Shown piece by piece: positions 1-64,000 of a stretch of DNA of 64,000 nt. The notes under the pieces were generated by a model, which worked only from the letters and a program-made list of their open reading frames with translations, had not been told where the DNA came from and searched no databases. Source of the DNA: Thermoplasmatota archaeon (GTDB lineage Archaea; Thermoplasmatota; E2; JACPAO01; JAHFTW01). The stretch's first letter is position 1. Each line of letters opens with the position of its first letter. The stretch lies in contig JBFIHX010000005.1 in the NCBI GenBank assembly GCA_041601615.1, positions 40,774 through 104,773 on the forward strand. Direction: 5' to 3'. Position numbers and translations under genes: made by a program.

Positions 1-654
1 GAGGACGAGCTGGTGGGCTTGCTCGAAAAACTGGACCGCGACGCAGATGTCAATGGCATCCTCGTGCAGCTTCCCCTCCCTGCCGGCATCGACAAGGGCC
101 GCGTCCTTCGCAAAATCGTCCCCTACAAGGACGTGGATGCGTTCCATCCTGAAAACGTCGGACACGCGCTCATTGGCGACGAAACCCTCGCTCCCTGCAC
201 GCCGCAAGGCATCCTCCTCTTGCTCGACGAAGCGGGCATCGAGCTTTCCGGCGCCGAAGTCTGCATCGTTAACCACAGCAACATCGTCGGCAAACCACTT
301 GCGGCCATGTGCATCAACCGCGACGCTACCGTCACCGTCTGCCACTCCCACACACGCGACGTGCGCGCCCACACAAGCACCGCCGACGTAGTCGTCACCG
401 GCACCGGAGGCCACCGACGCCTCACCGCAGACGACATCAAACCCGGCGCCATTGTCGTGGACGTCAGCATGTGCCGCGACGAAGACGGCGGACTCCACGG
501 CGACCACACGCCGGACGTCTGGAACAAGGCCGCATGGGTCACACCCGTCCCGGGCGGCGTGGGCCCTATGACCATCGCGGTGCTGCTGCTCAACACCGTG
601 CGCAGCTTCAAGCGAAAAATGGGTGTGCTTGCCTCGCCGCCCGCCGCAACCTAG
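1..654 (+). CDS. folD: Bifunctional methylene-THF dehydrogenase/methenyl-THF cyclohydrolase FolD, 5'-truncated by window edge
   Basis: Frame 1 is open from nt 1 (EDELVGLLEKLDRDADVNGILVQLPLP...). FolD hallmarks include the NAD(P)-binding GxGxxVG-like segment and the C-terminal PVPGGVGPMT motif. Confidence 0.8.
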   Translation, partial: EDELVGLLEKLDRDADVNGILVQLPLPAGIDKGRVLRKIVPYKDVDAFHPENVGHALIGDETLAPCTPQGILLLLDEAGIELSGAEVCIVNHSNIVGKPLAAMCINRDATVTVCHSHTRDVRAHTSTADVVVTGTGGHRRLTADDIKPGAIVVDVSMCRDEDGGLHGDHTPDVWNKAAWVTPVPGGVGPMTIAVLLLNTVRSFKRKMGVLASPPAAT

Positions 655-680
655 CGCCGCACGGACAAAGGTTCAGGGGA

Positions 681-938
681 CTACGCCAAGAGCGAATCGA
701 GGCCGCCGGCCGCATCCAATGCGTGCAAGTCGTCGTTGCCGCCCACATGTGTGTCGCCCACAAAGATCTGCGGCACCGTCATCCGGCCGCCACTACGCGC
801 CACCATCTCATCGCGAGCACCATCGACCTCTTCGATGTTGATCTCCGTGACCGAAGCTCCCTTGCGGGCAAGCAATGACTTGGCGCGGACGCAATACGGA
901 CACCATGAGGTGGTGTACATAGTGACTTGATTCATCAC
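681..938 (-). CDS. Glutaredoxin (dithiol, CPYC type)
   Basis: 85 aa with WCPYC active site and GGxDD motif (TTSWCPYCVRAKSLL...VFVGDTHVGGNDDL). Confidence 0.7.
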   Translation of the reverse strand: MMNQVTMYTTSWCPYCVRAKSLLARKGASVTEINIEEVDGARDEMVARSGGRMTVPQIFVGDTHVGGNDDLHALDAAGGLDSLLA

Positions 939-1091
939 GTCCCTTCGAGTCGCCGACTGTCATAACCTTTGGCGAGCGAGCAGAAGCAAGCAGGAAGCAA
1001 GCAGACCGCTGCACCACTGCCACCCTGCCACACAAAAACGCTGCCGGCAGAAACCCTAAGAGCCCCCGCCAAAATCGTCGGCCCGAACACC

Positions 1092-1859
1092 ATGCAGAAG
1101 GTACTCCTCCTCGCCGCTGCGCTTCTTACCGTTGCGCTCGCCGGCTGCTCCGACGAATTGCCCACTGGCGAATTCAGCTACCAGGGCCACGCCATCGCCG
1201 TCGCAGGCACCGCAACCAACGCCTACACCGCTTTCAACAACCCCCTCAGCGCCGGCGGCCAGAGCACCGACTGCCAACAAGACATGCTCCCGGCCGGCGT
1301 GGGCGACGACCAAAAGTGCACCCAGCCCGAGACCACGATCCAAATCGTCCTCGCGCAACTGCCCGACCCCCAAGGTAAGAGCTTCAGCGCCTTCCTCGTC
1401 GACAGCACCGGCACCGAAGCCGACAAGTTGCTCGGCACCCTCGCCGCCGGCGCCGGCGGCTCCTACGGCCTCAACTTCACCGAAGCCATGGACTACTCCA
1501 CCGGCCACTCCCTCGACCGCATCGAAATCCGCCTCGACTCCGCCAACGCCGTCGTCGTTGGCTACGCCAGCTCCAACGAAGGCAGCCAAGACTTCATGGT
1601 CAACGAAGCCACCATCACCGGCATCGACTTCGACGCCACCTGGAAGGGCAAGGCTCTGACGCTCACCGTCAGCGGCCTCAACAGCACCTACTCCTACGAA
1701 GGCTGGCTCGTTTCCGAGGACGGCACCCACTCCGAGAACTTCCCCGTCTCCAATGGCGTAACGGAACACGACGCCGAAGCCAACATCAACACCTACAGCG
1801 CCTTCCACATCCATGTGGCCGGCACCAAGGTGAACGTTGGCGTGGCCACCATCAGCTAG
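1092..1859 (+). CDS. Secreted lipoprotein, hypothetical
   Basis: In-frame ATG at 1092 gives MQKVLLLAAALLTVALAGCS, a signal peptide plus lipobox Cys. The longer track ORF starting at 969 has no signal-like N-terminus. Confidence 0.5.
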   Translation: MQKVLLLAAALLTVALAGCSDELPTGEFSYQGHAIAVAGTATNAYTAFNNPLSAGGQSTDCQQDMLPAGVGDDQKCTQPETTIQIVLAQLPDPQGKSFSAFLVDSTGTEADKLLGTLAAGAGGSYGLNFTEAMDYSTGHSLDRIEIRLDSANAVVVGYASSNEGSQDFMVNEATITGIDFDATWKGKALTLTVSGLNSTYSYEGWLVSEDGTHSENFPVSNGVTEHDAEANINTYSAFHIHVAGTKVNVGVATIS

Positions 1860-1860
1860 G

Positions 1861-1985
1861 TCGCAATCGGACCCTTTTCCCTTCCCTTTCCTTTCCCTCC
1901 CGCCTTGGTTTAGGTTTCCATTTCCCCATTTCTCGTTCCCATTTTTGCTCCCTTTCGTCCTCCGCGTGGCCCCCTTGCACGCAAT
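1861..1985 (+). terminator. Polypyrimidine (C/T-rich) low-complexity tract downstream of a + strand gene; possible archaeal terminator or spacer
   Basis: ccttttcccttccctttcctttccctcccgcc...tttccccatttctcgttcccatttttgctccctttcgtcctcc. Similar tracts recur after other gene ends (11021-11065, 33901-33947, 50271-50382, and on the minus strand at 15741-15778). Confidence 0.25.
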
Positions 1986-2027
1986 CATGGCCAGCTCAAT
2001 TAGGGGGTCTTGGTCCAAGTGGGGGCA

Positions 2028-2975
2028 ATGTTAGAATCTCGAACCTCGGTCGATGGCCTCAAGTCCGGTGCTTTATCCTGCCATTTGGTGCCAATCTACG
2101 AGGCCTGGGGGCTGAGCTTTTCCTCATCCGAATCATTGCCCGGGATGCGGCTTGGCAAAGGCACGCCCGAGTTGACCATCCATGCCGGAGCAGTTCCCGC
2201 GTCCCTGGGCCCGGGAGCCACGGTGGGCCGCGACTTTGAAGCAACTTCCAGTGCCTACTTGTTTCGAATCCCCGAGGTGGCAGATTTTCTCGTCGAGAGA
2301 GACGCGGGAATCACCTACGCCCCTGCCCCCGGCGTCGAGGAAGGTGTCGTGGAACTGTTTCTGTTTGGCTCCGCCATGGGTGCCCTTCTACACTTGCGAG
2401 GCATTCTGCCCCTGCATGCAAGCGCCGTCGAAATCAACGGCAAAGCGGTCCTGTTTACTGGAGATTCAGGGGCCGGAAAATCGACCACGGCCTACGCCTT
2501 TGGCCTCGCAGGCTGCCCCATCCTCTCCGACGACGTGGCCGGCATCCACCTCATTGACGGCCACGCAACCGTCGTGCCCGGCTTAGAGCGCCTCAAACTC
2601 TGGAACCATGCCCTCTCGGGACTGGGCAAAGCCGAAGAGGCAAAGGAGCCCGTTCCGTCGGTTTTGGACAAATTCTTCGTCGGGCGGCCCCTGGGAGCCA
2701 GCGGTCCTGCCCCCGTAGATTGCATGTATGTCCTCCAAAGCCGGCCAGAACCGGGAATTCTCATCGAGGACCTGCAAGGCGCCGAGAAATTCATGGCCCT
2801 GCAACGCAATGTCTACCGGCCGGCATTCATGGATGCCATCGGCAGCCACGGAGCATCCTTTGGAGTTCTTGCAACGATGGCGCAAAACCATCCCATCAAG
2901 CGACTCTCCCGACCCGAAGACGGCTTCAGCATCGACGAGGTCGTGGCTGCCGTGCGCCAGGATCTTCGCGAGTAA
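2028..2975 (+). CDS. HPr-kinase-related serine kinase, of the type found in lasso-peptide clusters
   Basis: Resembles the HprK C-terminal kinase domain, with a P-loop GDSGAGKST. Encoded directly upstream of PqqD-like B1 and B2. Start uncertain: TTG at 2010, ATG at 2028 or ATG at 2145. Confidence 0.65.
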   Translation: MLESRTSVDGLKSGALSCHLVPIYEAWGLSFSSSESLPGMRLGKGTPELTIHAGAVPASLGPGATVGRDFEATSSAYLFRIPEVADFLVERDAGITYAPAPGVEEGVVELFLFGSAMGALLHLRGILPLHASAVEINGKAVLFTGDSGAGKSTTAYAFGLAGCPILSDDVAGIHLIDGHATVVPGLERLKLWNHALSGLGKAEEAKEPVPSVLDKFFVGRPLGASGPAPVDCMYVLQSRPEPGILIEDLQGAEKFMALQRNVYRPAFMDAIGSHGASFGVLATMAQNHPIKRLSRPEDGFSIDEVVAAVRQDLRE

Positions 2976-3081
2976 GGATGGCGCAAGGCGTGCGTGCTGA
3001 TTGTCTTGCTTGGCGCAACCGTTCCCCGCTCCCTGCGCAGGCGTTAAGCAAGGAAGCCCCACTGGGTGATTTGTGAGCATA

Positions 3082-3354
3082 ATGGCTGGCACTGCTCGTC
3101 GCGCCCCCGATGTGCTGTCTGCACCCGTCGGCGACGAAGTCATCTTGTTGCACAGCCCAACGGGCCAATACTTCTCGATGGATGAAATTGGTCGCGCAAT
3201 CTGGGACCGACTGGGGACGGAGCCATGCAATTTGGAGCAACTCTGCAAGGACCTGCAACGGGAATTTGACGTGGACGCGAAGACGTGCCGAAACGACGTG
3301 GAAGCGTTTCTAGAATCCCTGCACGCGGCCGATTTCATCGTGGTCGAGTCTTGA
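3082..3354 (+). CDS. PqqD-family RiPP recognition element (lasso B1)
   Basis: About 90 aa of PqqD-like sequence (DEVILLHSPTGQYFSMDEIGRAIWDRL...LEQLCKDLQREFDVD...VEAFLESLHAADFIV). Stop overlaps the next start (ATGA). Confidence 0.75.
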   Translation: MAGTARRAPDVLSAPVGDEVILLHSPTGQYFSMDEIGRAIWDRLGTEPCNLEQLCKDLQREFDVDAKTCRNDVEAFLESLHAADFIVVES

Positions 3355-3830
3355 TGGGGCCCTGGCGCCGGTACCGGCGGCTCTCCGTGGAGCGGAAGCG
3401 GCTACTGCGTCGAGCGCTCAGAGCCGTCTTGGTCGCATCGCTTCAAGTGCGCTTAGAGGGGTACCCAAAGTGCATGAGGCACCTAGGCACAGCGGGGCCT
3501 CCCACGGACCCATCCGGTCAAACCCATGCGCAGGCACACGAGGTTCGGTGGGCCGTGCGACGTGTTCGAGACGCTCTGCCTTGGACCGTGACTTGTCTGA
3601 TGGAAGCAATTGCCGCCCAGAATCTGCTTTCGGGTGTCGAATGCGTCACCATCGTGGGCGCCAAAAGGGGCTCAAAACTGGAGATCCATGCTTGGCTCAT
3701 ACAGGGAACGCTGCAAGTGACGGGTTGGCCCATTCAAGCTGAATTTGCGCCCATTGCTGCCTATCGATGGCAACGAGCTGGCGCCGCGACGGACGGCCCG
3801 AGCCGCCAAAACGGGGGCGTCAAGCAATGA
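3354..3830 (+). CDS. Lasso-peptide leader peptidase B2 (transglutaminase-like cysteine protease)
   Basis: 158 aa. Arg-rich N-terminus, conserved Cys (WTVTCLMEAIAAQNLL) and His in an HAW motif (LEIHAWLIQG), as in lasso B2 proteins. Coupled by ATGA overlaps to B1 upstream and GNAT downstream. Confidence 0.7.
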   Translation: MGPWRRYRRLSVERKRLLRRALRAVLVASLQVRLEGYPKCMRHLGTAGPPTDPSGQTHAQAHEVRWAVRRVRDALPWTVTCLMEAIAAQNLLSGVECVTIVGAKRGSKLEIHAWLIQGTLQVTGWPIQAEFAPIAAYRWQRAGAATDGPSRQNGGVKQ

Positions 3831-4474
3831 AATTCACCATTCGACCGGCCGTGGCCGAGGACATTCCCGACATCGCAGCCCTCTCTCGGGCAACGCTTCC
3901 GTACTTGTCGAGCAATCAGAAGGGGGTCGAATCCTCGGAAAGCGCCCACTGCCGCATCCTGAAAACCCCGGGAAGCATTGTCCTCGTCGCGGAAACGGAC
4001 GGGACCATCACGGGTTTCATGGCCGGCTATGGTTCACGCGCAAGCCAAGTTGCGGCCTATGGCGAGGCTCAACCGCCTCCGCTAAGCTTGCCTCCAGCGC
4101 TCTCGGCACGCCCCTTGGCCTTCGCAAAATACTGGAAACGGCGACTCCAGACGCGCTTGCGTCGGATTCGACATCGAACGTGCGCGCACATCTGCGAGGC
4201 GGCAGTAGATCCGTCGGTGCGCGGGGGCAGAACCAGCATCGCCCTTTTTCATGCTTGGAAGGATAAGGCCTGGCAACAAGGCAGTCGGGGCATTCATTGT
4301 CGCTGCATCGAAAGCAAGGCCCCGGGAGCCTTCCACATTTTGTTGCACCTCGGCTTTGTGGTGCAAGGCGTGCGCCATCTGGGCGACTCTGAGTTGACGA
4401 CGCTTACATTGCATCGTGATCCCAGAGCGAAATCCACTCCGCCAAGGCGAAAAGAAGGTGTGGGTAGAGAATAA
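3827..4474 (+). CDS. GNAT-family N-acetyltransferase
   Basis: MKFTIRPAVAEDIPDIAAL... with an acetyl-CoA-binding-like core. ATGA overlap with B2. Confidence 0.7.
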   Translation: MKFTIRPAVAEDIPDIAALSRATLPYLSSNQKGVESSESAHCRILKTPGSIVLVAETDGTITGFMAGYGSRASQVAAYGEAQPPPLSLPPALSARPLAFAKYWKRRLQTRLRRIRHRTCAHICEAAVDPSVRGGRTSIALFHAWKDKAWQQGSRGIHCRCIESKAPGAFHILLHLGFVVQGVRHLGDSELTTLTLHRDPRAKSTPPRRKEGVGRE

Positions 4475-4491
4475 AGTGCTTTAAGCACTTT
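4473..4491. terminator. Perfect 9-bp inverted repeat (aaagtgctt t aagcacttt) between convergent operons; bidirectional terminator-like hairpin
   Basis: Lies immediately after the GNAT stop (4472-4474) and about 65 nt downstream of the minus-strand precursor stop. Confidence 0.4.
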
Positions 4492-4555
4492 CAAGGAGTC
4501 TGAAACGTCACATTGTTGGTGGTTTCATGGTGGGTCTGAGACAATCCTCCACAAA

Positions 4556-4675
4556 TTAGGAGGGGGTGTACTTGTAGGTGCCTTCCACATCTGGGTCAGC
4601 GCCACCAAGCGGCGCAAGCTTACCCTCCATTCGAAGTTGCGGGGCTTTCCAGGGTCGGTTTTGGATTGGATCCAT
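4556..4675 (-). CDS. Candidate lasso-peptide precursor (A), 39 aa: MDPIQNRPWKAPQLRMEGKLAPLGGADPDVEGTYKYTPS
   Basis: Small ORF, too short for the >=60-aa track, sitting 25 nt downstream of the cyclase stop on the same strand. Predicted core GGADPDVEGTYKYTPS has Gly1 and Glu8 (or Gly1/Glu7 if the core starts at the second Gly), bulky Y/K/Y plug candidates and a C-terminal Ser. An alternative start at the internal Met would give 24 aa. Confidence 0.55.
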   Translation of the reverse strand: MDPIQNRPWKAPQLRMEGKLAPLGGADPDVEGTYKYTPS

Positions 4676-4696
4676 ACTATGGCTAATATGGATGCT

Positions 4697-4702
4697 CTTT
4701 TA
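4697..4702 (-). promoter_or_regulatory. TATA-like box (TAAAAG on minus strand) about 25 nt upstream of the precursor ATG; possible leaderless precursor transcript
   Basis: Minus strand reads c-taaaag-agcatccatattagccatagt-ATG. The box overlaps the cyclase stop codon. Confidence 0.25.
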
Positions 4703-6586
4703 GCTGTTGTTTTCGCCGCGAGGGGTATCGCGGTCCAGCCAATCCAGCATGCGAGCAACCCGCGTGAGGTTCAACAAACTGCCCGCAACCCTAGGACCGT
4801 TGCCTTCTGGGATGCTGCCATCTTCGTTCCATTGCTCCCGGATCGACTGCCATGCCTGCACCAACGCGTCCACATCCACATAACTCCCCACTAGGCCATG
4901 GCGCGGCAGCTCGTCAACGATGGATTGAATTCTTGCAATCGCCTGCAGAAAATAGCCAGCCACCCAAGGGTTGGGCATTTGTTTGTCCGTGCGCCATTGA
5001 ATGGACTCCGGCAAAATGTCCTGCATAGCCGTTCGAAAAAGACCCCTCCCAATGCCCCGGATCAACTGGTATTCCAAGGGCACCGCAAGTGCAAATTCGA
5101 CCAGCCGTCGATCCATCATCGGATACCGAAACTCCACGCCATGGTACGCTGCCGAACCAGAATCCGTAACCGCTCGCGCGCCGCAATGACCATCGTCAAG
5201 CTGTTTTCGCCGCAAGTCCCCCCCAGCACTTTTTCCATACACCCGAGGGGCGGCATCTACGCGAGAACGAGCCCGGAACTCCTTGTCCACGAGCGCCTGA
5301 ATCGAAGGCCAGCCATCAGGAATGATCTCGGCACGAGGCCTCGCGGCACGAACAATACGCACCAGGGTCCGCCACAAGGGAACGCCGGTGGCAAGAGACC
5401 GTTGTCGGGCAAACCGGACGACTCGAATCCATCGACCCTTGCGCACCCATGAATGAACCAAGCCGCGTGCATGGGATGATGCAAATTCATCGCCCCCGTA
5501 TCCCGACAGCAGCACCGTACAGCCATCCTGTGCCGCCAATTTTGCCGGTCCCTCTGCCATGAATCCTATTTCCTGCTCCGCTGCCAGCGGGGATCTGCCA
5601 TGGTCCTCAAAAATCATACTTGCGGGCGACGAAACGGGAGAAAACTGGATGTTGCCCGCCTTGACCACGGTCTCCATGTGCCGGCGCTCGTCGACCCCAT
5701 TGGGATCGTGGTCATCTGGCAGCACCAACCCATAGGCCCGCAGCGGATTATCCGCCTCCCGTTCGCGAGCCGCAAGTAAGGCGATGGCGCTCGAATCGAT
5801 GCCGCCGCTCAATTGCGTCGCAACACCTGGACCGGATCGGCACAACACCGCCTCGACCATCAGTTCCCGAAGCCTCGCTTCGCACGCGGACCTGGTTCGA
5901 TAGGCGCTTGCCGCCTTAGGATTGGGTCGCCAATACGTCCGTGGCTCTTCCCCGCCGCCTGGGCCGATTTCTACGTCCTGCGCCTGCCGCAATGCCTGTA
6001 CGCCGTCAAGGGGGTGAATGTCGACGAAGGAGCCTTCCGTGCGCAATCGACTCGCCATCCAAGCCTCCGAAATGCGTTTTGGCACTCCTTCCAGAAAGCA
6101 AAACGCATTCATTTCGGTCGCAGCCATCACGCCCCCGGGTACCAGGGCAAAATAGACGGGCCGCACCCCGATGGCGTCCCGCGCCATCCACAGCACTTTG
6201 CGCGTGGAATCCCACAGGGCAATGGCAAACTCTCCGATGAGGCGCTTTGCAGCGTCTCGGCCCCATCGCTGGTAGGCGTGTAGCACCAATTCGTGGTCGT
6301 TTGGTTGCTCTTGCAGGCCTAGTTGCGCCGCCACTTCGCTGCGGTTGTCGATCCGGATGTCTCCGGTCACCGACAACGGGCCAAGGGATGCAATCTGCGG
6401 CTTCCTCATGCCGTATGGAGGCACCGTGGCATGGAACCCCAGAAACACGCCCGCATGGTTTGTACTCGTGGACCAAGGTCGCCCGCCGGCATGGTGCGCC
6501 ATGGACTGGAACGCCGGGACTGGATCAATCTCTGTGGATGACGGCACCCAGGCCAGAAACGAACTCATGCCAACGCGATGTCCCAA
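4700..6586 (-). CDS. Asparagine-synthetase-like lasso cyclase (C); forms the isopeptide macrolactam
   Basis: AsnB-like domain with PP-loop SGGIDSS and a conserved C-terminal synthetase region. Sits between the ABC exporter and the precursor. Confidence 0.8.
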   Translation of the reverse strand: MGHRVGMSSFLAWVPSSTEIDPVPAFQSMAHHAGGRPWSTSTNHAGVFLGFHATVPPYGMRKPQIASLGPLSVTGDIRIDNRSEVAAQLGLQEQPNDHELVLHAYQRWGRDAAKRLIGEFAIALWDSTRKVLWMARDAIGVRPVYFALVPGGVMAATEMNAFCFLEGVPKRISEAWMASRLRTEGSFVDIHPLDGVQALRQAQDVEIGPGGGEEPRTYWRPNPKAASAYRTRSACEARLRELMVEAVLCRSGPGVATQLSGGIDSSAIALLAAREREADNPLRAYGLVLPDDHDPNGVDERRHMETVVKAGNIQFSPVSSPASMIFEDHGRSPLAAEQEIGFMAEGPAKLAAQDGCTVLLSGYGGDEFASSHARGLVHSWVRKGRWIRVVRFARQRSLATGVPLWRTLVRIVRAARPRAEIIPDGWPSIQALVDKEFRARSRVDAAPRVYGKSAGGDLRRKQLDDGHCGARAVTDSGSAAYHGVEFRYPMMDRRLVEFALAVPLEYQLIRGIGRGLFRTAMQDILPESIQWRTDKQMPNPWVAGYFLQAIARIQSIVDELPRHGLVGSYVDVDALVQAWQSIREQWNEDGSIPEGNGPRVAGSLLNLTRVARMLDWLDRDTPRGENNS

Positions 6587-6746
6587 TGCAGGCCCTTAAG
6601 CAAATCGATAGGCGGCGCATTGCAACTCAGCATGAGGACTGGGACCTTGCAAGGAAATTCAAGCAGGCCCGCACGCCCACACGCACCGCCCCGTACCTGC
6701 CCCAACGAACGCACAGTGGTTCTGCGTGCCCGCCAGAGCAAGCGCG

Positions 6747-8429
6747 CTACGCCTCGGAATTTGGTTCTGGGTCGTAGATTTGGCCATCGCGCAATGCAAC
6801 GACGCGATCCACGCTGCGAACCGTCGAATCCCGATGCGACACAACGACCACCGTCACGCCCGACAAGGAATGCAAAATCTCCTGGAACGCTTCCTCGCCC
6901 TCTTGATCCCAGTTGCTGGTCGGTTCATCCAACACGAGCAAGCGAGGCCGCCGCGCCAGCGCCATGGCCAATGCAATTCGTTGGGCCTGGCCACCGGAAA
7001 GTGCTTGGGCGTGCTGGCCCAACTCAGTGTCAAGGCCCTGGCGCGTCGCAAGAAAATCGCAGCCCGCTCGGTCCAGTGCCTCTTGAAAATCCTGGTCCGT
7101 TGCCTGCGGGGCCCCCCAGGCCATGTTGGTGCGCACGGTGCCGGCAAGAAACACCGGTTGCTGCGGCACGAGCGCAATAGACTGGCGCCACGCGGCACGG
7201 TCCGTCAAGGTGTGGCCATCGATCTCCACATGGCCCGCGTCGGGCTGCACTAGGCCCAGCAGCACCTCAATGAGCGTAGTTTTGCCCGCCCCATTTGGGC
7301 CCGTGATGGCGATTTTTTCACCCCGTTCAAGGACCAAATGGACGCCCTGCAAGGCCCGGACCTCGCCATAGTGCACATGGACATCTAGCAAGCGAATCTG
7401 TTGCTCGAACCGCGGTGCCTCCCCGTCGGCCACGACTTCGGCGGCATTCTTGGCCAGCATCCATGTGTCTTGCAAGCTGTGCCAAGCAGGAGTCACGGCG
7501 ATATGGGCCTGGTAATGCTGGTGGCTTTGCTTGATGCGCGGCAAAATGCGGGCAAACAAGTACAGCAACAACAGAAACGCACCCAATTCCATGGCAAACG
7601 GTACCAACGCTAGGTAGGTAGTCGTCGCCAGCGCAAGCACCGCAATCGTGTCAAAGAGAAACCTGGACGTGGAGCGAACGCGAATCGACTGGACCTGCGT
7701 CGTCAAAATCTGCGGGTCGTGACCAAACGGATGCGTCCCGTAAAACCGCGCTTGCCGGCTTCCCGCCAACCACTGCTCCGTCGCCTCATGCATCCCCACC
7801 ATTCGCTCGGCCATCTCAACACCAATGGCCGCCGAACGACGTGTCCACGGCCGCAAGACCCCAATGGCCAGCACGGCAATCGCAAGCACAATCGCAGTCA
7901 AAGCCGGCGCAACGCGGAACGCCAATGCAATTTGAGCCACCAAGACAACAAGCCCCGACGCCAACGTCAGCAGCAAAAACGTCGCGGCACCTGTGCGGTC
8001 CGCCTCCGTCGTCAAGGCATTCGTGATGGAGCCACGAGACAGCGCTTGCAACTGGCGCCACTCCATGCGGTCCAAATCGTTGCGAAGCTCAGCCCGGATT
8101 TGATCCACAAGATGATGTTGCAACGTCAACGCTACCCGAGCATGCACCCAAGCAAGGCCCGCCAGCGTCACTTGGAGAAACACAAACAGTCCCAGCGCCG
8201 CAAGCAAACCGGGCTTCAAGCCCACCCAATCCAACACCCGCACAAACGCGGCAGACACAGGGGCCAGTCCCGATCCCGTATCGATGCCGACGGTGCTGAG
8301 CAACGGAATGAGCGACAGAAGCGACGCGCCCTCCACCAAGCCCATGGCGACAAGCAACACGAAAGAAGCCAAGGTCCGTCCAGGAACGAGCCTCCACAAC
8401 TCGGCCAAAAGCGAGCGACGGTCCACCAC
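6747..8429 (-). CDS. ABC transporter, fused permease/ATPase (lasso D exporter, McjD-like)
   Basis: N-terminal 6-TM domain. Walker A GPNGAGKTT, signature LSGGQAQRIALAMAL, Walker B LLVLDEPTS. Confidence 0.8.
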   Translation of the reverse strand: MVDRRSLLAELWRLVPGRTLASFVLLVAMGLVEGASLLSLIPLLSTVGIDTGSGLAPVSAAFVRVLDWVGLKPGLLAALGLFVFLQVTLAGLAWVHARVALTLQHHLVDQIRAELRNDLDRMEWRQLQALSRGSITNALTTEADRTGAATFLLLTLASGLVVLVAQIALAFRVAPALTAIVLAIAVLAIGVLRPWTRRSAAIGVEMAERMVGMHEATEQWLAGSRQARFYGTHPFGHDPQILTTQVQSIRVRSTSRFLFDTIAVLALATTTYLALVPFAMELGAFLLLLYLFARILPRIKQSHQHYQAHIAVTPAWHSLQDTWMLAKNAAEVVADGEAPRFEQQIRLLDVHVHYGEVRALQGVHLVLERGEKIAITGPNGAGKTTLIEVLLGLVQPDAGHVEIDGHTLTDRAAWRQSIALVPQQPVFLAGTVRTNMAWGAPQATDQDFQEALDRAGCDFLATRQGLDTELGQHAQALSGGQAQRIALAMALARRPRLLVLDEPTSNWDQEGEEAFQEILHSLSGVTVVVVSHRDSTVRSVDRVVALRDGQIYDPEPNSEA

Positions 8430-8452
8430 GCGCTGGCACCGAGTCTCGTTGT

Positions 8453-9550
8453 TTAGTCCCTCGGACCCTGATTCCTGCCCGTCCGCATCAACTTGCGCAC
8501 AAGGCGCAGCACAGAGGAGCCATGCGCCGAGCTGCTGGAATCAGCAATGGCATCGTCCAAACTAGGCACCATGACTCGGTTCCACGCATACCGAAACTGC
8601 TTGCCCGGCCGAATCCAAGCCTGGTACGCAAAATCCGTGGTGTTGCGCCACGGAAACGCAGACTCTTCCAGCCAGCCCGCACGAATTCGACGAGCCCATC
8701 GCCGAACCGAACGGGAATCCGCACGCCAGGCCACCGGCGACGAGCCCGGCTCCAGCACCTCCAAACACGCGGCAGTCAACGCCAAAATACGACGCGGTAC
8801 CACCACGTGCTCCGCGTCCTCTGGCCACATCTTGGTCCATTGCAAAATGTCACTCAGCCACAATAGCCTACGAAACGCCGATCCAGCCCCATGCAACACG
8901 AGATGAGACAACGCCGCCGAGCCCTGGGCCACTTGAATCGAGTGCCCCAGCAACTGCACGGAGGCAGCCGAGGAGAACACATTCGGCTCCTCCAGCAAAA
9001 AATTCCTCGTAAACAGCGACCAATGAACCTCTACCAGCACCGGGCCCCGCCGGACCGCAAACGCATTCGATCCCAACCGAACCCGAGGATCATCCAACCG
9101 CAGATCATGCACGGCTTCGAACCCGCCCGCCGCGAGCGCCAAAATCGCCGCCTCCACTTGTTCCGGTCGCACAAGCACATCCACGTCATGGCATGCCCGC
9201 CGCGTCGGGTCCGCGTACAAGAGCTGCGACAGCGCCGGCCCTTTCACAAAGACATGTGGGACACCCTCCAACAACGCAGCGACCTGAGAAACCGCCGCCG
9301 CCATCGCCAACGCCGTGCGAGTCCCCTCCCAATCCACATGCGCATCCAACCGATGCTTGCCCAGCGTAGCCTCGGCGTCCCTCGCCTCCAACCACGCTCG
9401 ACAAACCTCAAGACCACCCACCACAACACGGGCACAACCCGAGACAGAAATGGCTTTGCGCACCCAGGAACACGAAGCAAAGCCGTCGTCGCAAGCGGCC
9501 GCCTCGTTGGCAAAACCCGCCACGAAGCTCGCCAAACCGTCCACAGCCAC
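8453..9550 (-). CDS. Nucleotidyltransferase-family protein of the kind co-occurring with kinase-type lasso clusters
   Basis: 365 aa; the region HDVDVLVRPEQVEAAILALAAGGFE... resembles the uncharacterised nucleotidyltransferase family seen next to HprK-like kinases in lasso clusters. Family assignment is from memory and not checked. Confidence 0.5.
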   Translation of the reverse strand: MAVDGLASFVAGFANEAAACDDGFASCSWVRKAISVSGCARVVVGGLEVCRAWLEARDAEATLGKHRLDAHVDWEGTRTALAMAAAVSQVAALLEGVPHVFVKGPALSQLLYADPTRRACHDVDVLVRPEQVEAAILALAAGGFEAVHDLRLDDPRVRLGSNAFAVRRGPVLVEVHWSLFTRNFLLEEPNVFSSAASVQLLGHSIQVAQGSAALSHLVLHGAGSAFRRLLWLSDILQWTKMWPEDAEHVVVPRRILALTAACLEVLEPGSSPVAWRADSRSVRRWARRIRAGWLEESAFPWRNTTDFAYQAWIRPGKQFRYAWNRVMVPSLDDAIADSSSSAHGSSVLRLVRKLMRTGRNQGPRD

Positions 9551-9802
9551 CCAGAGACATCAGGAACACGGGCCCAGCGGCATCATGGCAACCTCCTATG
9601 GGGGCAGAGGTGGGCCTGCGCTCGCCCCCCTCGACTCAGCTGTTTGGTGCCCCAACTCTCATATACGCGACCCTTGTCGCGCGGATTGCATCGTCCAGCC
9701 TAACAAGGCCCGGCTTCACAGCCGGCGGGGACCGGAACGCTTGGCGGCTGGCCCGGAACCCTGGGAAAGAAGCGAAACCCTACCTACACAGGAGAAACAT
9801 CC

Positions 9803-10231
9803 ATGGCAACGGGAATCAACGCCGCCAGGAAGCTGAAGAACGACCGGCAAAAGTTCCGCTGGTCGGACCGCTACTACAAGCGCCGCGAACTGCGCCTCAA
9901 GGAGAAAGCCGACCCGCTCGGTGGCATCCCTCAGGCCCGCGGCATCGTCGTCGAAAAGGTCGGCATCGAGGCCAAGCAGCCCAACTCTGCCATCCGCAAG
10001 TGCGTGAAGGTGCAGTTGATCCGCAATGGCCGCCAGATCACCGCATTCGCGGTCGGCGACGGCGCAATCAACTACATCGACGAACACGACGAAGTGCTCG
10101 TTGAGGGTATCGGCGGCCGCATGGGCCGTTCGTACGGTGACATTCCTGGTGTCCGCTACAAGGTCATCAAGGTCAACAACACCTCCCTCGACATGCTTGT
10201 CAAGGGCAAGATCGAAAAGCCGATGCGGTGA
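9803..10231 (+). CDS. rps12: 30S ribosomal protein S12 (uS12), archaeal type
   Basis: [22 protein letters not shown]...[27 protein letters not shown] is highly conserved archaeal uS12. Confidence 0.95.
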
Positions 10232-10890
10232 TCACGATGACTGACGAATCTATCATTCAGACGGAAGAACAGCTCGCGGAGGTCGCCGCAGAGGAGACCG
10301 CACCCGAGGAGCCCGTGGTCGTCCTGCCCGAGACCCCCCTCTTTGGTAAGTACGGCGCCGACGGCATCGAGATCCGCGACGTGGGCCTGGCCCGCTACAT
10401 TCGCCTCGAACTGGTCGGCTTGCCCCACAGCAGTGCTCGCCACGCCAACCGACGCTTTGCCAAGCAACGCGTCAACATTGTCGAACGCTTGATCAACAAC
10501 GTCATGCGCTCGGCTGCGTACAACGGCAAGAAGGGCAAGGCGTACAAGGTCGTCGAGGACGCTTTCGAGCGCATCGCCGAGAAGACCAAGGACAACCCGA
10601 TCCAGGCCCTAATCCGCGCTGTGGAGCACTCCGCTCCTCGCGAAGAGGTCACCCGCCTGCGCTACGGTGGCATCAACGTCCCCAAGGCCGTCGATGTTTC
10701 GCCCATGCGCCGTCTCGACATCGCTCTGCGCAACCTCGCAAAGGGTGGACTGGCTGGCTCCCACAAGAGCACCAAGCCCGCCGCCCACTGCCTCGCCGAT
10801 GAGATCATGAAGGCCGCCAAGGGCGACCCCGGATCCTTCTCGGTCGGTAAGAAGGACGAGCTTGAGCGCGTCGCCAAGTCTGCTCGCTAA
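10228..10890 (+). CDS. rps7: 30S ribosomal protein S7 (uS7)
   Basis: Conserved uS7 sequence (...[35 protein letters not shown]...). GTG at 10228 overlaps the S12 stop; the first ATG is at 10237. Confidence 0.95.
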
Positions 10891-10960
10891 GCTCGCAGCC
10901 TAGTCGACGCACTCAAGCATGGCGTCTTCGACGCCCGCCAGAGTCGGCACCGCCGACTCC

Positions 10961-10996
10961 GGCGAATTGGAACGCGTCGCCAAGTCTGCACGCTAG
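10961..10996 (+). repeat. Echo copy of the rps7 3' end (encodes [11 protein letters not shown]) about 70 nt downstream of the real stop
   Basis: Real end is ...gacgagcttgagcgcgtcgccaagtctgctcgctaa ([11 protein letters not shown]). Echo is ggcgaattggaacgcgtcgccaagtctgcacgctag. Most differences are synonymous. Confidence 0.6.
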
Positions 10997-11020
10997 AGCC
11001 TCGGCGTCTTCGAGAAAAAC

Positions 11021-11065
11021 ACCTTCACCCTCCTCTTCCAATCCTCTTTCCTTCGCTCCTATTTT
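11021..11065 (+). terminator. C/T-rich tract after the rps7 echo
   Basis: accttcaccctcctcttccaatcctctttccttcgctcctatttt. Confidence 0.2.
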
Positions 11066-11126
11066 GGGGTCGCTTGAAATGTGCGGCCCAATGTTCTTCG
11101 CCGTCGGCGCACGCCGGCAGGATGGG

Positions 11127-11540
11127 ATGAAGATGCACGAAACAACCACCGTGCGGTGGGTCCTCGTCGTGGACGATGATCCATTGCATCGGCTGCTGAT
11201 GAGAGACAGCGTAGAGCAAGCTGGGCCAACGAACACTTGGGTGCTGGAAGCGCCCGACGGAGCCACCGCTCAGTCGATTCTGGCAAAATTGCCTGCTCGC
11301 GCGGTGTTTCTCATGACGGACCGCAACATGCCGGGATCGATCCATGGAGACGCCCTTTTGGAAGGCCATCTTGCGCGCGGCGGAAGTGGAGTCTTGGTTA
11401 CTTCGGATGCACGATTCGTGGGGCATTCTCCTTACTGCATCCAGAAACCCGATCACATGACGGGCTGGGCCGAGCTTGGACGGCGAATCTTCACGGGTCC
11501 TCCGACCCATGCCTGGGCTCCATTGCTCATGTGTGGTTGA
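11127..11540 (+). CDS. Stand-alone response-regulator receiver (CheY-like REC) domain protein
   Basis: VLVVDDDPLHRLLMRDSVEQ...VFLMTDRNMPG... carries the REC acidic pocket and phospho-acceptor Asp context. Start ambiguous between 11064 and 11127. Confidence 0.5.
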   Translation: MKMHETTTVRWVLVVDDDPLHRLLMRDSVEQAGPTNTWVLEAPDGATAQSILAKLPARAVFLMTDRNMPGSIHGDALLEGHLARGGSGVLVTSDARFVGHSPYCIQKPDHMTGWAELGRRIFTGPPTHAWAPLLMCG

Positions 11541-11754
11541 TGAGGTGGGCTGGTGGCGCTGGTTGTTGCGGTCAGGGGTTTCCCGCGTCAAGGATGGGGG
11601 TGGAATGGGGCCTTGGGGCGCCGTGCTTCTTGTCCCGTGGCCCGGAGCGTCGAAGTCGCGGCTAAGTATCTCCGGATTAGATAGATCGGGATAGATAGAT
11701 AAGAACCACAGCCATCAGCCTAAAACGTACTGAACATTGTGGGACGCGATCGTC

Positions 11755-14700
11755 ATGCGAAAAATCATGGTCGTTTTCCTCGCTCTGCTGCTTCTGGCCA
11801 CTCCGTTGGCCGTTGCCCACAAATCCAACCACGAGATGCAGCACCAGGCGTGCGACGTGATGTGGATGACGCCCCATGGGCATGGCCCAGACGACGGCCA
11901 TCGACACGAACACGACCCGGACATAGCCGGCCCGGAGCACAAGGATCTGCACAACCACGACCCTTGCAACCAGAGCCGAATGACCTACCCGGACTACGAA
12001 AGTGTCGCGCCCATCACGGAAATAGATCCGCCGACCAAGGAGTTGGATCCGGAAGAAATCATCTGGAACGACAACGACGCGACCAACTCCGAGGTGTACA
12101 TCGGAGGCGAAGCGTACCAATTCCCCATCGCTCCCGGAACGTTCCAGGAGATCGATTCGCTGGTCATCAGCAGCAACGCTGACGCCGCTGCCCTCGCCGC
12201 CGCCGGAGTCATCAGTGGCACCGGCGACGAGGACGACCCTTACGTCATTCAGAACCTTATCGTGGGTCGTGCACTCATCATCAGTGACACGGACAAGTGT
12301 TTCGTGGTCAAGAACAACATTGTTGTTGATCGCGTGGTCGAAGCGCCCATCGTGCCGGACCCCGACGACCTCATTAATGTCACCAAGTTGATTCGTGAGC
12401 TCATCGAATTGATCGACGGGCTCCTGGCAGACATTGCCGAATACTTGGGCATCACGGAAGAACTGGAAGCGGCCCGCGCCCTCTGGGACGAGAACGCCAC
12501 AATCTGGGAAAACGAGAAGCTTGTGTGGGATGCCGAAGCGGCCGCCAAGCAAGCGCAATTGGCCAACATGAACGCCCGGTCTGCCTCCTACGACGCCCAA
12601 CTAGCGCAATGGCAACAGGATATCGCCAATTACGAGGGCAATTACCTCAATTCGATTGGCATCACTGAGCAACTCGCCTCCGACTTTGAATACTACATGG
12701 AGCAAATCCTCGGCTTCGACCCCACAACCGTGACGCAGCCGACCAAGTCGCACCAGCAATTCATCAACAACGGCCAAGTAGTCGACATAGGCGCGCTCCA
12801 GGACAGCTTCGAATCCTACCAGGACGATGCCAGCAAACTCATTGGCGCCGTCAGCGAGACCGGTCAGAATCCCTCTGAGACCAACTTTGACGTGCGCGAC
12901 ATGATCGACGAAAACCCGCCCGGTGCGACCCCGCCGGCCGGCTACTCCGGCTCCGACTGGAGCTCCGATTTGGCGCAATACGACGACTACCGTCAATGGA
13001 TCTTGGACGAAGTGACCAGCTACTGGGGCACCTTGAAGGCGGACGAGCCGGATTACGATGGTTTTGCCGCGTTCATGGAGGAGTACAATGGATTCCAGGA
13101 GGAGTACGCTGCCTTCATGGGAGAATACAACAGCTTCACGGCCAGCCACACGGCCTTCCAGAACGACTTCAATGCCTTCATGGACGACTACAGCAGTTTC
13201 CTCGCCTCGAACGCCGCATCCCTGGACGAATACAACGCCCTGATTGCCGACGCCGAGGCCGACATCGCGGACGCAGAAGCGCTCATCGACACCGTGCAAG
13301 GATTCGCCTGGAAACTGGGCGACCTCTTGTTCGAAACCATCGATCAAGTCCTAGAGCACCTCTTGACGCTCATCTTCGGCCTCATCGACCCACACGACCC
13401 GCACGAAGTGGCCAACAACAACGGCCAATTGGTGCTTGACTGGAACGGCCAGTGCCTGCACGTCTACAACAACGTGATCAACGACTTGCGCGTCAACCAG
13501 AACAACGATCGCACCGGCTTTGCCACCGGGGGCATCCTGGAGAACAATCGCATCTTTACGATTGGCCAGATCCGCCACTACGACGGCATCTTCCGCGACA
13601 ACGAAGTAGGCAACCGAGCCCACTTGTACAGTCTGATTGATCCGAACATCACCGCGCCGACAAACGACCAGTCGGTCAACAACGATGGCGCCAACCAAGG
13701 CTGGTACTTTGACAACGTCATCTACGGACAAGTGGACCTTGACTTCCACGGACACCACCACTCGGCGGGCTTCTTTGCCCCCGAGAGCCACTTCCATGGC
13801 TCGGTGTACCGTGAAGCCTACATGGTCAACACCGACGGTTCCTGCAAATTCACCCACGACGATCTGATGCCGATGCCCGGGCACCACCAGATGCACGAGA
13901 GCGACAACGACTTCGAGGTGCTGGGCGAAACCATCATTGATGGCCCGGACAACGAACCTTGCCTGCCGCATCATGACCACGGCAAGCGCTGGACATCCGT
14001 GTTTTTCAACGACAATGTGATCATTGATCCAAACGGGCTTGGTCTGCGTTTCGAAGACGAAAACCACCGCGCCGACGACGAGCAAGCGAACTCGGAGAAC
14101 ATGCGCGAGCTCAAGAAGCCGCACTTCCACCAGAAGTGGGTCCAAGTGGAAAACAACACGGTCGTGGGCAAAATCTTCATTGATGTTCTCAACGCCAAGG
14201 GCACGTTCCTGTGGAGCGACGACTGGAGCGAGGTGGAGAACACGGCCGGCATCGAACGCAGCATCGAGGCGTTGGATCACCCGGGTGCTCGCATCGCCTA
14301 CAGCCACCCGATGCGCAACGACGCCTGGCTGGATATCCAAAACAACACGGTGCTCCAGACGCAGAGTGTTGGTGTCTTGGTGTCGGATGCGGAGTTCATG
14401 ACGAAGCTTCAGTTGAACAACAACCGCGCTGTGGGCGCGCCGACCTCGATCTCGGGCTACAGCTTCGAAGCGCTGCGCGATTGGCTCTGGAATGCCCGGT
14501 ACGCTTCGGCCGCCTCGATTGCGGACGACGTGGACGACATGGGTTCCGGTGACCGCGGCGTGCAGAACTTTGTGCTCGTGCGCAATGCAATCGACAAATT
14601 CAACGTAGTCTTCTGTGGCAACACGCTGCACCGCTTGGACGGCAGTCTTGTGGCAACGGATCGGATCTACCAGGACGGTGCCAGCACCATCGATTACGAC

Positions 14701-14925
14701 TGTACCTCGGACAACGACGATGATGGTCTCAAGGCCAATGAATTGGGCACGGCTGCTTCGCCGCTCGTTGCTTGGGTGCCTGCGCCGGATCGGGCTCGGT
14801 TCACGGACGGGTTGCGCGAGTTGACGCACGACACGGACTCGTTCTACCTCCTGGAACTGGCGTTTGACATGGCCGACGCATTGCTGCCGGCGCACCCGGA
14901 AGACGCGCTCCCGGTGGAGACGTGA
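11755..14925 (+). CDS. Large, highly acidic secreted protein (about 1,056 aa), hypothetical
   Basis: Signal peptide MRKIMVVFLALLLLATPLAVA. Extremely Asp/Glu- and His-rich, with coiled-coil-like repeats (EYNGFQEEYAAFMGEYNSF...). No recognised catalytic motif. Confidence 0.6.
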   Translation: MRKIMVVFLALLLLATPLAVAHKSNHEMQHQACDVMWMTPHGHGPDDGHRHEHDPDIAGPEHKDLHNHDPCNQSRMTYPDYESVAPITEIDPPTKELDPEEIIWNDNDATNSEVYIGGEAYQFPIAPGTFQEIDSLVISSNADAAALAAAGVISGTGDEDDPYVIQNLIVGRALIISDTDKCFVVKNNIVVDRVVEAPIVPDPDDLINVTKLIRELIELIDGLLADIAEYLGITEELEAARALWDENATIWENEKLVWDAEAAAKQAQLANMNARSASYDAQLAQWQQDIANYEGNYLNSIGITEQLASDFEYYMEQILGFDPTTVTQPTKSHQQFINNGQVVDIGALQDSFESYQDDASKLIGAVSETGQNPSETNFDVRDMIDENPPGATPPAGYSGSDWSSDLAQYDDYRQWILDEVTSYWGTLKADEPDYDGFAAFMEEYNGFQEEYAAFMGEYNSFTASHTAFQNDFNAFMDDYSSFLASNAASLDEYNALIADAEADIADAEALIDTVQGFAWKLGDLLFETIDQVLEHLLTLIFGLIDPHDPHEVANNNGQLVLDWNGQCLHVYNNVINDLRVNQNNDRTGFATGGILENNRIFTIGQIRHYDGIFRDNEVGNRAHLYSLIDPNITAPTNDQSVNNDGANQGWYFDNVIYGQVDLDFHGHHHSAGFFAPESHFHGSVYREAYMVNTDGSCKFTHDDLMPMPGHHQMHESDNDFEVLGETIIDGPDNEPCLPHHDHGKRWTSVFFNDNVIIDPNGLGLRFEDENHRADDEQANSENMRELKKPHFHQKWVQVENNTVVGKIFIDVLNAKGTFLWSDDWSEVENTAGIERSIEALDHPGARIAYSHPMRNDAWLDIQNNTVLQTQSVGVLVSDAEFMTKLQLNNNRAVGAPTSISGYSFEALRDWLWNARYASAASIADDVDDMGSGDRGVQNFVLVRNAIDKFNVVFCGNTLHRLDGSLVATDRIYQDGASTIDYDCTSDNDDDGLKANELGTAASPLVAWVPAPDRARFTDGLRELTHDTDSFYLLELAFDMADALLPAHPEDALPVET

Positions 14926-15413
14926 GCGGTTCCGGTTCCTTGTCCTCCATTTTTCCCGTTCCGGGACTGCTTCTTGGCTTGGCGGCGGTGGCGTTGCTTG
15001 TGACGGCCTTGCCGGGCATTCCGGTCGTGGAGCCGGAGGAGGGCTTTGCTGTGTTTCACATGAACAGCGCTCTTGCGGAGGGCAATTCCAAGTTCCAGGA
15101 GATCTTTGTCGTGGACCGGGTGGCGCCGGATTTGGCGGCAAACATCGAGGGCGTGGAGATGTTTCTGGATGGCGAGCCGTTTGCCGTGCTGTGGGAGCCG
15201 GCGTCGGGGCCGTTGCAGCGCAATGCGACGTTTTCGTTTGTGATGGAGGCGTTTGACCAGCAGCAGGTGTTGACTGCGAAGTGGCAGGGCGAGGAAGTGA
15301 TGCGCTGTCAATTTGGAGGCGGTGCCGGTTTTGCGGGGCTGCATCCGGATGAGCTTCGCAGCATGGGTCAGGGGCACAAGATTCGTTGCCTGGATGGGGC
15401 CGCAGACGGCTGA
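14922..15413 (+). CDS. Small membrane-anchored protein, translationally coupled to the acidic protein (GTGA overlap)
   Basis: N-terminal TM segment (LLLGLAAVALLVTAL). GTG start overlaps the upstream TGA. Confidence 0.4.
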   Translation: MSGSGSLSSIFPVPGLLLGLAAVALLVTALPGIPVVEPEEGFAVFHMNSALAEGNSKFQEIFVVDRVAPDLAANIEGVEMFLDGEPFAVLWEPASGPLQRNATFSFVMEAFDQQQVLTAKWQGEEVMRCQFGGGAGFAGLHPDELRSMGQGHKIRCLDGAADG

Positions 15414-15740
15414 TTGGTCCGAGCGGGCCCGAAGGATGGGGTACGGTTGCTGTGTTCGCAGCGAGTGCCTTGCCGGCGGCCTCGTTTCAAACGAGGCGGG
15501 CTTGTTGCTTCGTGCTGGTGCGTTCGGCGGCGTCGCTTGCGGCGTGACCGTGGCTTGGGGTGGGGCAGGAGCGGATGGGGAATTGTTGCGGGGCTGCAAG
15601 GCGGTTGGGTGGGGGTTGCGCGGTTCTTCGTCGGAGCACGAAGGACGGGTCGCTCGCCGCAACGCTCGTTGCGTATCGTTCCCGAGGCCACCGCGGGTGG
15701 CCGCAAGGAGCACAGATGGGCTGGCAATTCAGTCCGGAAC

Positions 15741-15778
15741 ATGGGGTGAAGGAGAGGGGGAAGTGGAGAAGGATTCGG
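15741..15778 (-). terminator. Polypyrimidine tract on the minus strand (purine-rich on plus strand) just past the end of the giant-protein operon
   Basis: Plus strand ggggtgaaggagagggggaagtggagaaggattcggg, located after the stop of the 15786..16910 gene. Confidence 0.2.
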
Positions 15779-15785
15779 GCCTGGC

Positions 15786-16910
15786 TTAGATAAGCGCCAT
15801 TTGGTAGCCGTTGCCGGTTGCGGCTTGGTGTTCAAGGGTGTACAAGTGGTACATGTGGCCCTCGGCAACACCCATGTTGTTGACGTCGAACACGAAGATC
15901 AGGAACTCGATGCCGTTGTTGATCACGGCAAAGTTGGCGCTGCTTGGGACCGATGCTTCGAGCACTGCCCGCTTGGCGCACGCGGTCAAGTCGGTGTCGC
16001 AGCAGCGGTTTGGATCCAATTGGCAGGGCACATGCATGGCCCAGGCGAGCGGCAGGACGGGAGCGTAGAGCACTTCGACGTTGATGGTGTCTGTGCGGCT
16101 CTTGCCGGGCACGCATCCAAAGAATTCAGCATCGTATTCTAGGCACACTTGTGCGCTGGCAATGGATTGGACGTAGCCCGTGTCGGCGGCGGCTTGCACT
16201 TGGAATCCGTGTGCTTCGTGGACGAACTCCAGCATGAATTTGATGACGATGTTGCAGATTCCGGGTTGCCCTACGATGCCGAAGCCGATGCGGTCGTCAC
16301 GGAAATCCATGAGATTTCCGGCGGTTTCGTTGTCGTGGTTGCCGCCCTTGGTGTAGCGCTCTAGGGAGTTGAGCGCCAGTGTGGGTGCAAGCATGTCGTG
16401 GACTTGCCCATCGATGCAGTCTGCTTGTAGGGTGACAAATTCCATGCCGCGCGAGGTTTGTCGCGCGGTCCACTGGTTGGTGCCTGTGGGTTGGGGAGCC
16501 TCGCCTGCTTCTCGATCCAAACTTGGGAACCATCCGTCTCCAGGTTCGATCCAGAATGCGATGGGTTTGAACATATCCGCAGTAATGTGGACCGTGCCGT
16601 TGACAAAGCCTCGTTGTTTTTCTTGCAGTTGCGGCAGCAGGGCATCGGTGGGTGCGTGGGCGATGCCGCTGTCGCGAAGATCTTCGACATCCTGGGCCAT
16701 GGGGTCGTCGGGGGTTCCCATGGTCAGATCCTGACCTATGCGGCTGATGGTCCAATCGATGGTCGTTTGGGATGTCTCAAGCACGGAGCGTTCCAGTTTT
16801 TGTGTGCTGGATGGGTTCAGCTTGAGGGCCACGCCGGTTACGAGTGGGACCGCGAGTGTGGCCGCGACCAGGAGGGCGAGTGTCATCTTTTGTTTCTGAT
16901 TCATGTTCAT
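15786..16910 (-). CDS. Secreted protein (374 aa), hypothetical; coupled to the giant protein by an ATGA overlap
   Basis: Signal peptide MNMNQKQKMTLALLVAATLAVPLVTGVA. Its ATG overlaps the TGA of the 4,717-aa ORF (caATGAacATGA on the minus strand). Confidence 0.55.
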   Translation of the reverse strand: MNMNQKQKMTLALLVAATLAVPLVTGVALKLNPSSTQKLERSVLETSQTTIDWTISRIGQDLTMGTPDDPMAQDVEDLRDSGIAHAPTDALLPQLQEKQRGFVNGTVHITADMFKPIAFWIEPGDGWFPSLDREAGEAPQPTGTNQWTARQTSRGMEFVTLQADCIDGQVHDMLAPTLALNSLERYTKGGNHDNETAGNLMDFRDDRIGFGIVGQPGICNIVIKFMLEFVHEAHGFQVQAAADTGYVQSIASAQVCLEYDAEFFGCVPGKSRTDTINVEVLYAPVLPLAWAMHVPCQLDPNRCCDTDLTACAKRAVLEASVPSSANFAVINNGIEFLIFVFDVNNMGVAEGHMYHLYTLEHQAATGNGYQMALI

Positions 16911-19900
16911 TGCCTCTTGAAAGCGACCACGTCGTCGTACCATCCAACGCCGCGGCCGCTTCTGCCGGCGTCTGGACTTGGGAAAACATCTCCGACGCCT
17001 ATGCGCTTGTCGGAGCCGGTTGTGATGGAGCTGGTGAAGGTGGAGTTGGTGTCATCGTCCAAGGTGACGGCGACGGAAGTGGAGGTCACTTCGACGCGGA
17101 CGAAGTGCCATTCCTTCTCGTTCTTGAGGCAGACGCCGCCTTCGCTGATGCGGGTGTTGCCGTTGTAGAGGTGGACGCGCCAGTCGCCGGCGTCGCAGTC
17201 GATTTCTTGGGAGGGTCCAAGAGTGACGGCCCAGCGGGGTGCGTCGTCGCTCTTGAGCCCGGATAGGATGGCCTGATGTTCTGGTTTGTTCAGGCTGTCC
17301 CCGATAGCGAAGGCGGCCTCGACGGTGTATTTGGAGCCGAGTCCGGTGGTTGGGAAGGAGGCGTAGGTGCGGCCGCCGGGGGATGTGGCTCCGGTGACTT
17401 GCAGGTAGCCGTTGCCTAGGAATCCGGATCCAGCGTAGGTCTTGAGGCCGCTGCCGGTTTCGGACCAACCGAATGCGGTGAGGGGTTGCACGAAGGTGTG
17501 GTCGTGTCGGCTGGTGTCCATGTCGATGCGTAGGCGATCGATGTCGACGGTGTTGGCGCCGCCGCCCGCTTCCACGGTTGCTGCGGGGCCGTCGGCGTGG
17601 AGGGGCACCCAGACGGAGGAGAGTTGGTCTCGTTGGATGAGGGCGTGGCCGTGGCGGATGAAGATGTCAAAGCGGTGCCAGCGGCTGTCGACGGAGCTGA
17701 GGATGGTCCAGTTTCCGTTGCCTTCTTCCACTTCGAGGGTGCTGTAGCGGACGCGGGCGCGTACCATCATGTCTCCGTCGTCGTTGCGCACGGTGAAGAC
17801 GGGGTCTTCGATGGCTGGTTTGGCTTTGATGCGGAATGTCAGGTGCGAGGAGGACGGCAGATCTACGGGAGGGCTCTTGGCGGCGAGGGTGTGGCCGGAG
17901 TCTGGTTGGATGGAGAGGTAGGTGGGTCCTCCGGCGGTGCCGAGTGTGTTGGTGTCTTGGAGGGTTCCTTGACCGATGGGTTGCCAGCCGTCGCCGCCGA
18001 GGATGGGTTGGTCTTCCAGTAGGTTGCGCAGGTCCGAATCGAGGAGGCTCACTTTGGGTGCGGTCCACATGGCGGATGCTGATTGCACGCGTGTGGATTC
18101 CAGCCGGATGGGGCCGGAGAGCGGTAGGGAGCCGAGGTATGTTTCGTCCAGGAACGCTTCCATGCGTCCGTCGGCGGCTATGAGGTCGAAGCGGTACCAC
18201 TGGGATTTGAGGGTGATGTTGCCGATGGCGATGCTTTGGTTTCCTACGGTCAGCGTTAGGGTGTTGCTGGCGTAGCGGAGGTGGGCGATGTCTCCTTCGT
18301 CGCCTTCGAGGGCTAGGAATTCGGTGCTTCCGGGGTTGGTTCCGGGGTTGCTCCATTGGGTCACGGTCAGCAATGCGGAGTGCGCGGCGAGGGGTGTGTG
18401 TAGGGATCCGCCGTAGGTGTAGCCAAGTTTCTGGGATGTTCCGTCGGGTCCGTAGCCGTTGTAGTAGTTGTGGGCGTTGCCTTGGGGTTGCATTTGTGCA
18501 ACTTGGGGTTGGATGCCGTCTTTGGCGAAATGGAAGGAGTGGCGCCATGCTGTGCTGCGGCCGTTGTTGGCGGTCACGAGCAGGGTCACTTCCTCTTGTT
18601 GGTCTTCGTCAAGGTCAATGGTTGCTTCGTAGCGGTTGCTGCCGACGGAGGTGAAGCTGATGGGTCCGAGCCGGCTGGTGGCTTGGATGTCCATGGTGGC
18701 GTCCGGGTGGGGTGGGGTGATTTCGAGGGCGAGCGTGAACACGCCGGGGTCGGTTTCGCTGGACCAGATGGTGGTGCCGGGCGTTGAGACGGAGGCGACG
18801 TGGCCGCTTACGGGCAATCCGAGGTCGCCGGAGCCGAGGCGGGTGGTGCCGGCAAAGCTTGGACTCAGGAGTCCGATGCTCGGTAGTTCGGCGTTCACGA
18901 AGATTTCGAGGACTTGGCAGGTGCCGGGGTTGCCTGCTTGGTCGACGGGGCAGAGGGTGTAGGTTGCCAGTTCGTTCGTGGGGGGCGTTGTGTCTTCGTA
19001 GCGGCTGGCGTGGGTCCAGGTTTCGTTGCTGGTGCCGCTGGTGCTTGTGCGTTGCACGAGGATGTGGCTAGGGTTGCGCTCGGCGAGGGTGTAGTCGATG
19101 CCGACGGTGCCGGATTCGTAGTTGATGCTGTTTGCGTCGAGGAGGGGGGCGGTGCGGTCTCCTTCGACTTGGCCTAGGTATATTTCGAGTTCGTTGGCGG
19201 CGCCATCGAGGACGCGGACGTAGGCTTGGAGGGCTTGGTTTTCGAGTTCGGCGGGGATGTCGAGCAGCGTTCCGGGGCCGGCGGTGATGAGCGGTGTGCT
19301 GTTGGCGTCGGGTCGTAGTTCGATGGCGTTCCAGGTGATGCCGGTGTCGACGGCGCCTTGGTCGTCAAGGGCGGTCCAGGTTTGGTTGATGCCGGCGGCT
19401 CCGATGAGGGCGGGGAGGCTTGGTGGGTCCTGGATTGCGGGGGCCACGAGGTCGATGACGAAGGCGGAGGAATGGTTGGTCCAGGTGTGGCCGGCGCCGT
19501 CTTGGCCGTGCAGAACGAGTTGGACTTCTTGGCCGTGGAAGCGGGTGTACTTGGTGTCGTTTAGGTGGATGGTTTCGTGGATGGTCAGGGTTTGGTTGCC
19601 GGATTGGGTCTGGATGGGTTCTGTGTCGCTGCCGTCGGTGGTTTGTAGGAACAACTCGAAGGTGATGGCTTCGCAGCCGCCGCTGACGAGTTGGCCGGCG
19701 GCGATGATGGGGCGGTAGCCGATGGCTTCGCCCATGGCTTGGATGTTGTTTCCGACTTCGCGGAAGAAGCCGTCGAGGCCGGGGAGGGGGTTGCCGAGGG
19801 GGTGGCGGCGGTCTACGACGACGAGGGTGGCGCCGGAGAGGAGGATGTTGCGTTCTTCTTCGGGCATGTTTTGGAGTTGGACTTGGGTCCAGTGTTCGCC

Positions 19901-22900
19901 GTTTTGGACCATGTCGTAGCCGTCGACGAGGAGGAGGTAGATGTCTTCGCCCCATTGCCAGGGGTCGATGGTGGCGTTTTCGCTCCATTCGGGGGCGTAG
20001 TGGGGTTCGGTGGTGGAGTGGACGGGTTCGACGGCTAGATTGCTCAGGACGCGCAGCAGGCGTAAGTCGTCGAGGCCGCTGCCGGTGTCCCAGCCGCTGT
20101 AGGTGACGTTGATGGGGCCGGTTTGGGGGCCGCTGCAAATGGTGGTCTTGGGAATCAGTTCGTAGCCGGGAACGTCGAAGTCGGTTTGGACGGATCCGAG
20201 GTTGTAGGTGGTCTCGTGTGTGACGTTGTCGATGGCTTGGACGGACACGTTGACGGTGGCGCCGGATCGGGTCGTGGGCGGCATGAGGGGTTGGCCCGAT
20301 TCGGCTTGGGTCTGCCCGCCAAAGATTGGGTCGCCGTTGCTGGCGATGGCGTGGCTGGATGCGATGCCGCTGGCAGCTCGGCCGGGGCCGGGGATGGGGT
20401 CGATGGGGGTCCAGGCGAGCAGGAAGCCGTTGGGGCCGGTGTAGAGGGGCAGGGTGGGCAGTGGGTCGATGACGGGGGCGGTGTCGTCGGGGATGAACGG
20501 TCCGATGGTTTGCTCGGTGCTCCAGCCAGCGTGGTCCACGACGGTGCCGTTGAATGTGATGGGCATGCCTTCGTAGGTTGCAAGCTCCGCGTGGCTCAAG
20601 GTGAACGGTTCACCGGGGGGTGCTTGGGCGCCGAGGCCGGTATCGGAGAGGCTTCCGTTCCATGCGGTGGTGGTGCCGAGGGGGCTTGTTAGGTGGATGC
20701 TGCCAGATACGACGCCGTTGCAGTGCAGGAGGGCGGCGTCGGTGGCTTGCCATTGGGCTTGGAGTCCGTTGGTGGGGTCGAAGAATCCGGTCGTGGTGGG
20801 TTGCAGCCATTCTAGTTCGGGGGCGTCGGCGTCGATGCTGGCGCGGCCCCAGCTGTTGTTGGTGGTGGCGATGTTGCCGGCCGTGTCTGCTCCCCGGAGG
20901 GCGTAGAATACGTCTCGGCTGGCGCCGCTGGGGGTGTGGAATGCGGCGATGCGGGGGAAGTCGCCACTCCAGTCTACGATGGTGTTGTTTTGGGCGAGGC
21001 TCCAGATTCCTCCGAGGCCTTGTTCTCGTTCTCGCAGATTGAGGTAGTGGGGGCTTTGGTTGTCGCTCATGGCGTAGCCGAATTGGCCGTAGCCGCTGCG
21101 GTAGCAGACGCCTTGGGGTCCGAGGGTGGGGGAGAGTAGGGGCGGGTTGGGGTCGGGGTCGCCGAGGTTGACGGTTTTGGTTGCGGTGTTGTTGGCTTGG
21201 TCCCAGACTTGGATGTGGGCGGTGATGTTGCCCACGAGCGAGGGCAGGAGCGGCACTTTCACTTGCATGGCGTGGCTCCAGTCGTTGATGTTCTGGGTGT
21301 GGTTGGCTAGTTGGTTGTAGTTGCCTTCGTCGCTGATGTGGATTCGGAATTGGTCCACGAAGCAGGTTTCGGCGGGCTCTACGAGGTCGTACAGGAATGC
21401 GAGGTCCTTGTTGGGGAGCTGGCCGTTGGTGGGAAGGGGAATGTGGGTGTTGGGGTAGTTTTCCCAGAGGCCCACGCCGTAGTTGAAATTCGAGTTGACT
21501 CGGATTTGGGGGGCGTCGTTGTCGAAGTGAATCTTGTAGCTGGCTTGCCGCAGCGCTTCGAAATGGGTGGCGCCGAGACCCTGTAGGTAGGCGGGCGTGT
21601 ATTGCATGCCGTTGCCGGCGCGGTCTTGGGCGTCGACGACGAGGAACGTCTTGGCGATTTGATCTCGGGTCAGGGCGTCGAATTGGTGGCTTTCGAGGTT
21701 GAGTTCGTTGGCGGTGTGGTGGATGGTTGCGAGGACTTCCATGGTGCGGTTGAGGTGGACCATGATGAGCCGGGCTTGCTTGATGCCGCTGGGTTCGTAG
21801 GCACTGGCGGAGCCGCTGGGTTTCCAGTCTTTGGCGCCCCATTCGATGGGTTGGTTGTTGTTGGGTCCGAGGCAGAGGAAGTCGCCGGCGTGGATGTTGA
21901 GGGGTAGGGGGGCTTCTGTGTCTACGATGATGCGGCCGGTGGTGTTTTCGGTTTGGTGGCCGGCGCGGTCTTTGGCCCAGACGCGGAATTCGAGGTGGCG
22001 GCCGAGCACGCTTTGGACGACGGTGGAGTTGATGGTGCCGGTGAGTACGGTGGTCGCGGTGCCGATGGTGGGGCTTTGGTGGTCGAGGGGTCGCCAGATG
22101 CCGGCGCCACTGACGCGGTATTCGAGGGTTGCTTCTTCGATGCCGCAGTTGTGGGTGCGTTCGGCGTCGATGGGGCGGTCGTCGACCAGGAATTGCACTT
22201 GGAGGCTGCCGTCGGGGGCGAGGTCTTTGGTGCCGAGGTAGGATGGGGTGGTGCTGTTGGGGTCGGGTAGGAGCCCTTCGGTGCTGCCGAGGCCTAGGAG
22301 GCGGGGGCCGGAGGTGTCTACGACGACGTTTTGTATGCTGGCGATGGCGGCGTGTCCGGCGTGGTCGATGATGTGGCCTTGGATGGAGTAGGATTCGCCG
22401 TCCACGTAGGCTTCTGGGGGTAGGGTCCAGAGGTTTTGTTGGTCGTTGAAGGTGGGATTGAGCAGCGGGTAGGTTTGGTTGCTGATGGCGCCGGTTGCGA
22501 GGACTTGGAGTTCTGCGATTCCGCTGGCGCGGTACGCGGGGTCGGTGCCCCAGTTGCCGCGTGGGTCGTAGCTGCGGTAGTAGATGCCGGCGTCGGAGCC
22601 GGATAGGCAACCGGCGTTGAGTTCTAGGACGGGGCGGGTGCGGTCGACGAGGATGCGGCTGCCGGTCCAGGGGCCGGTGGTTCCGGTGGGGTCGACGGCG
22701 CGGCCTTGGATGTGGATGGTGACGCCTTCGGGTACGTCGGGGAGTTTGACGAGGCGTTCGCTGCTGAGTCCTTGGTTGTCTATTTGTCCGGTGCTTGTGC
22801 GGGTGGCAAATTCGTATCGTATGCCTGGTTCGAGGTCGGTGCCGAGGGCGATGAGGCTGGTGTTGCCGTGGACGGCGAGGGTACCGTCGGGTAGCAGTGT

Positions 22901-25900
22901 GTGGGGAAGGCCTGCGAGGTTTCCGGGGTGCAGGGTGGCTGCGCTGCGGTTTTGGGCGGTGACGAGGAGGTCATCCAAGGTATCGAAGGTGAGGTCGCGC
23001 ACGAGGTAGGCGTATTGGGTGACGAGGGGCCATTGGAGGGTGTTGTGGATGCTGGCGGCTTTGGTTTGCTCGGCGGGTGCCTCTTGCCAGCCGCTTCCGG
23101 TGTCAACGTGGGTGACGGTCCAGAGTACGCGGGACTCGGTGCCGGTGGTGAATTGGAAGTTGTGTGTGGCTTCGCCGTTGGGGTTTTGGACTTCCACGGT
23201 GGCGATGCGCCCGGGGGTGCCCAGGAGGCCGGTTCGGTCGGTGGTGTTGAGTGCTTGGAGGGCGGTGATGAGGGCGTCGAGGGTGGTGGCTTCGGGCAGG
23301 TCTACGCTGGTGTTGTAGAATGTGCCTTGGAGTCGCACTTGTTGCACGGTGGCGGCTGTGTGGATGTCGAGGCGCACATTGGCGTCGGCCGGGGCGGCGA
23401 GGTCTACGTCGCTGGCGGGGATCATGCCGTCGGCGGCGATGGTGGCGGCGAGTGCTGCGATGTCGGTGGGTTGCCAGGGGGTGCCGTTGTGGCTGAGCGC
23501 TTGGGTCTGGCCGCCGCTGGTTCCAGGAGCGGTGAGGGCGGCAAGGAGGGTGTTGTTGCCTTGGGTGGGGTTGGCGAAGGTGCCGGTGCGGATGGTGGTG
23601 GCGGCATTGATGGTGTTTTCTTGTACGCGGTCGCGGGCGGCGGCGGGGGTGGTGGGTGTGAAGGGGTTGGGGGTTTGGATGCGGTCTTCGACGGCTTCTA
23701 GGGCGATGCCGACGGCGGTGTCGGTGATGCGGTTGTTCCAGAGCAGCATGTCGGAGGCGCCGGAGAGGCCGGTGACGGAGAATCCGGATTGGCGTGCTTC
23801 GGTGACGGTGTTGTCGCGTACGAGGCCGTGGCTGTCGTGGAGGATGGCGGCGGAGCGCAGCATGCGGTCAAACAGGGTGTTGTGGATGCGTACGTCGCTG
23901 CCGGTGGCGAGGATGCCGAGGGTTTGGTCGGCAAAGGCGCAGTGGCGCACGCGCACGGTGGCGTGGGCGGCGAGGATGCCGAGGTGGCCGGGGCGTACGA
24001 TCCAGCAATCGGCCAGGTCGAGTGTGCCGCCGCGTACTTCGATGCCGGCGGCGAGGCCTTGGGCGCGCACGCCGGTGCCTTGCAGGGTGCCGGTGACGTG
24101 GACGGGGAAGCCGTTCAGGCCGGCTGCGGGGGCTAGTGTGGCGTTGATGAGGTGGAGGATTCCTTGGACTTGGAGGGTGCAGGTGCGTCCGCCGCAGTCG
24201 GAGGCAACGAAGTCTACACCGGTGAAGGTTCGTTCGTCGCCGGCGGGGATTACGAGGTCTTGGTCGAGGAGGATGGGGCCGGTGTGGAATTCGAGTTGGG
24301 TGAGCGTCAGGTCGGAGAGGAACGGCGCGGTGCTTAGGTCCCCTTGGTAGGCGGCGACGCGGATGGGGTCGCCGTTGCTGGTGACGGGGGTGGGCATGAT
24401 GCGGTGGATGTTCCAGGTGGCGTTGGCCCAGTCGTCGCCGACCAATTGGGTGGCGAGTTGGAACTGCGGCGCGAGGTGGGTCACGTCGAGGAATGCGAGT
24501 CGGGAGCCTTCGGAGTCGCCGGCAAATCCTGGTGCGGCGCGGGCGGCGAGGGGTTGCCAGGGTCCGGTGCCTTGTTGTGCCATGAATTGGGCGTGGGTGC
24601 CGGTGGGCAGGTCGTATTCGTGGGCGAGGACGAGGCCGGCTAGGGCTAGGTCTGCATCGATTTCGATGTGGGCGAGGGGCAGGATGGGCGAGGCGCCGAG
24701 GGGAGTTTCTTGGCTGCTGCTGTTGAGCGGGGTGATCTTGATGGCGGTCACGGGCACGGGGTTGAGGTCGGTGCGGGGGATGCTGTCGGCGGCGCCTGCG
24801 ATTTCTAGCAGGGTTTGTTCGATGAGGGGGCGCACGTCGAAGCCTTGGAGGCCGAGGCCGGGGGCGGCGGGGGTGATGCTGCGGCTGGCAAGGAATGGGG
24901 TGATGGGGGTGTTGGATCGGGGTGTGTCTGCGAGACGCATGGGGAGGGTTTCGCGCTCGGTGCGGGCGGGGACGGTTTGGCCGTATTCGTTGGTGCACCA
25001 GAGGCCGACGCGCGTCGGGGGCGTGGCGCCCGTGGCTCCGTTGCGGGTTTCGTTGTGGAGGGTGCCTGCGGGGCCGCCGTTCCAGGGGAGGGTGTGGCTG
25101 ATTTCGCGTTCGAGGTGGGGTGCCGTGTCGTGGTCCGTGGAGGGGTCGATCCAGCAGGTTTCGCCGTCGGCGGTGGTGGTTTTGGTGGTTTGGACGGTGC
25201 CGGTCTCGTCGCGCACGAGGTGGTCGGGGTTCCAGCGGCCGTAGATTTGGGAGGATGTGATGGCGGCGTCTTTGGCGCCGACGCTGCGGCCTTCGTGGCC
25301 CATGTGGCCAAGGGCGCTCAGATCACCCGCGTCGAAGCGGAAGGAGTCGGCTGCGGCGGCGGGGTGGGGCACTTTTTGGCCGGCGACGTTGGTCCAGTAG
25401 GGGTTTGCTTCGAGGTGGTCGCGGACGTTTTTGGCAAACAGGGCGACCACGTCGCGCAGGGCTTCCAGTAGCTCGGCATCGTCGGCGCCGCTCATCCATT
25501 GGGTGCGGTAGAATGCCTCGAATTCGCTGTGGGTGCCGGAGGAGCTGAACCAGGAGTCGGGGTCGTAGTCGACGGGCACGGTGGCGACGTGTTGGAGGCG
25601 GTCGTCGCGGGTGGTGAGGGTGTGGGTGGTGCCGTCGAGTTTGTAGGTCATGGGGGTGCCTTTGCCGAGGCCGAATACGGTCATGGCGAGGGCTTTGCCG
25701 TCGACGACGAGGGCGTGGGTGCCGGTTTCGTCTTGGTAGGTGGTGGCGTGGTTGGTGCCGGCGAGTGCGCTCCAGGCTTGTTCGATGGGGTGGTTGGTGT
25801 TGCAGGCGGCGCCGTTGACTGGTCGGCCTCCTTTGCAGGCGATCCAGTTGTCGAGGTCCACGGCGAAGGTGCCGGGGTGCCAGAGGGGGTGGACGGTGCG

Positions 25901-28900
25901 GCCCATGTCGTTCCAGAGTGCTTGGCGGGGGCCGTGGAAGTCCATGGTGGCTTCGAGTTGGTAGTGCCAGCCGTTGGTGTCGCCGCAGTTGGTTCCCGTG
26001 GGGAGGGGGTCTTGGAAGGCGCTGACGTTGTGGACGGTGGCGCCGCGTGCGGCGTAGTATGCTTCGATGGCGGCGATGCGTTGGCTTGCGGTGGTGGATG
26101 CGGTGAAGGTCTCCCAGGGCGCGGTTTGGCATCGGACGCCGTCGCGGGTCCATGTGACGTTGGTGCCGGTTTCGAGGGTGGTCCAGCCGCCGTTGTTGCT
26201 GCCCCAGAGCAGGTTGTCGTTGGCGGTGTCGGCGGTGCCGATTTCCTGGTCCCAGCGGTTGCTGCCGGTGGATGTCCAGGGGCAAGTGGTCATCCAGCGT
26301 GGCGTGGATTCGAGGTTCCAGGGCACTTGGCTGTCGCTGTGGCGTTCTTCGCAGGTGCGGTGGTGGGTGCCGAGCAGGAAACTGGTGTCCTGGTGCATGT
26401 CGGAGAGGTAGCTGCGGTCGACGCGGACGGTGGCGGGGGCAAACCATTCGAGGGCGTTTGCGTCCACGGCGGGGTTGGCTGCGACGGCGGTTGCGTAGTT
26501 GGTGGCGGTGGCAAACAGGGGTGTTGCAAGGTGTTTGGCCCAGTCGGCTTGCCAGCCGGATGCGGTGCCGTCGACGAAGCCGGTGTCGCGGGGGCGGATG
26601 ATGGTGCTACCAAGGTTGGGGTCGTAGGCTCCGCTGCCGTCTGCTTTGGAGGTCCAGCCGGTGCCTTCTTCGAGCACATCGAGGCAGCGGAGGGCGTTGC
26701 TGGGTAGGTCGCGGGCGCAGGCTTCGGAGGCAACGAGCATGGCGCCGTCGGCGCTGCGCACTTCGAGTCGTCCGGGGGCGGTGTCGAGGATTTTGTCGTC
26801 GTCCCAGACTTGGACGTTGGCTTCGAAGAATTCGGGTTGGATCCAGGCGTAGCCGGCGCTGGACATGGCGTCAACGTCGGGGGTTTGGGTTTCGGTGTCC
26901 CAGTAGGCGATGCCACGGGCGAAGCGGGCGCGGTCTACGTTGGGGTGGATGGGGGCAAGGTAGGCGTCGGCGGCTGCCCAGCGTTCGCCTGCAAGGTTGG
27001 CGTCGCTGGCGTCGACTCGGGGCAAGTCTTGGGAGTCGGCGAGAGGTTCGTGGACGAAGCTGTCGCGGTAGCCCCAGGCGTCCAGTGCGAGCGCGGGTCG
27101 GTCTAGTTGGGCATAGGCCAGTGGCAGCATTTGGTCTTCGGCGGCTTCGCGCACCAAATCAAGCGCGGAGGCTTGGCCTATGCTGCTGGAGCCGTCGAAT
27201 CGGATGTCGGAGAGTGCATCGATGGATGCTAGGTGGGCAAGCAAGGGGTCCAGGAAGCCGCTGCTGGTGAGGCCGAACGGGATGATGGTGTAGGTAATGA
27301 AGCCGTGGTCGCGGTCGTGGCTGCGTTGGCGTGATTGCATCAGGACGTGGCCGCTTCGAGACAAGGAGACGGTGTCGCCCAGTGCGGGGTCGGAGAGTCC
27401 GGGAATGGTGGTGCCGCTGGTGGCCACGGGTGTGCTGTTGCGGTCCTCGAACATTCGGTCGCTGACGTCGCGGGGCAGGTCGGTGGGTTTCTTTTCCAGG
27501 ATGTAGACGCCGTCGCCGTCGGAGGTGGGAACGATGATGCGGCATTCGGCTTCGGTGACTTCGATGCAGACCACGAGGATGGCGGCTTCTAGGTGGGCGT
27601 CGAATTCGTGGGTCATGACGGTTTCTTCGTTGGGTTGCGGGACGTTGAATGTGTACATCTTGCTGCATGCCGGGAGGGTCGGTTGCAGGCCCAGTACGGC
27701 GGCGTTGCTGGGTTCCATGCGCAGTACGAGTTGGTCGGGGATGCCGTCCGTGGTGCCGGCGGCGAGCAATGCGTCGATGTGTGCGGCGCTGTTGCCGCTG
27801 TAGAGCAGGTTGCGGACCGTGCTTGCGCTGGCGCCATGGCCGGCGCCCAAGTCGCAGGAGTCTGCTGCGGGGCCGGTGCGCATGGGCAGGGCGGTTTGTC
27901 CGGGTCGGGCAAACAGAGCGGTGGGGGGATCATTGCCGGTGCTGCCTTTGAGGGTGTCTTGGGCGGTTCCGAGTGCGAGGGGTAGGCGGTCGGGGGAGGC
28001 GGTTTGGAGGCCGCCGTCGAGGCCGGGGATGGGGGTGCCGTACAGGCCGTAGAGGGGGTTGGGTAGTTGGTGTAGGCTCGCGACGGTGGAGGGTGTGATG
28101 CTGGCTGGAATGGATGCGAAGTGGTCGCCTTCCATGTTGTCTAGGTAGCGCCAGTGCACGGCGGTGGCTAGGGGGTAGCTGCGTTCGATGCCGTAGTAGA
28201 CGAGTGGGTATGTGGGAAGCAATTCTGGGGTCTCGCTCGTGTCCTGGGATGGCAGTCGTGGATCTACGAGGGGTAGGGGGTAGGAGACCTCCGGTAGGCG
28301 CAGATTGTTGGGGTCGATCTGGAACATGGGCAACGGGATTTCCTGGTACTCGGAAGGGTCCACGTTGACGCCGGTGGTCAGCAATTCTTGCCAGTCCACG
28401 GATGGCGTTTCGATGGCGAGTTGCCACAGGTCGCCTCGGGGCGCTGTGAGTGCGATTGAGTCTGGGCGTTGCGGGTAGGCGCGTGGGCCCATGGTGTTTG
28501 TTGCGCCGCCGCTGACGCTTGCGTCCGGCGTCGATACATCCTTTGTTTTTTCCTCGAAGTAGGGACTGAAAAACGGCACGATGTCGTAGGAGAGCGGCAA
28601 AGAGGCGTGGAAGCGGGCGATGCCGGCGGCGTCCGTGTCGGCCCAGTGGGCGCAGACGTTGTGGTCGTTGATCTCCATCATGGTGCTGCGAACCTCGTGG
28701 AGGTCCTTCAGATTCAGAGGGGTTGCCAGGCATACGGCGGTGCCGGGTACTGGTGTGTCGGGGGCGACGAATCGGTGTACGTCTAGGGCGGTGCCGACGG
28801 AGATGCTGAGCGGTAGGCGCAGGCTCGCCGCGTTGGGCGTGGAGATGGTGATGTCGCCTGCGTACATTCCGGGCAGCAGCCAGGGGCTGGGCGGATTCGA

Positions 28901-31045
28901 CTCGCCAGTGGCTTGTCCGAGCGTGGCCGTGGGGTCGTCGGCGCCGGGCGCTACTTTTTGGGTGGGGACTGCTGCGAGCCCGAGGGTGACGATGGCGATG
29001 TCGTCGAGTTCGTTGCCGTTCGTGTCGCGGGCTTTCGTGACGTCGGTTTCTCGCACTTGGACACGGAAGTGGGGGCCCGTGTGGTCGTCGACGAGTTCCA
29101 GGGCTTGCCCTTGTTCGTGCATGAACAGGCGCCATTGTTGTTCGGTGTTCAGGCTCCATTGCTCGGGTTGGGCATTGAGAGCGGCGACTACTTGGGGTCG
29201 GCCGACCACGACGTATTGCAAGAAGCCGGTGGCTTCGCCGAGCCAGGCGTCGTATGGCGAGAACTGGATCTGATCGCCTCGGGAAAAGACGCTTGGAAGG
29301 GGAGCCGGCGCTAGGTCGTCGGAGTCTAGGTAGCCAACGCCGCGGGTCCAGGGAGCGCTCTCCATGGGTTCGGCTCGCAGCGCTAAGACACCCATCAATT
29401 CCTGGGCGTGCCAGGGGCGGGAGGCGGTGTGTACGGATTGGCGCAGGGTCGCAAACGCCTGGGCCACGCGCAGGGAGGCGCCCATGCTGTTGTCCATCAT
29501 CGTGGCGGAGCGGTCCATGGAGGGGGCGCCCGTGACGGAAATAGCGCCGGCGGCGTCGGTGTAGTCGCTGTCGAAGGGGGACGGGGAGGCCACGAAGTCG
29601 ATGCCGGTGCCGTGGATGGCGGCGCGGCGTGAGGGGCCCAGGCAGCTATCGATGTTGGTTCCGGCGCGGTCTCCTGCGGCCACAGTGACCACACCAGGAA
29701 TGTCGTTGATGCCCACCATGGTCATGAATTGGCCGGGGATGGTGGCGCATTCGTCGGCTGGGGCGATGAAAGCGACTCCGGCGTCTCCGAGGTTGCGCAC
29801 CGCCTTTTGCAGGTCTTCATCGAATGCGAGGTCGGCCAGATACGATTCGACTAGGGCTCGCAATCCAGGGGAAAGTGAGTCTTTCTTGGCCTTCAGAACA
29901 TCAGCAAGATCCTTTTCATTGGTGCCGCCGAATTGGAATCCGGTGCGCCAGACTTCCTCCAGAACACTAGTGACTCCGAGTTGCGCAAGTTCGTCTTGGT
30001 TCTGCCAGGTGTTGGAGCTACGCGGGTCGCCTCGGGCGTCCAGCATCGGGGTGTCGGCAAAATGGAACGCGGGTCGCAGACTGTTTTGGACATTGGCCGG
30101 CAGGTGGATGCTGCTGGGGAGTCCCCAGATTGCAACTTGGACGCCGTTTTGGAAGGCGCTTTTTGCGCTCAATTCGGCGTAGTCGAGGCCATTGCGGATG
30201 GCGTCCCGCTCCAGGGCTCCGGTTTGTTGGTCGATGGCGCCCACGAATAGGACTTGGAATCCGGCCTCGGAGAGGCTCTTGGCCAAGGCGTGTCCTACGA
30301 ATGTCAGCGGTTCGCCGAGGGCGGTTTTGTCGCCGCGGGATGCGAGGAACGTGCCGAATCCGCTCTTGTAATGGGGTAGGTAGGGAAGGGATTCTGGGTT
30401 GGCTAGCGTGATGCCGGCAAGGTCGTCTTCGTCCAGGAAATCACCGAACAACAGCACAATGGGTCGATCCTGCACGGCGCCGGCAAGGTGCTCTAGGGTG
30501 TCTACGGCTGCGTCGACGGGCGCGCCTTGATCCCGGGTCGAGGCGGTGGGGATCCATTCGAAACCAGTGGGGTTCCAGGTACGCTCATCCACTTCCTGTT
30601 GAACCTGCGCAAGCGAGGGAGCTTCGACCCACAGGGGGGTCATGGCGCGGTCCGAGGAGCCGTCGTTCCAATGCACTTCCAGAGCGAGGTAGTGAAGGCC
30701 CGGTGGCGTCGCGGTCCATGCAGCAACTTGCCCGCCGGGAATAGCTTCGCCGTCCACCGTCCAAGCCAGGGAACTGACGGAGTCGGCGGGGGATGGGTTG
30801 GCGCGAGCCGAAAAAACGGTCCCTTCTAGCCCCCAGCTTCGATCCACCGTAAATCGAGCCACATGCGGATCGCTTGCCACGTCTGACGCGGAAGGGGCCA
30901 GGTATGGAGCGTCGGCGCGGGATCCGGGCTCTGCCCCGGGCGCTTGCGCGATGGTCACCGTGGCGAACATGGGTAACACCATGGTCAAAACCAGCATGAT
31001 CGCAAGATTGGTTGCGGCACTCGTTCGGGGGGCGTTGTACTTCAT
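16907..31045 (-). CDS. Giant extracellular protein (about 4,712 aa) with a right-handed parallel beta-helix, many Ig/Big-like repeats and a C-terminal LamG/concanavalin-like region
   Basis: Uninterrupted 14.1-kb ORF. Signal peptide at ATG 31045 (MKYNAPRTSAATNLAIMLVLTMVLPMFATVTIAQA). Beta-helix repeats (...VRVRHCAFADQTLGILATGSDVRIHNTLFDRMLRSAAILHDSHGLVRDNTV...). No obvious C-terminal TM or PGF-CTERM anchor. Confidence 0.85.
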   Translation of the reverse strand: MKYNAPRTSAATNLAIMLVLTMVLPMFATVTIAQAPGAEPGSRADAPYLAPSASDVASDPHVARFTVDRSWGLEGTVFSARANPSPADSVSSLAWTVDGEAIPGGQVAAWTATPPGLHYLALEVHWNDGSSDRAMTPLWVEAPSLAQVQQEVDERTWNPTGFEWIPTASTRDQGAPVDAAVDTLEHLAGAVQDRPIVLLFGDFLDEDDLAGITLANPESLPYLPHYKSGFGTFLASRGDKTALGEPLTFVGHALAKSLSEAGFQVLFVGAIDQQTGALERDAIRNGLDYAELSAKSAFQNGVQVAIWGLPSSIHLPANVQNSLRPAFHFADTPMLDARGDPRSSNTWQNQDELAQLGVTSVLEEVWRTGFQFGGTNEKDLADVLKAKKDSLSPGLRALVESYLADLAFDEDLQKAVRNLGDAGVAFIAPADECATIPGQFMTMVGINDIPGVVTVAAGDRAGTNIDSCLGPSRRAAIHGTGIDFVASPSPFDSDYTDAAGAISVTGAPSMDRSATMMDNSMGASLRVAQAFATLRQSVHTASRPWHAQELMGVLALRAEPMESAPWTRGVGYLDSDDLAPAPLPSVFSRGDQIQFSPYDAWLGEATGFLQYVVVGRPQVVAALNAQPEQWSLNTEQQWRLFMHEQGQALELVDDHTGPHFRVQVRETDVTKARDTNGNELDDIAIVTLGLAAVPTQKVAPGADDPTATLGQATGESNPPSPWLLPGMYAGDITISTPNAASLRLPLSISVGTALDVHRFVAPDTPVPGTAVCLATPLNLKDLHEVRSTMMEINDHNVCAHWADTDAAGIARFHASLPLSYDIVPFFSPYFEEKTKDVSTPDASVSGGATNTMGPRAYPQRPDSIALTAPRGDLWQLAIETPSVDWQELLTTGVNVDPSEYQEIPLPMFQIDPNNLRLPEVSYPLPLVDPRLPSQDTSETPELLPTYPLVYYGIERSYPLATAVHWRYLDNMEGDHFASIPASITPSTVASLHQLPNPLYGLYGTPIPGLDGGLQTASPDRLPLALGTAQDTLKGSTGNDPPTALFARPGQTALPMRTGPAADSCDLGAGHGASASTVRNLLYSGNSAAHIDALLAAGTTDGIPDQLVLRMEPSNAAVLGLQPTLPACSKMYTFNVPQPNEETVMTHEFDAHLEAAILVVCIEVTEAECRIIVPTSDGDGVYILEKKPTDLPRDVSDRMFEDRNSTPVATSGTTIPGLSDPALGDTVSLSRSGHVLMQSRQRSHDRDHGFITYTIIPFGLTSSGFLDPLLAHLASIDALSDIRFDGSSSIGQASALDLVREAAEDQMLPLAYAQLDRPALALDAWGYRDSFVHEPLADSQDLPRVDASDANLAGERWAAADAYLAPIHPNVDRARFARGIAYWDTETQTPDVDAMSSAGYAWIQPEFFEANVQVWDDDKILDTAPGRLEVRSADGAMLVASEACARDLPSNALRCLDVLEEGTGWTSKADGSGAYDPNLGSTIIRPRDTGFVDGTASGWQADWAKHLATPLFATATNYATAVAANPAVDANALEWFAPATVRVDRSYLSDMHQDTSFLLGTHHRTCEERHSDSQVPWNLESTPRWMTTCPWTSTGSNRWDQEIGTADTANDNLLWGSNNGGWTTLETGTNVTWTRDGVRCQTAPWETFTASTTASQRIAAIEAYYAARGATVHNVSAFQDPLPTGTNCGDTNGWHYQLEATMDFHGPRQALWNDMGRTVHPLWHPGTFAVDLDNWIACKGGRPVNGAACNTNHPIEQAWSALAGTNHATTYQDETGTHALVVDGKALAMTVFGLGKGTPMTYKLDGTTHTLTTRDDRLQHVATVPVDYDPDSWFSSSGTHSEFEAFYRTQWMSGADDAELLEALRDVVALFAKNVRDHLEANPYWTNVAGQKVPHPAAAADSFRFDAGDLSALGHMGHEGRSVGAKDAAITSSQIYGRWNPDHLVRDETGTVQTTKTTTADGETCWIDPSTDHDTAPHLEREISHTLPWNGGPAGTLHNETRNGATGATPPTRVGLWCTNEYGQTVPARTERETLPMRLADTPRSNTPITPFLASRSITPAAPGLGLQGFDVRPLIEQTLLEIAGAADSIPRTDLNPVPVTAIKITPLNSSSQETPLGASPILPLAHIEIDADLALAGLVLAHEYDLPTGTHAQFMAQQGTGPWQPLAARAAPGFAGDSEGSRLAFLDVTHLAPQFQLATQLVGDDWANATWNIHRIMPTPVTSNGDPIRVAAYQGDLSTAPFLSDLTLTQLEFHTGPILLDQDLVIPAGDERTFTGVDFVASDCGGRTCTLQVQGILHLINATLAPAAGLNGFPVHVTGTLQGTGVRAQGLAAGIEVRGGTLDLADCWIVRPGHLGILAAHATVRVRHCAFADQTLGILATGSDVRIHNTLFDRMLRSAAILHDSHGLVRDNTVTEARQSGFSVTGLSGASDMLLWNNRITDTAVGIALEAVEDRIQTPNPFTPTTPAAARDRVQENTINAATTIRTGTFANPTQGNNTLLAALTAPGTSGGQTQALSHNGTPWQPTDIAALAATIAADGMIPASDVDLAAPADANVRLDIHTAATVQQVRLQGTFYNTSVDLPEATTLDALITALQALNTTDRTGLLGTPGRIATVEVQNPNGEATHNFQFTTGTESRVLWTVTHVDTGSGWQEAPAEQTKAASIHNTLQWPLVTQYAYLVRDLTFDTLDDLLVTAQNRSAATLHPGNLAGLPHTLLPDGTLAVHGNTSLIALGTDLEPGIRYEFATRTSTGQIDNQGLSSERLVKLPDVPEGVTIHIQGRAVDPTGTTGPWTGSRILVDRTRPVLELNAGCLSGSDAGIYYRSYDPRGNWGTDPAYRASGIAELQVLATGAISNQTYPLLNPTFNDQQNLWTLPPEAYVDGESYSIQGHIIDHAGHAAIASIQNVVVDTSGPRLLGLGSTEGLLPDPNSTTPSYLGTKDLAPDGSLQVQFLVDDRPIDAERTHNCGIEEATLEYRVSGAGIWRPLDHQSPTIGTATTVLTGTINSTVVQSVLGRHLEFRVWAKDRAGHQTENTTGRIIVDTEAPLPLNIHAGDFLCLGPNNNQPIEWGAKDWKPSGSASAYEPSGIKQARLIMVHLNRTMEVLATIHHTANELNLESHQFDALTRDQIAKTFLVVDAQDRAGNGMQYTPAYLQGLGATHFEALRQASYKIHFDNDAPQIRVNSNFNYGVGLWENYPNTHIPLPTNGQLPNKDLAFLYDLVEPAETCFVDQFRIHISDEGNYNQLANHTQNINDWSHAMQVKVPLLPSLVGNITAHIQVWDQANNTATKTVNLGDPDPNPPLLSPTLGPQGVCYRSGYGQFGYAMSDNQSPHYLNLREREQGLGGIWSLAQNNTIVDWSGDFPRIAAFHTPSGASRDVFYALRGADTAGNIATTNNSWGRASIDADAPELEWLQPTTTGFFDPTNGLQAQWQATDAALLHCNGVVSGSIHLTSPLGTTTAWNGSLSDTGLGAQAPPGEPFTLSHAELATYEGMPITFNGTVVDHAGWSTEQTIGPFIPDDTAPVIDPLPTLPLYTGPNGFLLAWTPIDPIPGPGRAASGIASSHAIASNGDPIFGGQTQAESGQPLMPPTTRSGATVNVSVQAIDNVTHETTYNLGSVQTDFDVPGYELIPKTTICSGPQTGPINVTYSGWDTGSGLDDLRLLRVLSNLAVEPVHSTTEPHYAPEWSENATIDPWQWGEDIYLLLVDGYDMVQNGEHWTQVQLQNMPEEERNILLSGATLVVVDRRHPLGNPLPGLDGFFREVGNNIQAMGEAIGYRPIIAAGQLVSGGCEAITFELFLQTTDGSDTEPIQTQSGNQTLTIHETIHLNDTKYTRFHGQEVQLVLHGQDGAGHTWTNHSSAFVIDLVAPAIQDPPSLPALIGAAGINQTWTALDDQGAVDTGITWNAIELRPDANSTPLITAGPGTLLDIPAELENQALQAYVRVLDGAANELEIYLGQVEGDRTAPLLDANSINYESGTVGIDYTLAERNPSHILVQRTSTSGTSNETWTHASRYEDTTPPTNELATYTLCPVDQAGNPGTCQVLEIFVNAELPSIGLLSPSFAGTTRLGSGDLGLPVSGHVASVSTPGTTIWSSETDPGVFTLALEITPPHPDATMDIQATSRLGPISFTSVGSNRYEATIDLDEDQQEEVTLLVTANNGRSTAWRHSFHFAKDGIQPQVAQMQPQGNAHNYYNGYGPDGTSQKLGYTYGGSLHTPLAAHSALLTVTQWSNPGTNPGSTEFLALEGDEGDIAHLRYASNTLTLTVGNQSIAIGNITLKSQWYRFDLIAADGRMEAFLDETYLGSLPLSGPIRLESTRVQSASAMWTAPKVSLLDSDLRNLLEDQPILGGDGWQPIGQGTLQDTNTLGTAGGPTYLSIQPDSGHTLAAKSPPVDLPSSSHLTFRIKAKPAIEDPVFTVRNDDGDMMVRARVRYSTLEVEEGNGNWTILSSVDSRWHRFDIFIRHGHALIQRDQLSSVWVPLHADGPAATVEAGGGANTVDIDRLRIDMDTSRHDHTFVQPLTAFGWSETGSGLKTYAGSGFLGNGYLQVTGATSPGGRTYASFPTTGLGSKYTVEAAFAIGDSLNKPEHQAILSGLKSDDAPRWAVTLGPSQEIDCDAGDWRVHLYNGNTRISEGGVCLKNEKEWHFVRVEVTSTSVAVTLDDDTNSTFTSSITTGSDKRIGVGDVFPSPDAGRSGRGVGWYDDVVAFKRQ

Positions 31046-31140
31046 GGGGACACCGGCCAAGAAACGCCCACCGGGGGCCCGACGCCGCGCATGCGCGATG
31101 GTCGAGACCAGAAGGCTACCGCAACATCCGGGGATGCTAC

Positions 31141-31190
31141 TTATCCCTTCGTTAGATAATTAGGGAACAGGTCATAAAGTTTATCAAAAA
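31141..31190. promoter_or_regulatory. AT-rich patch in the 490-bp intergenic region between the giant-protein gene and fusA; candidate TATA/BRE promoter region
   Basis: ttagataattagggaacaggtcataaagtttatcaaaaacc stands out against the GC-rich background. Confidence 0.2.
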
Positions 31191-31553
31191 CCGGCCGAGA
31201 ACACTGGAAACAAGTTGGTGAAATCGGGTACATCGCAATGGAACCTCGATCTAATTCATGCAGCCCACAAACAACCAATGTTCTACCCCAAGCGCCCCCA
31301 CGGGGCCAGTTTCCTCCAAGAAAACGCCCTCGCCGACTCCATCGTGCGGAAGGCCGCTCGCCCCGCAATTCCGCCACGCGCAACATGGGCCGGCCCGAGA
31401 GCAAAACCGGCCAAAATTGGACGCGATTGGCTCATTTTGGGTATGCGGCCGTACCCATACCCTTTTGCCCCTCTTCGACTCCGCGAACCAAGACCGAGCC
31501 CGGGCCAGGCCCCTCCTGGCACCGTGCCGTAATCGACTCTCGTAGGTGACCCG

Positions 31554-33755
31554 ATGGGACGCAAGGAAGACAACATCAAGAAGGCCACCGAGATCATGCA
31601 CAATCTCGACGGCATCCGCAACATCGCCATCGCGGCGCACATCGACCACGGCAAGACGACGTTCTCCGACAACCTGCTGGCTGGCGCCGGCATGATGTCG
31701 GCGGACCTTGCTGGTGAACAGCGAGCCCTCGACTTCGACGAAGAAGAGCAAGCCCGCGGCATCACCATCAACTCCGCGTCCGCCTCGATGGTGCACACCT
31801 ACGAAGGCAATGACTACCTCATCAACCTCATCGACACCCCCGGTCACGTTGACTTTGGTGGCGACGTAACCCGCGCCATGCGCGCCGTCGACGGCTGCAT
31901 CATCCTGGTGTGCGCCGTGGAAGGCCCCATGCCGCAAACCGAGACCGTGGTGCGCCAGGCCCTTCGTGAGAAGGTCCAGCCGACCCTCTTCATCAACAAG
32001 GTTGACCGCCTCATCAACGAGCTGAAGGTCACGCCTGCCCAGATGCAAGAGCGCTTCGTCAAGCACATCAACAAAGTCAACCAGCTCATCAACGCCAACC
32101 TCCCGAAGGAATTCAAGGGCAAGTGGGGCGTTCGCATCGAGGACGGCACCGTCATGTTCGGCAGTGCCTACCACAACTGGGGCATGTCCGTTCCCTACAT
32201 GCAAAAGCACAAGATCGGCTTCGCCCGCATCTTCGAACTTTGCCACGCCAACGACGAGAAGCAACTCGCCAAGGAATGCCCCATCGCCGATGTTGTACTG
32301 GACACCGTGGTTCGCTCCCTGCCGAGCCCCAAGGTCGCCCAAGAATACCGCATCCGCCACATCTGGCACGGCGACCAAGACAGCACCGCAGGCATCGACA
32401 TGCGCGAAGCCAAGAGCAAGGGTGTCACGACCTTCATGGTCACCAAGATCATGATGGACCCCCACGCTGGTGAAATCGCCGTCGGCCGCCTCTTCTCCGG
32501 CGCCCTGACCCGCGGAGACGAACTGTTCATCGCCGGTACCAAGACCAAGAACCGCGTCCAGCAAGTCGGCATGATGATCGGCGCCGACCGTGTGGCCGTC
32601 GACAAGATCACCGCCGGCAACATCGCCGCCGTCACCGGCCTGCGCGATGCCATGGCCGGTATGACCCTCACCAGCGACACCGAGATGGAGCCCTTCGAGC
32701 GCATCATCCACGTCAGTGACCCCGTCGTCACCGTCGCTGTGGAAGCCAAGAACATGCGCGACTTGCCCAAGCTCGTCGACACCCTGCGCAGTGTAGCCAA
32801 GGGTGATCCCAGCCTGGTCCTTTCGATCAACCAGGAAACTGGCGAGAACCTGATGAGTGGCATGGGTGAACTCCACTTGGAAATCATTCAGCACCGCATC
32901 GAGCGCGACTACAAACTGGAGATCATCTGCTCCACGCCCATCGTCGTGTACCGAGAGAGTGTCTCCGCTACCAGCCCATACCCCTTCGAAGGCAAGTCCC
33001 CCAACCGCCACAACCGGTTCTACATCACCGCCGAACCCCTAGACGAGGCGATTGTCAAGGGCCTGCACGACAACACCATCCCGAGCGAAGCCAAGAAGCA
33101 CGCCAAGGAAATCGAGTCGATCATGTACAACGAGTACGGCTGGGAGAAGGACATGGCCAAGAAGGTCAAGGCCATCGACGGCACCTGCATGCTCGTGGAC
33201 GCCACCAAGGGTATCCAGTACCTGCACGAGACCTTCGAACTGATCACGGAAGGCTGGAAGGAAGTCATCAAGGCCGGCCCCCGCGCCGGCGAACCGGTCC
33301 AAGGCGTCCTGTTCAAGCTGACCGACGCCAAGCTCCACGAGGACGCTGTCCACCGCGGCCCCGCGCAAGTGATTCCCGCCGTGCGCAACGCCACCTACGG
33401 CGCCATGACCACGGCCAAGTCCATCCTGATCGAACCCATGCAGAAGGCGGTCGTCACGACCCCCGACGACGTCATGGGCAACGCCACGCGCGAGTTCCAG
33501 AGCCGCCGCGGCCTCATCCAGGACATGCAACAGGAGGGTGATTCCACCACCATCACGGCCAAGACCCCGGTCGCCGAGATGTTCGGATTCGCCGGCGCCA
33601 TCCGCTCCGCAACGGGCGGCCGCGCCATCTGGTCCACGGAAAACCTAGGCTTCGAAGTGCTCGACATGGCCCTTCAGGACAAGGTCACGCGCCAAATCCG
33701 CGAACGCAAGGGCCTCAAGCCCGACCCGTACCCGCCTGAGTATTACGCTGAGTGA
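31554..33755 (+). CDS. fusA: Elongation factor 2 (aEF-2)
   Basis: GTP-binding motifs AHIDHGKTT, DTPGHVDF, NKVD. Full-length 733 aa archaeal EF-2. Confidence 0.95.
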   Translation: MGRKEDNIKKATEIMHNLDGIRNIAIAAHIDHGKTTFSDNLLAGAGMMSADLAGEQRALDFDEEEQARGITINSASASMVHTYEGNDYLINLIDTPGHVDFGGDVTRAMRAVDGCIILVCAVEGPMPQTETVVRQALREKVQPTLFINKVDRLINELKVTPAQMQERFVKHINKVNQLINANLPKEFKGKWGVRIEDGTVMFGSAYHNWGMSVPYMQKHKIGFARIFELCHANDEKQLAKECPIADVVLDTVVRSLPSPKVAQEYRIRHIWHGDQDSTAGIDMREAKSKGVTTFMVTKIMMDPHAGEIAVGRLFSGALTRGDELFIAGTKTKNRVQQVGMMIGADRVAVDKITAGNIAAVTGLRDAMAGMTLTSDTEMEPFERIIHVSDPVVTVAVEAKNMRDLPKLVDTLRSVAKGDPSLVLSINQETGENLMSGMGELHLEIIQHRIERDYKLEIICSTPIVVYRESVSATSPYPFEGKSPNRHNRFYITAEPLDEAIVKGLHDNTIPSEAKKHAKEIESIMYNEYGWEKDMAKKVKAIDGTCMLVDATKGIQYLHETFELITEGWKEVIKAGPRAGEPVQGVLFKLTDAKLHEDAVHRGPAQVIPAVRNATYGAMTTAKSILIEPMQKAVVTTPDDVMGNATREFQSRRGLIQDMQQEGDSTTITAKTPVAEMFGFAGAIRSATGGRAIWSTENLGFEVLDMALQDKVTRQIRERKGLKPDPYPPEYYAE

Positions 33756-33786
33756 GGGCGCAGCCCGAACGGGTGTAATACTCAGG
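33735..33786 (+). terminator. 12-bp stem hairpin formed by the fusA 3' end (cctgagtattac) and a downstream complement (gtaatactcagg)
   Basis: Arms at 33735-33746 and 33775-33786 are exactly complementary, with the loop containing the stop codon. Confidence 0.35.
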
Positions 33787-33829
33787 AGCGAGGCCCTCGG
33801 GCCGAGCGTCGCTGCGGCCCACTTGTGGG

Positions 33830-33859
33830 CCGTATGCGCCTGAGTATTACGCTGGGTAG
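33830..33859 (+). repeat. Echo copy of the fusA 3' end (encodes PYAPEYYAG*), about 75 nt after the true stop
   Basis: Real end ccgtacccgcctgagtattacgctgagtga versus echo ccgtatgcgcctgagtattacgctgggtag. The echo could also pair with the 33775-33786 arm. Confidence 0.55.
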
Positions 33860-33900
33860 GCGAATTCGCGGCCCTGGGCGGCGGAATTGGACCGCCTCGA

Positions 33901-33947
33901 CCCACCCTTTTTCCTCCCTCTCCTCCCCCGCTCCTTCCCCCTTCGTT
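33901..33947 (+). terminator. C/T-rich tract between the fusA echo and aIF2-alpha
   Basis: cccaccctttttcctccctctcctcccccgctccttcccccttcgtt. Confidence 0.2.
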
Positions 33948-33974
33948 TATGACCAACCTGTCACTCGCCGAATC

Positions 33975-34775
33975 GTGGCGAAGCTGACAGAATTCCCGGA
34001 AGAGGGCGAACTGGTCGTCGGGACCGTGACGAAGGTCCAGAACTTCGGGGCGTTCATTGCACTGGAAGAATACCCGGGCAAGGAAGGCTTCGTTCACATT
34101 CGCGAAGTCGCCAGCGGCTGGGTCAAGCGCATCCGTGACTTCGTTCGCGAGCAGCAGCGCGTGGTCTGCAAGGTCCACGGCGTCAACTCCAAGAAAGGCC
34201 ACGTCGACCTTTCCCTGAAGTCCGTCAACGACCACCAGCGCCGCGAAACCATCCAGCGCTGGAAGAACGAACAGAAGGCAGACAAATTGCTCGAGATGTT
34301 CGCCGAGCGCATCGGCAAACCCGTCGAAGAAATCAGCGACCTCGTCGCCCGCCCCCTCCTCGACGTCTGGGAAAACCTGTACGATGCCTTCACCGAGGCC
34401 GCCGAATACGGCCACCAAGTGTTCATCGATGAGAAAATCGAAGCCGACTGGTCCGAGGAATTCGTCGCATTTGCCGCCGAAAACATCCAGGCCCAATTCG
34501 TCGAAGTACACGGCTTCGTGGACGTCCACAGCACCGCCCCCGACGGCGTCAAGGCCGTTCAAAAGGCGCTCACCGACGCGGAGAAATCCGAATTCGACGA
34601 CGTCATCATCAAAGTCACCTACAAGGGCGCTCCCCTGTACCGCATCGACGTACAGGCTCCCGACTTCAAAATCGGAGAAGAGCAACTCAAGAAGGCAGCC
34701 GACCGCGCGATTGCCATCATGACGAAGGCAGGCGGCACCGGCAGCTACCGCCGGGAACTCGAGGAGGACAAGTAG
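33975..34775 (+). CDS. eif2a: Translation initiation factor 2 alpha subunit (aIF2-alpha)
   Basis: S1 domain (EEGELVVGTVTKVQNFGAFIALEEYPGKEGFVHIREVASGW) plus a helical domain. Start unresolved: the frame is open back to an ATG at 33825, but its first 50 codons look non-coding. GTG at 33975 gives the canonical (M)AKLTEFPEEGE N-terminus. Confidence 0.85.
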   Translation: MAKLTEFPEEGELVVGTVTKVQNFGAFIALEEYPGKEGFVHIREVASGWVKRIRDFVREQQRVVCKVHGVNSKKGHVDLSLKSVNDHQRRETIQRWKNEQKADKLLEMFAERIGKPVEEISDLVARPLLDVWENLYDAFTEAAEYGHQVFIDEKIEADWSEEFVAFAAENIQAQFVEVHGFVDVHSTAPDGVKAVQKALTDAEKSEFDDVIIKVTYKGAPLYRIDVQAPDFKIGEEQLKKAADRAIAIMTKAGGTGSYRRELEEDK

Positions 34776-34954
34776 TGGCGCATGTCCTCCTGAAGCGCTG
34801 CTCTTCGTGCCGAGACTACACGCTCCAGGAAACCTGCCCCCACTGTGGCGCCCGCGCCGACCCCAACCGGCCCGCCAAGTTCAGCCCCGAAGACCACCAC
34901 GGTGCGTACCGTCGCAAGCTGAAGATCCTCACGCGCGACGAAAACAAGGACTAG
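34775..34954 (+). CDS. nop10: H/ACA snoRNP protein Nop10
   Basis: 59 aa zinc-ribbon protein (CSSC...CPHCG) at the conserved position after aIF2-alpha. GTG start overlaps the aIF2-alpha TAG. Confidence 0.7.
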   Translation: MAHVLLKRCSSCRDYTLQETCPHCGARADPNRPAKFSPEDHHGAYRRKLKILTRDENKD

Positions 34955-34962
34955 GGGTGACC

Positions 34963-35715
34963 ATGAGCGACTTGATGCGGTTCCGGGAACACAAGGCGCC
35001 CACGGTCAAGAACCCGGTCTTCGTCGAAGGCCTCCCGGGTGTCGGCAACGTCGGAAAACTCGCCGCCCAACACCTCGTGGACGCCCTCGGCGCCACCCTC
35101 TGGTTCGACATCTTCAGCCACGACTTCCCACCCCAGGTCACCATCGAACCCAATGGCACCGTCCGCTTGGTACGCAACCAAGTCTGGGTCGCCCCCAGCA
35201 AAAAAGGCGACCTCGTTCTCCTGACCGGCGACTACCAGCCGCTGAGCAGCGCCGGACAATTCGCCCTCGTCGAAGGCGTACTGGACCTCATCGAGCCACT
35301 TGGCTGCAAGAGCATGTACACCCTCGGCGGCTTCGGCCTCGGCACCTCCATTGACGACCCCGGCGTCCTAGGTGCTGCCACGGACGAAGCCATGGTCGAT
35401 GAACTCACCAGCCACGGCGTCACCTTCCAAGACGACGAACCCACCGGCGGCATCATCGGCGCCAGCGGCCTATTTCTAGGCCTCGGCATGGAACGCGGCA
35501 TGCGAGGCGCCTGCCTCATGGGCGAAACCAGCGGCTACATGGTCGACCCCGCCGCCGCCCGCGCCGTGCTGCGCGTGCTCGGAAAGATCCTGGGCCGGGA
35601 AATTGATATGACCGACCTTGAAGAAAAGGCGTCCGAAATTGACCGGATTACGCAGCAGTTGCACGACGCAGAGGTCGCGGCGAGAGAGCCGGGCGATTTG
35701 CATTATATTGGGTAG
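34963..35715 (+). CDS. PAC2-family proteasome assembly chaperone
   Basis: MSDLMRFREHKAPTVKNPVFVEGLPGVGNVGKLAAQHLVD... matches the archaeal PAC2/PbaA family and the conserved aIF2a-nop10-PAC2 synteny. Confidence 0.7.
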   Translation: MSDLMRFREHKAPTVKNPVFVEGLPGVGNVGKLAAQHLVDALGATLWFDIFSHDFPPQVTIEPNGTVRLVRNQVWVAPSKKGDLVLLTGDYQPLSSAGQFALVEGVLDLIEPLGCKSMYTLGGFGLGTSIDDPGVLGAATDEAMVDELTSHGVTFQDDEPTGGIIGASGLFLGLGMERGMRGACLMGETSGYMVDPAAARAVLRVLGKILGREIDMTDLEEKASEIDRITQQLHDAEVAAREPGDLHYIG

Positions 35716-35851
35716 GTGGATTGGCTTTGCCGGGGGTGTTGGGGTTGGGTGGGATAATAACTTGTTAGTCCGCCCGTAGGATTTCTTCGGCAGCGAATGG
35801 TGTGGCTGCAAACTCCCGCTGCATGCAGATCCCAGAAAATGGCCAGCAAAA

Positions 35852-36415
35852 GTGAAAACCTCCAGGGCCAATACAAACCTTGAGTGCAACGGAATGGACG
35901 CCATCTTACAAGCGATTGACGAAGCCCTGGCATCAAAAAATTGGCATGCCGCGCTCTTCATGTCCCTTTCCGCCCCAGATGTTTGCGCTTCGCTATGCTC
36001 CGAAACCGGCAAGAGCAACCGAACCATGTATGCCGACTGGTTCAACGAATACGTCGGCAAACGCTACAAGAGGCAGGCTTCGGCGTTTATGGAAGAACAC
36101 ACGTTTCTCTCTGGCAACGACTGCTACGCGCTTCGGTGTACTGCATTGCATCGAGGGGACGTAGATATCAGCGATGAACGCTGTCGTGAAGCGCTTGACT
36201 CGTTCCACTTCACAACGACTGGATCGCACTGCAACCAAGTCGAGGGGGTACTCCAACTCGATGTTCGGACGTTTTGCCAGGACATTTGTGCAGGCGTCCG
36301 CGAATGGGAGTCGCGATGGATTTGCAACGATTCCCAGCATGAGTCGAAGAAGGCGCAGCTGCTTACGATCCACACTGGACCCAGCACCGTCGGCGGAATG
36401 GTGCGTTTTGGCTAG
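35852..36415 (+). CDS. Hypothetical Cys-rich protein in a lower-GC islet
   Basis: 187-aa ORF with no recognised motif. Local GC is visibly lower than its surroundings. Confidence 0.4.
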   Translation: MKTSRANTNLECNGMDAILQAIDEALASKNWHAALFMSLSAPDVCASLCSETGKSNRTMYADWFNEYVGKRYKRQASAFMEEHTFLSGNDCYALRCTALHRGDVDISDERCREALDSFHFTTTGSHCNQVEGVLQLDVRTFCQDICAGVREWESRWICNDSQHESKKAQLLTIHTGPSTVGGMVRFG

Positions 36416-36506
36416 CGGCCTAAGAGGTCACTCAACCCGACCTCTCCCTTCGATCGTGGCGGCTTACCTCAACCGTTAGGCAGTGGTGGAGTTGCGCTCC
36501 CCGCCG

Positions 36507-36863
36507 TTACGAAATGTATGAAATTACGAGCTTGCGAGCCCGTTGTCGGATGTCTCGGTGCACCTTGCCTTGCTTCTTCGTAATCCAGTGGTGCTTCATG
36601 GTCACGACGGTTTCGGTGTCGATGTGCGACTTCTTCCTCATTGACCCTTGATCCCAATGCGTGGGCTTGACCTCGACGAATGCCGCACCCGTTCCGGACC
36701 CACTTGTCATGGCACAGCAAAGATACTGTTCACCGTGCCCCGGGTATGCGTCATTGCTCAAGATGAGCCACGGTCGTTGGCCGCCAGTCACGAGTTCAGG
36801 ATCGTCGTCATGGTACGCGTCAGGGCCCCAAACGACGTCCCCCACGGAATACGGCGCAGACAT
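36507..36863 (-). CDS. PemK/MazF-like toxin (type II TA)
   Basis: VGDVVWGPDA...GQRPWLILSND...CCAMTSGSG...SHIDTETVVTMK follows the MazF/PemK spacing pattern (GD[IV]W...RP.L[IV].S...TS......T[IV]). Confidence 0.5.
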   Translation of the reverse strand: MSAPYSVGDVVWGPDAYHDDDPELVTGGQRPWLILSNDAYPGHGEQYLCCAMTSGSGTGAAFVEVKPTHWDQGSMRKKSHIDTETVVTMKHHWITKKQGKVHRDIRQRARKLVISYIS

Positions 36864-37187
36864 CTAGAACCAATCGTCCGGGTTTTCAGGGCCAAGGCGC
36901 TTGTTTAGGTCCAGTGTCGTTGCATGAATCATGGCTAGTTTTGCACCTTCCAGCTCGGCAGGTTGGAACCAGTAGACCCCCTGCTTGTCCAAGAGCCCGC
37001 GTTGCAGCAGTCGGCGAAGAACCGCTCCGAGAGTGTGGATTTCAATTCCGAGTGCATCCGCGATTTCAACGGAGCGCCAAGCTTCACCGGGTGTTGCGCG
37101 AATGAAGCTCATCACGCGCGTGGGATTTGAGTCGCCTGTGTCGCTGGCACGAGCGCCTTTGAGGAGGGTTGCTACCGCCATGGACAT
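36864..37187 (-). CDS. Putative antitoxin / winged-helix DNA-binding protein upstream of the toxin
   Basis: 107 aa, wHTH-like (WRSVEIADALGIEIHTLGAVLRRLLQRGLLDKQGVYWF). Stop abuts the toxin start (36864/36863). Confidence 0.4.
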   Translation of the reverse strand: MSMAVATLLKGARASDTGDSNPTRVMSFIRATPGEAWRSVEIADALGIEIHTLGAVLRRLLQRGLLDKQGVYWFQPAELEGAKLAMIHATTLDLNKRLGPENPDDWF

Positions 37188-37204
37188 ACTGACTCATATG
37201 TTAG

Positions 37205-37450
37205 TCATCTAGGATAAGCCTGCCGCGGGGTGCGACGAAACTACCCCCATCCTACAAATCGCTCAAGCCGACCACACGCTGCGCATATGGCGGCCTTTCT
37301 CAGTACTTCGACGCCCTCGCCCTCGGCCGCAACAAGGCCGACGTGAGTCGCGACGTTTCTCTGCTGGAACGCCTCGGGCTCGTGAAGACCACTCGCCGCG
37401 GCAACCAAAAATCAATCCAAGCCGCCGTCCACGCCATCGAAATTGTCTGA
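37205..37450 (+). pseudogene. Start-less C-terminal fragment of an ArsR/wHTH-type regulator
   Basis: Open frame ...YFDALALGRNKADVSRDVSLLERLGLVKTTRRGNQKSIQAAVHAIEIV* has no ATG and is preceded by an in-frame TAG. Confidence 0.3.
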
Positions 37451-37496
37451 GCGTCATCCGACCATAACCCCTTCAACCCAGCCTGCCCTCGAACCA

Positions 37497-39149
37497 ATGA
37501 TGCCGGCCATGGAGCAGTTGCCCCGCCGCTCCCGTCTTGCGCGCTTCAATGAGATTGTCAACATTCTCGTCGAAAACGACTTCTGGGGCTTGCTCCAGTC
37601 GCTCTTGAAGGGCCAGGACACGGCTCGCCCCGGCGATGACCCGGCGCCTCGCAAGCTGCGCATCATCTTCGAGCGCCTGGGGCCGACCTTCGTCAAGCTC
37701 GGGCAGCTTCTGGCGACCCGGCCGGACCTGGTGCCACAGAGCTACGCGGAGGAATTCAAGCAACTGTACGACGGAACCAAACCGAGTCCGTTTGCCAAGA
37801 TCCGCGAAGTGGTTCGGGACGAACTGGGCAAGGATCTGGAACAAGTGTTTTCGAGCTTTGATCCGGAAGCCCTCGCCAGCGCCAGCGTCGGACAAGTCCA
37901 CAAGGCGGTGCTCCTGGACGGCACGCCCGTCGCGGTGAAAGTGCAGCACCCCGGCATCGAGACGAGGATGATTCTGGACTTCCAAATCCTGCGCGGCCTC
38001 GTGACCTTCATCGAGAAGACCTTTGCCGCCAGCCGCATTTGGCAACCGACGCAGCACCTTGAGGAGCTGCAACAGATGCTGGAGCGGGAGCTGGACTACC
38101 GCTACGAAATGAAGAACACGCTCCGCGTCGCACAGAATTTCGAAAATGACAACACCGTCCGCATCCCCCGCATGTTCCCGGACCACTCCTCCAAGCGCGT
38201 CTTGGTCATGGAGTTCATGGACGGCCACAAATTTGCCAACGTCGAAGACCTAGACGGCAACGGCATCGACCGCAAGGCCGTGGCCCGCGTCATCACGCAC
38301 GCCATGGCCAAGCAAATCTTCGTCCACCGCGTATTCCACGCCGACCCCAGCCCCGGCAACATGATGGTACTCGCCTCCAACCAAGTCGCATTCTTGGACT
38401 TCGGCGCCGTGGGCGTCGTCACGGAACGCCGCGCCAAGAACATCCTGCGGCTCATCACCGCCATCAGCAAAGGCGACACGGAAGCCAGCGGCGAGGCCGT
38501 CATCGACCTATGCGACCAGTACGGCGAGCACGATCCCAAACGGTTCCAAGTGGACACCGAGAAGCTTCTGGACTTCTTTGAGCGCGAAGAAGTAAGTGTG
38601 GCAGACCCCCGGCTCATGGAGATGATCATGGGCCTTGCCAAGAAGCACAAAATGCTCCTGCCGCCCGACTTCATGCTCATCACCCGGGCCTTGTTCCAAT
38701 TCGATGGCTTCTGCCGCGAACTCGACCCCGACTACGAACTCGTCACGGTCCTCGAACCACTCGTTGGCGAACTCGTTTGGAAGAACCTCACAAGTGCGCG
38801 CAAACAAAAAGAAATCATGGAGGAGACCATCGGGGAGCTCCTGAAATTTGGGCGCCAACTGCCCCACACCCTCAACCAACTCGTGCGCCGCATCGATCGC
38901 AACGAAATACGCACAACCATCGACGTGGCAGGCCTCGAAGGCATCAAACAAAGCCAGGGTCGCTCCGCGCTCAAAATGAGCTTCACCATCGTCGTCGCCG
39001 CGCTCATCATTGGCCTCGGCATCGTCTACACCGGCCCCGACCCCGACAGCCGCGTGCTGCAATTCTTGTTCGGCGCCAGTGGCATCGTCGTCCTATGGGC
39101 CTTCGTGCTCCTCATGTGGTCCGAGATGATGAAAGGCAACCGAGAATAG
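37497..39149 (+). CDS. UbiB/ABC1-family atypical protein kinase
   Basis: RLGPTFVKLGQLLATRPDLVP...ASVGQVHKAVLLDGTPVAVKVQHPGIE, with a C-terminal TM helix. TTG at 37443 and ATG at 37497 are both in frame. Confidence 0.75.
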   Translation: MMPAMEQLPRRSRLARFNEIVNILVENDFWGLLQSLLKGQDTARPGDDPAPRKLRIIFERLGPTFVKLGQLLATRPDLVPQSYAEEFKQLYDGTKPSPFAKIREVVRDELGKDLEQVFSSFDPEALASASVGQVHKAVLLDGTPVAVKVQHPGIETRMILDFQILRGLVTFIEKTFAASRIWQPTQHLEELQQMLERELDYRYEMKNTLRVAQNFENDNTVRIPRMFPDHSSKRVLVMEFMDGHKFANVEDLDGNGIDRKAVARVITHAMAKQIFVHRVFHADPSPGNMMVLASNQVAFLDFGAVGVVTERRAKNILRLITAISKGDTEASGEAVIDLCDQYGEHDPKRFQVDTEKLLDFFEREEVSVADPRLMEMIMGLAKKHKMLLPPDFMLITRALFQFDGFCRELDPDYELVTVLEPLVGELVWKNLTSARKQKEIMEETIGELLKFGRQLPHTLNQLVRRIDRNEIRTTIDVAGLEGIKQSQGRSALKMSFTIVVAALIIGLGIVYTGPDPDSRVLQFLFGASGIVVLWAFVLLMWSEMMKGNRE

Positions 39150-39210
39150 GTCACAGCGTCAGCAAAACCAGAAGGGACCTTTTTTCTTCTCGTGCAATGA
39201 ATCCTAGGGC

Positions 39211-39726
39211 ATGAGCAAGACCCTCCCAATCCTCGTCTTCGTGGCCGCCATCCTCGCCGCAATGACCGCGATCGTCGTCTCCGGCACCATCATCGCCATC
39301 GTTCCCCTCGTCGGCATCGCCGCAGCCGTCTTTCTGCTCATGCTGCGCCACCGCGCCGGATACGTCGCTGGCGGCCTCCTGCTCATTGCCTGCCTCGTCG
39401 CGCTCTCCATGAGCATCGGGGACGTCAATTTCAAAGGCAACGGCGCCGACACCGACGTAGAAACCGGACAAGCCATGGCCATCGCCGCCTCCGTGTTTGC
39501 CAGTACCGCCCTCATGGGCATCGCCTGGACCCGCCTCGAACCCGTCTGGATGCCCTACATCTGGCTCGTCGTCAACCTCGTAGCCCTCGGCCTCACATTT
39601 GGCCTCGGCGGCGACTACGGCAACCCCGTCGACGGCGGCAACTACGCCACCGCCTTCTTCGTCGTCCTCGCAGCCGTCCCCGGCTTGATCATCGCCATCC
39701 GAGGCGAACCGGACCTCAGTGCCTAA
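39211..39726 (+). CDS. Polytopic small membrane protein, hypothetical
   Basis: 171 aa with four or five hydrophobic helices. Confidence 0.45.
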   Translation: MSKTLPILVFVAAILAAMTAIVVSGTIIAIVPLVGIAAAVFLLMLRHRAGYVAGGLLLIACLVALSMSIGDVNFKGNGADTDVETGQAMAIAASVFASTALMGIAWTRLEPVWMPYIWLVVNLVALGLTFGLGGDYGNPVDGGNYATAFFVVLAAVPGLIIAIRGEPDLSA

Positions 39727-39801
39727 CCACGCATTCCGCCCCCGCAAGACAGCCCGCATCTGGGAAAACACGGAACTAGGCAAAGCCGCCCTTCCACGCA
39801 C

Positions 39802-40305
39802 ATGCATCGAAAACGTGTCCTCGGCATCAGCATCGCTGCGGCCGTCGCGGTTGCTGCAGGAGTCGCTTTTTTTGCCGTGCCCTTGTTTCTGCCCGAAAAA
39901 ACCACACAACTGGACCAAGGCTTGCCACCGGGCATGACCTACGGGGCAGCCACGGAGCATGCACGAGGCGGAACCCTGCGCGGCGAGGACGGCCACCGAG
40001 CAAGCGGGACGGTTCAACTCTTGGATGTGGATGGCGCCTGGTACCTACGCTTCGAAGACCTCGACATGACCGCCGGGCCCGACATCTACCTCTACCTCAT
40101 CGAATCCGAAGGCAGCAGCCGCAACGAAATCGAGGCCGGCGTCCGCGTTCCCGTCGTCACCGAAGAAGACCGCAGCGCCCGCATCAACGAACGCGGCACC
40201 TTCAACGTCCAACTCCCCGACGACGTAGACCCGCAACAATACAACGGCATCAGTGTCTGGTGCGACCGCTTCGGCGTCCCCTTTGCCACCGCGCCTCTTG
40301 CCTAA
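39802..40305 (+). CDS. DM13-domain protein (membrane-anchored)
   Basis: N-terminal TM, then GTVQLLDVDGAWYLRFEDLDMTAGPDIYLYL...GISVWCDRFGVPFATAPL, typical of the DM13 domain. Confidence 0.55.
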   Translation: MHRKRVLGISIAAAVAVAAGVAFFAVPLFLPEKTTQLDQGLPPGMTYGAATEHARGGTLRGEDGHRASGTVQLLDVDGAWYLRFEDLDMTAGPDIYLYLIESEGSSRNEIEAGVRVPVVTEEDRSARINERGTFNVQLPDDVDPQQYNGISVWCDRFGVPFATAPLA

Positions 40306-40361
40306 CCCCCTCCGTCTCCGGCCCCCGCGCCCTTTTCAAGCCCGCCCCAGTCGCGCCCGTG

Positions 40362-41711
40362 ATGACGCTGCGAACGCTCGGCTGCGGAGAAGTCCAACCC
40401 GCGCACTACGGCACCGAACAGACCTTCGCTGGCTGGGTCCACACCCTACGCGCCAAGGGCAACATCGCCTTTTTGGAACTGCGCGACCAAACCGGCACCG
40501 TCCAGTTCGTGCTCCTGAAGAAAATGCTCGCCGAGAGCGCCCCCGGCCTCTTTGAAACCCTCACCGACGCCAGCGCCGAGAGTGCCGTGAGCATTACCGG
40601 CCTCGTCAAAGAATCAGACAAAGCCAAAGCCGGCTTCGAAGTTCTGCCCACCGCCGGCACCGTCCTCAACAAAGCCCAGACCCCGCTTCCCATGGCACTT
40701 TGGGACGAAGAAATCCACACCGGCCTCGACACCCGCCTCGACAACCGGTTCCTGGACCTGCGCGGCCCCCGCAGCGCCGCCATCTTCCGCATCCGCAGCG
40801 AAGTGCTGCGCGCCGGCCGTGAATACTTCCAGAGTCAAGGCTTCACCGAGATCACCACCAGCAACATCATCGCCGCAAGCAGCGAAGGCGGCACGGACAC
40901 CTACAAAGTGGACTGGTTTGGCAAGGAATGCTTCCTTTCGCAGTCGCCGCAACTCTACAAGCAAATGATGATGGCCAGCGGCCTCGACCGCGTCTACGAG
41001 ATCGCCCGCTACTTCCGCGCTGAAAAGCACAACACCGTGCGCCACCTCAACGAAAGCACCGCCTTCGACCTGGAACTCGCCTGGATTGAGTCGGAAGAAG
41101 ACGTGATGAAGATCATCGAAGGCCTCCTGCACCACATCTGGAAGGCCGTCGTCGAAAACTGCCCCCAGCACCTTGAAGCCCTCGGCGCCGATGTCCCCGT
41201 TCCCGCCCTGCCCTTCATGCGCGTCGCCTACGAAGACGCCCTCGCCATCATCAACGTCCGCGCCGGCGACCGCCTCCACGCGCCGCTTGCATTCGGCGAC
41301 GACATCGGCACCGAAGCCGAAAAAATCCTCGGCGAAGCGATGCGCGAAGACGGCCACGACTTCTACTTCATCACCAAGTGGCCCCTTGCCCCCAAACCGT
41401 TCTACGTCATGCCCGAGGACGGCACCCAAAACAGCCGACTCTCGCGCAGCTTCGACCTGGACTACCGAGGCGTGGAGCTCATCAGCGGCGCTCAACGCAT
41501 CCACGACCCCGAGTTGTTGGAACAAGGGATTGTGCGCTGGGGCCTGGATCCCAAAGACTTCGGGGATTACCTGGAGTCGTTCAAGTACGGCATGCCGCCG
41601 CACGGTGGATGTGGGATCGGCATCGAGCGGATTCTGATGCAGATGCTGGGCCTCAGCAACATACGCGAAGCCATTCTCTTCCCCCGCGACTTAGACCGCG
41701 TGACGCCGTAG
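40362..41711 (+). CDS. aspS: Aspartyl-tRNA synthetase, archaeal type
   Basis: N-terminal anticodon-binding OB fold and class II motifs (FRAEKHNT..., GGCGIGIERILM). Confidence 0.9.
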   Translation: MTLRTLGCGEVQPAHYGTEQTFAGWVHTLRAKGNIAFLELRDQTGTVQFVLLKKMLAESAPGLFETLTDASAESAVSITGLVKESDKAKAGFEVLPTAGTVLNKAQTPLPMALWDEEIHTGLDTRLDNRFLDLRGPRSAAIFRIRSEVLRAGREYFQSQGFTEITTSNIIAASSEGGTDTYKVDWFGKECFLSQSPQLYKQMMMASGLDRVYEIARYFRAEKHNTVRHLNESTAFDLELAWIESEEDVMKIIEGLLHHIWKAVVENCPQHLEALGADVPVPALPFMRVAYEDALAIINVRAGDRLHAPLAFGDDIGTEAEKILGEAMREDGHDFYFITKWPLAPKPFYVMPEDGTQNSRLSRSFDLDYRGVELISGAQRIHDPELLEQGIVRWGLDPKDFGDYLESFKYGMPPHGGCGIGIERILMQMLGLSNIREAILFPRDLDRVTP

Positions 41712-41794
41712 GCGTTGCGCGGTTTGCGGGGAAGGAAGGCTGAGCGGTTGCTGAGGGCCGGGAGCGAGTCGGCGGCGAAGCCGACGGCTGGCGA

Positions 41795-41860
41795 CTCGGG
41801 TTGCCGAATATACGCGAGGCGATCCTGTTTCCGAGGGATTTGGATCGGGTTACGCCGTAG
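41795..41860 (+). repeat. Echo copy of the last 22 codons of aspS (encodes LGLPNIREAILFPRDLDRVTP*), diverged almost only at synonymous third positions
   Basis: Real end is ctgggcctcagcaacatacgcgaagccattctcttcccccgcgacttagaccgcgtgacgccgtag (41646-41711). Echo is ctcgggttgccgaatatacgcgaggcgatcctgtttccgagggatttggatcgggttacgccgtag. 17 of 22 codons differ, with a single amino-acid change (S to P). Confidence 0.6.
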
Positions 41861-42016
41861 GGTACGAGGTTTCACTTCCGCCAGCGAGGTCGGGTGGGCG
41901 TGGAAGGGTTACCTGTTCAGAGTTTCTAATCTGGATGCCGAATCTTAATCAGATTCGCCCTGCGATTGCTGCATGACCTTGCCCTTGAACCAGGTCCCGA
42001 ACTGCTCGGTTCGTCG

Positions 42017-42508
42017 TTACCTAGGCATAATTGCATCGAGGGCATCGCAGAGCCGTTTCCGGTCTGCGTGCGCTTCGCCTCCAAGCTCAGTGCCCTTGAG
42101 CGTGTTTTCTCGTGCCTTTTTTAGAGTACCATCTCGCAGATTGTTGACGGCCTTCTCGAAAGCCTTCGTGTCAATGGTTTCTGCCTGAAGGTTCCCCTGA
42201 GCGTTGCGCAGCCGAGAATAAGCTGTCTCAATGAGGCTCATGTCCTGGTAAAATTCATTATTTTCATGATATCCACGTAGTGACAGGAAATGGGTAACTT
42301 CAACGGCTGCAGTCCTTGCATCCGCAATGATGTCGCGAAGTCGCTGTTTTTGGGTCCGCCGACCTTCTAAATGGAAAGTGAGCCAGCCACCACCCAAGGC
42401 CAGGAAGGCACCTAAGACAACATTAAATGGTTGAGAAGTAAGAAGTTCCCCAAGATTCACACCACTCCCATCATTTATAGATATATAGAATACTGCATCG
42501 CCCTTCAA
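42017..42508 (-). CDS. Hypothetical protein in a lower-GC patch
   Basis: 163-aa ORF with an internal hydrophobic segment. The AT-rich stretch 42200-42500 contrasts with its flanks. Confidence 0.4.
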   Translation of the reverse strand: MKGDAVFYISINDGSGVNLGELLTSQPFNVVLGAFLALGGGWLTFHLEGRRTQKQRLRDIIADARTAAVEVTHFLSLRGYHENNEFYQDMSLIETAYSRLRNAQGNLQAETIDTKAFEKAVNNLRDGTLKKARENTLKGTELGGEAHADRKRLCDALDAIMPR

Positions 42509-43719
42509 TCAGAAGCCCTTAATTCCTGCTGCCCCGCGCTCAACTGATAGATGCTCCCCCCATGCCCCACCACATACAACCGCCCCTCCCCATCCACCCC
42601 AAAACTCGAAATCCTCGCCTCCACCCGCCCAATGACCCGCGTTTCCCCGCTCAAACGGTCATGACTCCAAATGGTCCCTGAACAGTAGTCGCCAAACACG
42701 TACGTCCCTCGCAAAACACCCGCATCGGTATGATTCCAGACGTGTCCGCCGGTCACGGAGCAGTGCCCGCCGTCGTGGTCGTACTCTGCGACCGGGGGAA
42801 CGTGTCCGGGGGCGTCGCCGTCGCGGTATTTTTGGCTGCCCTCGTAGGTGACCCAGCCGAAGTTGAAGCCGCTGGCGCCGGGGGGTGCGTAGTCGATCTC
42901 TTCGGCGTGGTCCTGGCCTACATCTCCAATCCAGAGGCCGCCGTCGGCGTCGAAGCTGAAGCGCCAGGGGTTGCGCAGGCCGTAGTGCAGTATCCGGGGG
43001 TCTCCACCGCCGTTGAGGAATGGATTGCCGGGAGCACCCGTGGCGGGGCCGGTGCCGGATACGTCGAGCCGCAGGATGCTTCCAAGGATGGTGTGGGTGT
43101 CCTGGCCGTTGCCATGGGGGTCGGCTGCGAGGCCGCCGTCGCCGAGGCCGAGGTAGAGGAAGTCGTCGGGGCCAAACAGCACCGCGCCGCCGTTGTGGTT
43201 CGGGTAGGGTTGGTTCTGGGTGAGGAGGATTTCTTCGCGGCTTGGGTCCGGGAGGCCGTTGGTGCCGGGGGCCATCCGACTGAGCACGGTATCGCCGTCT
43301 AGGGCCGAGTAGTGAACGTATGCGGTGCCGTCGTCTGCCACCGCGAGTCCCAGGAGTCCGCGCTCGCCGCCTCCTCGCACGCGGTCGGTGATGTCGAGCC
43401 AGATCGTCCGCTCGTCGCCGCTATCGAGTCGCCAAACCTTGCCGGCTTGTTCGACCACGAGGAGGCTGCCGTTGTGGTGCGTCACAAGCGTCGGGCTCGA
43501 AAATCCCTCGGCGACGGGCACAAGTTCCAGGGTGACGTTCTCGGCGGCGGCGTAGGCGGGCACGTCGTCTCGGAACCAGCCGGTAAACAGGGTCGCGTAG
43601 ACCGCAAACAGCACCAGAACCAGCACTGCAGACCCTCCCGCAAGGTACCACTGCCAGCGCTTCACGAGGCAGGATCGGGCGCGGCGACTTGATGGTTGGC
43701 CTGACGGACGCGCAACCAA
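42505..43719 (-). CDS. PQQ-dependent (soluble-quinoprotein-type) sugar/sorbosone dehydrogenase, membrane-anchored
   Basis: Beta-propeller SGDH-family motifs (HNGGAVLFGPDDFLYLGLGDGG...GLRNPWRFSFD...WIGDVGQDHAEEID). N-terminal TM anchor. Confidence 0.65.
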   Translation of the reverse strand: MVARPSGQPSSRRARSCLVKRWQWYLAGGSAVLVLVLFAVYATLFTGWFRDDVPAYAAAENVTLELVPVAEGFSSPTLVTHHNGSLLVVEQAGKVWRLDSGDERTIWLDITDRVRGGGERGLLGLAVADDGTAYVHYSALDGDTVLSRMAPGTNGLPDPSREEILLTQNQPYPNHNGGAVLFGPDDFLYLGLGDGGLAADPHGNGQDTHTILGSILRLDVSGTGPATGAPGNPFLNGGGDPRILHYGLRNPWRFSFDADGGLWIGDVGQDHAEEIDYAPPGASGFNFGWVTYEGSQKYRDGDAPGHVPPVAEYDHDGGHCSVTGGHVWNHTDAGVLRGTYVFGDYCSGTIWSHDRLSGETRVIGRVEARISSFGVDGEGRLYVVGHGGSIYQLSAGQQELRASD

Positions 43720-46130
43720 CGCAGGAGGCCTGGCACCACGAGCCAGGTGGCGGCGAAGATTGCGGTGACGGCGAGGGCGGCGCCAAGAAGCATCTGCCCG
43801 CCGCTTCGCACCCGCGTCATGCTGAAGACCAAGAACGCGCCCGCGTCGGTGAGCGCCGAAAACAGAACGGCTCGTCCGGTAATGCGCAACGTGCCGGCCC
43901 AGTCGCCGGTGTCGCGGTACTTGTAGACGAGGTATGCGGCGTAGTCGCTGCCGATGCTGGTGATGAACACGAGCGAAATGAGTTGGTAGACGCCGATGCT
44001 ACCGAGGGTCAGTTTCAGGAGGCCAAACCACCAGAGACTGGACAGAAGGACCGGCAAGGCGACTACGGCGGTGGCGCGCCAGTCGTTGGTGACGCCGAAA
44101 AACAGCACGAGCGTCGAAATCAGGCTCACCACATAGAGCACCGTGAGGCTCTGTTGGGATTCGGCCATGAAGTCCCGTGCCAGGAGCTTGTAGCTGTAGA
44201 CGCGCACGTCCAGATCTTCCGGCGGGCTGGCGGCGACCACGGCTGCTTGGTATGCGGCGCGGGCTTGGTCCGTGGCTTCAACGCCTTCGCCTTCCGGAAG
44301 CGGCAGCATGTAGAGCGCACCGACGCTGTGGTCGCGTGACAGGAGCGCCGTGGTGATTTCTCGGTACGGTTTTTCCGCCTCCAACGCCGCAACGCCCTCC
44401 TCGGCGGACTCTGGTTCCGGCAGTTGGGTCGGGTCCGTGGGCAGGACGGGCAGCAGGACGCCGCCGCCGGGGAGCGCTCGTTGCTGGCGGTGGCCCTCGA
44501 CGATGGCGGGCAGATTGAACGACTCATTGGCACCCTGCAAAAAGCCACGCGCCGTGACTTCGGCCAAGAATCGCTCCTGGAACGCGAAGCTCTCGTTGCT
44601 AACGACTTGGCCCTGCATCAACAAAAACCACGAGTCTTCCGTGTCGAAGGCGGCCTCGAATTCCCGCTGCGCCGCAATCAGCGCGTCGTCCTTGGGGAGG
44701 CTTCCCGACAACAGATCCACTTCGTAGTCCATGGTTGCAAACGCCACGAGCCCTCCGCCCGACAGCAGAAGCGCCACCGCCGCCACAAGCAGCGGGTTCT
44801 TGCGGGCGGCCCGGCCGGATGCCAGAAACACGCCGGAGCCGAGCGTGGGTGCGGGCCGGTGTTTCTCGCGGTCGCCGCCGCGCGCGAAGGCTGCCAAAAA
44901 CGCCGGTAGGTAGGTGAGGCTAAGCACCGCGATGAGGGCGATGCTGCTTGCGGCAAGTACACCCATTTGGCGAAGGTATGGGCTGCGGCTGGTGCCCAGC
45001 GTCAGGAGGCCGATACAGGTGGTTAACGTCACGAGCACGATGGGAACCCCGAGTGCCTTGCCCAGGTGCCGGCCCAAGCCCCGCCCGAACCCTCGCCGGT
45101 CCGCCCGCGCCTCCGCTAGGACATGGATGCTGTAGTCGATGCCGTTGCCCATGACGAGCGGGAGCACCGCGAAGTTCAGGACGTTGAAGGGAATGCCAAG
45201 CCAGCCAAGTGTTCCCATCGTAAAGATGAGGCCGACGCCGAGGGAGGTGAACCCACCGAGCACTGCGGCGGGGCGCCCGGCGGAGACGAGAAACAGCACG
45301 AAGACGAGGCCGACGCCGAGGGCACCGAGGACGGCCATGTCGCGGTACATGATGCCATTGACGTGGTTGGACACGGACGCAACCCCCACAGCTTCTGTGT
45401 GTTCCGGCGACAGTGCCGAAAATCGCTCCGTCCGGTATGCGTCCTGGATGGCGTCGGCGATGCGGCCGCCGACGGCGGTGGCTTCGAGTGTAAACGGCGG
45501 CGACTCGAACTGGAACCCGAGGTAGCCCGTGCGCAGGTCCGGCGTCAGCACATACTGAAACAACTCGGGCTGGGTGTCCCTGGCTGCCTTGATCGCGATG
45601 CGCAGTTCGTCGTCGGATTCCGGAAGCCGCGCCTCTTGTGGGTCCTCGCCGAGTCCTCGTTCGATTTCGTACTGGGCCAACTGCACGAACCGCACCGGTC
45701 CCACGACGCTCGAAAGCTCCGGAATCGCGGCGGCAACGAAATCCACGAGCGCTTCCTGGTCCCGCAGCGCGCCCACGGACAGCAATCCGTCCGGGTCCGA
45801 GCCCGCATACCCAAGGAGCGTGCGTTCAAAATTGACGAGCCCGTCCAATTCCTCAACGCCCGTCAAGAATGCCGCCGCGTCGGGTGCCGCCGGGTCCACC
45901 CACTCCGTCATGCGGTTGTGCACTTGCAGCCGGAACACGCCCGGCACCATCACGACCACCAACAGGAGGGTGACAATCAAAACGGCCCGGCGGTGCTGCA
46001 CGCTCCAATGCACCGCGTGCTCCACGGCGCCCTCAAACGCGCGCGCCAGGCGAGGCTGGGCCACGGGTGCGGGGTGGCCGCTGCGCGTTTCAGGGTTGGG
46101 GTGGGGGGCTAGTCCTCTTCCGCAACCCAC
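43662..46130 (-). CDS. MMPL/RND-superfamily exporter
   Basis: 822 aa with two 6-TM bundles, each preceded by a large extracytoplasmic domain. Confidence 0.7.
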   Translation of the reverse strand: MGCGRGLAPHPNPETRSGHPAPVAQPRLARAFEGAVEHAVHWSVQHRRAVLIVTLLLVVVMVPGVFRLQVHNRMTEWVDPAAPDAAAFLTGVEELDGLVNFERTLLGYAGSDPDGLLSVGALRDQEALVDFVAAAIPELSSVVGPVRFVQLAQYEIERGLGEDPQEARLPESDDELRIAIKAARDTQPELFQYVLTPDLRTGYLGFQFESPPFTLEATAVGGRIADAIQDAYRTERFSALSPEHTEAVGVASVSNHVNGIMYRDMAVLGALGVGLVFVLFLVSAGRPAAVLGGFTSLGVGLIFTMGTLGWLGIPFNVLNFAVLPLVMGNGIDYSIHVLAEARADRRGFGRGLGRHLGKALGVPIVLVTLTTCIGLLTLGTSRSPYLRQMGVLAASSIALIAVLSLTYLPAFLAAFARGGDREKHRPAPTLGSGVFLASGRAARKNPLLVAAVALLLSGGGLVAFATMDYEVDLLSGSLPKDDALIAAQREFEAAFDTEDSWFLLMQGQVVSNESFAFQERFLAEVTARGFLQGANESFNLPAIVEGHRQQRALPGGGVLLPVLPTDPTQLPEPESAEEGVAALEAEKPYREITTALLSRDHSVGALYMLPLPEGEGVEATDQARAAYQAAVVAASPPEDLDVRVYSYKLLARDFMAESQQSLTVLYVVSLISTLVLFFGVTNDWRATAVVALPVLLSSLWWFGLLKLTLGSIGVYQLISLVFITSIGSDYAAYLVYKYRDTGDWAGTLRITGRAVLFSALTDAGAFLVFSMTRVRSGGQMLLGAALAVTAIFAATWLVVPGLLRWLRVRQANHQVAAPDPAS

Positions 46131-46318
46131 TTCGCCGCAAGCCTTGGCGCCATCGCAACCAGCACAACCCCGGCGACACCCACAGGAAACAACCCGAGGG
46201 CGTGGAGTAAATGCTCGTCGAGGTCCAGCGCGAACGCTAGGGAGATGGTCAAGGAGGGGAAGGCCACGAAGCTGCCTACGACGCGCAGGAGGTTCGTGAC
46301 ATTTTGTCGCTCGCTCAT
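46109..46318 (-). CDS. Small membrane protein downstream of coxIII (possible oxidase small subunit)
   Basis: 69 aa with two hydrophobic helices, in tandem with the cox genes. Confidence 0.3.
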   Translation of the reverse strand: MSERQNVTNLLRVVGSFVAFPSLTISLAFALDLDEHLLHALGLFPVGVAGVVLVAMAPRLAAKWVAEED

Positions 46319-46328
46319 GTGGATGCGC

Positions 46329-47120
46329 CTAGTGGAGTACGTAGGCCGGAATCAGGTACAGGACACTGAACACAACGACCCAAACCAGGTCCACGAAGTG
46401 CCAGTACATGGCGGCGGTTTCGGGGCCGGCGTGGCGGTGTTCGTCGTACTGGCCCTTGAGGCTGCGAATCCAGACCACGATGAGGTACACGAGGCCACCG
46501 AATACGTGCAGACCGTGGGTGCCGGTGAGCATGTAGAAGGTGGTCATGAATTGGCTGCTGCCAAGGACGTGCCCTTCGCTGATGAGGGTCATGTATTCGC
46601 TGACTTGTCCCGCCAGGAACACGGCACCGAGCAGAACGGTGATGCCCCACCAGGTGTTGAAGCCCTTCTTGTTGCCCATTTTCAGGTGCTTCTCGGCTTG
46701 GTGGATGGTGTAGCTGCTGCTGAACAAGACCAGCGTGAAGAAGGCCACCGTGGGGATGGGGAAGTGCACTTCGGCGTCGGGCCAGTGGCTGGCGAGGCGC
46801 TGGAAGGTGAAGTACGTCGAGAACAGGGCGCCGAAGATGAACACTTCACTGCTGATGAACAGGAGGGTTCCTGCGCGGGCCATGCCGGGGCCGGTGCCCG
46901 TGTTGGTCTTCCACCAGATGTAGTCTTGGCGCCACCAGCCGAGCAGCACGACGACGAGCGCGATGGCGCCGAGGGCGAAGACGACGGGGCCCATGAACAG
47001 GCCGATGGCGACGGCGCTGATGGCGAGGGCGAGCCAGAATGGCCAGACGCTGCCGTGGGGCAGGTGGGGTTCGGGGTGTGCGCCGCTGGCGCCGTGTGCG
47101 TGGGCGTCTTTGGAGCTCAT
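46329..47120 (-). CDS. coxC: Cytochrome c oxidase subunit III
   Basis: 263 aa from MSSKDAHAHG... with conserved CoxIII helices (...FMTTFYMLTGTHGLHVFGGL...). The N-terminal extension in the track ORF is out of context. Confidence 0.8.
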   Translation of the reverse strand: MSSKDAHAHGASGAHPEPHLPHGSVWPFWLALAISAVAIGLFMGPVVFALGAIALVVVLLGWWRQDYIWWKTNTGTGPGMARAGTLLFISSEVFIFGALFSTYFTFQRLASHWPDAEVHFPIPTVAFFTLVLFSSSYTIHQAEKHLKMGNKKGFNTWWGITVLLGAVFLAGQVSEYMTLISEGHVLGSSQFMTTFYMLTGTHGLHVFGGLVYLIVVWIRSLKGQYDEHRHAGPETAAMYWHFVDLVWVVVFSVLYLIPAYVLH

Positions 47121-48751
47121 TGGAGGGCCTCCTTTTCGGCGCGGTATTGATCCGCCAGCGGGGTTGGTTCGGTGTCGACGATGAGGCCTTCGCCGAGCAC
47201 GACGCGGCCCTCTTCCCAGAGTTGCCATTCGATGGTGCGAGCACCACCCCATGGGTCGCTGTAGACGCGCTTGTTGCTGTAGTGGCTGACGGCCACGTTG
47301 AGCATGAAGACGGCGACGGCGACGGCGATCATGAAGGCGCCAACGGTGCTGATTTGGTTGAGGAGTGTGAACTCTTCGGGGTAGTCGTAGACGCGCCGGG
47401 CCATGCCGCGCAGGCCCATGAGGAACTGCGGGAAGAACGTCAAGTTGAACCCGACGAACATGAGCCAGAACTGCGTGTCTGCGAGCTTTTCGTTGTACAT
47501 GCGGCGTCCGAAGATGAACGGATACCAGTAGAAGAAGGCTGCAAAGATGCCGAACACAGCGCCGCCGACCATGGTGTAGTGGAAGTGGGCGACGACGAAG
47601 TAGGAGTCGTGCAGGGCGTAGTCGACGGGGATGCTGCCGAGCATGACGCCGGTGATGCCGCCGATGACGAAGAGCCAGATGAAGCCGAGTGCGTGCTTCA
47701 TGGGTGCGTCGAAGTGGATCTTGCCGCCCCACATGGTTGCGAGCCAGTTGAACACCTTGATGCCGGTGGGGACACCGACGAGCATGGTGTTGAACATGAA
47801 CACGGCGCGGATGCGGGGGTCGATGCCGGTGGTGAACATGTGGTGGGCCCAGACTAGGAAGCCGACGATGGCGATGCCGAGCAAGGCGTAGGCCATGGAT
47901 TTGTATCCGAAGACGGTGCGGCGGCTGAATTTGGGAATGACCTCACTCAGGATGCCCATCACGGGCAGCACGAGGACGTACACTTCGGGGTGTCCAAAGA
48001 ACCAGAACAAGTGCTGGTACAGGATGGGGTCGCCGGCGGGGCCGGTGAAGAAGCTGGTGCCGAAGTTGCGGTCGAACAGCAGCATTAGGAAGGCAACGGT
48101 GACGACGGGCAGGCTGAACACCAGAAGGATGGATGTGGCCAATTGACTCCAGCAAAACAGGGGCATGTTGTGCAGGTGGACGCCGGGGCCGCGCATCTTG
48201 AAGATCGTGACGAGGAAGTTGATGCTGCCGAGGGTGGAGGCGAGACCGAGCAGGATGAGCGCGGTGATCCACATGTCGAGGCCGACGTTGTCGATGGTCG
48301 TCGAGAGTGGCGCGTAGCCGACCCAGGTGACGTTGACGGCCGTGACGCCCTTGAGGAGCATCGGCAGCCACAACAGGAGACCGGCGGGGGGGATGAGCCA
48401 GAACGACAAGGCGTTGACTCGGGGGAATGCCATGTCTTTGGCTTTGATCATGACGGGCACGAAGTAGTTACCAAAGCCAGCGAGGGCGGGCATGATCCAA
48501 AGGAACACCATGGTGGTGCCGTGCAGCGAGAAGAACTCGTTGAAGGCGGCGCCGTCCACAATGGTGGCTCCGGGCAGGAACAGTTCCATCCGGATTACGA
48601 GGGCGCTGATGCCGCCGAGGATGAAGAACAGGAAGCCGGCCCAGAGGTACATCAGGCCGATTTCTTTGTGGTCCGTGGTCGTCAACCAGCGTCGCAGGCC
48701 GGTCGGTTTCCCGTGGCCTTCTTTCATGACGAACTCTGCGGCGGCAGTCAT
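47117..48751 (-). CDS. coxA: Cytochrome c oxidase subunit I (heme-copper oxidase catalytic subunit)
   Basis: 12+ TM helices with conserved His ligands (...WAHHMFTTG..., ...HFHYTMVGG...). Its stop overlaps the coxIII start (ATGA). Confidence 0.9.
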   Translation of the reverse strand: MTAAAEFVMKEGHGKPTGLRRWLTTTDHKEIGLMYLWAGFLFFILGGISALVIRMELFLPGATIVDGAAFNEFFSLHGTTMVFLWIMPALAGFGNYFVPVMIKAKDMAFPRVNALSFWLIPPAGLLLWLPMLLKGVTAVNVTWVGYAPLSTTIDNVGLDMWITALILLGLASTLGSINFLVTIFKMRGPGVHLHNMPLFCWSQLATSILLVFSLPVVTVAFLMLLFDRNFGTSFFTGPAGDPILYQHLFWFFGHPEVYVLVLPVMGILSEVIPKFSRRTVFGYKSMAYALLGIAIVGFLVWAHHMFTTGIDPRIRAVFMFNTMLVGVPTGIKVFNWLATMWGGKIHFDAPMKHALGFIWLFVIGGITGVMLGSIPVDYALHDSYFVVAHFHYTMVGGAVFGIFAAFFYWYPFIFGRRMYNEKLADTQFWLMFVGFNLTFFPQFLMGLRGMARRVYDYPEEFTLLNQISTVGAFMIAVAVAVFMLNVAVSHYSNKRVYSDPWGGARTIEWQLWEEGRVVLGEGLIVDTEPTPLADQYRAEKEALQ

Positions 48752-48868
48752 GCTTGGTCGCGGCCGACGGGGGGGTCCTTTATGATGGTGACGGGAGCAC
48801 CCGGGGGCGGGGTTAGCTCGGGCCGCGGAGTTGTTCTTTTGTAGGGCCCCCTCCTCGCGCGCACCCAC

Positions 48869-50227
48869 ATGAGGAAGGCGACCGTCGGTTCCGTGCTCTT
48901 GGCGTTCCTGGCTCTTGCTGGCAACGCGGCCGCTCGTGGTGGCATGCCGGAACCCCAGACTGGGCGAGGCAAGATCATCGAGAGCATCTACTTCGATATC
49001 TATGTGGCCGGCATGATCACCTTCCTGGTGGTCATGGCGCTTCTTCTGTGGGCGATCATTCGCTACCGCGCCAGCAGTGGTGTGGGCCGCGCGACCTTTG
49101 AAAAAGAGCGCGAGAACCTCAAGATGGAGATGACTTGGATTGTCATTCCCCTCGGCGTTGTCCTTTGGGTCGGCGCCATCTCGTACGGTGGTCTCGTCAC
49201 CCTAGACGAAGGCACGGCGCCCGAGGATGTGTTCGTGGAGATCGGCATCGAGGGCAGCCAGTGGAACTGGGAAGCGCTCTACCCGGGTGGCGTCAGTGTC
49301 TTCTCGGATCCGGCGCCGGGAACGGGAGAGGTCGCAGACGACAAGGTGTTCGTGCTTCCTGCCGGCGTGGAGGTCCTGTTCAATGTTACAGGCCTCGATG
49401 TGATTCACTCGTTTGCCATCCAGGAATTCGACGTGGAGACGGGCAAACTGGGTACGCAGATCGGCATGGTCGACGCAAACCCCAGTGGCCCGCACCAGTA
49501 CAACCTCATGGTCGTGAACTTCGAGGAAGGCGAGTACCGCGTCCAGTGCAAGGAAATGTGCTTGAACCCCGGCCACGGCTACATGCGCGCCCGCATCATC
49601 GCTGTCCCGGTGGCTGAGTACAACGACTGGCTTGCCGACAAGCAACTGGAAGTGGGTGCCGACATCATCGAGCGCCTTGACCTGGAAGTCGTCGGTGGCG
49701 CCATCGCCGGACCCGAGGATCTTACCATCGTCAACGGAGCACGCATCATTGCCAAGGTGCACAACGGCGGCACGGCTGCGGAAACGGTCCACGTCGGTTC
49801 GGTCAACGTTACCGTGGCGCCTGGTGCAACCGAACCGCTCGTGTACAACACCGACAAGGCCGGCGAGTACGCCTTCACGACCGCCTCCGGCGGCAATTTG
49901 GCGTTCACTGTGGTGGATGCGGTGGTCGTTGACGTGCAACTGGACGACTTTTCAATCATCCCGTCGGACTGGAAGCTCGAGGGCGGCAAGACCTACCTCG
50001 TGCGCGTGCAAAACATCGGCGCAGCGCCCCACAACCTGTTCGTTGGCAACTACGACGAGGCCGGATCTGGAAAGAACAACGTGGTCGAGTGGAACTCCCT
50101 AAACGTGGGCGCCGGAGAGACCACTTCGTTCGTCATCACTCCTGGCCGCGACATGTCCTTCGAGACATGGTGCAATGTCCCGGGTCACCGCGACCTTGGC
50201 ATGTTTGGCGTGCTGGCGGCAAGCTAG
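48869..50227 (+). CDS. coxB: Cytochrome c oxidase subunit II fused to a C-terminal type-1 copper (plastocyanin/halocyanin-like) domain
   Basis: CuA motif (VIHSFAI...QCKEMCLNPGHGYM), then about 200 extra residues ending in a type-1 copper pattern WCNVPGHRDLGM. Confidence 0.8.
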   Translation: MRKATVGSVLLAFLALAGNAAARGGMPEPQTGRGKIIESIYFDIYVAGMITFLVVMALLLWAIIRYRASSGVGRATFEKERENLKMEMTWIVIPLGVVLWVGAISYGGLVTLDEGTAPEDVFVEIGIEGSQWNWEALYPGGVSVFSDPAPGTGEVADDKVFVLPAGVEVLFNVTGLDVIHSFAIQEFDVETGKLGTQIGMVDANPSGPHQYNLMVVNFEEGEYRVQCKEMCLNPGHGYMRARIIAVPVAEYNDWLADKQLEVGADIIERLDLEVVGGAIAGPEDLTIVNGARIIAKVHNGGTAAETVHVGSVNVTVAPGATEPLVYNTDKAGEYAFTTASGGNLAFTVVDAVVVDVQLDDFSIIPSDWKLEGGKTYLVRVQNIGAAPHNLFVGNYDEAGSGKNNVVEWNSLNVGAGETTSFVITPGRDMSFETWCNVPGHRDLGMFGVLAAS

Positions 50228-50270
50228 GGGCACAATCCGCTCGGTGTGGCCCCCGCGCTCGCTTGCTTTG

Positions 50271-50382
50271 GCCCTCCAGCCCTCTCCCGCTTCCTCTCTC
50301 CATCTCCCTTTCGCCCGCTCCCGCCCCCTCCATCCATCTCCCTCCCTTTTGTCTCTGTGCTCCTGTCGCTCCGCGGTTTCGG
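50271..50382 (+). terminator. Long C/T-rich low-complexity tract after coxII
   Basis: gccctccagccctctcccgcttcctctctccatctccctttcgcccgctcccgccccctccatccatctccctcccttttgtctctgtgctcctgtcgctcc. Confidence 0.2.
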
Positions 50383-50605
50383 CCACTGGGTGCGAGACGC
50401 CCATGGTGCCGCGCCCGTTCTGTTGTGTGCCCATTTGGCAGCCGTTCCAACATCGACTTCAAGGGTCGGGCGCCGTTTTGGAGTGGGTAGAATTTGTCGG
50501 TTGGCCCGAACCTATAGCAAATGGAGCACATACGAAAGGTAAACCTACTGTTGTGCACCCTTGGTATCCACTTGGCTTATACAACCAAGGTCGATTGCAT
50601 AAGAT

Positions 50606-51151
50606 ATGGTGCCAGGGACTTTTGATGAACTGCAACCCCCGAGTCTGACCGGAAGCACGTATGTGCAGGCAAGGACTCGGAAACAGGTCCTACAGGCAGT
50701 TCACAGCAGGCCAGGAATCAACAAAACGGAGCTGATGAAGCGATCCGGGCTTTCCTGGGGAACGGTCGGACACCACCTTCGCATGCTAGAACGGGACGGC
50801 CTCATCAACCTGGTGCGCGTCGGGCGCACCCTCCACGCGGCTCCTGTTTCCTTCACTCGAGGCATCGCCCGCGCGCCGGTTCTCACCTGTCCCGATGCCC
50901 GCCGCATCCTCAGCATCCTCATTGCTGAGCCATTTGCCAGAGGGGCCACCGATCTTGGCCGTGTGCTCGGAATGACCCGCAAACAGGTGCGCCGCCACTT
51001 GTACGAACTCGTGGCGGAAGGACTGGCAGAGAACGACGGCGCATACCACCCGCGCTACCGCTCCACGCGCACCGGCATGGACGCGGCCAACCACCTCGCC
51101 GTCGTGGATTTTTCATTCCGGGACGCCGTATCAGAAGTGATGGCGGTCTAG
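50606..51151 (+). CDS. Winged-helix transcriptional regulator (two ArsR/MarR-like wHTH repeats)
   Basis: ...INKTELMKRSGLSWGTVGHHLRMLERDGLINLV..., followed by a second HTH (LGRVLGMTRKQVRRHLYELVAEGL). Confidence 0.55.
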   Translation: MVPGTFDELQPPSLTGSTYVQARTRKQVLQAVHSRPGINKTELMKRSGLSWGTVGHHLRMLERDGLINLVRVGRTLHAAPVSFTRGIARAPVLTCPDARRILSILIAEPFARGATDLGRVLGMTRKQVRRHLYELVAEGLAENDGAYHPRYRSTRTGMDAANHLAVVDFSFRDAVSEVMAV

Positions 51152-51161
51152 GCTGAATCAA

Positions 51162-51492
51162 AAAGGGTCAATCGTTCGGGCCGGGTCGCGCCTAGCCCGG
51201 ACGACCTGTGGCGTTAGAACCAGCTGCTTAGGTCTCGTTGGACTGCGATTTCCAGCGATTCAGAACGACCCCCAAAGGGGTCGATCGTTTGGGCCGGTTC
51301 GCGCCATGCGCGACCGACCTGTGGCGTTAGAACCAGCTGCTTAGGTCTCGTTGGACTGCGAGTTCCAGCGATTCAGAACGACCCCCAAAGGGGTCGATCG
51401 TTTGGGCCGGTTCGCGCTCTGCGCGACCGACCTGTGGCGTTAGAACCAGCTGCTTAGGTCTCGTTGGACTGCGAGTTCCAGCGAATCGAAGC
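51162..51492. repeat. Three tandem 113-bp units; the distal unit is the authentic polB 3' end (last 18 codons plus flank), so the polB 3' terminus is tandemly triplicated
   Basis: ttagaaccagctgcttaggtctcgttggactgcga(g/t)ttccagcga(a/t)t recurs at 51214, 51327 and 51440. Copies differ by a few SNPs, and each contains short GC-rich palindromes. Fills the whole regulator-polB intergenic space. Confidence 0.85.
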
Positions 51493-54406
51493 CAAAGGCT
51501 CCCTTCACGTAATTTTCAACCATTTCCTTGTACCATGCCCAGTCCACGGTGTGCTCCTGTTTGTGCTCGATGATGTAGTCCACGGGCCACATGTACTCAA
51601 TGGGCTTGATGCCGGACTTGCGGGGCTTCTTGATTTGAAGATTGTAGCCGCTCGTGGCAAGTTTTTGCTTGGTGTCCGTCTGTACTTTTGGATCGTGGTA
51701 CAGGGGCAGCGGGTCCTTGCAGATGACGAATTTGAATTTGCGGCCCTGTCGGATCGGCTCTCCCAGTAGGTGCTCGACGGCGATGGTGCGCACGGCGAAC
51801 GTGGAGAGGGTGCCGTCGGGGTTCGGCTTGTAGCTACGCACCGGTTGGACACTCTGGCGAAGCACCAGATCCTCCCATGGCGTCTCGTGGATGTGCACGC
51901 CGCTCATGACGTCCTTGGTGGCGCGCTTGATGGCGGTCTTCATGCGCTCGCGGGCGTCTTCTTCCTCGGTCCAACTGGACACTTCCAGGAGCGCCTTTTT
52001 CATGATGGGGTGCAGGAGTTTCTGGGCGAGCGGCGCCTTGTCGCTGCCCTTGAAGTTGTTGCCCTTGGTCTCCATCACCAACTCGTCGCCCTTGGTTTTG
52101 AACTTGAGGTAGTTCTTGTGGACGATGAACACCATAGCGTCGTACTGTTCCGCCTCCAACTCGAAGTCCTCGTAGTCGAGCTCCTTGCGCCAGCGTAGAT
52201 TCGCGGTCTCGACGGCCTTGAGCGCCTTATCTGGGAGTGTAATCCAGGAATCAGCGTCTGGTAGCTCGTCGGCGCCCACGGCGGCGGCCAAGTGCGGTAA
52301 ATTGCCGACGGATTTGCTGCATCCAAGGTAGATGCCATCCGTGTCGCCATACACCACTCGGATGCCTTCCTTCTCGAAGTCCTCGCGGGTCTCGTGCAGC
52401 ACTTTTTGGCCAATGGTGGTGATGTTGGCGCCGCCCCAGACGTTGAATTGACGGCACGAGACGTTGACTGCCACGAGAATGCCGTGGGTGCCAGCGTTGC
52501 GGGCGGCCTTGAGGCTCGCGTAGGTCATGTCGAGGATACGGATCTGGTCCTTGTCGGCGCCCGTGCGTTTGGCCTCGGCGCGGGCGTTCTTGACCTTCTG
52601 AATGGTGTCCAAAATCCCCGTCATGGCGGAGTTGACGAGGCCGTCTTCGGCGCGGTGCTTGACGCCGATCATCCAGCCACGGCCCCGCGTGAACGTCTCT
52701 GCGGGCAGGGGTCGGCGCACTTCGTAGCGACCCGATTCCGCAAAGCCAGGCTCCAAGTCCATGAGCCAAATCCAATCGTCCACTTTCTCGCCCTTGCGCG
52801 CCGGCTGCACGGTGTCGGCGGTGAGGTTCTGGGCCTTGAGGATCGTCGGATACATGGCGCCCACGTCTGCTTCGACGACGTGGAACCAGGGGACGAAGTG
52901 GCTCTGGAGGTCGCTGTCGGGCTTCAGCGTCAGGCCGCCGACGATGGCATAGCCGTGCGGGTTGTCCTTTCCGCCGTTGGAGCGGCTGATGACGCCCGGG
53001 TGCTCGACCCAGAACGGCATTTCGGGGCCCTGCTTGGCCACACGCAAGAACTCTTTCTCGGCAGCCTCGGGGCCTGCGGTGAGCACGGCCTGGGACACGT
53101 CTTCGCGGGTGGGAAAGTCGTCGTAGGGAATGGCGCGTTGGACGCTGCGAGCAATGCTCTGGGCGCGGCACGTGGCGGGCATGATGCGGCGCTGGCGGCG
53201 GGCACGCAGGAAGGCCATGTGGTCCCACATTTTCGTATTGCCACCGGTCAAGAGGCTGTCCAGGGGCATGTTGACGGTGAAGCCGAGCGGGAGCGCCTGG
53301 GTAAGGAGAATTTGCGTAATGCCGAGTTGCTCTTGCACGTCGTGCTTGTTGTACTGGAGTGTCTTGGCGTCGAGGCCCATGTTGGCGGCCTCCATGTAGA
53401 CGCGGCCCGGCACCTCGACGCCGAGCCAGGGAGCCAAGCCCTTGAGCGTGAAATCGTCATGGAAGAAGTAGAATTTGCGCGCCGCGTGGAATGTGTCCAG
53501 CGTCGTGGGGTGAAACACGCTGATGTCGCTGCTGCTTCCGAAGTGGAAGGAACGGTCTTTGCGGCTCCAGGTGTCCGTGAATTCGTTGAACCAGGACCGC
53601 ATGCCCTTGCTCAGGAACTCCTGCTTTTGGTCGCGGGCCAAGAACGACCCGATGCGGTTGCGGATTTGCAGGTTGTCGAAGCCCAGAACGTTGTGGCCCG
53701 CAATGATGTCGTGCGTCACCGATTTTTGGGTGAACTGCATCAAGTTGTCCAGTTCATCATCCTCGTTGTGCGCCACCAATTGGACGACTTCCTTGCCGAG
53801 GTAGTCTTGGTCCATGTCCGTGAGCCGGAAGTCGAATGCCTCCGTTTCCAAGTCCTTGCTTGCTTCGTACTTGACGTCGAAATCCGCGTACCCAATGACG
53901 TCGATGGGGATCTCCTTCTTGCCCGAGCCGTACTCCGTGGTCTCGATGTCGTACGTCAAAACGGAGAGCTGTGCCGGCTTGCCTTTCGTGTCCCAGAGCC
54001 ACCAGTCATGCTCGGCGCCAAGGTCTCCAAGGGCGCGCTCGATGTAGGGAATGTCGTGCTCGGCTGTGTAGAAGCCGTGGTCCCAGAACAAGCGGTCGGA
54101 CACTTCCGGCACCCAGTACGGCCGCTTGCAGGTGACGGGAATCACCTTGCGGCTGCGGTTGTGGTCCCAAAACGACTGGTATGAGAGCGGTTCGCCCACT
54201 TCCAAGACTTTCGACAGGTCCTCTGAGTTCGGGTCGCCGCCGCGAGCCTCATCCACTGCCGCAAGCAACCGAGTGCGAGCATCCGCGACCGATTCGTCGC
54301 CCCGGGGCCATGCCAGGAAGGCCGGCGCGTGCAGTCCCGCCAGGGGTTGCGGGTCCCGTCCCTGCCAAAACAGGTGGGTGTTGGAGGCGTTCAGCAGCGG
54401 CTGCAC
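51440..54406 (-). CDS. polB: DNA polymerase B (family B replicative polymerase, no intein)
   Basis: Exonuclease and polymerase motifs (...DVGAMYPTILK..., ...YGDTDGIYL...). 988 aa. GTG start at 54406. Confidence 0.9.
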   Translation of the reverse strand: MQPLLNASNTHLFWQGRDPQPLAGLHAPAFLAWPRGDESVADARTRLLAAVDEARGGDPNSEDLSKVLEVGEPLSYQSFWDHNRSRKVIPVTCKRPYWVPEVSDRLFWDHGFYTAEHDIPYIERALGDLGAEHDWWLWDTKGKPAQLSVLTYDIETTEYGSGKKEIPIDVIGYADFDVKYEASKDLETEAFDFRLTDMDQDYLGKEVVQLVAHNEDDELDNLMQFTQKSVTHDIIAGHNVLGFDNLQIRNRIGSFLARDQKQEFLSKGMRSWFNEFTDTWSRKDRSFHFGSSSDISVFHPTTLDTFHAARKFYFFHDDFTLKGLAPWLGVEVPGRVYMEAANMGLDAKTLQYNKHDVQEQLGITQILLTQALPLGFTVNMPLDSLLTGGNTKMWDHMAFLRARRQRRIMPATCRAQSIARSVQRAIPYDDFPTREDVSQAVLTAGPEAAEKEFLRVAKQGPEMPFWVEHPGVISRSNGGKDNPHGYAIVGGLTLKPDSDLQSHFVPWFHVVEADVGAMYPTILKAQNLTADTVQPARKGEKVDDWIWLMDLEPGFAESGRYEVRRPLPAETFTRGRGWMIGVKHRAEDGLVNSAMTGILDTIQKVKNARAEAKRTGADKDQIRILDMTYASLKAARNAGTHGILVAVNVSCRQFNVWGGANITTIGQKVLHETREDFEKEGIRVVYGDTDGIYLGCSKSVGNLPHLAAAVGADELPDADSWITLPDKALKAVETANLRWRKELDYEDFELEAEQYDAMVFIVHKNYLKFKTKGDELVMETKGNNFKGSDKAPLAQKLLHPIMKKALLEVSSWTEEEDARERMKTAIKRATKDVMSGVHIHETPWEDLVLRQSVQPVRSYKPNPDGTLSTFAVRTIAVEHLLGEPIRQGRKFKFVICKDPLPLYHDPKVQTDTKQKLATSGYNLQIKKPRKSGIKPIEYMWPVDYIIEHKQEHTVDWAWYKEMVENYVKGAFGFDSLELAVQRDLSSWF

Positions 54407-54460
54407 GGGTGCCGCAGTGGGGGGTCGGCCAAGAAGGTACGGGCCGGAGGGGCCAGGTGC

Positions 54461-55195
54461 TTACGGCGCCGGCGCCATGAGTCCGCCGCCCTCGTCGTCG
54501 TCATCTTCGCCAAAATCATCGTCTGGGTCTGGGTCTCCAAGTTCGCCTTGGGCATTGACAAACAAGCACGGGCCAAGGTCCTCTAGGTTCAACTCGTCGC
54601 CCAGCCGGCGGCCTGCCATGAGTTGGCAACGCGTAACACCCACAGGAGCGACGAAGTGGCCGCCATCGCGCAACTGCGACAACAGCATATGCGGAATCGT
54701 AGGAATCGCACAGGTGATGTAGATGGCATCGAACGGCGCCTCTGCCTCAATGCCCAGCGCTCCGTCACCTTGGATGACACGCACGTCGATGCCGGTTGAT
54801 TCAAGGTTGCGCGCCGCCCACTCGGCAAGCTCGGGCAAATATTCGATCGAAAACACCCGACCGGTTTCGCCAACGATTTGCTTGACCACGGCAGCGTGGT
54901 AGCCGACTCCGGTGCCGACCTCCAACACCTTCTGCCCTGTCTCCAACTGGAGTGCCGCAGTCATCATCGCCACCATGTGTGGCGCACTGATCGTCTGGCC
55001 AAAGCCCACAGGCAACGGCCGATCCTCGTATGCGTGCTCACGCAGTTCGGCGGGCAAGAACATGTGCCGGGGAACGGCCAGCATCGCTTCTTCCAGGCGC
55101 GGATCGGTCAGGTAGCCGTCCACCTCCAACCGCTGGAGCAAGGTTTCACGCTCCTCAAGTCGTTCGGCGGGCAGGGAGTCCTGCATAGGTACCAA
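54461..55195 (-). CDS. pcm: Protein-L-isoaspartate O-methyltransferase with an acidic C-terminal tail
   Basis: SAM-binding VLEVGTGVGYHAAV, PIMT family. C-terminal DPDPDDDFGEDDDDEGGG tail. Confidence 0.8.
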   Translation of the reverse strand: MVPMQDSLPAERLEERETLLQRLEVDGYLTDPRLEEAMLAVPRHMFLPAELREHAYEDRPLPVGFGQTISAPHMVAMMTAALQLETGQKVLEVGTGVGYHAAVVKQIVGETGRVFSIEYLPELAEWAARNLESTGIDVRVIQGDGALGIEAEAPFDAIYITCAIPTIPHMLLSQLRDGGHFVAPVGVTRCQLMAGRRLGDELNLEDLGPCLFVNAQGELGDPDPDDDFGEDDDDEGGGLMAPAP

Positions 55196-55268
55196 TGCGC
55201 ACCCGTTTGTTTTAGGGTGTTGGGGCCGGGCCGTCAGGGGCCTCGGTTTTGTCCCAATTTGCCAAGAT

Positions 55269-56486
55269 TCAGGCAGCGCGCAGGAGTTCCCGCACCTTCT
55301 CTTGCAGGACTCGGGTCGGCACGTCTGGCAACGACAGCAGTTGCGTCGTTCCGGCGTGGCCGCGACCGCTCATCTTGGAGTACAGGAACCCGGCGTCCTG
55401 GAGTTGCTTGAGGTACTTCCAGAACTGCGTGTGGGCACGGGGCTGCTCGCCGTGTTCCTCGCAGAGAATGTTGTATGCCTCCTCGACGCTACCGGTGGTG
55501 GCATAGGCGCCTTGGTCGCGTTCGAGTCGGTGCGCCAGCGCCATCAACACCAAGAGCGGATGCTTCTGGAGATTCTGGAGCTTGCTCGTGGTGACGACGC
55601 TGTAGGTGTATGCCTTGGCGGTACGCACATCGTCGGGCGTAACGCGGTCGCGCAGTTCATCGTCTGCGTTCTGCCCCGACTTGGACAGAAGCTCAATGGC
55701 AAGACGTGCGTCACCGGGGCCACTGCGGGCTTCGCCGGCCGCTTCTCCTGCGATGTCGGCAATCAGGCTGACGCAGTCCGGTTCCACGGAGCCGGGATGG
55801 AATGCTAGGTCCACGCGTTGCTGGATGATGGGCTCCATTTGGTCCTGGGTGTACGGCTGAACCTGGTAGGAATTGCTGCGCTTGAACGTGGAAAGTGCGG
55901 CTTCGTCCAAGAGTTCCAGGACGTTTTGCTGGCTTACCAGAATGAGGCTGATGCCGACCCAAGCTTGCCCGGTTTCGTCGTTGAACCGGGTCAAATCGTA
56001 CACGAGGTTGCTGCCGTCGGCGCGCAAGAGTGCGTCCACTTCGTCGAGGATGACGAGAAGGTGGCAGTCGCGGCGCTCCAAGTGGCGGCGCAAGTCGCGC
56101 ATCATCTCGCCGACGCTGAAGCCGCGCTCGGGGTAGTTTGGCTCGAAGTGGTTCAGGATGCCCAGCATGGCCAAGGACGCAGATTTGCGTCGGCGGCAAT
56201 TGACGTGGACCGATTCCATGCGCCGCCCTTTCTTGGCAAGCGCCCCTCCGAAGTCCTGGGCAAACCGCTTGGCCACCGCGGTCTTGCCGGTGCCCACGGG
56301 GCCCCAGACGAGCGCGTGCTCCCGCGTGCCTCCTTGCGTGAGGCCTCGGTAGGTGCGGGCAAGAAAGCGCATGGCGTCCTCGCGGTTGGGCAGTTCCTCG
56401 GGGACGTAGTCGAAATCGAGCTTGACGCGATCGCTGAAGACCGTGGGGCCGCCCAACTCCTCCTCGACGAGGCTCATCATTGGCAT
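55269..56486 (-). CDS. orc1: Orc1/Cdc6 replication initiator
   Basis: AAA+ Walker A (VWGPVGTGKTAVAK), Walker B (LVILDEVD) and a C-terminal winged helix. First ATG at 56486; GTG at 56504. Confidence 0.85.
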   Translation of the reverse strand: MPMMSLVEEELGGPTVFSDRVKLDFDYVPEELPNREDAMRFLARTYRGLTQGGTREHALVWGPVGTGKTAVAKRFAQDFGGALAKKGRRMESVHVNCRRRKSASLAMLGILNHFEPNYPERGFSVGEMMRDLRRHLERRDCHLLVILDEVDALLRADGSNLVYDLTRFNDETGQAWVGISLILVSQQNVLELLDEAALSTFKRSNSYQVQPYTQDQMEPIIQQRVDLAFHPGSVEPDCVSLIADIAGEAAGEARSGPGDARLAIELLSKSGQNADDELRDRVTPDDVRTAKAYTYSVVTTSKLQNLQKHPLLVLMALAHRLERDQGAYATTGSVEEAYNILCEEHGEQPRAHTQFWKYLKQLQDAGFLYSKMSGRGHAGTTQLLSLPDVPTRVLQEKVRELLRAA

Positions 56487-56585
56487 GGAGGCCGGCGGAG
56501 GCACTTGAGGTCATTCGTTCTGCTCCAGGGGTCAGCGAAAGCACTCGGGCCATGTCTCAAATGCCCGCGCCCCCTGCAAAGCCCA

Positions 56586-57728
56586 ATGCCGGGCCCCTCG
56601 ACCAAGGCCGTCCACGCGGGAGAACGACCCCACGAAAGCGGCTCGCTCAACACGCCCGTGGTCGCTTCCACCACGTTCCGATTTCCCGAGATGCCCGATG
56701 GCTCCCCGTCCCGGTACATCTACAGCCGCTACGACAACCCGACCGTGCAAGTGCTCGAAGACAAAGTCGCCGCGCTCGAAGGAGCCGAACCCGGCAGCAG
56801 TCTTGCATTCGCCTCCGGCCTCGGCGCCGAGCAAGCGATTTTCGGCGCGTTTCTGCACCCCGGCGACACCATCGTACACCAGCAAGGCATCTACGGCGGC
56901 ACCACCGCGCTTCTTGCCAACCAATTTGCAGCACGCGGCGTTCAGGTGCACGCAGCCGGCCGAGACGCGCCCGACGCACTGCCCGCCGGCACCCGGCTCG
57001 TGTGGATCGAATCCATCACGAATCCGCTCCTGCACAAGACCGACGTATCCGCCTGGGCCGCCCTCGCGCACAAACACGGCGCCCTCCTTTGCGTAGACGC
57101 CACCTTCGCGTCCCCGATCCTGCAACGGCCCCTGGAACTTGGCGCCGACATGGTACTGCACAGCGCCACCAAGTACCTCGGCGGCCACTCCGATGTCACC
57201 GCCGGCGTCATCACCCTGCGACCCGAACTGCGCGACGCCGTCTGGACCGCCCGCCGTGACCAAGGCGCCACCCTCGACCCCCACGCCGCCGACCGCGTCC
57301 TTCGAGGCATCAAAACCCTCGCCCTGCGCATGGAACGACACACCCGCAACGCTGCCCGCCTCGCCCAAGCCGCCCGGGCGGACGCCCCCGGCACCGTCCA
57401 CGCCGTGCACCACCCCGCGCCTTGTGGCATGCTCACCCTCGATTTGGGATCCCTTGAAGCGGCCCAAGCGTTCCGACGCGCCCTCCACGTCATTGTGCCC
57501 GCCGCAAGCCTCGGCGGCGTCGAGAGCCTCGTCAGCCTCCCCGTCGAAACCAGCCACGCCTACGCCAGCGCCGAAGCCCGCGCCGCCATGGGTGTGACCG
57601 ACGGCCTCGTGCGCATCAGCGTCGGCATCGAAGACCCCGAAGATCTCCTGGAAGACCTCGGGCGGGGCCTCACCGCAGCAGCCACCGCCACCCCCGACCC
57701 CGCCGCTCGACCCCAAACCGCCATCTGA
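56586..57728 (+). CDS. Cys/Met-metabolism PLP-dependent enzyme (cystathionine gamma-synthase/beta-lyase family)
   Basis: PLP-lysine context (LHSATKYLGGHSDVTAGV) and family-typical N-terminus (KAVHAGE...). The track ORF's N-terminal 256 aa are antisense to orc1 and are discarded. Confidence 0.8.
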   Translation: MPGPSTKAVHAGERPHESGSLNTPVVASTTFRFPEMPDGSPSRYIYSRYDNPTVQVLEDKVAALEGAEPGSSLAFASGLGAEQAIFGAFLHPGDTIVHQQGIYGGTTALLANQFAARGVQVHAAGRDAPDALPAGTRLVWIESITNPLLHKTDVSAWAALAHKHGALLCVDATFASPILQRPLELGADMVLHSATKYLGGHSDVTAGVITLRPELRDAVWTARRDQGATLDPHAADRVLRGIKTLALRMERHTRNAARLAQAARADAPGTVHAVHHPAPCGMLTLDLGSLEAAQAFRRALHVIVPAASLGGVESLVSLPVETSHAYASAEARAAMGVTDGLVRISVGIEDPEDLLEDLGRGLTAAATATPDPAARPQTAI

Positions 57729-57780
57729 CGCATCGGCCACCACCGAAGCAGCCAAGAGCCAACGCCACAACGGGGGCCCC

Positions 57781-58098
57781 ATGGTCCAAGCCGCATGGAT
57801 GAAACAGGCGCTGCTAGCGGTCGTCCCCGACGCCGACGTGCACCCCACGGACCTCACCGGAGGCGGCGACCACTGGCACGTCGTCCTCGTCGCCGCATCC
57901 TTCGAGGGCCAACGCAGCTTCCAGCGCCAAAAACCCATCCTGGCCGCCATGACGCCCTACTTCCAAACCGGCGCCGTCCATGCCCTCGACCTCAAATGCA
58001 TCACGCCCACGGAGCTGGCGGACAAATTTGAGGGAAAGCTGCCCATTCCGTTCGTGCCGCACCAACAAGGCGAAGGGATGCACCCGAACGACTGGTAA
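57781..58098 (+). CDS. BolA-family protein
   Basis: ...GGGDHWHVVLVAASFEGQRSFQRQKPILAAM...GAVHALDLKCITPTE fits the BolA fold signature. Confidence 0.6.
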   Translation: MVQAAWMKQALLAVVPDADVHPTDLTGGGDHWHVVLVAASFEGQRSFQRQKPILAAMTPYFQTGAVHALDLKCITPTELADKFEGKLPIPFVPHQQGEGMHPNDW

Positions 58099-58298
58099 CG
58101 CGCCGATTCCACTCGTTCGAGCCGACGGCTAGGTGCGCCGGAACCCGAACGCGGGGCATGGACCACGTCAACTTCGAAGAAATAGGCCTGTTTTGGAACA
58201 CGCTTTGGGCTGTGGGGCTGGCTCTGGTTGCACACCACGTTTTCGTGTGATATGTGCCGGGGCTGAGACTTATCGCGTATAAGTGCCGAGGTGTTGCA

Positions 58299-59375
58299 CT
58301 AATCAGCGAGGGCTTGCCGGAACACATCCTGCAAAAACCGCGTGCTGATGCGGTACTCGGCGCCTTTTTTGTCACCGCGTCGCTCCAAGAATCCGTCACT
58401 GGTCAGGGTCGCAAGCGCCTTGCTCATGCCGCTGCCGCTGTGGCCGCCGTCATTGGGAAAATCCCTGCGTGCAAACCAATCGCCGTCGCCACCGATGGCC
58501 CACAACGCCATGTTGCGCGCCGACTGGCTGTGCAGACCGTCTAGGTAGGGCTTGAGGTCGCCCAGATGGACCGCGTCCGTGTATGCCCGCTTCAGTTGCC
58601 GTGCGAAGTACCGGGTCCAGACGTGCCAGGTCCTGCCGTCATTCGTGCTGCGGATCGCGTCGTAATAACGCTCGCCGCTGCGAAAAAAGCGGGCGTCGAG
58701 CGGTACCAGGCCGATGTTCTGGAACCCCAGCCACTTCAGGACGTGCGCGTTCAGCAGACGCCCGATGCGCCCGTTGCCGTCGTGAAACGGATGGATGCCC
58801 TGAAACTCGGCAAAAAACATCGCCGCCACCGACACGGGCTCGCCCTTGTACTGATATGCTGCGAGCCACGCACACAGCGCGTCCAATTCCTGACGGGTGC
58901 GTTCCGGTGGAGTCGCCACGAAGGTCCATACACCCGGCATGGGCCCGACGCCGTTCTGGGCGACTTTGAGGCGGCCCGGGCCGAACTCGTCGTTCTGACC
59001 CGCGTAGATGCTCCCGTGCAGGGCACAGATCGAATCCGTCGTCAGGGGCGCAAGCTCACTGCGCTGGGTCTCGTGGATGTGCTGGTACTCACGGGCAAAC
59101 CGAAGGGTCTCCAGTTCTGACTGGGTCGTGGGGGTCGAGCCGTCGAAGATCTGCCTGGCCCTGCCAAAATCGATGAGCACGCCCTCCTGGCGCAAACTGC
59201 TGACCACATTGCGAAGACGCGCCATGGTGAGAACGGCCCGGTGCAGGTTCTGGCTCAATACGCCGTCGTCGAGCTTGCCATCCAGGCGCAGGCATTGCCG
59301 GCCTGGGCTGACCACCGCCACGTCTGAAGGAATGCGTGGGCGGAAGCCGTCGGAGGTGTCTGCCTTCACCTGCAC
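58299..59375 (-). CDS. Fic-family protein (AMPylator-like), with an N-terminal wHTH-like region
   Basis: Canonical Fic motif HPFHDGNGRIGR. Confidence 0.7.
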   Translation of the reverse strand: MQVKADTSDGFRPRIPSDVAVVSPGRQCLRLDGKLDDGVLSQNLHRAVLTMARLRNVVSSLRQEGVLIDFGRARQIFDGSTPTTQSELETLRFAREYQHIHETQRSELAPLTTDSICALHGSIYAGQNDEFGPGRLKVAQNGVGPMPGVWTFVATPPERTRQELDALCAWLAAYQYKGEPVSVAAMFFAEFQGIHPFHDGNGRIGRLLNAHVLKWLGFQNIGLVPLDARFFRSGERYYDAIRSTNDGRTWHVWTRYFARQLKRAYTDAVHLGDLKPYLDGLHSQSARNMALWAIGGDGDWFARRDFPNDGGHSGSGMSKALATLTSDGFLERRGDKKGAEYRISTRFLQDVFRQALAD

Positions 59376-59475
59376 GAAGATATGTATAAAATAAGCATAT
59401 CATAGCATTTGCGTATGGCCAGGCGCTTATGCTCCGGCGCAAACGCTCAAGTCCCGCCGCCCCGACTGACCCCTC

Positions 59476-59859
59476 ATGGACATCCCAATGGCCGGTGCTC
59501 CCGCCGCCGCCCCGACTGCCAACTTCGCCCTCACGCCCGAGCAAAAGCAGGAGTGGGACGACCTCATCGCCAGCAACGACCTCGTGTTGTTCATGAAGGG
59601 CACCCCGGACGCGCCCCAGTGTGGCTTCAGTGCCCGCGCCGCCGGCGTGCTGCAGCACCTGGAGCGCCCCTTTGCGCACGTGAACATGTTCGCGCAGCCG
59701 GACCCGCGACAAGCCATCCAAGCCATTGCCGAGTGGTCCCAATTCCCGACCCTTCCGCAGGTCTACGTCAAGGGTGAACTCATCGGCGGCAGCGACATTG
59801 CGTTGGAGATGTTGGAAAGCGGCGAACTGAGTGAGATGCTGGGCGAAGCCCAGGATTGA
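59476..59859 (+). CDS. Monothiol glutaredoxin (CGFS type, Grx4/GrxD-like)
   Basis: CGFS active site (GTPDAPQCGFSARAAGVL) and a conserved C-terminal helix. Confidence 0.8.
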   Translation: MDIPMAGAPAAAPTANFALTPEQKQEWDDLIASNDLVLFMKGTPDAPQCGFSARAAGVLQHLERPFAHVNMFAQPDPRQAIQAIAEWSQFPTLPQVYVKGELIGGSDIALEMLESGELSEMLGEAQD

Positions 59860-60044
59860 GCGAGGGAGCCGCTTTCTTTGCTGCTGTGCCGCCAGGTGCA
59901 GCACGCTGGAGAGTGGCGAACTGGAGGATGTGTTGGGCGAAGCCCAGGATTGAGCGAGGAAGCCGCTTTCTTTGCTGCTGTGCCGCCAGGTGCAGCACGC
60001 TGGAGAGTGGCGAGCTGGAGGATGTGCTGGGCGAAGCCAGCTAA
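59860..60044 (+). repeat. Two tandem copies of about 94 and 91 bp, each ending with an echo of the grx 3' end (LESGELEDVLGEAQD* and LESGELEDVLGEAS*)
   Basis: The gene end ...ttggaaagcggcgaactgagtgagatgctgggcgaagcccaggattga recurs as ...ctggagagtggcga(a/g)ctggaggatgtg(t/c)tgggcgaagcc(caggattga/agctaa) at the end of each unit. Confidence 0.8.
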
Positions 60045-60100
60045 ATCCGTCCCCCGCCCGCGCCCGCAGCGACCAAGTACCCTTGCCGCAAGTGGGCGCC

Positions 60101-61003
60101 ATGCGTGGGTGGTCCACTGTTTGCATTGTCACGTCTGCAGTCGTCTTGTTTGCCGGTTGCATCGGGGCCGGCGATGCAGGGCCGGACCTGCCGGAACTTA
60201 CTTGGGCTCCAACTTACACGGTCACGACGACGCCATTGGAGCCGTTCGAACTCCAAGGAACCAACGTCTTCGGCTACGACGCGACACGCCCCTCCAACCG
60301 GGCACTGTTCGTGCAAAACGAAGATGACATGGCTAGGCGAAACGTCCGCGTCGACGGCACTTGGTACACCACCGATGAAGGCAGAGGATGGACCCGCTAC
60401 GCAAACCAAGTGGATCTGGACGCAAGCTCCCGAGCCCACCGCATCCAAACCTGGGACCTGCGCGGACTCGTCGAGTCGGCAAGCACCGCCGAATGGACGG
60501 GCTACGAACTGCTCACCTCCACGCGCGTCACCGCCAACGGCCGCACCGAGACCGTCACGGTTCACGCAGCACTGGACGGCGGGCGCGTGGTGTCTGCCTC
60601 CATCGACAGCCCGTTTGACCCGGAATCCCCCTACACGGTCGTCGCCGGCGGCACCCTGCCATTCTCCATTCGAGCCCCCGCCACTGCAACCTTGACACGC
60701 TCCGAAGCCAACGATGGAGACGCAACAGCTCGCTCCCGCCACGCCCAAATCATCGGCTGGATCGACGATTACCGCACCCAAACTGGCGCCTTGCCGCGCT
60801 CCATCGACGCCCAAACGCTCGCCGTTCAGCGCCTAGGAGCCGCTTGGCCAACCAATCCGTTTAGTAATGAAGCGATGCGGGACGCCGATTCCAGCGGACA
60901 TTTCATTTGGAAATATTGTTCTGCTCAAAACGCATCATACAGGGGCCTGGGATGGGATAAAAGTCCCATTGGTGAAAGTTTTGGCACAGGTTGTTCAAAT
61001 TGA
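60101..61003 (+). CDS. Secreted lipoprotein, hypothetical
   Basis: MRGWSTVCIVTSAVVLFAGCIG has a signal peptide with a lipobox Cys. No recognised catalytic motif. Confidence 0.5.
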   Translation: MRGWSTVCIVTSAVVLFAGCIGAGDAGPDLPELTWAPTYTVTTTPLEPFELQGTNVFGYDATRPSNRALFVQNEDDMARRNVRVDGTWYTTDEGRGWTRYANQVDLDASSRAHRIQTWDLRGLVESASTAEWTGYELLTSTRVTANGRTETVTVHAALDGGRVVSASIDSPFDPESPYTVVAGGTLPFSIRAPATATLTRSEANDGDATARSRHAQIIGWIDDYRTQTGALPRSIDAQTLAVQRLGAAWPTNPFSNEAMRDADSSGHFIWKYCSAQNASYRGLGWDKSPIGESFGTGCSN

Positions 61004-61072
61004 GCACTTATCCCTAGTACGGGGACCAAAACCACGCAAACCACTAAGAACGAACTGTCGGGTCGTTGCCGC

Positions 61073-64000
61073 ATGGTGGTGGGTCAACAGACTCGCAATG
61101 TCAGCAAGCTAGCCGTTCTCGGCATAGCTCTCCTCTTCGCACTCCCAGGAGTACAGGCCGTCGTCCCAGACGTCCCCGACGTCCCCGACGTCCTGGATTT
61201 GCAAGCAGGTACTGCAGGAGCAACCGGGGCCACGAGCCCCACATTCGGAGTCGCAGGCACGCCCGCCTTCGACCGCTACGCAGTCCCCAGCAACGTTTGG
61301 AGCTGGGACAACAGCGCCGAACCCACAGTAGGCATCTACTGGGACGACAACGGCCCCGACCCGCTCTACTTCAAGACGCTCTTCGGCGTTGGAAAAGCCG
61401 AATGGGACGACACCGTCTCGCCCCCCACCGTCCAATGGGAAGACTGGAGTCGGTTCATCGAAACCGCCAGCGGTGTCTTTGCCGACCCCATCCTCCACAC
61501 CGACGAAGTCACCGGACGCACCTGGGCCGGCCACTTCCGCCTCCCAACCCCCTGCGCCGACATGGCCTTCCGCGACCACGACTCCAGCAACCTCGACACC
61601 GACCTCGCGGGCTGGACCACCATGCCCGCCGTGTGCCAAGTAAGCGCAGGTGACCACGAAACCGTCGGCAGCGGCGCCTGGAGCAAAGATATTGACGTCT
61701 CCGCCGTCGCCACCTACGGCCGCGCCGTCTACTACTGCGCCCAATACCCCATCGTCAACTCCTGCACCGTCAGCTACGACGGCGGCCTCACCTGGCCCCA
61801 AATCACTTCGCGCCAAGTGACCGACGAATTCCCACTCCTCGCCTGCGCCGGCATCCACGGACACGTGCGCGTCAGCGAAGACGGCTACGCCGCCATCCCC
61901 CACCGCCAATGTGGCAGCCAAGCCGGATTCGCACTCAGCAAAAACAACGGCCTCACCTGGGCACCCCGCGACGTGCCCGGCACTGGCGCCATCGGCCACT
62001 TCGACCCCAGCATCAGCTTCAGCCGCAACGCCGACGCAGACGGTGACTACTGGACCTACTTCGCCGTCGCCAACCCCGGCGCCGTGCTTGTCGCCGCCAG
62101 CGACGACTACGGGCTCACCTGGAAGAACGGCGGCAGCGCCATCGACGTAGGCGCCTTCTACACCGGCCCCAACGGCGAAAAAATCACCCGCACCGAGTGG
62201 GTCGACATCCAAGCCGGCGACCACGACCGCGCCGCCATCAGCTTCCTAGCAAGCACCGACACCGAAAGTGTCGCCCACAACGGCTGCGGCATCAACACGG
62301 CCCAGAACAACATCGTCTGGAACTACTACGCCGGCTTCACCTTCGACGGCGGCGCCACGTGGGAAGTCACCAAGGCCAGCAACGACATTGTCCAACTTGG
62401 CCCCATCTACGACGGCGGCTTCGGCACCGGCGACGACTCCTGCCGCAACCTCCTCGACTTCAACGACATGGACATCGACTCCATGGGCCGCATGCACATC
62501 GGCTACGCCGACGGATGCCGCGACCCTTGCACCACGCAGGGCCAGAGCCGCCAAGACGACGGCGTCGTCCTGCGCCAATCCACCGGCCGCGGCGTCTTTG
62601 CCGCCTACGACGACAACACCCCCGTCGACACCGACGGCGATGGTATCCCGGACACCCTCGACAACTGTCCCCTCGTCCACAACCCGGACCAAACGGACTC
62701 GGACGGCGACGGCCTCGGCGACGCCTGTGACACCAACGAACCCGACGCAGACGGCGACGGCATCCCTGACGCCATCGACAACTGTCCCAACACGCCCAAC
62801 GCCGGCCAGGAAGACCTGGACAACGATGGCATCGGCAACGTGTGCGACAGCGACCGCGACGGCGACAACTACGACAACGGCAGCGACGCCTTCCCCGACG
62901 ACCCCACGGAATGGGCCGACTCGGACGGCGACGGCGTCGGCGACAACAGCGACACCTGCCCCGGCCATGATGACAACATCGATCTCAACAACAACGGCAT
63001 CCCAGACGGCTGCGACAGCGGACCCGACGACCCCGACCCCGCAACGCCCAACATGCAAAGCGGTGTCCCCAGCGTCTTCCAACCCGCCGCTGAGACTTTC
63101 GAGTACAAGAAAATCAACGTTCCCGCCGACGCCACGACCCTCACGGTCAAAATGACCGGGCCCGCCTGTGAAGCGGACGGATTCCTCTGTCTCGACCAAG
63201 ACTACGACATGTATGTCCGCGCCAACAGCAAGCCGGACCTCACCACCTACGACTGCCGGCCCTACAGCACCAGCAACCGCGAAAGCTGCACGATGAGCGT
63301 CTCCGATGCCTGGGTCTACGTCGGCGTCTACGCCTTCCAAGGAAACGGACCAGTCTCGGTCACCGCCACCCACGACGGCACCGGCGGCCAACCTCCCAAC
63401 GACGGCAAAACCACCTACTACTTCGACCGCGGCGACGGCGAAACAAGCACCGTCGGCAACACCGAAGTCATCCTCAGCAGCACCACCCTGCCGCTGAAAC
63501 TCGACGAGCCCTCCTTCAGTGACCCCGCCGTCATGTACATGCCCTTCGTGGACGGAACCACGTCGCCCAACGGCTTCTACGACCCCGCCCACTGGACCAG
63601 CACCGACGACGTCAGCCACACAACGGCCAATGTCACCGTCAACTGGTGGATGACTGCCCCCGCAAGCGGCCCCGGCTTCTTCGAGGATTTCGACGTCACC
63701 CTGTACCGCAACGGCGAACAAATCGCCAAAGCCGCAGCCGTTCGGTTCGCTGCCCGCACCGCAGCCGTACCCGAAGAATTCAGCGTCACCCTCAACAACG
63801 TGGCCGGCGGCACCGGTGTACTCGGTGTCCAAATCGACCCGATCAACGGCGCCAACCAACAGGACTACTTCCTGCTCTTTGACAGCGTTGCCTACCCCAG
63901 CCACATCGTTGTGGACGAAGGCGCTCCCGCCAACGACACGGACGGCGACGGCATCCCCGACCACCTCGACAACTGTCCGTACACGCCCAACCCGGGCCAA
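61073..64000 (+). CDS. Secreted BNR/Asp-box (sialidase-like beta-propeller) protein with thrombospondin type-3 Ca-binding repeats; 3'-truncated by window edge
   Basis: Signal peptide, Asp-box repeats (SYDGGLTW, SKNNGLTW, SDDYGLTW, TFDGGATW), then tandem DxDxDGxxDxxDNCP TSP3 repeats. The ORF has no stop before nt 64000, which is why it is absent from the track. Confidence 0.65.
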   Translation, partial: MVVGQQTRNVSKLAVLGIALLFALPGVQAVVPDVPDVPDVLDLQAGTAGATGATSPTFGVAGTPAFDRYAVPSNVWSWDNSAEPTVGIYWDDNGPDPLYFKTLFGVGKAEWDDTVSPPTVQWEDWSRFIETASGVFADPILHTDEVTGRTWAGHFRLPTPCADMAFRDHDSSNLDTDLAGWTTMPAVCQVSAGDHETVGSGAWSKDIDVSAVATYGRAVYYCAQYPIVNSCTVSYDGGLTWPQITSRQVTDEFPLLACAGIHGHVRVSEDGYAAIPHRQCGSQAGFALSKNNGLTWAPRDVPGTGAIGHFDPSISFSRNADADGDYWTYFAVANPGAVLVAASDDYGLTWKNGGSAIDVGAFYTGPNGEKITRTEWVDIQAGDHDRAAISFLASTDTESVAHNGCGINTAQNNIVWNYYAGFTFDGGATWEVTKASNDIVQLGPIYDGGFGTGDDSCRNLLDFNDMDIDSMGRMHIGYADGCRDPCTTQGQSRQDDGVVLRQSTGRGVFAAYDDNTPVDTDGDGIPDTLDNCPLVHNPDQTDSDGDGLGDACDTNEPDADGDGIPDAIDNCPNTPNAGQEDLDNDGIGNVCDSDRDGDNYDNGSDAFPDDPTEWADSDGDGVGDNSDTCPGHDDNIDLNNNGIPDGCDSGPDDPDPATPNMQSGVPSVFQPAAETFEYKKINVPADATTLTVKMTGPACEADGFLCLDQDYDMYVRANSKPDLTTYDCRPYSTSNRESCTMSVSDAWVYVGVYAFQGNGPVSVTATHDGTGGQPPNDGKTTYYFDRGDGETSTVGNTEVILSSTTLPLKLDEPSFSDPAVMYMPFVDGTTSPNGFYDPAHWTSTDDVSHTTANVTVNWWMTAPASGPGFFEDFDVTLYRNGEQIAKAAAVRFAARTAAVPEEFSVTLNNVAGGTGVLGVQIDPINGANQQDYFLLFDSVAYPSHIVVDEGAPANDTDGDGIPDHLDNCPYTPNPGQ

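Follow-up and report, generated by a model that had tools for sequence, protein, structure and literature searches.

A candidate lasso peptide cluster of the phosphorylating type in a Thermoplasmatota archaeon

It was concluded, with a probability of about 0.65, that a 64,000-nt stretch of DNA from a Thermoplasmatota archaeon (the window) carries a lasso peptide cluster of the phosphorylating, paeninodin/pseudomycoidin type within an island of bacterial origin. The cluster adds an unusually divergent member to a known kind of system and does not define a new kind. Judging by the sequence, the C-terminal Ser of its precursor is likely phosphorylated, and further elaboration of the phospho-Ser by the product of gene N is possible.

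The tailoring pair of a kinase and a PF14907 protein has so far been studied in bacteria only, and no characterised archaeal lasso peptide was found in the searched literature, where only predicted archaeal clusters were mentioned. As an archaeal example the locus is compact and testable, and exact masses can be predicted for its product. If the prediction is true, a known system is extended and nothing is overturned.

Gene content and the kinase K

The sequence-only reading had proposed that an HprK-related kinase and a nucleotidyltransferase-family gene accompany lasso core genes, and this was borne out by the family matches. Between the kinase gene K and gene N lie B1, B2, X, A, the cyclase gene C and the ABC exporter gene D. 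The genes fall into two operons that converge, with K-B1-B2-X on the + strand facing N-D-C-A on the - strand:

2028..2975 (ORF open from TTG 2010), + strand: K, HprK-like lasso peptide kinase (family, fold and residue matches)
3073..3354, + strand: B1, PqqD-type RiPP recognition element (PF05402)
3354..3830, + strand: B2, transglutaminase-like leader peptidase (PF13471, NF033537)
3827..4474, + strand: X, orphan of 215 aa (weak GNAT-like signal)
4556..4675, - strand: A, predicted precursor of 39 aa (WxxPxL motif, 15-residue spacing rule)
4700..6586, - strand: C, lasso macrolactam cyclase, Asn-synthase-like (Asn_synthase, lass_lactam_cya)
6747..8429, - strand: D, ABC exporter with fused permease and ATPase (family matches)
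8453..9550, - strand: N, divergent PsmN-like PF14907 nucleotidyltransferase-family protein of 365 aa (PF14907)

All eight ORFs are intact, with neither frameshifts nor internal stops. The lasso gene set that was tested for, namely an Asn-synthase-like C, a split B1 (PqqD) and B2 (Cys protease) and an ABC exporter, was found complete. At 90% identity every cluster protein checked was a singleton or grouped with copies of itself only, and no close relatives were seen.

The kinship of K to HPr kinases was recorded at the superfamily level only. The match to Pfam Hpr_kinase_C (PF07475) reached E 6.5e-5 and 23 bits, under the gathering score of 33.3, and TIGR00679 gave 25.6 bits against a cut-off of 240; K was hence rejected as an HPr kinase/phosphorylase proper. 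The assignments to HprK-related kinase A (TIGR04352, 34.6 bits against a cut-off of 200) and to SynChlorMet ScmC (TIGR04249, 24 bits against 125, with a weak precomputed match to PF27840, ScmC) were rejected as well. Under the PF07475 threshold there is likewise a bacterial lasso kinase, that of locus L005 (27.8 bits).

The HprK/P chains 2qmh, 1jb1 and 1ko7 matched K with E values of 3e-4 to 3e-3 over the stretch H..GDSGAGKST..DD, the significant match being confined to residues 132-189. The predicted fold (AF2, pLDDT 90) fits the PEPCK and HprK/P superfamily. HprK/P (PDB 1kkl, 1jb1, 2qmh, 1ko7) and K are alike in the P-loop, the His/Asp-Asp core and the PEPCK-like fold, whereas K belongs to a RiPP cluster and presumably acts on a peptide, not on HPr. 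A lack of the catalytic residues had been named beforehand as a ground for abandoning the kinase assignment; H136, K157, D174, D175 and the Walker A motif G151-T159 (numbering from TTG 2010) were all found to be kept, and they are invariant in 23 homologs. The role of the His-Lys-Asp-Asp motif in lasso kinases has been established by mutagenesis (PMC9266682), and the PsmK counterpart of the Asp-Asp pair is D158/D159 (PMC6993621).

The homolog search for K returned 885 proteins, of which the best other than K itself had an E value of 7e-48, and the identity of K to any other protein did not exceed 38%. Kinases with C-terminal-Ser precursors scored 110-180 bits against K over ~90% of the length.

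The precursor and its predicted processing

The precursor gene lies 24 nt downstream of C and encodes the peptide MDPIQNRPWKAPQLRMEGKLAPLGGADPDVEGTYKYTPS. The leader MDPIQNRPWKAPQLRMEGKLAPL was predicted to be followed by a core of 16 residues, GGADPDVEGTYKYTPS, with a Gly1-Glu8 ring. The ending in TPS, noted earlier, was confirmed, and the peptide contains no Ser other than the C-terminal one. When the 1190 stop-to-stop segments of the window were searched for the pattern of leader motif, ring and terminal Ser, two fitted, A being one of them.

The leader motif WKAPQL (WxxPxL; aromatic-x-x-P-x-L) stands 15 residues ahead of the predicted cleavage site, and the same distance from the leader aromatic residue was observed in 50 of 50 bacterial precursors. 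This spacing places the cleavage before GG and leaves Glu8 as the sole acidic residue at core positions 7-9 (GGADPDVE). The register APLGGADPD..., with an Ala1-Asp9 ring resembling AGPGxxxPD cores, was ranked lower because it violates the spacing of the 50 precursors. The -17 register is impossible, since no acidic residue would be left at core positions 7-9. The -16 register (core GADPDVE, Gly1-Glu7) is possible. A one-residue register shift was seen at locus L086.

At leader position -2 the window precursor has Pro (Leu in the shifted register), compared with Thr in all 50 bacterial precursors. The leader is devoid of any Thr, so the processing by B2 may differ or be inefficient. Exceptions with Ile or Val at -2 are known among lasso leaders (PMC10368454), and the precursor of locus L032 may have Pro(-2) too. 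The natural Pro(-2) leader would be useful to probe the specificity of B1 and B2.

For comparison, the best 80 loci with K homologs were taken from an alignment of 13 kinases sharing GDSGAGKST; all of these loci are bacterial. Within 10 kb of the K homolog, C was found in 68, B1 in 70, D in 65 and N in 56 of the 80, and the commonest gene order was C-A-K-B1-B2-N-D. The motif-bearing precursors located between C and the homologous kinase ended in Ser in every case (50 of 50), a terminal Ser being no requirement of the search. Taken with the sole, C-terminal Ser of the window precursor, this makes the phosphorylation prediction well supported by comparison.

B1 scored 73.9 bits against PF05402 and 55 bits against lasso_PqqD_Bac, under the cut-off of 80. 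B2 reached 54.7 bits with NF033537, above the cut-off of 33, and its C81 and H112 were invariant in the B2 comparison. C gave 123.8 bits with Asn_synthase, and its top NCBIfam match was the lasso cyclase family lass_lactam_cya (270 bits, under the cut-off of 525).

A maturation route was proposed in which all steps are inferred from characterised bacterial homologs. The PqqD-type B1 would bind the 39-aa precursor through the WKAPQL motif, and K with ATP would phosphorylate the hydroxyl of Ser39 (Ser16 of the core), perhaps more than once, while the precursor is still linear. B1 is known to speed up phosphorylation (PMC10368454), and PadeK, ThcoK and SyanK phosphorylate the C-terminal Ser of the linear precursor (PMC9266682). 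B2, acting as a Cys81/His112 protease, would cut after Leu23 and release the leader of 23 residues. Subsequently, C would close the ring between the amine of Gly1 and the side chain of Glu8, with the tail GTYKYTPS threaded through it and Tyr11, Lys12 and Tyr13 as likely steric plugs. N, with its metal site D122/D124, would then elaborate the phosphate by analogy with the PsmN-dependent hexose addition, and the finished product would be exported by D. For the lasso without tailoring an [M+H]+ of 1638.728 was computed; one phosphate raises it to 1718.695, and one or two hexoses in addition to the phosphate raise it to 1880.747 and 2042.800, respectively.

One of the nearest characterised systems is the pseudomycoidin cluster psmCAKB1B2ND of Bacillus pseudomycoides (PMC6993621), in which C, A, K, B1, B2, N and D are all present. 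It also shares with the window a precursor ending in Ser, the Asp-Asp pair of K, the D-x-D of N and the PF14907 family of N. It differs in that the window has an order rearranged into two convergent operons, an archaeal host, the additional gene X, a kinase only ~30% identical to those of Bacillales, a Gly1-Glu8 instead of an Ala1-Asp9 ring, and Pro instead of Thr at leader -2. The paeninodin cluster padeCAKB1B2D of Paenibacillus dendritiformis and the kinases ThcoK and SyanK (PMC9266682) present HprK-like kinases with the same His-Lys-Asp-Asp set as K, and paeninodin-type leaders have aromatic-x-x-P-x-L at -15 as in the window; the pade cluster is without N, whereas the window cluster has N and X.

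The closest relatives of K belong to sulfotransferase-linked clusters, not to N-paired ones (five of the five closest homologs with genomic context). In these uncharacterised lasso clusters (loci L082, L084, L089, L090 and L091), all apparently bacterial, a sulfotransferase gene (PF00685) comes after the gene of a kinase 34-37% identical to K. Their precursors have the terminal Ser and the 15-residue spacing of the window precursor, and the L089 leader motif WKAPKL is close to WKAPQL. Most of them are without N, but L090 has the kinase, the sulfotransferase and N. The window cluster has no sulfotransferase gene.

The bsf cluster of Bradymonas sediminis (PMC10368454) also combines a kinase (BsfK) and an N protein (BsfN) with a non-Thr residue at leader -2. 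The target of BsfK is the ring residue Ser3, and the S3T substitution is accepted (PMC10368454). By this precedent, K might act on a different hydroxyl, for instance that of Thr10, Thr14 or a Tyr, which was judged very unlikely. K is remote from BsfK (46 bits, 89 residues aligned), and the window leader has the paeninodin-type -15 spacing, whereas the BsfA leader has its aromatic residue at -17 and Ile at -2 (PMC10368454). BsfA ends in Asp and not in the terminal Ser that the window precursor shares with its 50 relatives, and neither Thr nor Tyr is accepted by LppK. A Bsf-type, ring-phosphorylated lasso was rejected also because the window core has no Ser3 and the -17 register fails.

The PF14907 protein and gene X

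Membership of N in an unrelated family had been set as a refuting outcome for the kinase and nucleotidyltransferase pair; N was found to fall into PF14907, as do the N genes of bacterial clusters with the order C-A-K-B1-B2-N-D. It scored 90.4 bits against NTP_transf_5 (cut-off 31.2). D122/D124 (D-x-D) align with D134/D136 of PsmN, and the remaining invariant residues are retained; the conserved residues are KGP103-105, D114, D122, D124, E174, H176, H220, G221, R228, W231 and D234.

Further, N is strongly divergent. Bacillales N proteins reach 204-218 bits on PF14907, compared with 90 bits for N, and a direct comparison of N with those proteins gave 37-53 bits. A word-indexed homolog search returned N itself and one weak match only, and an exhaustive HMMER search yielded 5687 relatives, among which the nearest had 83 bits and 37% identity. 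Such a divergent PsmN-like protein could help settle what PF14907 enzymes do. No in vitro activity of PsmN has been seen, and glycosylation is uncertain even for PsmN (PMC11912497).

It was considered a tentative possibility that K phosphorylates the C-terminal Ser while N acts otherwise than by hexose addition. N could nucleotidylylate the phosphate, attach another sugar or sugar-phosphate of the archaeal cell, or use a non-peptide substrate, e.g., a glycan precursor. This is suggested by the lack of recognisable glycosyltransferase motifs and of in vitro activity in PsmN, and by the chance that an E. coli host enzyme added the pseudomycoidin hexose after nucleotidylation. One near relative of N is located in a nonulosonic-acid/nucleotide-sugar locus without RiPP genes (L088), and another adjoins capsule genes (L086). 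Against this reading, N lies inside the cluster, 23 nt upstream of D, its homologs accompany K in 56 of the best 80 loci, and two of the four nearest relatives with context adjoin K, PqqD and a precursor, or B2.

The product of X gave weak matches to three GNAT Pfam families (E 0.02-0.04, all below threshold), which would invite a comparison with the acetyltransferase AlbT of albusnodin, and its single-sequence AF2 model had a pLDDT of 37. No homologs were found among 5.8e9 proteins, the PDB sequences or 91 related loci. X as a degenerate sulfotransferase was rejected, there being no similarity to any ORF of the sulfotransferase-bearing loci. The ATG of X overlaps the stop of B2, just as the ATG of B2 overlaps the stop codon of B1, and these overlaps suggest that translational coupling has been maintained.

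Origin of the island and gene starts

The flanking genes, which encode archaeal S12 and S7, aEF-2 and a family B DNA polymerase, point to an archaeal host. The cluster was probably acquired horizontally from bacteria, its insertion site lying immediately upstream of archaeal S12 and S7; the bsf cluster is reportedly flanked by ribosomal protein genes as well (PMC10368454). The GC3 values of the eight cluster genes (0.57-0.71) do not overlap with those of 11 flanking genes (0.73-0.87). The total GC of the cluster (~0.59-0.62) is like that of the host, and its tetranucleotide correlation falls inside or just under the range between host segments, which fits a long residence in the archaeal genome. 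No RNA genes emerged when the window was scanned with Rfam and for tRNAs, flanking direct repeats or other island-boundary features were not seen, and terminator-like matches were at chance level.

The joining of bacterial to archaeal DNA by misassembly or a binning error, with no archaeal lasso cluster at all, was regarded as hardly credible. The cluster relatives are indeed all bacterial and its GC3 is unlike that of the flanks. However, both junctions (FolD-glutaredoxin on the left, S12-S7 on the right) occur in the NCBI contig of 200,547 bp and again in a separately assembled Logan contig of 12,592 bp (the two assemblies may share reads). The host-like GC and tetranucleotide composition, the lack of a bacterium with a close copy and the low identity of K to anything else also speak against an artefact.

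It was also judged quite unlikely that the transfer left behind a cluster that is now silent or decaying and yields no mature peptide in the archaeon. The GC3 offset that marks it as foreign, the loss of the otherwise invariant Thr(-2), the extreme divergence of N, the orphan X and the absence of sibling loci would agree with decay, as would the lack of sigma-70-like and obvious Shine-Dalgarno signals in the cluster. On the other hand, the eight ORFs are intact, all tested invariant catalytic residues of K, N and B2 are kept, the start/stop overlaps of B1/B2 and B2/X suggest maintained coupling, and the composition fits long residence.

A bolder proposal, which we regard as doubtful, is that the locus represents the first archaeal lasso pathway of the phosphorylating type, taken up from a bacterial source in the distant past and afterwards altered in four respects. 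The pair of leader peptidase and RRE would be adapted to Pro(-2), and the divergent PF14907 enzyme would put an archaeon-specific group on the phospho-Ser. X, whose translation would be coupled to that of B2, would act as a third modifying enzyme on the peptide (e.g., at Lys12) or provide self-protection, and the compact 16-residue Gly1-Glu8 lasso would bear up to three kinds of tailoring.

The start of K had been left ambiguous among TTG 2010, ATG 2028 and ATG 2145. The first two still stand, and ATG 2145 was excluded, as it would lose the conserved Y30, G34 and S39 together with two predicted strands. In the K ORF (2010-2975, + strand), ATG 2028 yields 315 aa and equals the public gene call P0001. 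TTG 2085 and GTG 2088 were found as extra candidates, and a start at GTG 2088 gives MPIYEAWGL, agreeing with the N-termini of K homologs. In the K model, residues 1-11 had pLDDT below 50, residues 11-20 averaged ~51, and the first predicted strand began at residue 29. For B2, the public gene call of 76 aa would remove C81. B1 has an alternative start at ATG 3082, and the public calls start C at 6502 and D at 8345.

Gene content of the lasso cluster and its precursor

From the ORFs and family matches of K, B1, B2, C, D and N, it was concluded that the sequence-only reading had correctly placed an HprK-like kinase (K) and a nucleotidyltransferase-family protein (N) together with the lasso core genes (B1, B2, C and D).

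Genes in the window's first 11 kb (coordinates, strand, description)
13-654, +, FolD, truncated at the window boundary
681-938, -, glutaredoxin
to 1859, +, acidic, lipoprotein-like ORF
2010/2028-2975, +, K, HprK-like kinase
3073-3354, +, B1, PqqD match (73.9 bits)
3354-3830, +, B2, Transglut_core3; lasso B2 model NF033537 (54.7 bits, cut-off 33)
3827-4474, +, X, orphan ORF
4556-4675, -, A, precursor, 39-aa ORF
4700-6586, -, C, Asn_synthase (123.8 bits); top NCBIfam match, a lasso cyclase model
6747-8429, -, D, ABC exporter
8453-9550, -, N, PF14907 NTP_transf_5 (90.4 bits, cut-off 31.2)
9803-10231, +, archaeal ribosomal protein S12
10228-10890, +, archaeal ribosomal protein S7

The locus is a well-supported prediction, from its sequence, of a paeninodin/pseudomycoidin-type lasso cluster. 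We infer its mechanism throughout: by analogy, K most likely phosphorylates the terminal Ser of A, and N may elaborate the phosphate. The locus conflicts with no established knowledge and is a divergent addition to a known lasso type, with four unusual features: an archaeal host, a leader Pro(-2), the coupling of the orphan X to B2, and the usual sulfotransferase partnership of the kinase clade nearest to K.

The public automated gene call of B2 was only 76 aa long, starting at window 3600 (L001 5413-5643), and would lose the invariant catalytic Cys81; read from ATG 3354, B2 had 158 aa and aligned over its full length to its bacterial counterparts. The intergenic stretch 1860-1960 (+) upstream of K was C/T-rich with reiterated CCCTTTCC-like motifs.

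The precursor A, MDPIQNRPWKAPQLRMEGKLAPLGGADPDVEGTYKYTPS, was encoded 24 nt past the C stop codon and carried the leader motif WKAPQL (compare WKAPKL in locus L089). The candidate ending in ...TPS was borne out, its terminal Ser being the sole Ser of A. By a 15-residue rule the leader was MDPIQNRPWKAPQLRMEGKLAPL and the 16-aa core GGADPDVEGTYKYTPS. With Glu8 alone able to serve as ring acceptor, the predicted lasso has a Gly1-Glu8 ring and a tail of eight residues. A core beginning one residue on (GADPDVE, ring Gly1-Glu7) is possible because L086 has such a shift.

Bacterial relatives were collected by scanning a single genome of each species for a pattern, which gave 238 relatives of K. The best 80 of the 238 loci, all bacterial and mostly of Paenibacillus and Bacillus, the remainder including Proteobacteria, were searched with the proteins of the window. 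Homologs of B1, C, D, N and B2 were present in 70, 68, 65, 56 and 33 of these 80 loci, respectively, and of X in 0; the common gene order was C-A-K-B1-B2-N-D. The interval between C and K was scanned for small ORFs carrying the leader motif, with the C-terminus left free, which yielded one precursor per locus in 50 loci. All 50 ended in Ser and, counting from the leader aromatic residue, had Thr at position 14; with cleavage set after position 15, core positions 7-9 included an acidic residue in 47/50. A departed strikingly from these relatives: position -2, Thr in 50/50, was Pro (Leu in the shifted register), and no Thr occurred in its whole leader. Ile/Val(-2) leader exceptions have been experimentally validated (PMC10368454), and one Magnetococcales locus may share Pro(-2).

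The kinase and its predicted target

K matched Hpr_kinase_C weakly (23 bits, gathering score 33.3), and a bona fide bacterial lasso-cluster kinase likewise scored under this threshold (27.8 bits vs 33.3). Solved HprK/P chains matched K over H..GDSGAGKST..DD. The expected HprK catalytic residues H136, K157, D174 and D175 (numbered from TTG 2010) were present and invariant in an alignment with 22 homologs, as were G151, S153, G156, S158, T159, R270 and R301. The His-Lys-Asp-Asp motif was found essential in lasso kinases by mutagenesis (PMC9266682), and D158A/D159A of PsmK, from the pseudomycoidin cluster of Bacillus pseudomycoides, was inactive (PMC6993621). The AlphaFold model built from the homolog alignment was confident (pLDDT 90.2, pTM 0.86), with PEP carboxykinases and L. 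casei HprK/P as the top PDB matches, which by this model assigns K to the expected superfamily. K was rejected as a true HprK/P and as a ScmC or HprK_rel_A equivalog member, its scores falling short of the curated cut-offs.

Among the three starts proposed for K, ATG 2145 was excluded because the conserved Y30, G34 and S39 and the first two strands precede it; TTG 2010 and ATG 2028, the public call, were retained. Since the homologs' N-termini aligned at about residue 26, pLDDT was <50 for residues 1-11 and the first predicted strand began at residue 29, TTG 2085 and GTG 2088 (giving MPIYEAWGL) would be as plausible.

BsfK, of the K- and N-containing lasso cluster bsf of Bradymonas sediminis, targets ring Ser3 and not a C-terminal Ser (PMC10368454). 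The bsfK sequence from that paper was translated and compared with K: the score was 46 bits, with the alignment limited to the central 89 residues. With kinases of C-terminal-Ser precursors the scores were 110-180 bits, the alignments spanning about 90% of the length, and A, unlike the bsf precursor, had neither Ser3 nor the -17 spacing. A Bsf-type ring Ser3 was therefore rejected as the target, and the C-terminal Ser is the best-supported candidate on these comparisons.

Enzymes that may elaborate the phosphate

The five closest K homologs with genomic context (P0003, P0005, P0006, P0007 and P0008; 34-37% identity) were each directly followed by a sulfotransferase gene, which the window cluster lacked, and their precursors also ended in Ser. 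A kinase followed by a sulfotransferase (PF00685), with Ser-ending precursors, was found in the lasso or lasso-like clusters L082, L084, L086, L089, L090 and L091; L090 and L086 combined both with a PF14907 protein. No characterization of the kinase-sulfotransferase pairing was found in the searched literature. Across these clusters K is what consistently accompanies the terminal Ser; the sulfotransferase and N seem to be elaborating enzymes that either replace or supplement each other.

The family assignment of N held (PF14907), with the D-x-D pair D122/D124 kept. In an alignment to 30 N proteins taken from K-containing bacterial loci, N retained every residue invariant in 31/31 sequences, including K103, G104, D114, D122, D124, E174, H176, H220, G221, R228, W231 and D234; P105 was likewise retained. 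D122/D124 aligned with PsmN D134/D136, mutation of which abolishes hexose addition (PMC6993621).

N is remote from its relatives. A word-indexed search of 5.8e9 proteins returned N itself and one weak match only; exhaustive HMMER against 1.8e9 representatives gave a top non-self hit of 83 bits (37% identity), and Bacillales N proteins scored only 37-53 bits. Four of the nearest relatives had genomic context, one on a contig too short to judge its neighbours. One lay in L086, a locus adjoining capsule genes that also encoded kinase, sulfotransferase and PqqD proteins along with a precursor-like peptide whose last residues are ...RPS; another relative lay directly downstream of a B2 gene. The nearest, P0141 (L088 10001-10939), neighboured NeuB, CMP-sugar synthetase, DegT aminotransferase and epimerase genes, and no RiPP genes were found near it in L088, a nucleotide-sugar neighbourhood that hints at a further role of PF14907 proteins in pathways for sugars or glycans. 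These mixed contexts are compatible with sugar- or phosphate-related chemistry on RiPPs, without defining it; even for PsmN of the pseudomycoidin model system, the group added is uncertain.

X encoded a basic protein (215 aa, pI 10.2) whose ATG overlapped the B2 stop codon. It gave only sub-threshold GNAT matches (E 0.02-0.04), and no homologs were found in 5.8e9 proteins, the PDB or 91 related loci. X could encode a third enzyme, for tailoring (the A core has Lys12) or immunity, or might not be a gene at all.

Archaeal host and compositional island

At 90% identity, S12 clustered with proteins from MAGs of Thermoplasmatota and Thermoplasmata, and the window also encoded aEF-2, archaeal S7 and a DNA polymerase of family B. 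Both cluster junctions were present in the 200,547-bp NCBI contig and in a Logan contig of 12,592 bp. At this identity level K, B1, C and D were singletons, as was even EF-2, and no sibling locus was found.

Positions 2010-9550 mark a compositional island limited by the lipoprotein-like gene and S12. GC3 was 0.57-0.71 in 8/8 cluster genes vs 0.73-0.87 in 11 flanking host genes, the ranges being disjoint; overall GC and tetranucleotide usage were near the host's. Around 2010-9550, neither an integrase nor a tRNA was found, nor any flanking repeats. These features fit an old horizontal acquisition from bacteria, ameliorated in part only.

S12, S7 and EF-2 form a compact gene cluster in many archaea. 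Here, about 20 kb between S7 and aEF-2 (31554-33755) were occupied by a very acidic 1062-aa ORF (11737-14925, +) and a giant ORF of 4717 aa (16907-31060, -), whose sole Pfam match was a right-handed beta-helix.

Follow-up and report, generated by a model that had tools for sequence, protein, structure and literature searches.

Why is the end of a conserved ribosomal protein gene written twice, and what is the second copy? In a 64,000-nucleotide stretch of DNA from a Thermoplasmatota archaeon (hereafter the window), rps7, the gene for ribosomal protein uS7, is complete, and its last codons reappear a short distance past its stop codon. The gene shows 96% identity to a Thermoplasmatota MAG; its ortholog in L104 carries the Pfam domain Ribosomal_S7 and the neighbour of that ortholog carries Ribosom_S12_S23 (L-numbers denote the related loci and contigs compared here, and WIN the window's own loci). 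We refer to the present coding end as A, to its inverted copy as A', to the second copy, or echo, as A2, and to the echo's inverted partner as A2'. The rps7 ORF ends at 10855-10890 with GAC GAG CTT GAG CGC GTC GCC AAG TCT GCT CGC TAA, and the second copy at 10961-10996 reads GGC GAA TTG GAA CGC GTC GCC AAG TCT GCA CGC TAG. Aligned over 10858-10890 and 10964-10996, the two are equal at 28 of 33 nt (~85% identity, spacing 106 nt, 73 nt between them), and the longest exact word common to both is 17 nt. All four codons that differ within the ten residues differ synonymously. An earlier sequence-only reading had described this as a repeat of the last 11 codons with mostly silent changes and a switch from TAA to TAG; the sequence itself, a pattern search and a repeat search bore out the silent changes and the new stop, and the repeat proper covers ten codons plus the stop, the boundary codon being changed (D to G). 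A degenerate 33-nt pattern matched these two sites only in 64 kb and nothing in 100 shuffles. No third copy was found in the window, either at the nucleotide level (≤3 mismatches) or at the protein level in six frames (≤1 mismatch).

The sequence around the two copies is rich in inverted repeats (Table 1). Directly 3' of the stop codon lies an inverted copy of the gene end (10890-10918, 29 nt, 79% complementary), which pairs with A in the MFE fold and complements A at 23 of 28 positions versus 18 of 28 for the echo (hand count). This inverted copy and the echo's own short inverted partner had been missed in the earlier reading, while both of the small palindromes that it placed between the copies are present. 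The 11-mer GGCGTCTTCGA of the first palindrome is found again 3' of the echo, at 11003-11013, and the 191-nt end region as a whole folds far better than shuffles (z = -3.7). A pyrimidine-rich tract, one of five in the window, begins 26 nt past the echo; such a tract stands almost directly behind the rps7 stop in echo-less relatives (L004, L010, L014, L015, L017-L019 and L025). No ORF of note was found in the insert, nor any recombinase, transposase or other gene in or beside the inserts at the several loci, and the neighbouring ORFs are without recombinase domains. A consensus scan for intrinsic terminators (GC stem followed directly by a T run) found none on the plus strand between 10000 and 12000, no curated Rfam model matched at gathering score in the window, with chance-level matches only at the locus, and the window holds no tRNA or tmRNA targets.

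Table 1. Coordinates of the rps7 locus and of the other gene-end repeats in the window
Feature	Position	Strand	Remarks
rps12	9803-10231		precedes rps7
rps7 (ribosomal protein uS7), complete	10237-10890	+	from ORF list
A, present coding end (10 residues + TAA)	10858-10890	+	5' arm of the hairpin that spans the stop codon; putative incoming substitute end
A', inverted copy of A	10891-10918	+	3' arm of that hairpin; from repeat search
Perfect hairpin GGCGTC-TTC-GACGCC	10921-10935	+	
Hairpin, core GAGTCGGC-ACC-GCCGACTC	10936-10964	+	core palindrome at 10941-10959
A2, echo: (G) + 10 residues + TAG	10961-10996	+	putative displaced original rps7 end, presumably untranslated
A2', short inverted partner of echo	11003-11014	+	MFE fold pairs 10967-10978 with it
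Pyrimidine (C/T)-rich tract	11022-11060	+	such tracts follow gene ends in this genome
fusA (EF-2) module	33726-33859	+	end PYPPEYYAE*, stop 33753-33755; inverted partner 33771-33786
aspS (AspRS) module	41646-41860	+	21-codon end, stop 41709-41711; 21-codon echo 41795-41860
polB case	51161-51484	-	gene 51440-54406
Monothiol-glutaredoxin-like case	59840-60038	+	gene end 59859; 94-nt tandem units

Echoes of gene 3' ends are found in the window also at fusA, aspS, polB and a glutaredoxin-like gene. Searching for exact echoes of five residues plus stop returned 16 ORF ends against 2 control matches. The aspS module contains an inverted copy of ~55 nt (41712-41766) and a hairpin (41768-41785); end and echo differ by 16 synonymous and 1 non-synonymous codon changes, and the module is identical in an independent Logan contig (L102). 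The fusA module has two hairpins, one with a CTTG loop, before its echo PYAPEYYAG* (33830-33859), which shows ordinary decay with 2 non-synonymous changes. The ORF of the next gene, in its extended form at 33825, takes in this echo, and echoes can mislead gene callers in this way. At polB, the last ~45 nt of the gene stand in three tandem copies together with 68 nt of hairpin-rich 3' sequence (period 113 nt, identity 91-98%), a young copy set, and each glutaredoxin-like tandem unit consists of (G)ELxxxLGEAQD* and a hairpin. Beyond the window, echoes occur at folD in L010, at fusA in L106 and at aspS in L107/L108, with four DRVTP* copies; the fusA echo is absent in L005, L012, L015 and L017. 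The extent of A' matches that of the echo (~30 nt at rps7, ~60 nt at aspS), and A' pairs with the current end, not with the echo. Modules also have hairpin cores in common. The hairpin GTGCTTGCAC has 4 unique occurrences in the 918 kb examined, all of them inside modules, at four genes in four genomes; it is not enriched in the window, whose modules use GTCGGC-loop-GCCGAC instead (2 matches in the whole window, in the rps7 and aspS modules, versus 0.23 expected).

The same layout at aspS, fusA, polB and the glutaredoxin-like gene, with no island beside it, bears on a further proposal of the sequence-only reading, that the echo marks the left boundary of a 20-kb island. Such a coincidence of positions would be fortuitous at best, and no third copy stands at the island's far end. 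We likewise rejected the island as an element with a second att copy at that end, there being only two copies in the window, and Pfam detected no mobile-element genes in the island or near the other modules. The rps7-fusA junction does differ from that of distant relatives, as a comparison proposed in that reading brought out: they have both genes adjacent, and the window splits them by ~20.6 kb of giant-protein genes.

Among 23 related Thermoplasmatota loci with enough downstream sequence, 10 carry an rps7 echo (tally over per-locus results), with lengths of 18-33 nt across lineages. In L020 and L046 the copies form arrays of three to four, and their decay rises downstream. We then compared the coding character of the copies. 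Sixteen pairs of gene end and echo hold 88 nucleotide differences, which amount to 67 synonymous and 7 non-synonymous codon changes, in a set that partly came from protein-level scans and is to that extent biased toward synonymous patterns; random placement gives 55.9 +/- 3.6 non-synonymous changes and, in 3000 simulations, never fewer than 42. The ten rps7 echoes detected at the nucleotide level show ~30 synonymous versus 3 non-synonymous changes. Differences between copies include switches of codon family (Ser AGC<->TCN, Arg CGC->AGG). With 7 non-synonymous changes observed where some 56 are expected, the echoes evidently were, or until recently were, under coding constraint. Neutral in-situ models with gene conversion as the sole explanation were rejected by argument: at best they give a 1:2 per-site ratio of non-synonymous-type to synonymous changes, far from the data.

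How can a sequence that bears the mark of coding lie beyond a stop codon? The earlier reading had offered an alternative or a displaced functional 3' end, and the two fare differently. The rps7 echo lies in the +1 frame relative to the gene, with a stop in that frame between the copies, and no long ORF reads into it; being out of frame, echoes are unlikely to be translated, and their offset varies from locus to locus, so that an alternative end in current use finds no support. A displaced end is supported by the coding-type conservation in many genomes and by comparisons in which the echo is the ortholog of a relative's real end and the present end is divergent.

Filled and empty sites differ by sharp insertions of 94-125 nt. 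L050 and L014 are 100% identical over the 59 nt upstream, then differ at 7 of the last 33 nt of the gene and by a 125-nt insert in L050; the L050 echo matches the real end of L014 at 25 of 27 positions. L008 and L009 differ by a 94-nt insert. These two pairs supply the empty-site comparisons; for the lineage of the window itself, no empty-site relative was found. The window and L001 are 91% identical in the gene body and only 73% in A (last 33 nt), have unrelated spacers, and are then 97% identical in the echo, with a homologous downstream flank. At aspS, the window's echo differs from the real end of L103 at 10 of 66 nt, all synonymous, with the Pro and an AGG codon in common, and the window's own end differs from it at about 14 of 66 nt (hand counts). 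In three of four such comparisons it is the echo that represents the resident ortholog, and the coding end, paired with its own inverted copy, is the newcomer; L050/L014, WIN/L001 and aspS WIN/L103 are the pairs in which the echo groups with the real end of a relative. The A and spacer of L001 resemble those of L045 (tail 88%; spacer ~84% over the 37 nt available, hand alignment), whose gene body is only 81.5% identical to that of L001. Module phylogeny thus disagrees with gene phylogeny, which indicates that modules move between lineages. No donor with exactly the window's A and A' was found.

Together, these results lead us to favour, with somewhat more confidence than doubt, the reading that the sequence at 10961-10996 is the former rps7 3' end, now non-coding, displaced by an inserted module that carries a substitute end. 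A module of 106 nt would have entered ~33 nt ahead of the original rps7 stop. It would have brought, first, a substitute for the last 10-11 codons and the stop (A), then A', which would fold onto A and place the stop codon at the tip of a long hairpin, and last two small perfect GC-rich hairpins. Because the module carries its own in-frame end, uS7 would be unchanged and the old end moved downstream, where a short hairpin partner of its own and the C/T-rich tract would still follow it. The rps7 case would belong to a family of gene-end hairpin modules that conserved genes of this archaeal clade carry at their 3' ends; the modules may stack into arrays, come and go among close relatives and cross between lineages.

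For the way in which the module entered, we infer homology-guided recombination in which DNA from different lineages is joined at a conserved gene end. A Campbell-like or unequal exchange within repeats could bring this about, as could repair synthesis that copies the gene end of foreign DNA and then folds back on it; the outcome would be the same as when elements integrate into gene 3' ends and form attL and attR. The variation of rps7 echo lengths among lineages argues against a single fixed crossover point. In the mRNA 3' UTR, the hairpins gained in this way probably serve as stabilisers or terminators, a role that would explain why the modules persist. More tentatively, and with greater doubt than we attach to the displaced end itself, we suggest that the modules represent a class of archaeal insertion not known before, tiny (60-150 nt), gene-less and hairpin-bearing, that homes to the last 6-21 codons of conserved essential genes. 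Their target mimic and substitute end would make insertion harmless, entry on the coding side would push earlier ends downstream into arrays that keep a record of past gene ends, and they might spread between lineages as folded single strands by means of a host recombinase or repair, with conserved hairpins in common, such as the GTGCTTGCAC core, that may also stabilise mRNA 3' ends.

The displaced end has to be weighed against plain tandem duplication in situ, in which slippage, template switching or the repair of palindrome-induced breaks doubled the end and the copies then diverged neutrally, with neither foreign DNA nor function. The order direct, inverted, direct is typical of template-switch repair, the window's fusA echo decays with non-synonymous changes, and young, near-identical sets occur at polB, at fusA in L106 and at rps7 in L006. 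These near-identical copies and the fusA decay fit duplication in place, so two processes may be mixed. Sister copies with random decay were found at polB and at fusA in L106, which may be simple duplications, and not across the set as a whole. Neutral decay predicts mostly non-synonymous changes, against the 7 of 74 changed codons observed; A and echo are not sisters in the three comparisons in which the echo groups with a relative's real end; and Ser and Arg codon-family switches cannot arise quickly in place. As an account of the rps7 echo, duplication therefore seems unlikely to us.

We give about the same low credence to a miniature non-autonomous integrative element whose recombinase is encoded elsewhere, with the A:A' hairpin mimicking the duplex target and A and echo as attL and attR. 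Direct repeats of 18-66 nt, within the range of archaeal att sites, stand on either side of the insert, which supplies a new stop codon, has sharp boundaries and has empty counterparts in relatives. Arrays resemble tandem accretion, modules at four genes in four genomes have a conserved hairpin core in common, and archaeal elements are known from the 3'-distal parts of protein genes, EF-2 included. However, no integrase was seen, echo boundaries vary, and the 60-150 nt insert is far smaller than known integrative elements. A' is specific to its target, which means that one family would have to rebuild the target mimic at each new gene. No free form was found: a search of IMG/VR for viral or plasmid copies of the rps7 and aspS end mimics gave no match.

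The strength of the local fold invites a third interpretation, an RNA device in the rps7 3' UTR in which A' alternates between coding end and echo and translation up to the stop switches the fold and with it termination, stability or the next gene's expression; in that case the echo would be kept for its pairing with A'. Consistent with this, A' complements both A and echo in L032, L020 and L046, the A:A' stem is preserved by a compensatory change (CGT->CGG with ACG->CCG) that separates L001 from L045, and stable CUUG-type hairpin loops are present. Pairing cannot, however, account for a period-3, synonymous-only pattern, and Ser AGC/TCN switches break it (L001, L005, L020, L046 and L050). In the window A' fits A clearly better than it fits the echo, and 13 of the 23 relatives lack the whole device, which has no Rfam match. 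We regard such a device as improbable.

An assembly artefact, in which two co-occurring rps7-end haplotypes were joined in tandem, is less probable again. Closely related strains are present in the sample, a Logan contig with an identical rps12 ends inside rps7, at ~10779, where the window and L001 differ, and several MAG contigs break just past rps7 (L007, L009, L011, L016 and L045). The Logan contigs that match this genome belong to run SRR29257386. Against an artefact, the same layout comes out of separate studies that used MEGAHIT, SPAdes, JGI and Logan assemblies, the window and L001 have orthologous echoes and flanks, Logan contigs match aspS modules base for base, and the spacer consists of an inverted copy and hairpins, not of gene sequence. 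De Bruijn assemblers normally use k-mers longer than 17 nt. The longest word shared by the two tails is shorter than that, which makes a false join unlikely. An assembly bubble at rps7 is thus unlikely; support from a second assembly comes here from the aspS modules, not from the window's rps7 echo, for which exact-protein look-ups with four candidate products returned no second assembly. Least probable of all is translation of the echo, through recoding or as the end of a small ORF such as the 25-codon ORF from the ATG at 10919 to 10996 (25 aa), for although coding-type conservation extends to the stop codon, the offset of echo from real stop differs by locus (106, 101, 94, 138, 75 and 55 nt), L020 has in-frame stops 6-8 codons upstream of its echoes with no start between, and the upstream parts of the would-be ORFs are unrelated hairpin sequence.

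If the displaced-end reading is true, conserved archaeal genes carry short fossils of their own former ends, left where a new end and hairpins have been grafted on, harmlessly and in a process that recurs. Such fossils would mark recombination between lineages at base-pair resolution and suggest one way in which genes gain 3' UTR hairpins, and they might reveal very small mobile DNA that uses target mimicry and encodes no enzyme. Echoes also break metagenome assemblies at core genes, as in the contigs that end at rps7.

The layout of these modules appears to be undescribed so far, and several known systems share parts of it. Bacterial REP/BIME sequences are small GC-rich imperfect palindromes that cluster just past stop codons and probably stabilise mRNA 3' ends. 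Like them, module copies at different genes have a hairpin core in common; unlike the modules, REP sequences do not duplicate the coding end of their neighbour, and they run to hundreds of copies, versus only module-associated ones in 918 kb. In CTX-phi attP and integron attC, folded single-strand sites are used in which a hairpin stem mimics the duplex target. Integration of this kind would leave target copy, inverted copy, body and target copy in that order, and in these systems, as we propose for the modules, new units join at the proximal end of the array; the modules, however, lack XerC/D- or IntI-type motifs and an identified recombinase, their body is almost empty and their stems are specific to each target gene. 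Template switching creates hairpins (PMC8794818, PMC5453318), and such mutations explain A' beside its source and the perfect small palindromes but leave the direct echo and the synonymous-only differences unexplained. A diversity-generating retroelement was rejected, as the third-position changes are of all kinds and not confined to adenine, and no RT domain was found among the scanned neighbours.

Casposons run to kilobases, carry a PolB gene as well and leave duplications of 14-15 bp. The sources cited here present them as self-synthesising transposons with terminal inverted repeats and a Cas1 homologue as integrase (PMC6563490, PMC4046053). Those at EF-2 (family 1) resemble the modules in that they target a conserved translation gene at its 3' end, duplicate the target and insert in tandem. 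We rejected a casposon here, finding no Cas1 or PolB genes between or beside the repeats and, by eye, no inverted repeat at the spacer ends. The closest parallels are the archaeal elements that integrate in 3'-distal protein-coding sequence, EF-2 included, described in Thaumarchaeota, where att or TSD repeats of 29-69 bp flank the element and element sequence restores the ORF (PMC6563490). The modules depart from these in being gene-less, 60-150 nt long and without an integrase, in beginning with an inverted copy of the target end, in hitting at least five genes within 64 kb and in having repeat copies that differ at synonymous sites. Like the integrated elements, they are flanked by direct repeats of the gene end (rps7, aspS, fusA), give the gene a new end with a different stop (uS7 is full length and ends in TAA, the echo in TAG), have precise empty sites (L050 versus L014, L008 versus L009), stack in tandem and strike conserved translation genes, EF-2 among them.

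The window derives from a Thermoplasmatota archaeon of high GC content. A MAG from beach sand has a uS7 96% identical to its own, and the other close relatives are likewise uncultured Thermoplasmatota. The sequence-only reading had reported that the 3' end of rps7 is echoed downstream, and we could confirm this: the present end (A) and the echo (A2) agree at 28/33 bases, share an exact core of 17 nt and lie 106 nt apart, and no such pair arose in 100 shuffles. Relative to rps7 the echo is shifted to the +1 frame, in which a stop codon separates the copies, and it translates as (G) plus the same 10-residue tail as the gene end. Both palindromes noticed earlier were found, as were two elements that had been overlooked, namely an inverted copy of the gene end (A') and a shorter inverted partner of the echo (A2'). 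Because the nucleotides that follow the stop are the inverted gene end, the stop codon is predicted to sit at the tip of a long hairpin. The module is ordered A, A', two small hairpins, A2, A2' and a C/T-rich tract. Tracts of this kind (34-85 nt) closely follow gene ends where the next gene runs in the same direction, and most relatives likewise have one after rps7; they are possibly terminator or 5'-leader signals.

Coordinates of gene-end modules and associated features (window positions unless an L handle for a related locus or contig is given)
Feature	Position	Strand	Description
rps12	9803-10231		upstream neighbour of rps7
rps7	10237-10890		directly after rps12
rps7 present end (A)	10858-10890		GAG CTT GAG CGC GTC GCC AAG TCT GCT CGC TAA
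Inverted copy (A')	10890/10891-10918		28-29 nt directly after stop, 79% complementary
Two palindromes	10921-10935; 10941-10959		small hairpins
rps7 echo (A2)	10964-10996		GAA TTG GAA CGC GTC GCC AAG TCT GCA CGC TAG
Inverted partner (A2')	11003-11014		predicted fold
C/T-rich tract	11022-11060	+	after rps7 echo
Other C/T-rich tracts	1867-1911; 33895-33950; 50272-50356	+
Other C/T-rich tract	15741-15774	-
Beta-helix ORF	16907-31060	-	4717 aa, between rps7 and fusA
fusA/EF-2 module	33726-33859		end PYPPEYYAE*; echo PYAPEYYAG* 104 nt downstream (33830-33859); C/T tract after echo
fusA inverted partner	33771-33786		between copies, with two hairpins
aspS/AspRS module	41646-41860		21-codon end; 21-codon echo 149 nt downstream (41795-41860); between them an inverted copy of ~55 nt just after stop, then hairpin; stem with real end ~60 nt
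polB (family-B DNA polymerase) module	51161-51484	-	three tandem 113-nt units, 91-98% identical
Monothiol-glutaredoxin-like gene module	59840-60038		94-nt tandem units; CGFS motif; gene stop at 59859
GTGCTTGCAC sites	L001 5887; L010 7554; L106 4152; L107 2890		rps7; folD; fusA; aspS
GTGCTTGCAC one-base variant	L003 4439		inside L003 module
rps7-end arrays	L020 6254-6830; L046 2255-2800		periods 120-233 nt; extra hairpins
aspS array	L107 2848-3048		four consecutive DRVTP* units; also in Logan contig L108
Interrupted fusA echo	L106 4109-4262		split by palindrome

When the window was scanned for direct repeats at short range and for ORF ends echoed at the protein level, an rps7-like layout emerged at four further genes (fusA, aspS, polB and a monothiol-glutaredoxin-like gene), with almost no matches in the reverse-strand and upstream controls. 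About 16-17 of the 21 codons differ between the aspS end and its echo, with just one change non-synonymous. At the glutaredoxin-like gene the echo translates as GELEDVLGEAQD* and the gene end as GELSEMLGEAQD*, with a third, truncated copy downstream. Each polB unit comprises the last ~45 nt of the gene and a 68-nt hairpin-rich stretch with two hairpins, and this triplication looks like a recent case of gene-end echoing. The ORF called next (eIF2-alpha, 33825-34775) is extended at its 5' side so that it takes in the fusA echo; its true start is probably an ATG near 33948.

The rps7 echo had also been taken to mark the left boundary of an island, a role that is not specific to it given the same layout at these four genes. 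The ~20.6 kb between rps7 and fusA (10891-31553), genes that are adjacent in distant relatives, hold a weak response-regulator-like gene, a 1062-aa ORF without a Pfam match and the beta-helix ORF. GC skew reverses strongly here, and the search for mobile-element genes found none in this interval.

Relatives were retrieved via uS7, and among clade loci with enough downstream sequence the rps7 echo was present in 10/23 (tally of per-locus results). L020 and L046 carry arrays of 3-4 rps7 ends, each with an inverted partner and with degeneracy rising downstream; their serine codons alternate between AGC-type and TCN-type from unit to unit. Modules also occur in relatives at folD (L010), fusA (L106) and aspS (L107/L108). 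The L107 DRVTP* units differ in synonymous codons (GACCGCGTTACGCCGTAG, GATCGGGTGACCCCGTAA, GACCGAGTCACCCCGTAG, GACCGCGTTACGCCGTAG), and every unit supplies the 5' strand of a separate hairpin whose loop holds the stop codon. The echo layout was not seen at the compared loci of more distant archaea whose fusA directly follows rps7.

Certain hairpins are common to modules of different genes and genomes. A hairpin whose CUUG loop is closed by G-C is formed by the exact 10-mer GTGCTTGCAC; the outer stems of the hairpin differ yet stay complementary (covary), and the four unique occurrences of the 10-mer in the 918 kb examined all lie within gene-end modules, at four genes in four genomes. A GTCGGC-loop-GCCGAC hairpin is common to the rps7 and aspS modules of the window and is found nowhere else in the 64 kb. 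These common hairpins argue that modules at different genes and in different genomes are related, with A' parts specific to each target gene. A perfect palindrome of 30 nt (type TCCGGACCTGC-AAG-GCAGGTCCGGA), bordered by a GACGCG duplication of 6 nt, interrupts the fusA echo of L106, which suggests that small palindromes insert on their own.

Across 16 gene-end/echo pairs, part of which came from protein-level scans that bias the set toward a synonymous pattern, 88 nt differences correspond to 67 synonymous and 7 non-synonymous codon changes, whereas random placement of equal changes gave 55.9 +/- 3.6 non-synonymous codons (minimum 42, 3000 trials). The ten rps7 echoes found purely at the nucleotide level still show ~30 synonymous versus 3 non-synonymous changes. 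Among the differences are codon switches for serine (AGC<->TCN) and arginine (CGC->AGG), and most echoes keep a stop codon. Since in-place decay of a non-coding copy predicts mostly non-synonymous-type changes, these comparisons indicate coding constraint on the echoes, either still acting or acting until recently. The echoes are unlikely to be translated in place, as their offsets from the real stop (55-182 nt) span all three frames, in-frame stops lie upstream (e.g., in L020) and the preceding sequence is unrelated hairpin DNA.

Which copy is original can be judged from close relatives. L050 and L014 (91% identical) agree fully over the 59 nt before the gene end, and differ at 7 of the last 33 nt, after which L050 has a 125-nt insertion; the real end of L014 is matched 25/27 by the L050 echo and 21/27 by the L050 present end. 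Between the window and L001, the rps7 bodies are 91% identical, the present ends 73% and the spacers unrelated, whereas the echoes and downstream flank are homologous (97% identical). The L001 present end resembles that of L045 (tail 88%), though the L045 gene body is 81.5% identical, and the two spacers match at ~84% (hand alignment of the 37 nt known from the L045 spacer). By hand count, the real aspS end of the sister genome L103 is closer to the window echo (10 differences in 66 nt, all silent) than to the window's own end (~14 in 66); echo and L103 end have in common a Pro and AGG, TTG, GCG and CTG codons. A clean 94-nt insertion between L008 and L009 is compatible with either copy being older. 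In every case examined by predicted folds and hand comparison, A' is complementary to the present end rather than to the echo, and its extent equals that of the echo (~30 nt at rps7, ~60 nt at aspS). We therefore infer that the small hairpins arrived as one unit with the present end and its inverted copy, and that the echo is the displaced resident end. The earlier suggestion of a displaced or alternative 3' end is thus supported as regards displacement, the echo being orthologous to relatives' real ends; frames and upstream stops speak against an alternative end in use.

On balance, we lean towards the echo being a displaced, untranslated former end produced by recurrent module insertion. A module whose first part nearly duplicates the last codons of the target would enter by recombination within the short homology, either through Campbell-like or unequal exchange between a two-copy donor and the recipient's single end, or through repair synthesis in which a homologous end of foreign origin is copied, the new strand folds back on it (yielding A') and synthesis then returns to the resident template. 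Both routes would leave the recipient's own end intact downstream with sharp boundaries at the repeat, and would account for copies that differ like alleles of different lineages and for arrays growing at the coding side. Deletion between repeats would restore the empty site, which fits the patchy presence among relatives 91-96% identical in gene body. The stability of the hairpins suggests a function in the 3' region of the mRNA, one that could help the modules to be retained. Simple in-place duplication of a unit seems to occur as well (polB, fusA in L106) and did not account for the rps7 echo; the echoing of gene ends is a strong pattern that holds for many genes and lineages and that ordinary duplication does not explain.

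An assembly artefact is very improbable: the structure recurs in assemblies from different groups and programs, the window and L001 have orthologous rps7 echoes, and independent Logan assemblies match the aspS modules of the window (L102) and L107 base for base. This Logan agreement covers the aspS modules, the Logan contig L105 stopping inside rps7 (window ~10779) at a strain-level difference. The k-mer sizes normally used by de Bruijn assemblers exceed the longest exact word common to both rps7 copies (17 nt), so that a false join there is unlikely. Assembly breaks inside or just after rps7 are frequent (L105, L007, L009, L011, L016, L045), which suggests that the junction is polymorphic at strain level in the source communities.

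The rps7 module lacked the defining features of a casposon or a DGR and matched no Rfam family, and mimics of the rps7 or aspS end occurred in no viral contig searched. The 3'-distal parts of archaeal protein genes do serve as integration sites for mobile elements, which restore the reading frame; EF-2 is a favoured target, and tandem insertions are known (PMC6563490). Like these elements, the modules show a flanking repeat, a restored ORF and empty sites in relatives; unlike them, they have neither integrase or recombinase nor a gene-sized body (inserts of 60-150 nt), and they include an inverted copy of the target. A full-text literature search, not aimed at echoes, met no description of such gene-end echoes, and there is a substantial chance that the modules are miniature target mimics of a distinct class not yet described. 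Given these partial likenesses, the rps7 echo is by analogy best placed among gene ends that were displaced when DNA was inserted at the 3' end of a gene.

Follow-up and report, generated by a model that had tools for sequence, protein, structure and literature searches.

The DNA analysed, hereafter the window, is a 64,000-nt stretch of an uncultured Thermoplasmatota archaeon (GTDB lineage Archaea; Thermoplasmatota; E2; JACPAO01; JAHFTW01), covering positions 40,774 to 104,773 of the forward strand of contig JBFIHX010000005.1 in assembly GCA_041601615.1. At five of its approximately 37 genes, encoding S7 (rps7), aEF-2 (fusA), AspRS (aspS), PolB (polB) and glutaredoxin (grx), the terminal 9 to 21 codons and the stop codon are repeated 94 to 149 nt downstream of the gene. 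Pfam confirmed the five gene identities. We call the downstream repeat the echo. Each locus is laid out as working end, GC-rich spacer and echo, with the following features.

10858 to 10890, plus strand: working 3' end of rps7 (E1), by sequence reading, Pfam and peptide scan
10888 to 10923, plus strand: inverted copy of the rps7 gene end at the start of the spacer, forming with E1 a hairpin with the stop codon near its apex (26/36 on the reverse strand, fold, p ≈ 0)
10941 to 10959, plus strand: terminal GC hairpin of the rps7 spacer, GAGTCGGC-ACC-GCCGACTC, 4 nt upstream of the echo
10964 to 10996, plus strand: rps7 echo (E3), orthologous to the echo of the related locus L094 and adjoining the ancestral pyrimidine-rich tract
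33726 to 33755, plus strand: working 3' end of aEF-2, PYPPEYYAE and stop, by sequence reading and Pfam
33773 to 33786, plus strand: inverted copy of the aEF-2 gene end, in a stem of about 15 bp with 33734 to 33748 (fold, p = 0.015)
33815 to 33832, plus strand: CTTG-loop GC hairpin that touches or overlaps the start of the aEF-2 echo
33830 to 33859, plus strand: aEF-2 echo, PYAPEYYAG and stop, by nucleotide and peptide scans
41649 to 41711, plus strand: working 3' end of aspS, GLSNIREAILFPRDLDRVTP and stop, allele type CTC AGC..CCC CGC
41712 to 41759, plus strand: degenerate inverted copy of the aspS working end, E1-type (p ≈ 0 and direct reading)
41758 to 41799, plus strand: GCGAAGC-loop GC hairpin that runs up to the aspS echo (fold)
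41798 to 41860, plus strand: aspS echo, GLPNIREAILFPRDLDRVTP and stop, of the allele type of the L108 working end (allele comparison)
51161 to 51499, minus strand: polB array of three 113-nt units, with the working end at 51440 to 51488 and echoes at 51327 to 51375 and 51214 to 51262
59813 to 60044, plus strand: grx array, a 94-nt unit repeated 2.4 times (one unit fewer in L026), made up of working end (59813 to 59859), spacer (59860 to 59906), echo (59907 to 59953), spacer (59954 to 60000) and an older truncated echo (60001 to 60044)

All five loci noticed in a first-pass annotation of this DNA were recovered at or near where it had placed them, and its division into diverged single echoes and near-identical tandem arrays was correct. 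For each of 39 gene ends, the final 30 nt were compared with the 350 nt that follow. The five echo genes scored 22 to 30 of 30 and all remaining gene ends at most 16; scores of at least 22 had a background frequency of about 0.5 to 0.9%, itself mostly contributed by echoes. A stop-anchored peptide scan returned five genes in the window. In 369 kb of same-clade loci it gave five clear cases and one doubtful match, and in 820 kb of outgroup archaeal loci no echo. Equivalent duplicates of the 5' end were found at none of 36 gene starts, against echoes at 5 of 39 gene ends. The pattern exceeds what chance would give. Further short-range direct repeats in relatives fell into other categories: repeats inside protein genes, small paralogous genes, tRNA-like repeats or a scaffolding artefact. 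A literature search found no account of such a pattern, and exact-protein look-ups with the response regulator and EF-2 gave no match.

Comparison with relatives demonstrated that the echoes are genuine genome features, since the same structures occur in independent assemblies and in orthologous genes of related species. The orthologues carry their own versions of the echo, in four lineages for rps7, three each for aspS and polB, and two each for grx and EF-2.

The rps7 echo lies at +106 nt and matches the working end at 27 of 33 nucleotides and in all ten amino acids plus the stop. In four rps7 lineages the pyrimidine tract adjoins the echo, not the working end, and in the echo-less L102 to L107 it lies directly 3' of rps7; the echo-less orthologue in L102 also has no spacer hairpins (z = 0.08). 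As read from these comparisons, the echo with its downstream flank is the ancestral gene end, and the working end with the spacer is the inserted or replaced part. The echo is identical across three JGI metagenomes, and the spacers of L098 and L099 are seemingly homologous. A phylogeny of the rps7 copies rests on 27 nt, too short to tell concerted evolution from import.

The aspS gene gave the same picture. Its echo, at +149 nt, differs from the working end at 20 of 60 nucleotides and in only one amino acid. No aspS echo is present in the sister species L108, where the gene has a working end of the window's echo type; the window's own working end and inverted copy belong to a different allele type. 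The split of informative sites moves from 226:58 to 16:18 in the last 180 nt. Here, too, the echo and the flank behind it make up the ancestral gene end, and what was inserted or replaced is the working end with its spacer. In L109 the aspS echo is young and identical at 19 of 19 nucleotides, and in L010 it carries a 1-nt deletion.

At aEF-2 the echo lies at +104 nt and matches the working end at 26 of 30 nucleotides and in seven of nine amino acids plus the stop. The young EF-2 echo of L113 is identical to the gene end over 27 of 27 nucleotides; it no longer has a stop codon, and a hairpin insertion interrupts it. A casposon footprint at aEF-2 was considered and rejected. Casposons bring Cas1 with a family B polymerase, terminal inverted repeats and a target duplication of 14 to 15 bp; the 74-nt spacer holds no ORF or terminal inverted repeat, no Cas1 was found, the repeat measures 30 nt (18 nt exact), and the window's family B polymerase gene is the chromosomal polB described next.

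The polB gene (51440 to 54406, stop codon at 51440 to 51442 on the minus strand) belongs to the ordinary chromosomal complement, and 25 relatives have an orthologue. Each unit of its array consists of 49 nt of gene end and a 64-nt spacer with two hairpins. The array is identical in L097, an NCBI MAG contig, and the Logan contig L096 agrees with it up to the contig end, inside the array. In L001 the polB working end and echo are separated by seven synonymous changes, and 55 nt of spacer are identical. The grx locus of L026 differs from that of the window by exactly one 94-nt unit, and the middle unit in the window is a hybrid, with the 5' part of unit 3 and the 3' part of unit 1. Thus the polB and grx arrays have the marks of slippage and unequal crossing-over, namely head-to-tail units, copy-number variation and a recombinant unit. 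Young echoes identical to the gene end at every nucleotide occur at polB in the window and at L007 grx (68/68), L024 (31/31), L113 EF-2 and L109 aspS.

The spacers share an architecture. In 15 of 15 cases the last spacer stem ends 0 to 6 nt before the echo, and in the diverged cases the spacer opens with an inverted copy of the gene end. This copy was significant for rps7, aspS, fusA and L094 rps7, borderline for grx, and not found for polB, L007 or L024. Further hairpins between the inverted copy and the echo had no detectable local source. The most stable 3' folds of the window are those at the echo loci, and four of its six perfect intergenic GC hairpins lie within echo spacers. Repeat searches and direct comparison found no spacer sequence common to the five loci beyond the generic stable loops CTTG and GCGAAGC. 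The repeat searches yielded only local families, with no consensus of the REP or MITE type and no terminal inverted repeats in the spacers. The likely reason for the retention of the spacer hairpins is that they serve as stable RNA structures at the 3' end. In this they resemble REP/BIME and other intergenic palindromes at gene 3' ends, GC-rich hairpins just past the stop that probably stabilise the RNA; the echo spacers differ in having no genome-wide consensus, and REPs do not duplicate the coding end.

Differences between working end and echo are almost all synonymous; the fusA and grx echoes contain amino-acid changes. In the first-pass annotation the diverged single echoes were said to look like alternative 3' ends maintained by selection. 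The synonymous divergence holds; a function as alternative ends is not supported, as a stop codon precedes the echoes, their frame is not that of the gene, and those of L010 and L113 are decaying. The synonymous pattern is better accounted for by an echo that is a former working end or the allele of another lineage. Extension of the protein by read-through or frameshifting was rejected, every echo being placed behind a stop codon and none of the five spacings (106, 104, 149, 113 and 94 nt) being divisible by 3.

Taken together, the echoes resemble scars left at gene ends by copying errors and recombination, rather than working alternative ends or assembly mistakes. The explanation we favour, at a probability of roughly 45%, is that template switching or slippage duplicated segments spanning the stop codon, which were later remodelled by unequal crossing-over and by recombination that swapped the working end. 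The echo would then be a duplicate or earlier copy of the terminal codons and stop that has no function, lying in the 3' UTR behind a newly made GC-rich hairpin spacer. The anatomy of the loci suggests that DNA synthesis may stall at or just past a stop-proximal hairpin and switch template. Re-alignment upstream by 2 to 5 nt of microhomology would give a plain tandem duplication of gene end plus spacer. Copying of the opposite strand before the upstream return would give the gene end, its inverted copy, hairpins and the gene end again. Survivors would accumulate at 3' ends because the gene stays intact only if the duplicated block spans the stop codon. Direct repeats could then pass by unequal crossing-over or slippage into arrays differing in copy number, as seen at grx and polB. 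Between related lineages, homologous recombination or gene conversion with its anchor in conserved coding sequence would replace or import the working end and spacer, as evident at aspS and suggested at rps7 and L001 polB. Since the echo would preserve the older native allele, the two copies would differ almost only at synonymous sites. The spacer hairpins would be retained as the echo decays with time.

Short-range template switching is known to generate hairpins and inverted copies (PMC8794818, PMC8604942), and new sequence that is a reverse-complement copy of its neighbour was found at rps7, aspS, fusA and L094 rps7. In the four-point model of quasipalindrome switching (PMC8794818, PMC8604942, PMC7954356), as at the echoes, one event yields an inverted copy of adjoining sequence and a hairpin, re-copying in direct orientation is possible, multinucleotide changes and perfect stems arise, and the junctions lie at hairpins. 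The echoes differ in being concentrated, at high density in one archaeal clade, on stop-spanning segments of conserved genes, and in having repeats of 19 to 79 nt, extra hairpins between the copies and a working copy that is often another allele. Slippage at terminators, proposed in the first-pass annotation, is partly supported: it suits the tandem arrays and the hairpin at every junction. Tandem duplication by slippage with later unequal crossing-over explains neither single echoes without a repeated spacer nor the allele difference between copies.

Several points weigh against the template-switch and recombination reading. A single two-switch event does not account for the extra hairpins between inverted copy and echo, and several single echoes have no second spacer copy, which simple tandem duplication should leave. 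All echo genes are highly conserved housekeeping genes, a choice of targets expected less from random errors of copying than from recombination or a targeted element. The rps7 echoes of four lineages show only synonymous differences, and an rps7 cassette, if old, would be expected to have a decayed echo unless gene conversion refreshes it or selection holds it. Finally, the aspS import requires a right-hand join within at most 60 nt of about 70% identity, or an illegitimate join.

An unlikely alternative is that the echoes are tiny mobile cassettes of terminal codons or attachment-site scars, in which a site-specific or trans-mobilised element enters the 3' ends of conserved genes with recoded codons and a hairpin spacer and displaces the native end, by the logic of attL and attR. 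Elements that integrate into 3'-distal tRNA or protein genes, including aEF-2-targeting casposons (PMC6563490, PMC4046053), likewise supply a replacement 3' end that keeps the gene intact, displace the native end downstream as a direct repeat and target conserved genes. A 3' end rebuilt by inserted DNA with the native end displaced is what sister and outgroup genomes point to for rps7 and aspS, where working end plus spacer would be the insert, of foreign allele type, and the echo the native end. The targets include aEF-2, a known archaeal integration target (PMC4046053, PMC6563490); the same genes are struck repeatedly in different lineages, with aspS junctions similarly placed, and a 6-nt duplication flanks the hairpin insertion of L113. 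The echo "element" differs from integrative elements in being 47 to 165 nt long and without genes, terminal inverted repeats or common sequence, and no integrase or Cas1 lies nearby and no 14 to 15-bp target duplication pattern is seen. Pfam scans of the approximately 35 window genes found no integrase, recombinase, transposase, Cas1 or reverse transcriptase. No gene-end copy lay more than 450 nt away in the window and same-clade loci, hence there is no kilobase-scale element; the repeats are 73 to 226 nt apart. The spacers of different genes share no ends, the polB junctions are unlike between sister species (49 versus 79 nt), the young cases are exact local duplicates, and the aspS and polB end peptides gave no viral-contig hits in IMG/VR. 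No support was found for the integration and excision scars first proposed, the searches having turned up no integrase, long-range att pair, shared element sequence or viral hit, yet a replacement end brought in by inserted DNA does fit rps7 and aspS. A bolder form of the idea, which we consider improbable, is that the block of recoded terminal codons, stop and hairpin is a minimal gene-less cassette that would home to conserved-gene 3' ends across Thermoplasmatota. The duplicated codons would serve it as homology arm or recognition site; it would leave a stable hairpin at the 3' end and displace the native end, with the echo kept intact by ongoing exchange between the copies. Diversity-generating retroelements, whose variable and template repeats also place a 3'-end repeat shortly downstream with a hairpin beside it, were rejected; the echoes come with no reverse transcriptase or adenine specificity, and show synonymous changes of all base types in housekeeping targets.

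Improbable, too, is homology-facilitated illegitimate recombination with DNA of related lineages as the primary cause, without local duplication. A foreign 3' part and 3' UTR would replace the resident one, and a right-hand join just upstream of the resident stop would leave a stub. The aspS patch of about 150 to 180 nt plus spacer, the foreign-type working end of L094 rps7, the bias to conserved genes and the variable downstream neighbours between lineages are consistent with this. It does not predict stubs confined to 19 to 79 nt rather than broadly spread, a hairpin at every junction or young echoes identical to their own gene end, and the echo-less genomes have no inverted-copy hairpins that donors would need.

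More doubtful still is a selected device. This could be an RNA switch, with the inverted copy bound to either the working end or the echo according to translation, or a spare end that stays intact because exchange between the copies often turns it into the working end. A sense-antisense-sense arrangement is present, echo differences are synonymous also between lineages (exclusively so among the four rps7 echoes), compensatory changes link the terminal hairpins of L098 and L099, the loops are of stable types (CTTG, GCGAAGC), and in three rps7 lineages serine is encoded from one codon family in the working end and from the other in the echo (AGC versus TCT). Against it stand the decayed echoes of L010 aspS and L113 EF-2, the amino-acid changes in the fusA and grx echoes, the poor pairing of the window's rps7 echo with the inverted copy, a fold of aspS spacer plus echo that is not significant (z = -0.8), the absence from the sister species and many relatives, and no Rfam match at the gathering threshold in the whole window.

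Assembly artefact from strain microdiversity in a metagenome-assembled genome, another of the original suggestions, is very improbable: contigs L001 and L096 do terminate inside arrays, L026 differs from the window by one unit and in L013 a 55-nt exact repeat surrounds an N run, a genuine scaffolding artefact, but the diverged rps7 and fusA echoes share exact runs of only 17 to 18 nt with the gene end, too short for k-mer-graph confusion, NCBI, Logan and JGI assemblies contain the same structures, orthologous echoes stand at the same place in other species, and the window sits on a 200,547-nt contig, so that the suggestion stays relevant to array copy number and not to the existence of the echoes.

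Should the template-switch and recombination reading prove right, this clade would hold an unusually dense record of how 3' UTR hairpins are built, and the ends of essential genes reshaped with the genes left intact, by replication template switching and recombination between lineages. As datable fossils of earlier alleles, echoes could gauge recombination and gene-end turnover in uncultured archaea. A dedicated mechanism, if there is one, would instead amount to a minimal mobile element of a new kind aimed at conserved genes. In practice, echoes break short-read contigs, could pass for att sites and can lengthen tblastn matches, which were seen in L001 to run beyond the true gene end.

Direct reading of the sequence bore out the first-pass annotation in its central observation, that five genes of the window are each followed by a copy of their own terminal codons with a stop, and Pfam confirmed the five gene identities. 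We refer to the downstream copy as the echo, to the functional 3' end of the gene as the working end, and to the GC-rich hairpin segment between them as the spacer. The five loci are as follows.

rps7: echo at +106 nt, 10 of 10 amino acids retained
aEF-2 (fusA): echo at +104 nt, 7 of 9 amino acids retained
aspS: echo at +149 nt, same amino acid at 20 of 21 codons, with 20 nucleotide differences
polB: array of three 113-nt units
grx: array of 2.4 units of 94 nt

When the 39 gene ends of the window were scanned, these five genes reached 22-30 out of 30 and all remaining genes 16 or less, while no upstream duplicate was found at any of 36 gene starts. The echo spacing was in no case a multiple of three. 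In a stop-anchored peptide scan, 369 kb of loci from the same clade yielded five clear echoes and one doubtful match, and 820 kb of outgroup loci, retrieved with EF-2, yielded none. One genome, the JANQNI MAG, carries an aspS echo (L109), an EF-2 echo (L113) and a multi-echo locus (L002, 700-1140), where the gene end EFARTNAFWRR* is followed at 93-nt spacing by ARTNAYWRR* and two copies of WTNAYWRR*. The window itself is chromosomal DNA (62% G+C) from an archaeon of the Thermoplasmatota that is uncultured; the relatives of its PolB are Thermoplasmatota MAGs throughout, and a single 200,547-nt NCBI contig bears its S7, AspRS and EF-2.

The earlier suggestion that the echoes are assembly errors did not hold, since they recur in independent assemblies and the exact runs at diverged echoes are short: only 17-18 nt are identical between gene end and echo at rps7 and fusA. 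The three-unit polB array is matched over its full extent at 100% identity by an NCBI MAG contig (L097), and by Logan contigs of run SRR29257386 as far as these extend. Three separate JGI metagenomes carry the rps7 echo of another species in identical form, and in a further species it is consistently missing from six MAGs. The number of units in an array is less certain than the existence of the echoes. A contig 99.7-99.9% identical to the window elsewhere (L026) has one grx unit fewer, and two contigs (L001 and L096) end within polB arrays. At 13598-13807 of L013, a 55-nt exact repeat flanks a run of N; in contrast to the echoes, this is a scaffolding artefact.

The spacers were 47-165 nt long with 63-80% G+C, and in 15 of 15 cases from the window and relatives the last stem ended 0-6 nt 5' of the echo. 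The most stable 3' folds of the window lie at echo loci (-50 to -65 kcal/mol versus about -37 for other genes), as do four of its six perfect intergenic GC hairpins, located within the spacers. No comparable hairpins were found at echo-less orthologues (fold z=0.08 for L102). At diverged single echoes the spacer opens with the gene end copied in inverted orientation, giving the order sense, antisense, hairpins, sense. This copy matches gene positions -64 to -27 at aspS, forms a 15-bp stem at fusA, and is weaker at grx. The near-identical arrays (polB in the window; L007, L024 and L001 in relatives) contain no inverted copy and resemble simple tandem duplications. Mapped elements of the window spacers are listed here.

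10888-10923: inverted copy of the rps7 end, 26 of 36 positions matching
33815-33832: hairpin with a recurrent loop
41770-41785: hairpin with a recurrent loop

The recurrent stable loop types (GTGCTTGCAC, GCGAAGC and CTGCAAGCAG) are found on differing stems in spacers of different genes and genomes, including L094, L098, L099, L109 and L113. Long pyrimidine-rich (CT) tracts also follow several gene ends and echoes (window 11020-11060, 33900-33945 and 50272-50349), and may be where the true terminators or promoter spacers of this clade lie. In another relative (L017, 17299-17406), a hairpin region of the 3' UTR directly after a gene end is tandemly duplicated over 62 nt, wholly intergenic and with no coding sequence.

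Which of the two copies is ancestral was clearest for aspS. There is no echo in the sister species L108 (95% amino acid identity), whose working end shares the allele type of the window echo (TTG, Pro, CCG AGG, TTG GAT). The working end of the window and the adjacent inverted copy are of a different type (CTC AGC, CCC CGC), which is also present in the more distant, echo-less L111 and L112. Sites uniting the window with L108 versus with L111 numbered 226:58 in the first 1170 nt and 16:18 in the last 180 nt, so that the last 150-180 nt of aspS together with the spacer are a recombinant patch. The rps7 echo is present in four lineages (the window, L094, L098 and L099-101) and missing from L102-107. 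A pyrimidine-rich tract adjoins it in all genomes that have it, and directly follows the gene in the echo-less genome. Compared with its sister species L094, the window shows about 90% identity in the gene body and in the echo with its downstream flank, but only about 72% in the working end, and the two spacers do not align. The rps7 echo thus represents the older end, and the working end with its spacer is the block that was inserted or replaced. In the polB of L001, all seven changes between working end and echo are synonymous and 55 nt are identical between the two spacers, which looks like an allele replacement stopping at the stop codon.

Nearly all substitutions that separate a working end from its echo, or the echoes of one lineage from those of another, were synonymous. 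When equal numbers of substitutions were placed at random, this bias had P<=0.001-0.003 for rps7, aspS, the L001 polB, L002 and the rps7 copies of L094, L098 and L099; among comparisons of rps7 echoes with each other, two of three gave P=0.00005 and the third P=0.02. The echoes were thus coding until recently, or were refreshed from a coding copy. Lineage-specific synonymous variants common to both copies of one genome in L098 and L099 point to some gene conversion. Protection of the echoes is not universal. The grx and fusA echoes contain amino acid changes, the aspS echo of L010 has a 1-nt deletion, that of L109 is reduced to 19 nt behind five hairpins, and the EF-2 echo of L113, nucleotide-identical to the gene end, no longer has a stop (TAG changed to CAG). 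The decaying L113 echo (3762-3833) is split by a 28-nt GC hairpin (TTCCGGACCTGCAAGCAGGTCCGGAT) with a 6-nt direct repeat (GACGCG) on either side, which suggests that small hairpins enter with short target duplications.

Of the grx units, the middle one is a hybrid, with a 5' part that resembles the last unit and a 3' part and spacer that resemble the first, as expected from unequal crossing-over between first and last copies; it is also the unit missing from L026. The polB spacer is orthologous between the window and L001, with unit lengths of 113 and 143 nt. The two arrays have a common right junction, just after the second hairpin, and different left junctions, which indicates that one site, defined by the hairpin, was hit by separate events.

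The best-supported account of these features has several steps. Echoes would originate when replication switches template or slips at hairpins close to the stop codon, as the anatomy of the loci and the known process of short-range template switching (PMC8794818, PMC8604942) suggest. Events that span the stop would be the sole survivors, since the ORF stays intact in them. Arrays grow and shrink by unequal exchange, as the arrays themselves show, and recombination among related lineages replaces or transfers working end and spacer; this is demonstrated in the case of aspS, while rps7 and the L001 polB suggest it. The hairpins are probably kept as 3' RNA structures, hinted at by the recurrent stable loops (CTTG, GCGAAGC) and by two compensatory pair changes between the terminal hairpins of L098 and L099.

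The echoes behave like template-switch and slippage scars, and partly resemble the attL/attR displacement of elements that integrate into gene 3' ends (PMC6563490, PMC4046053). Integrative elements, casposons, DGRs and REP/MITE families were each rejected on their defining tests. The stepwise account does not cover the extra spacer hairpins, the confinement of echoes to conserved genes, the repeated involvement of particular genes, or the rps7 echoes that are intact in four lineages; nor does it cover the serine codons of three rps7 lineages, where working end and echo draw on opposite families (AGC versus TCT). These points leave room for a targeted mechanism, in which terminal codons are delivered as a cassette or at att-like sites. 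However, we found no integrase, transposase, Cas1 or reverse transcriptase, no long-range att pairs, and no Rfam family or viral-contig match, and the spacers lack a common sequence. Literature searches found no description of stop-spanning, peptide-preserving echoes at such density.

Other features were observed in the window and compared loci. About 20 kb (11000-31500) separate rps7 from aEF-2 and encode a response regulator, a 1062-aa ORF and a giant ORF; a single gene separates S12-S7 from EF-2 in the relative L099, so the 20 kb appear to be an island inserted between them.

16907-31060, minus strand: giant ORF of 4717 aa
36507-36863, minus strand: MazF/PemK-like toxin gene

The toxin gene and a small ORF upstream of it (locus 36507-37187) are probably a toxin-antitoxin pair. 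A large secreted-type protein with BNR/Asp-box and thrombospondin type 3 calcium-binding repeats (61007-64000) accounts for most other short-range direct repeats of the window. Two tRNA-like segments (GGATTCGAGCCC... motif) lie 219 nt apart in L025 (19080-19350), and may be a tRNA gene and a partial duplicate. In many outgroup contigs of 45-50% G+C (L029-L049 and others) the EF-2 match spans about 2.7 kb rather than 2.2 kb, which suggests an insertion, possibly an intein.
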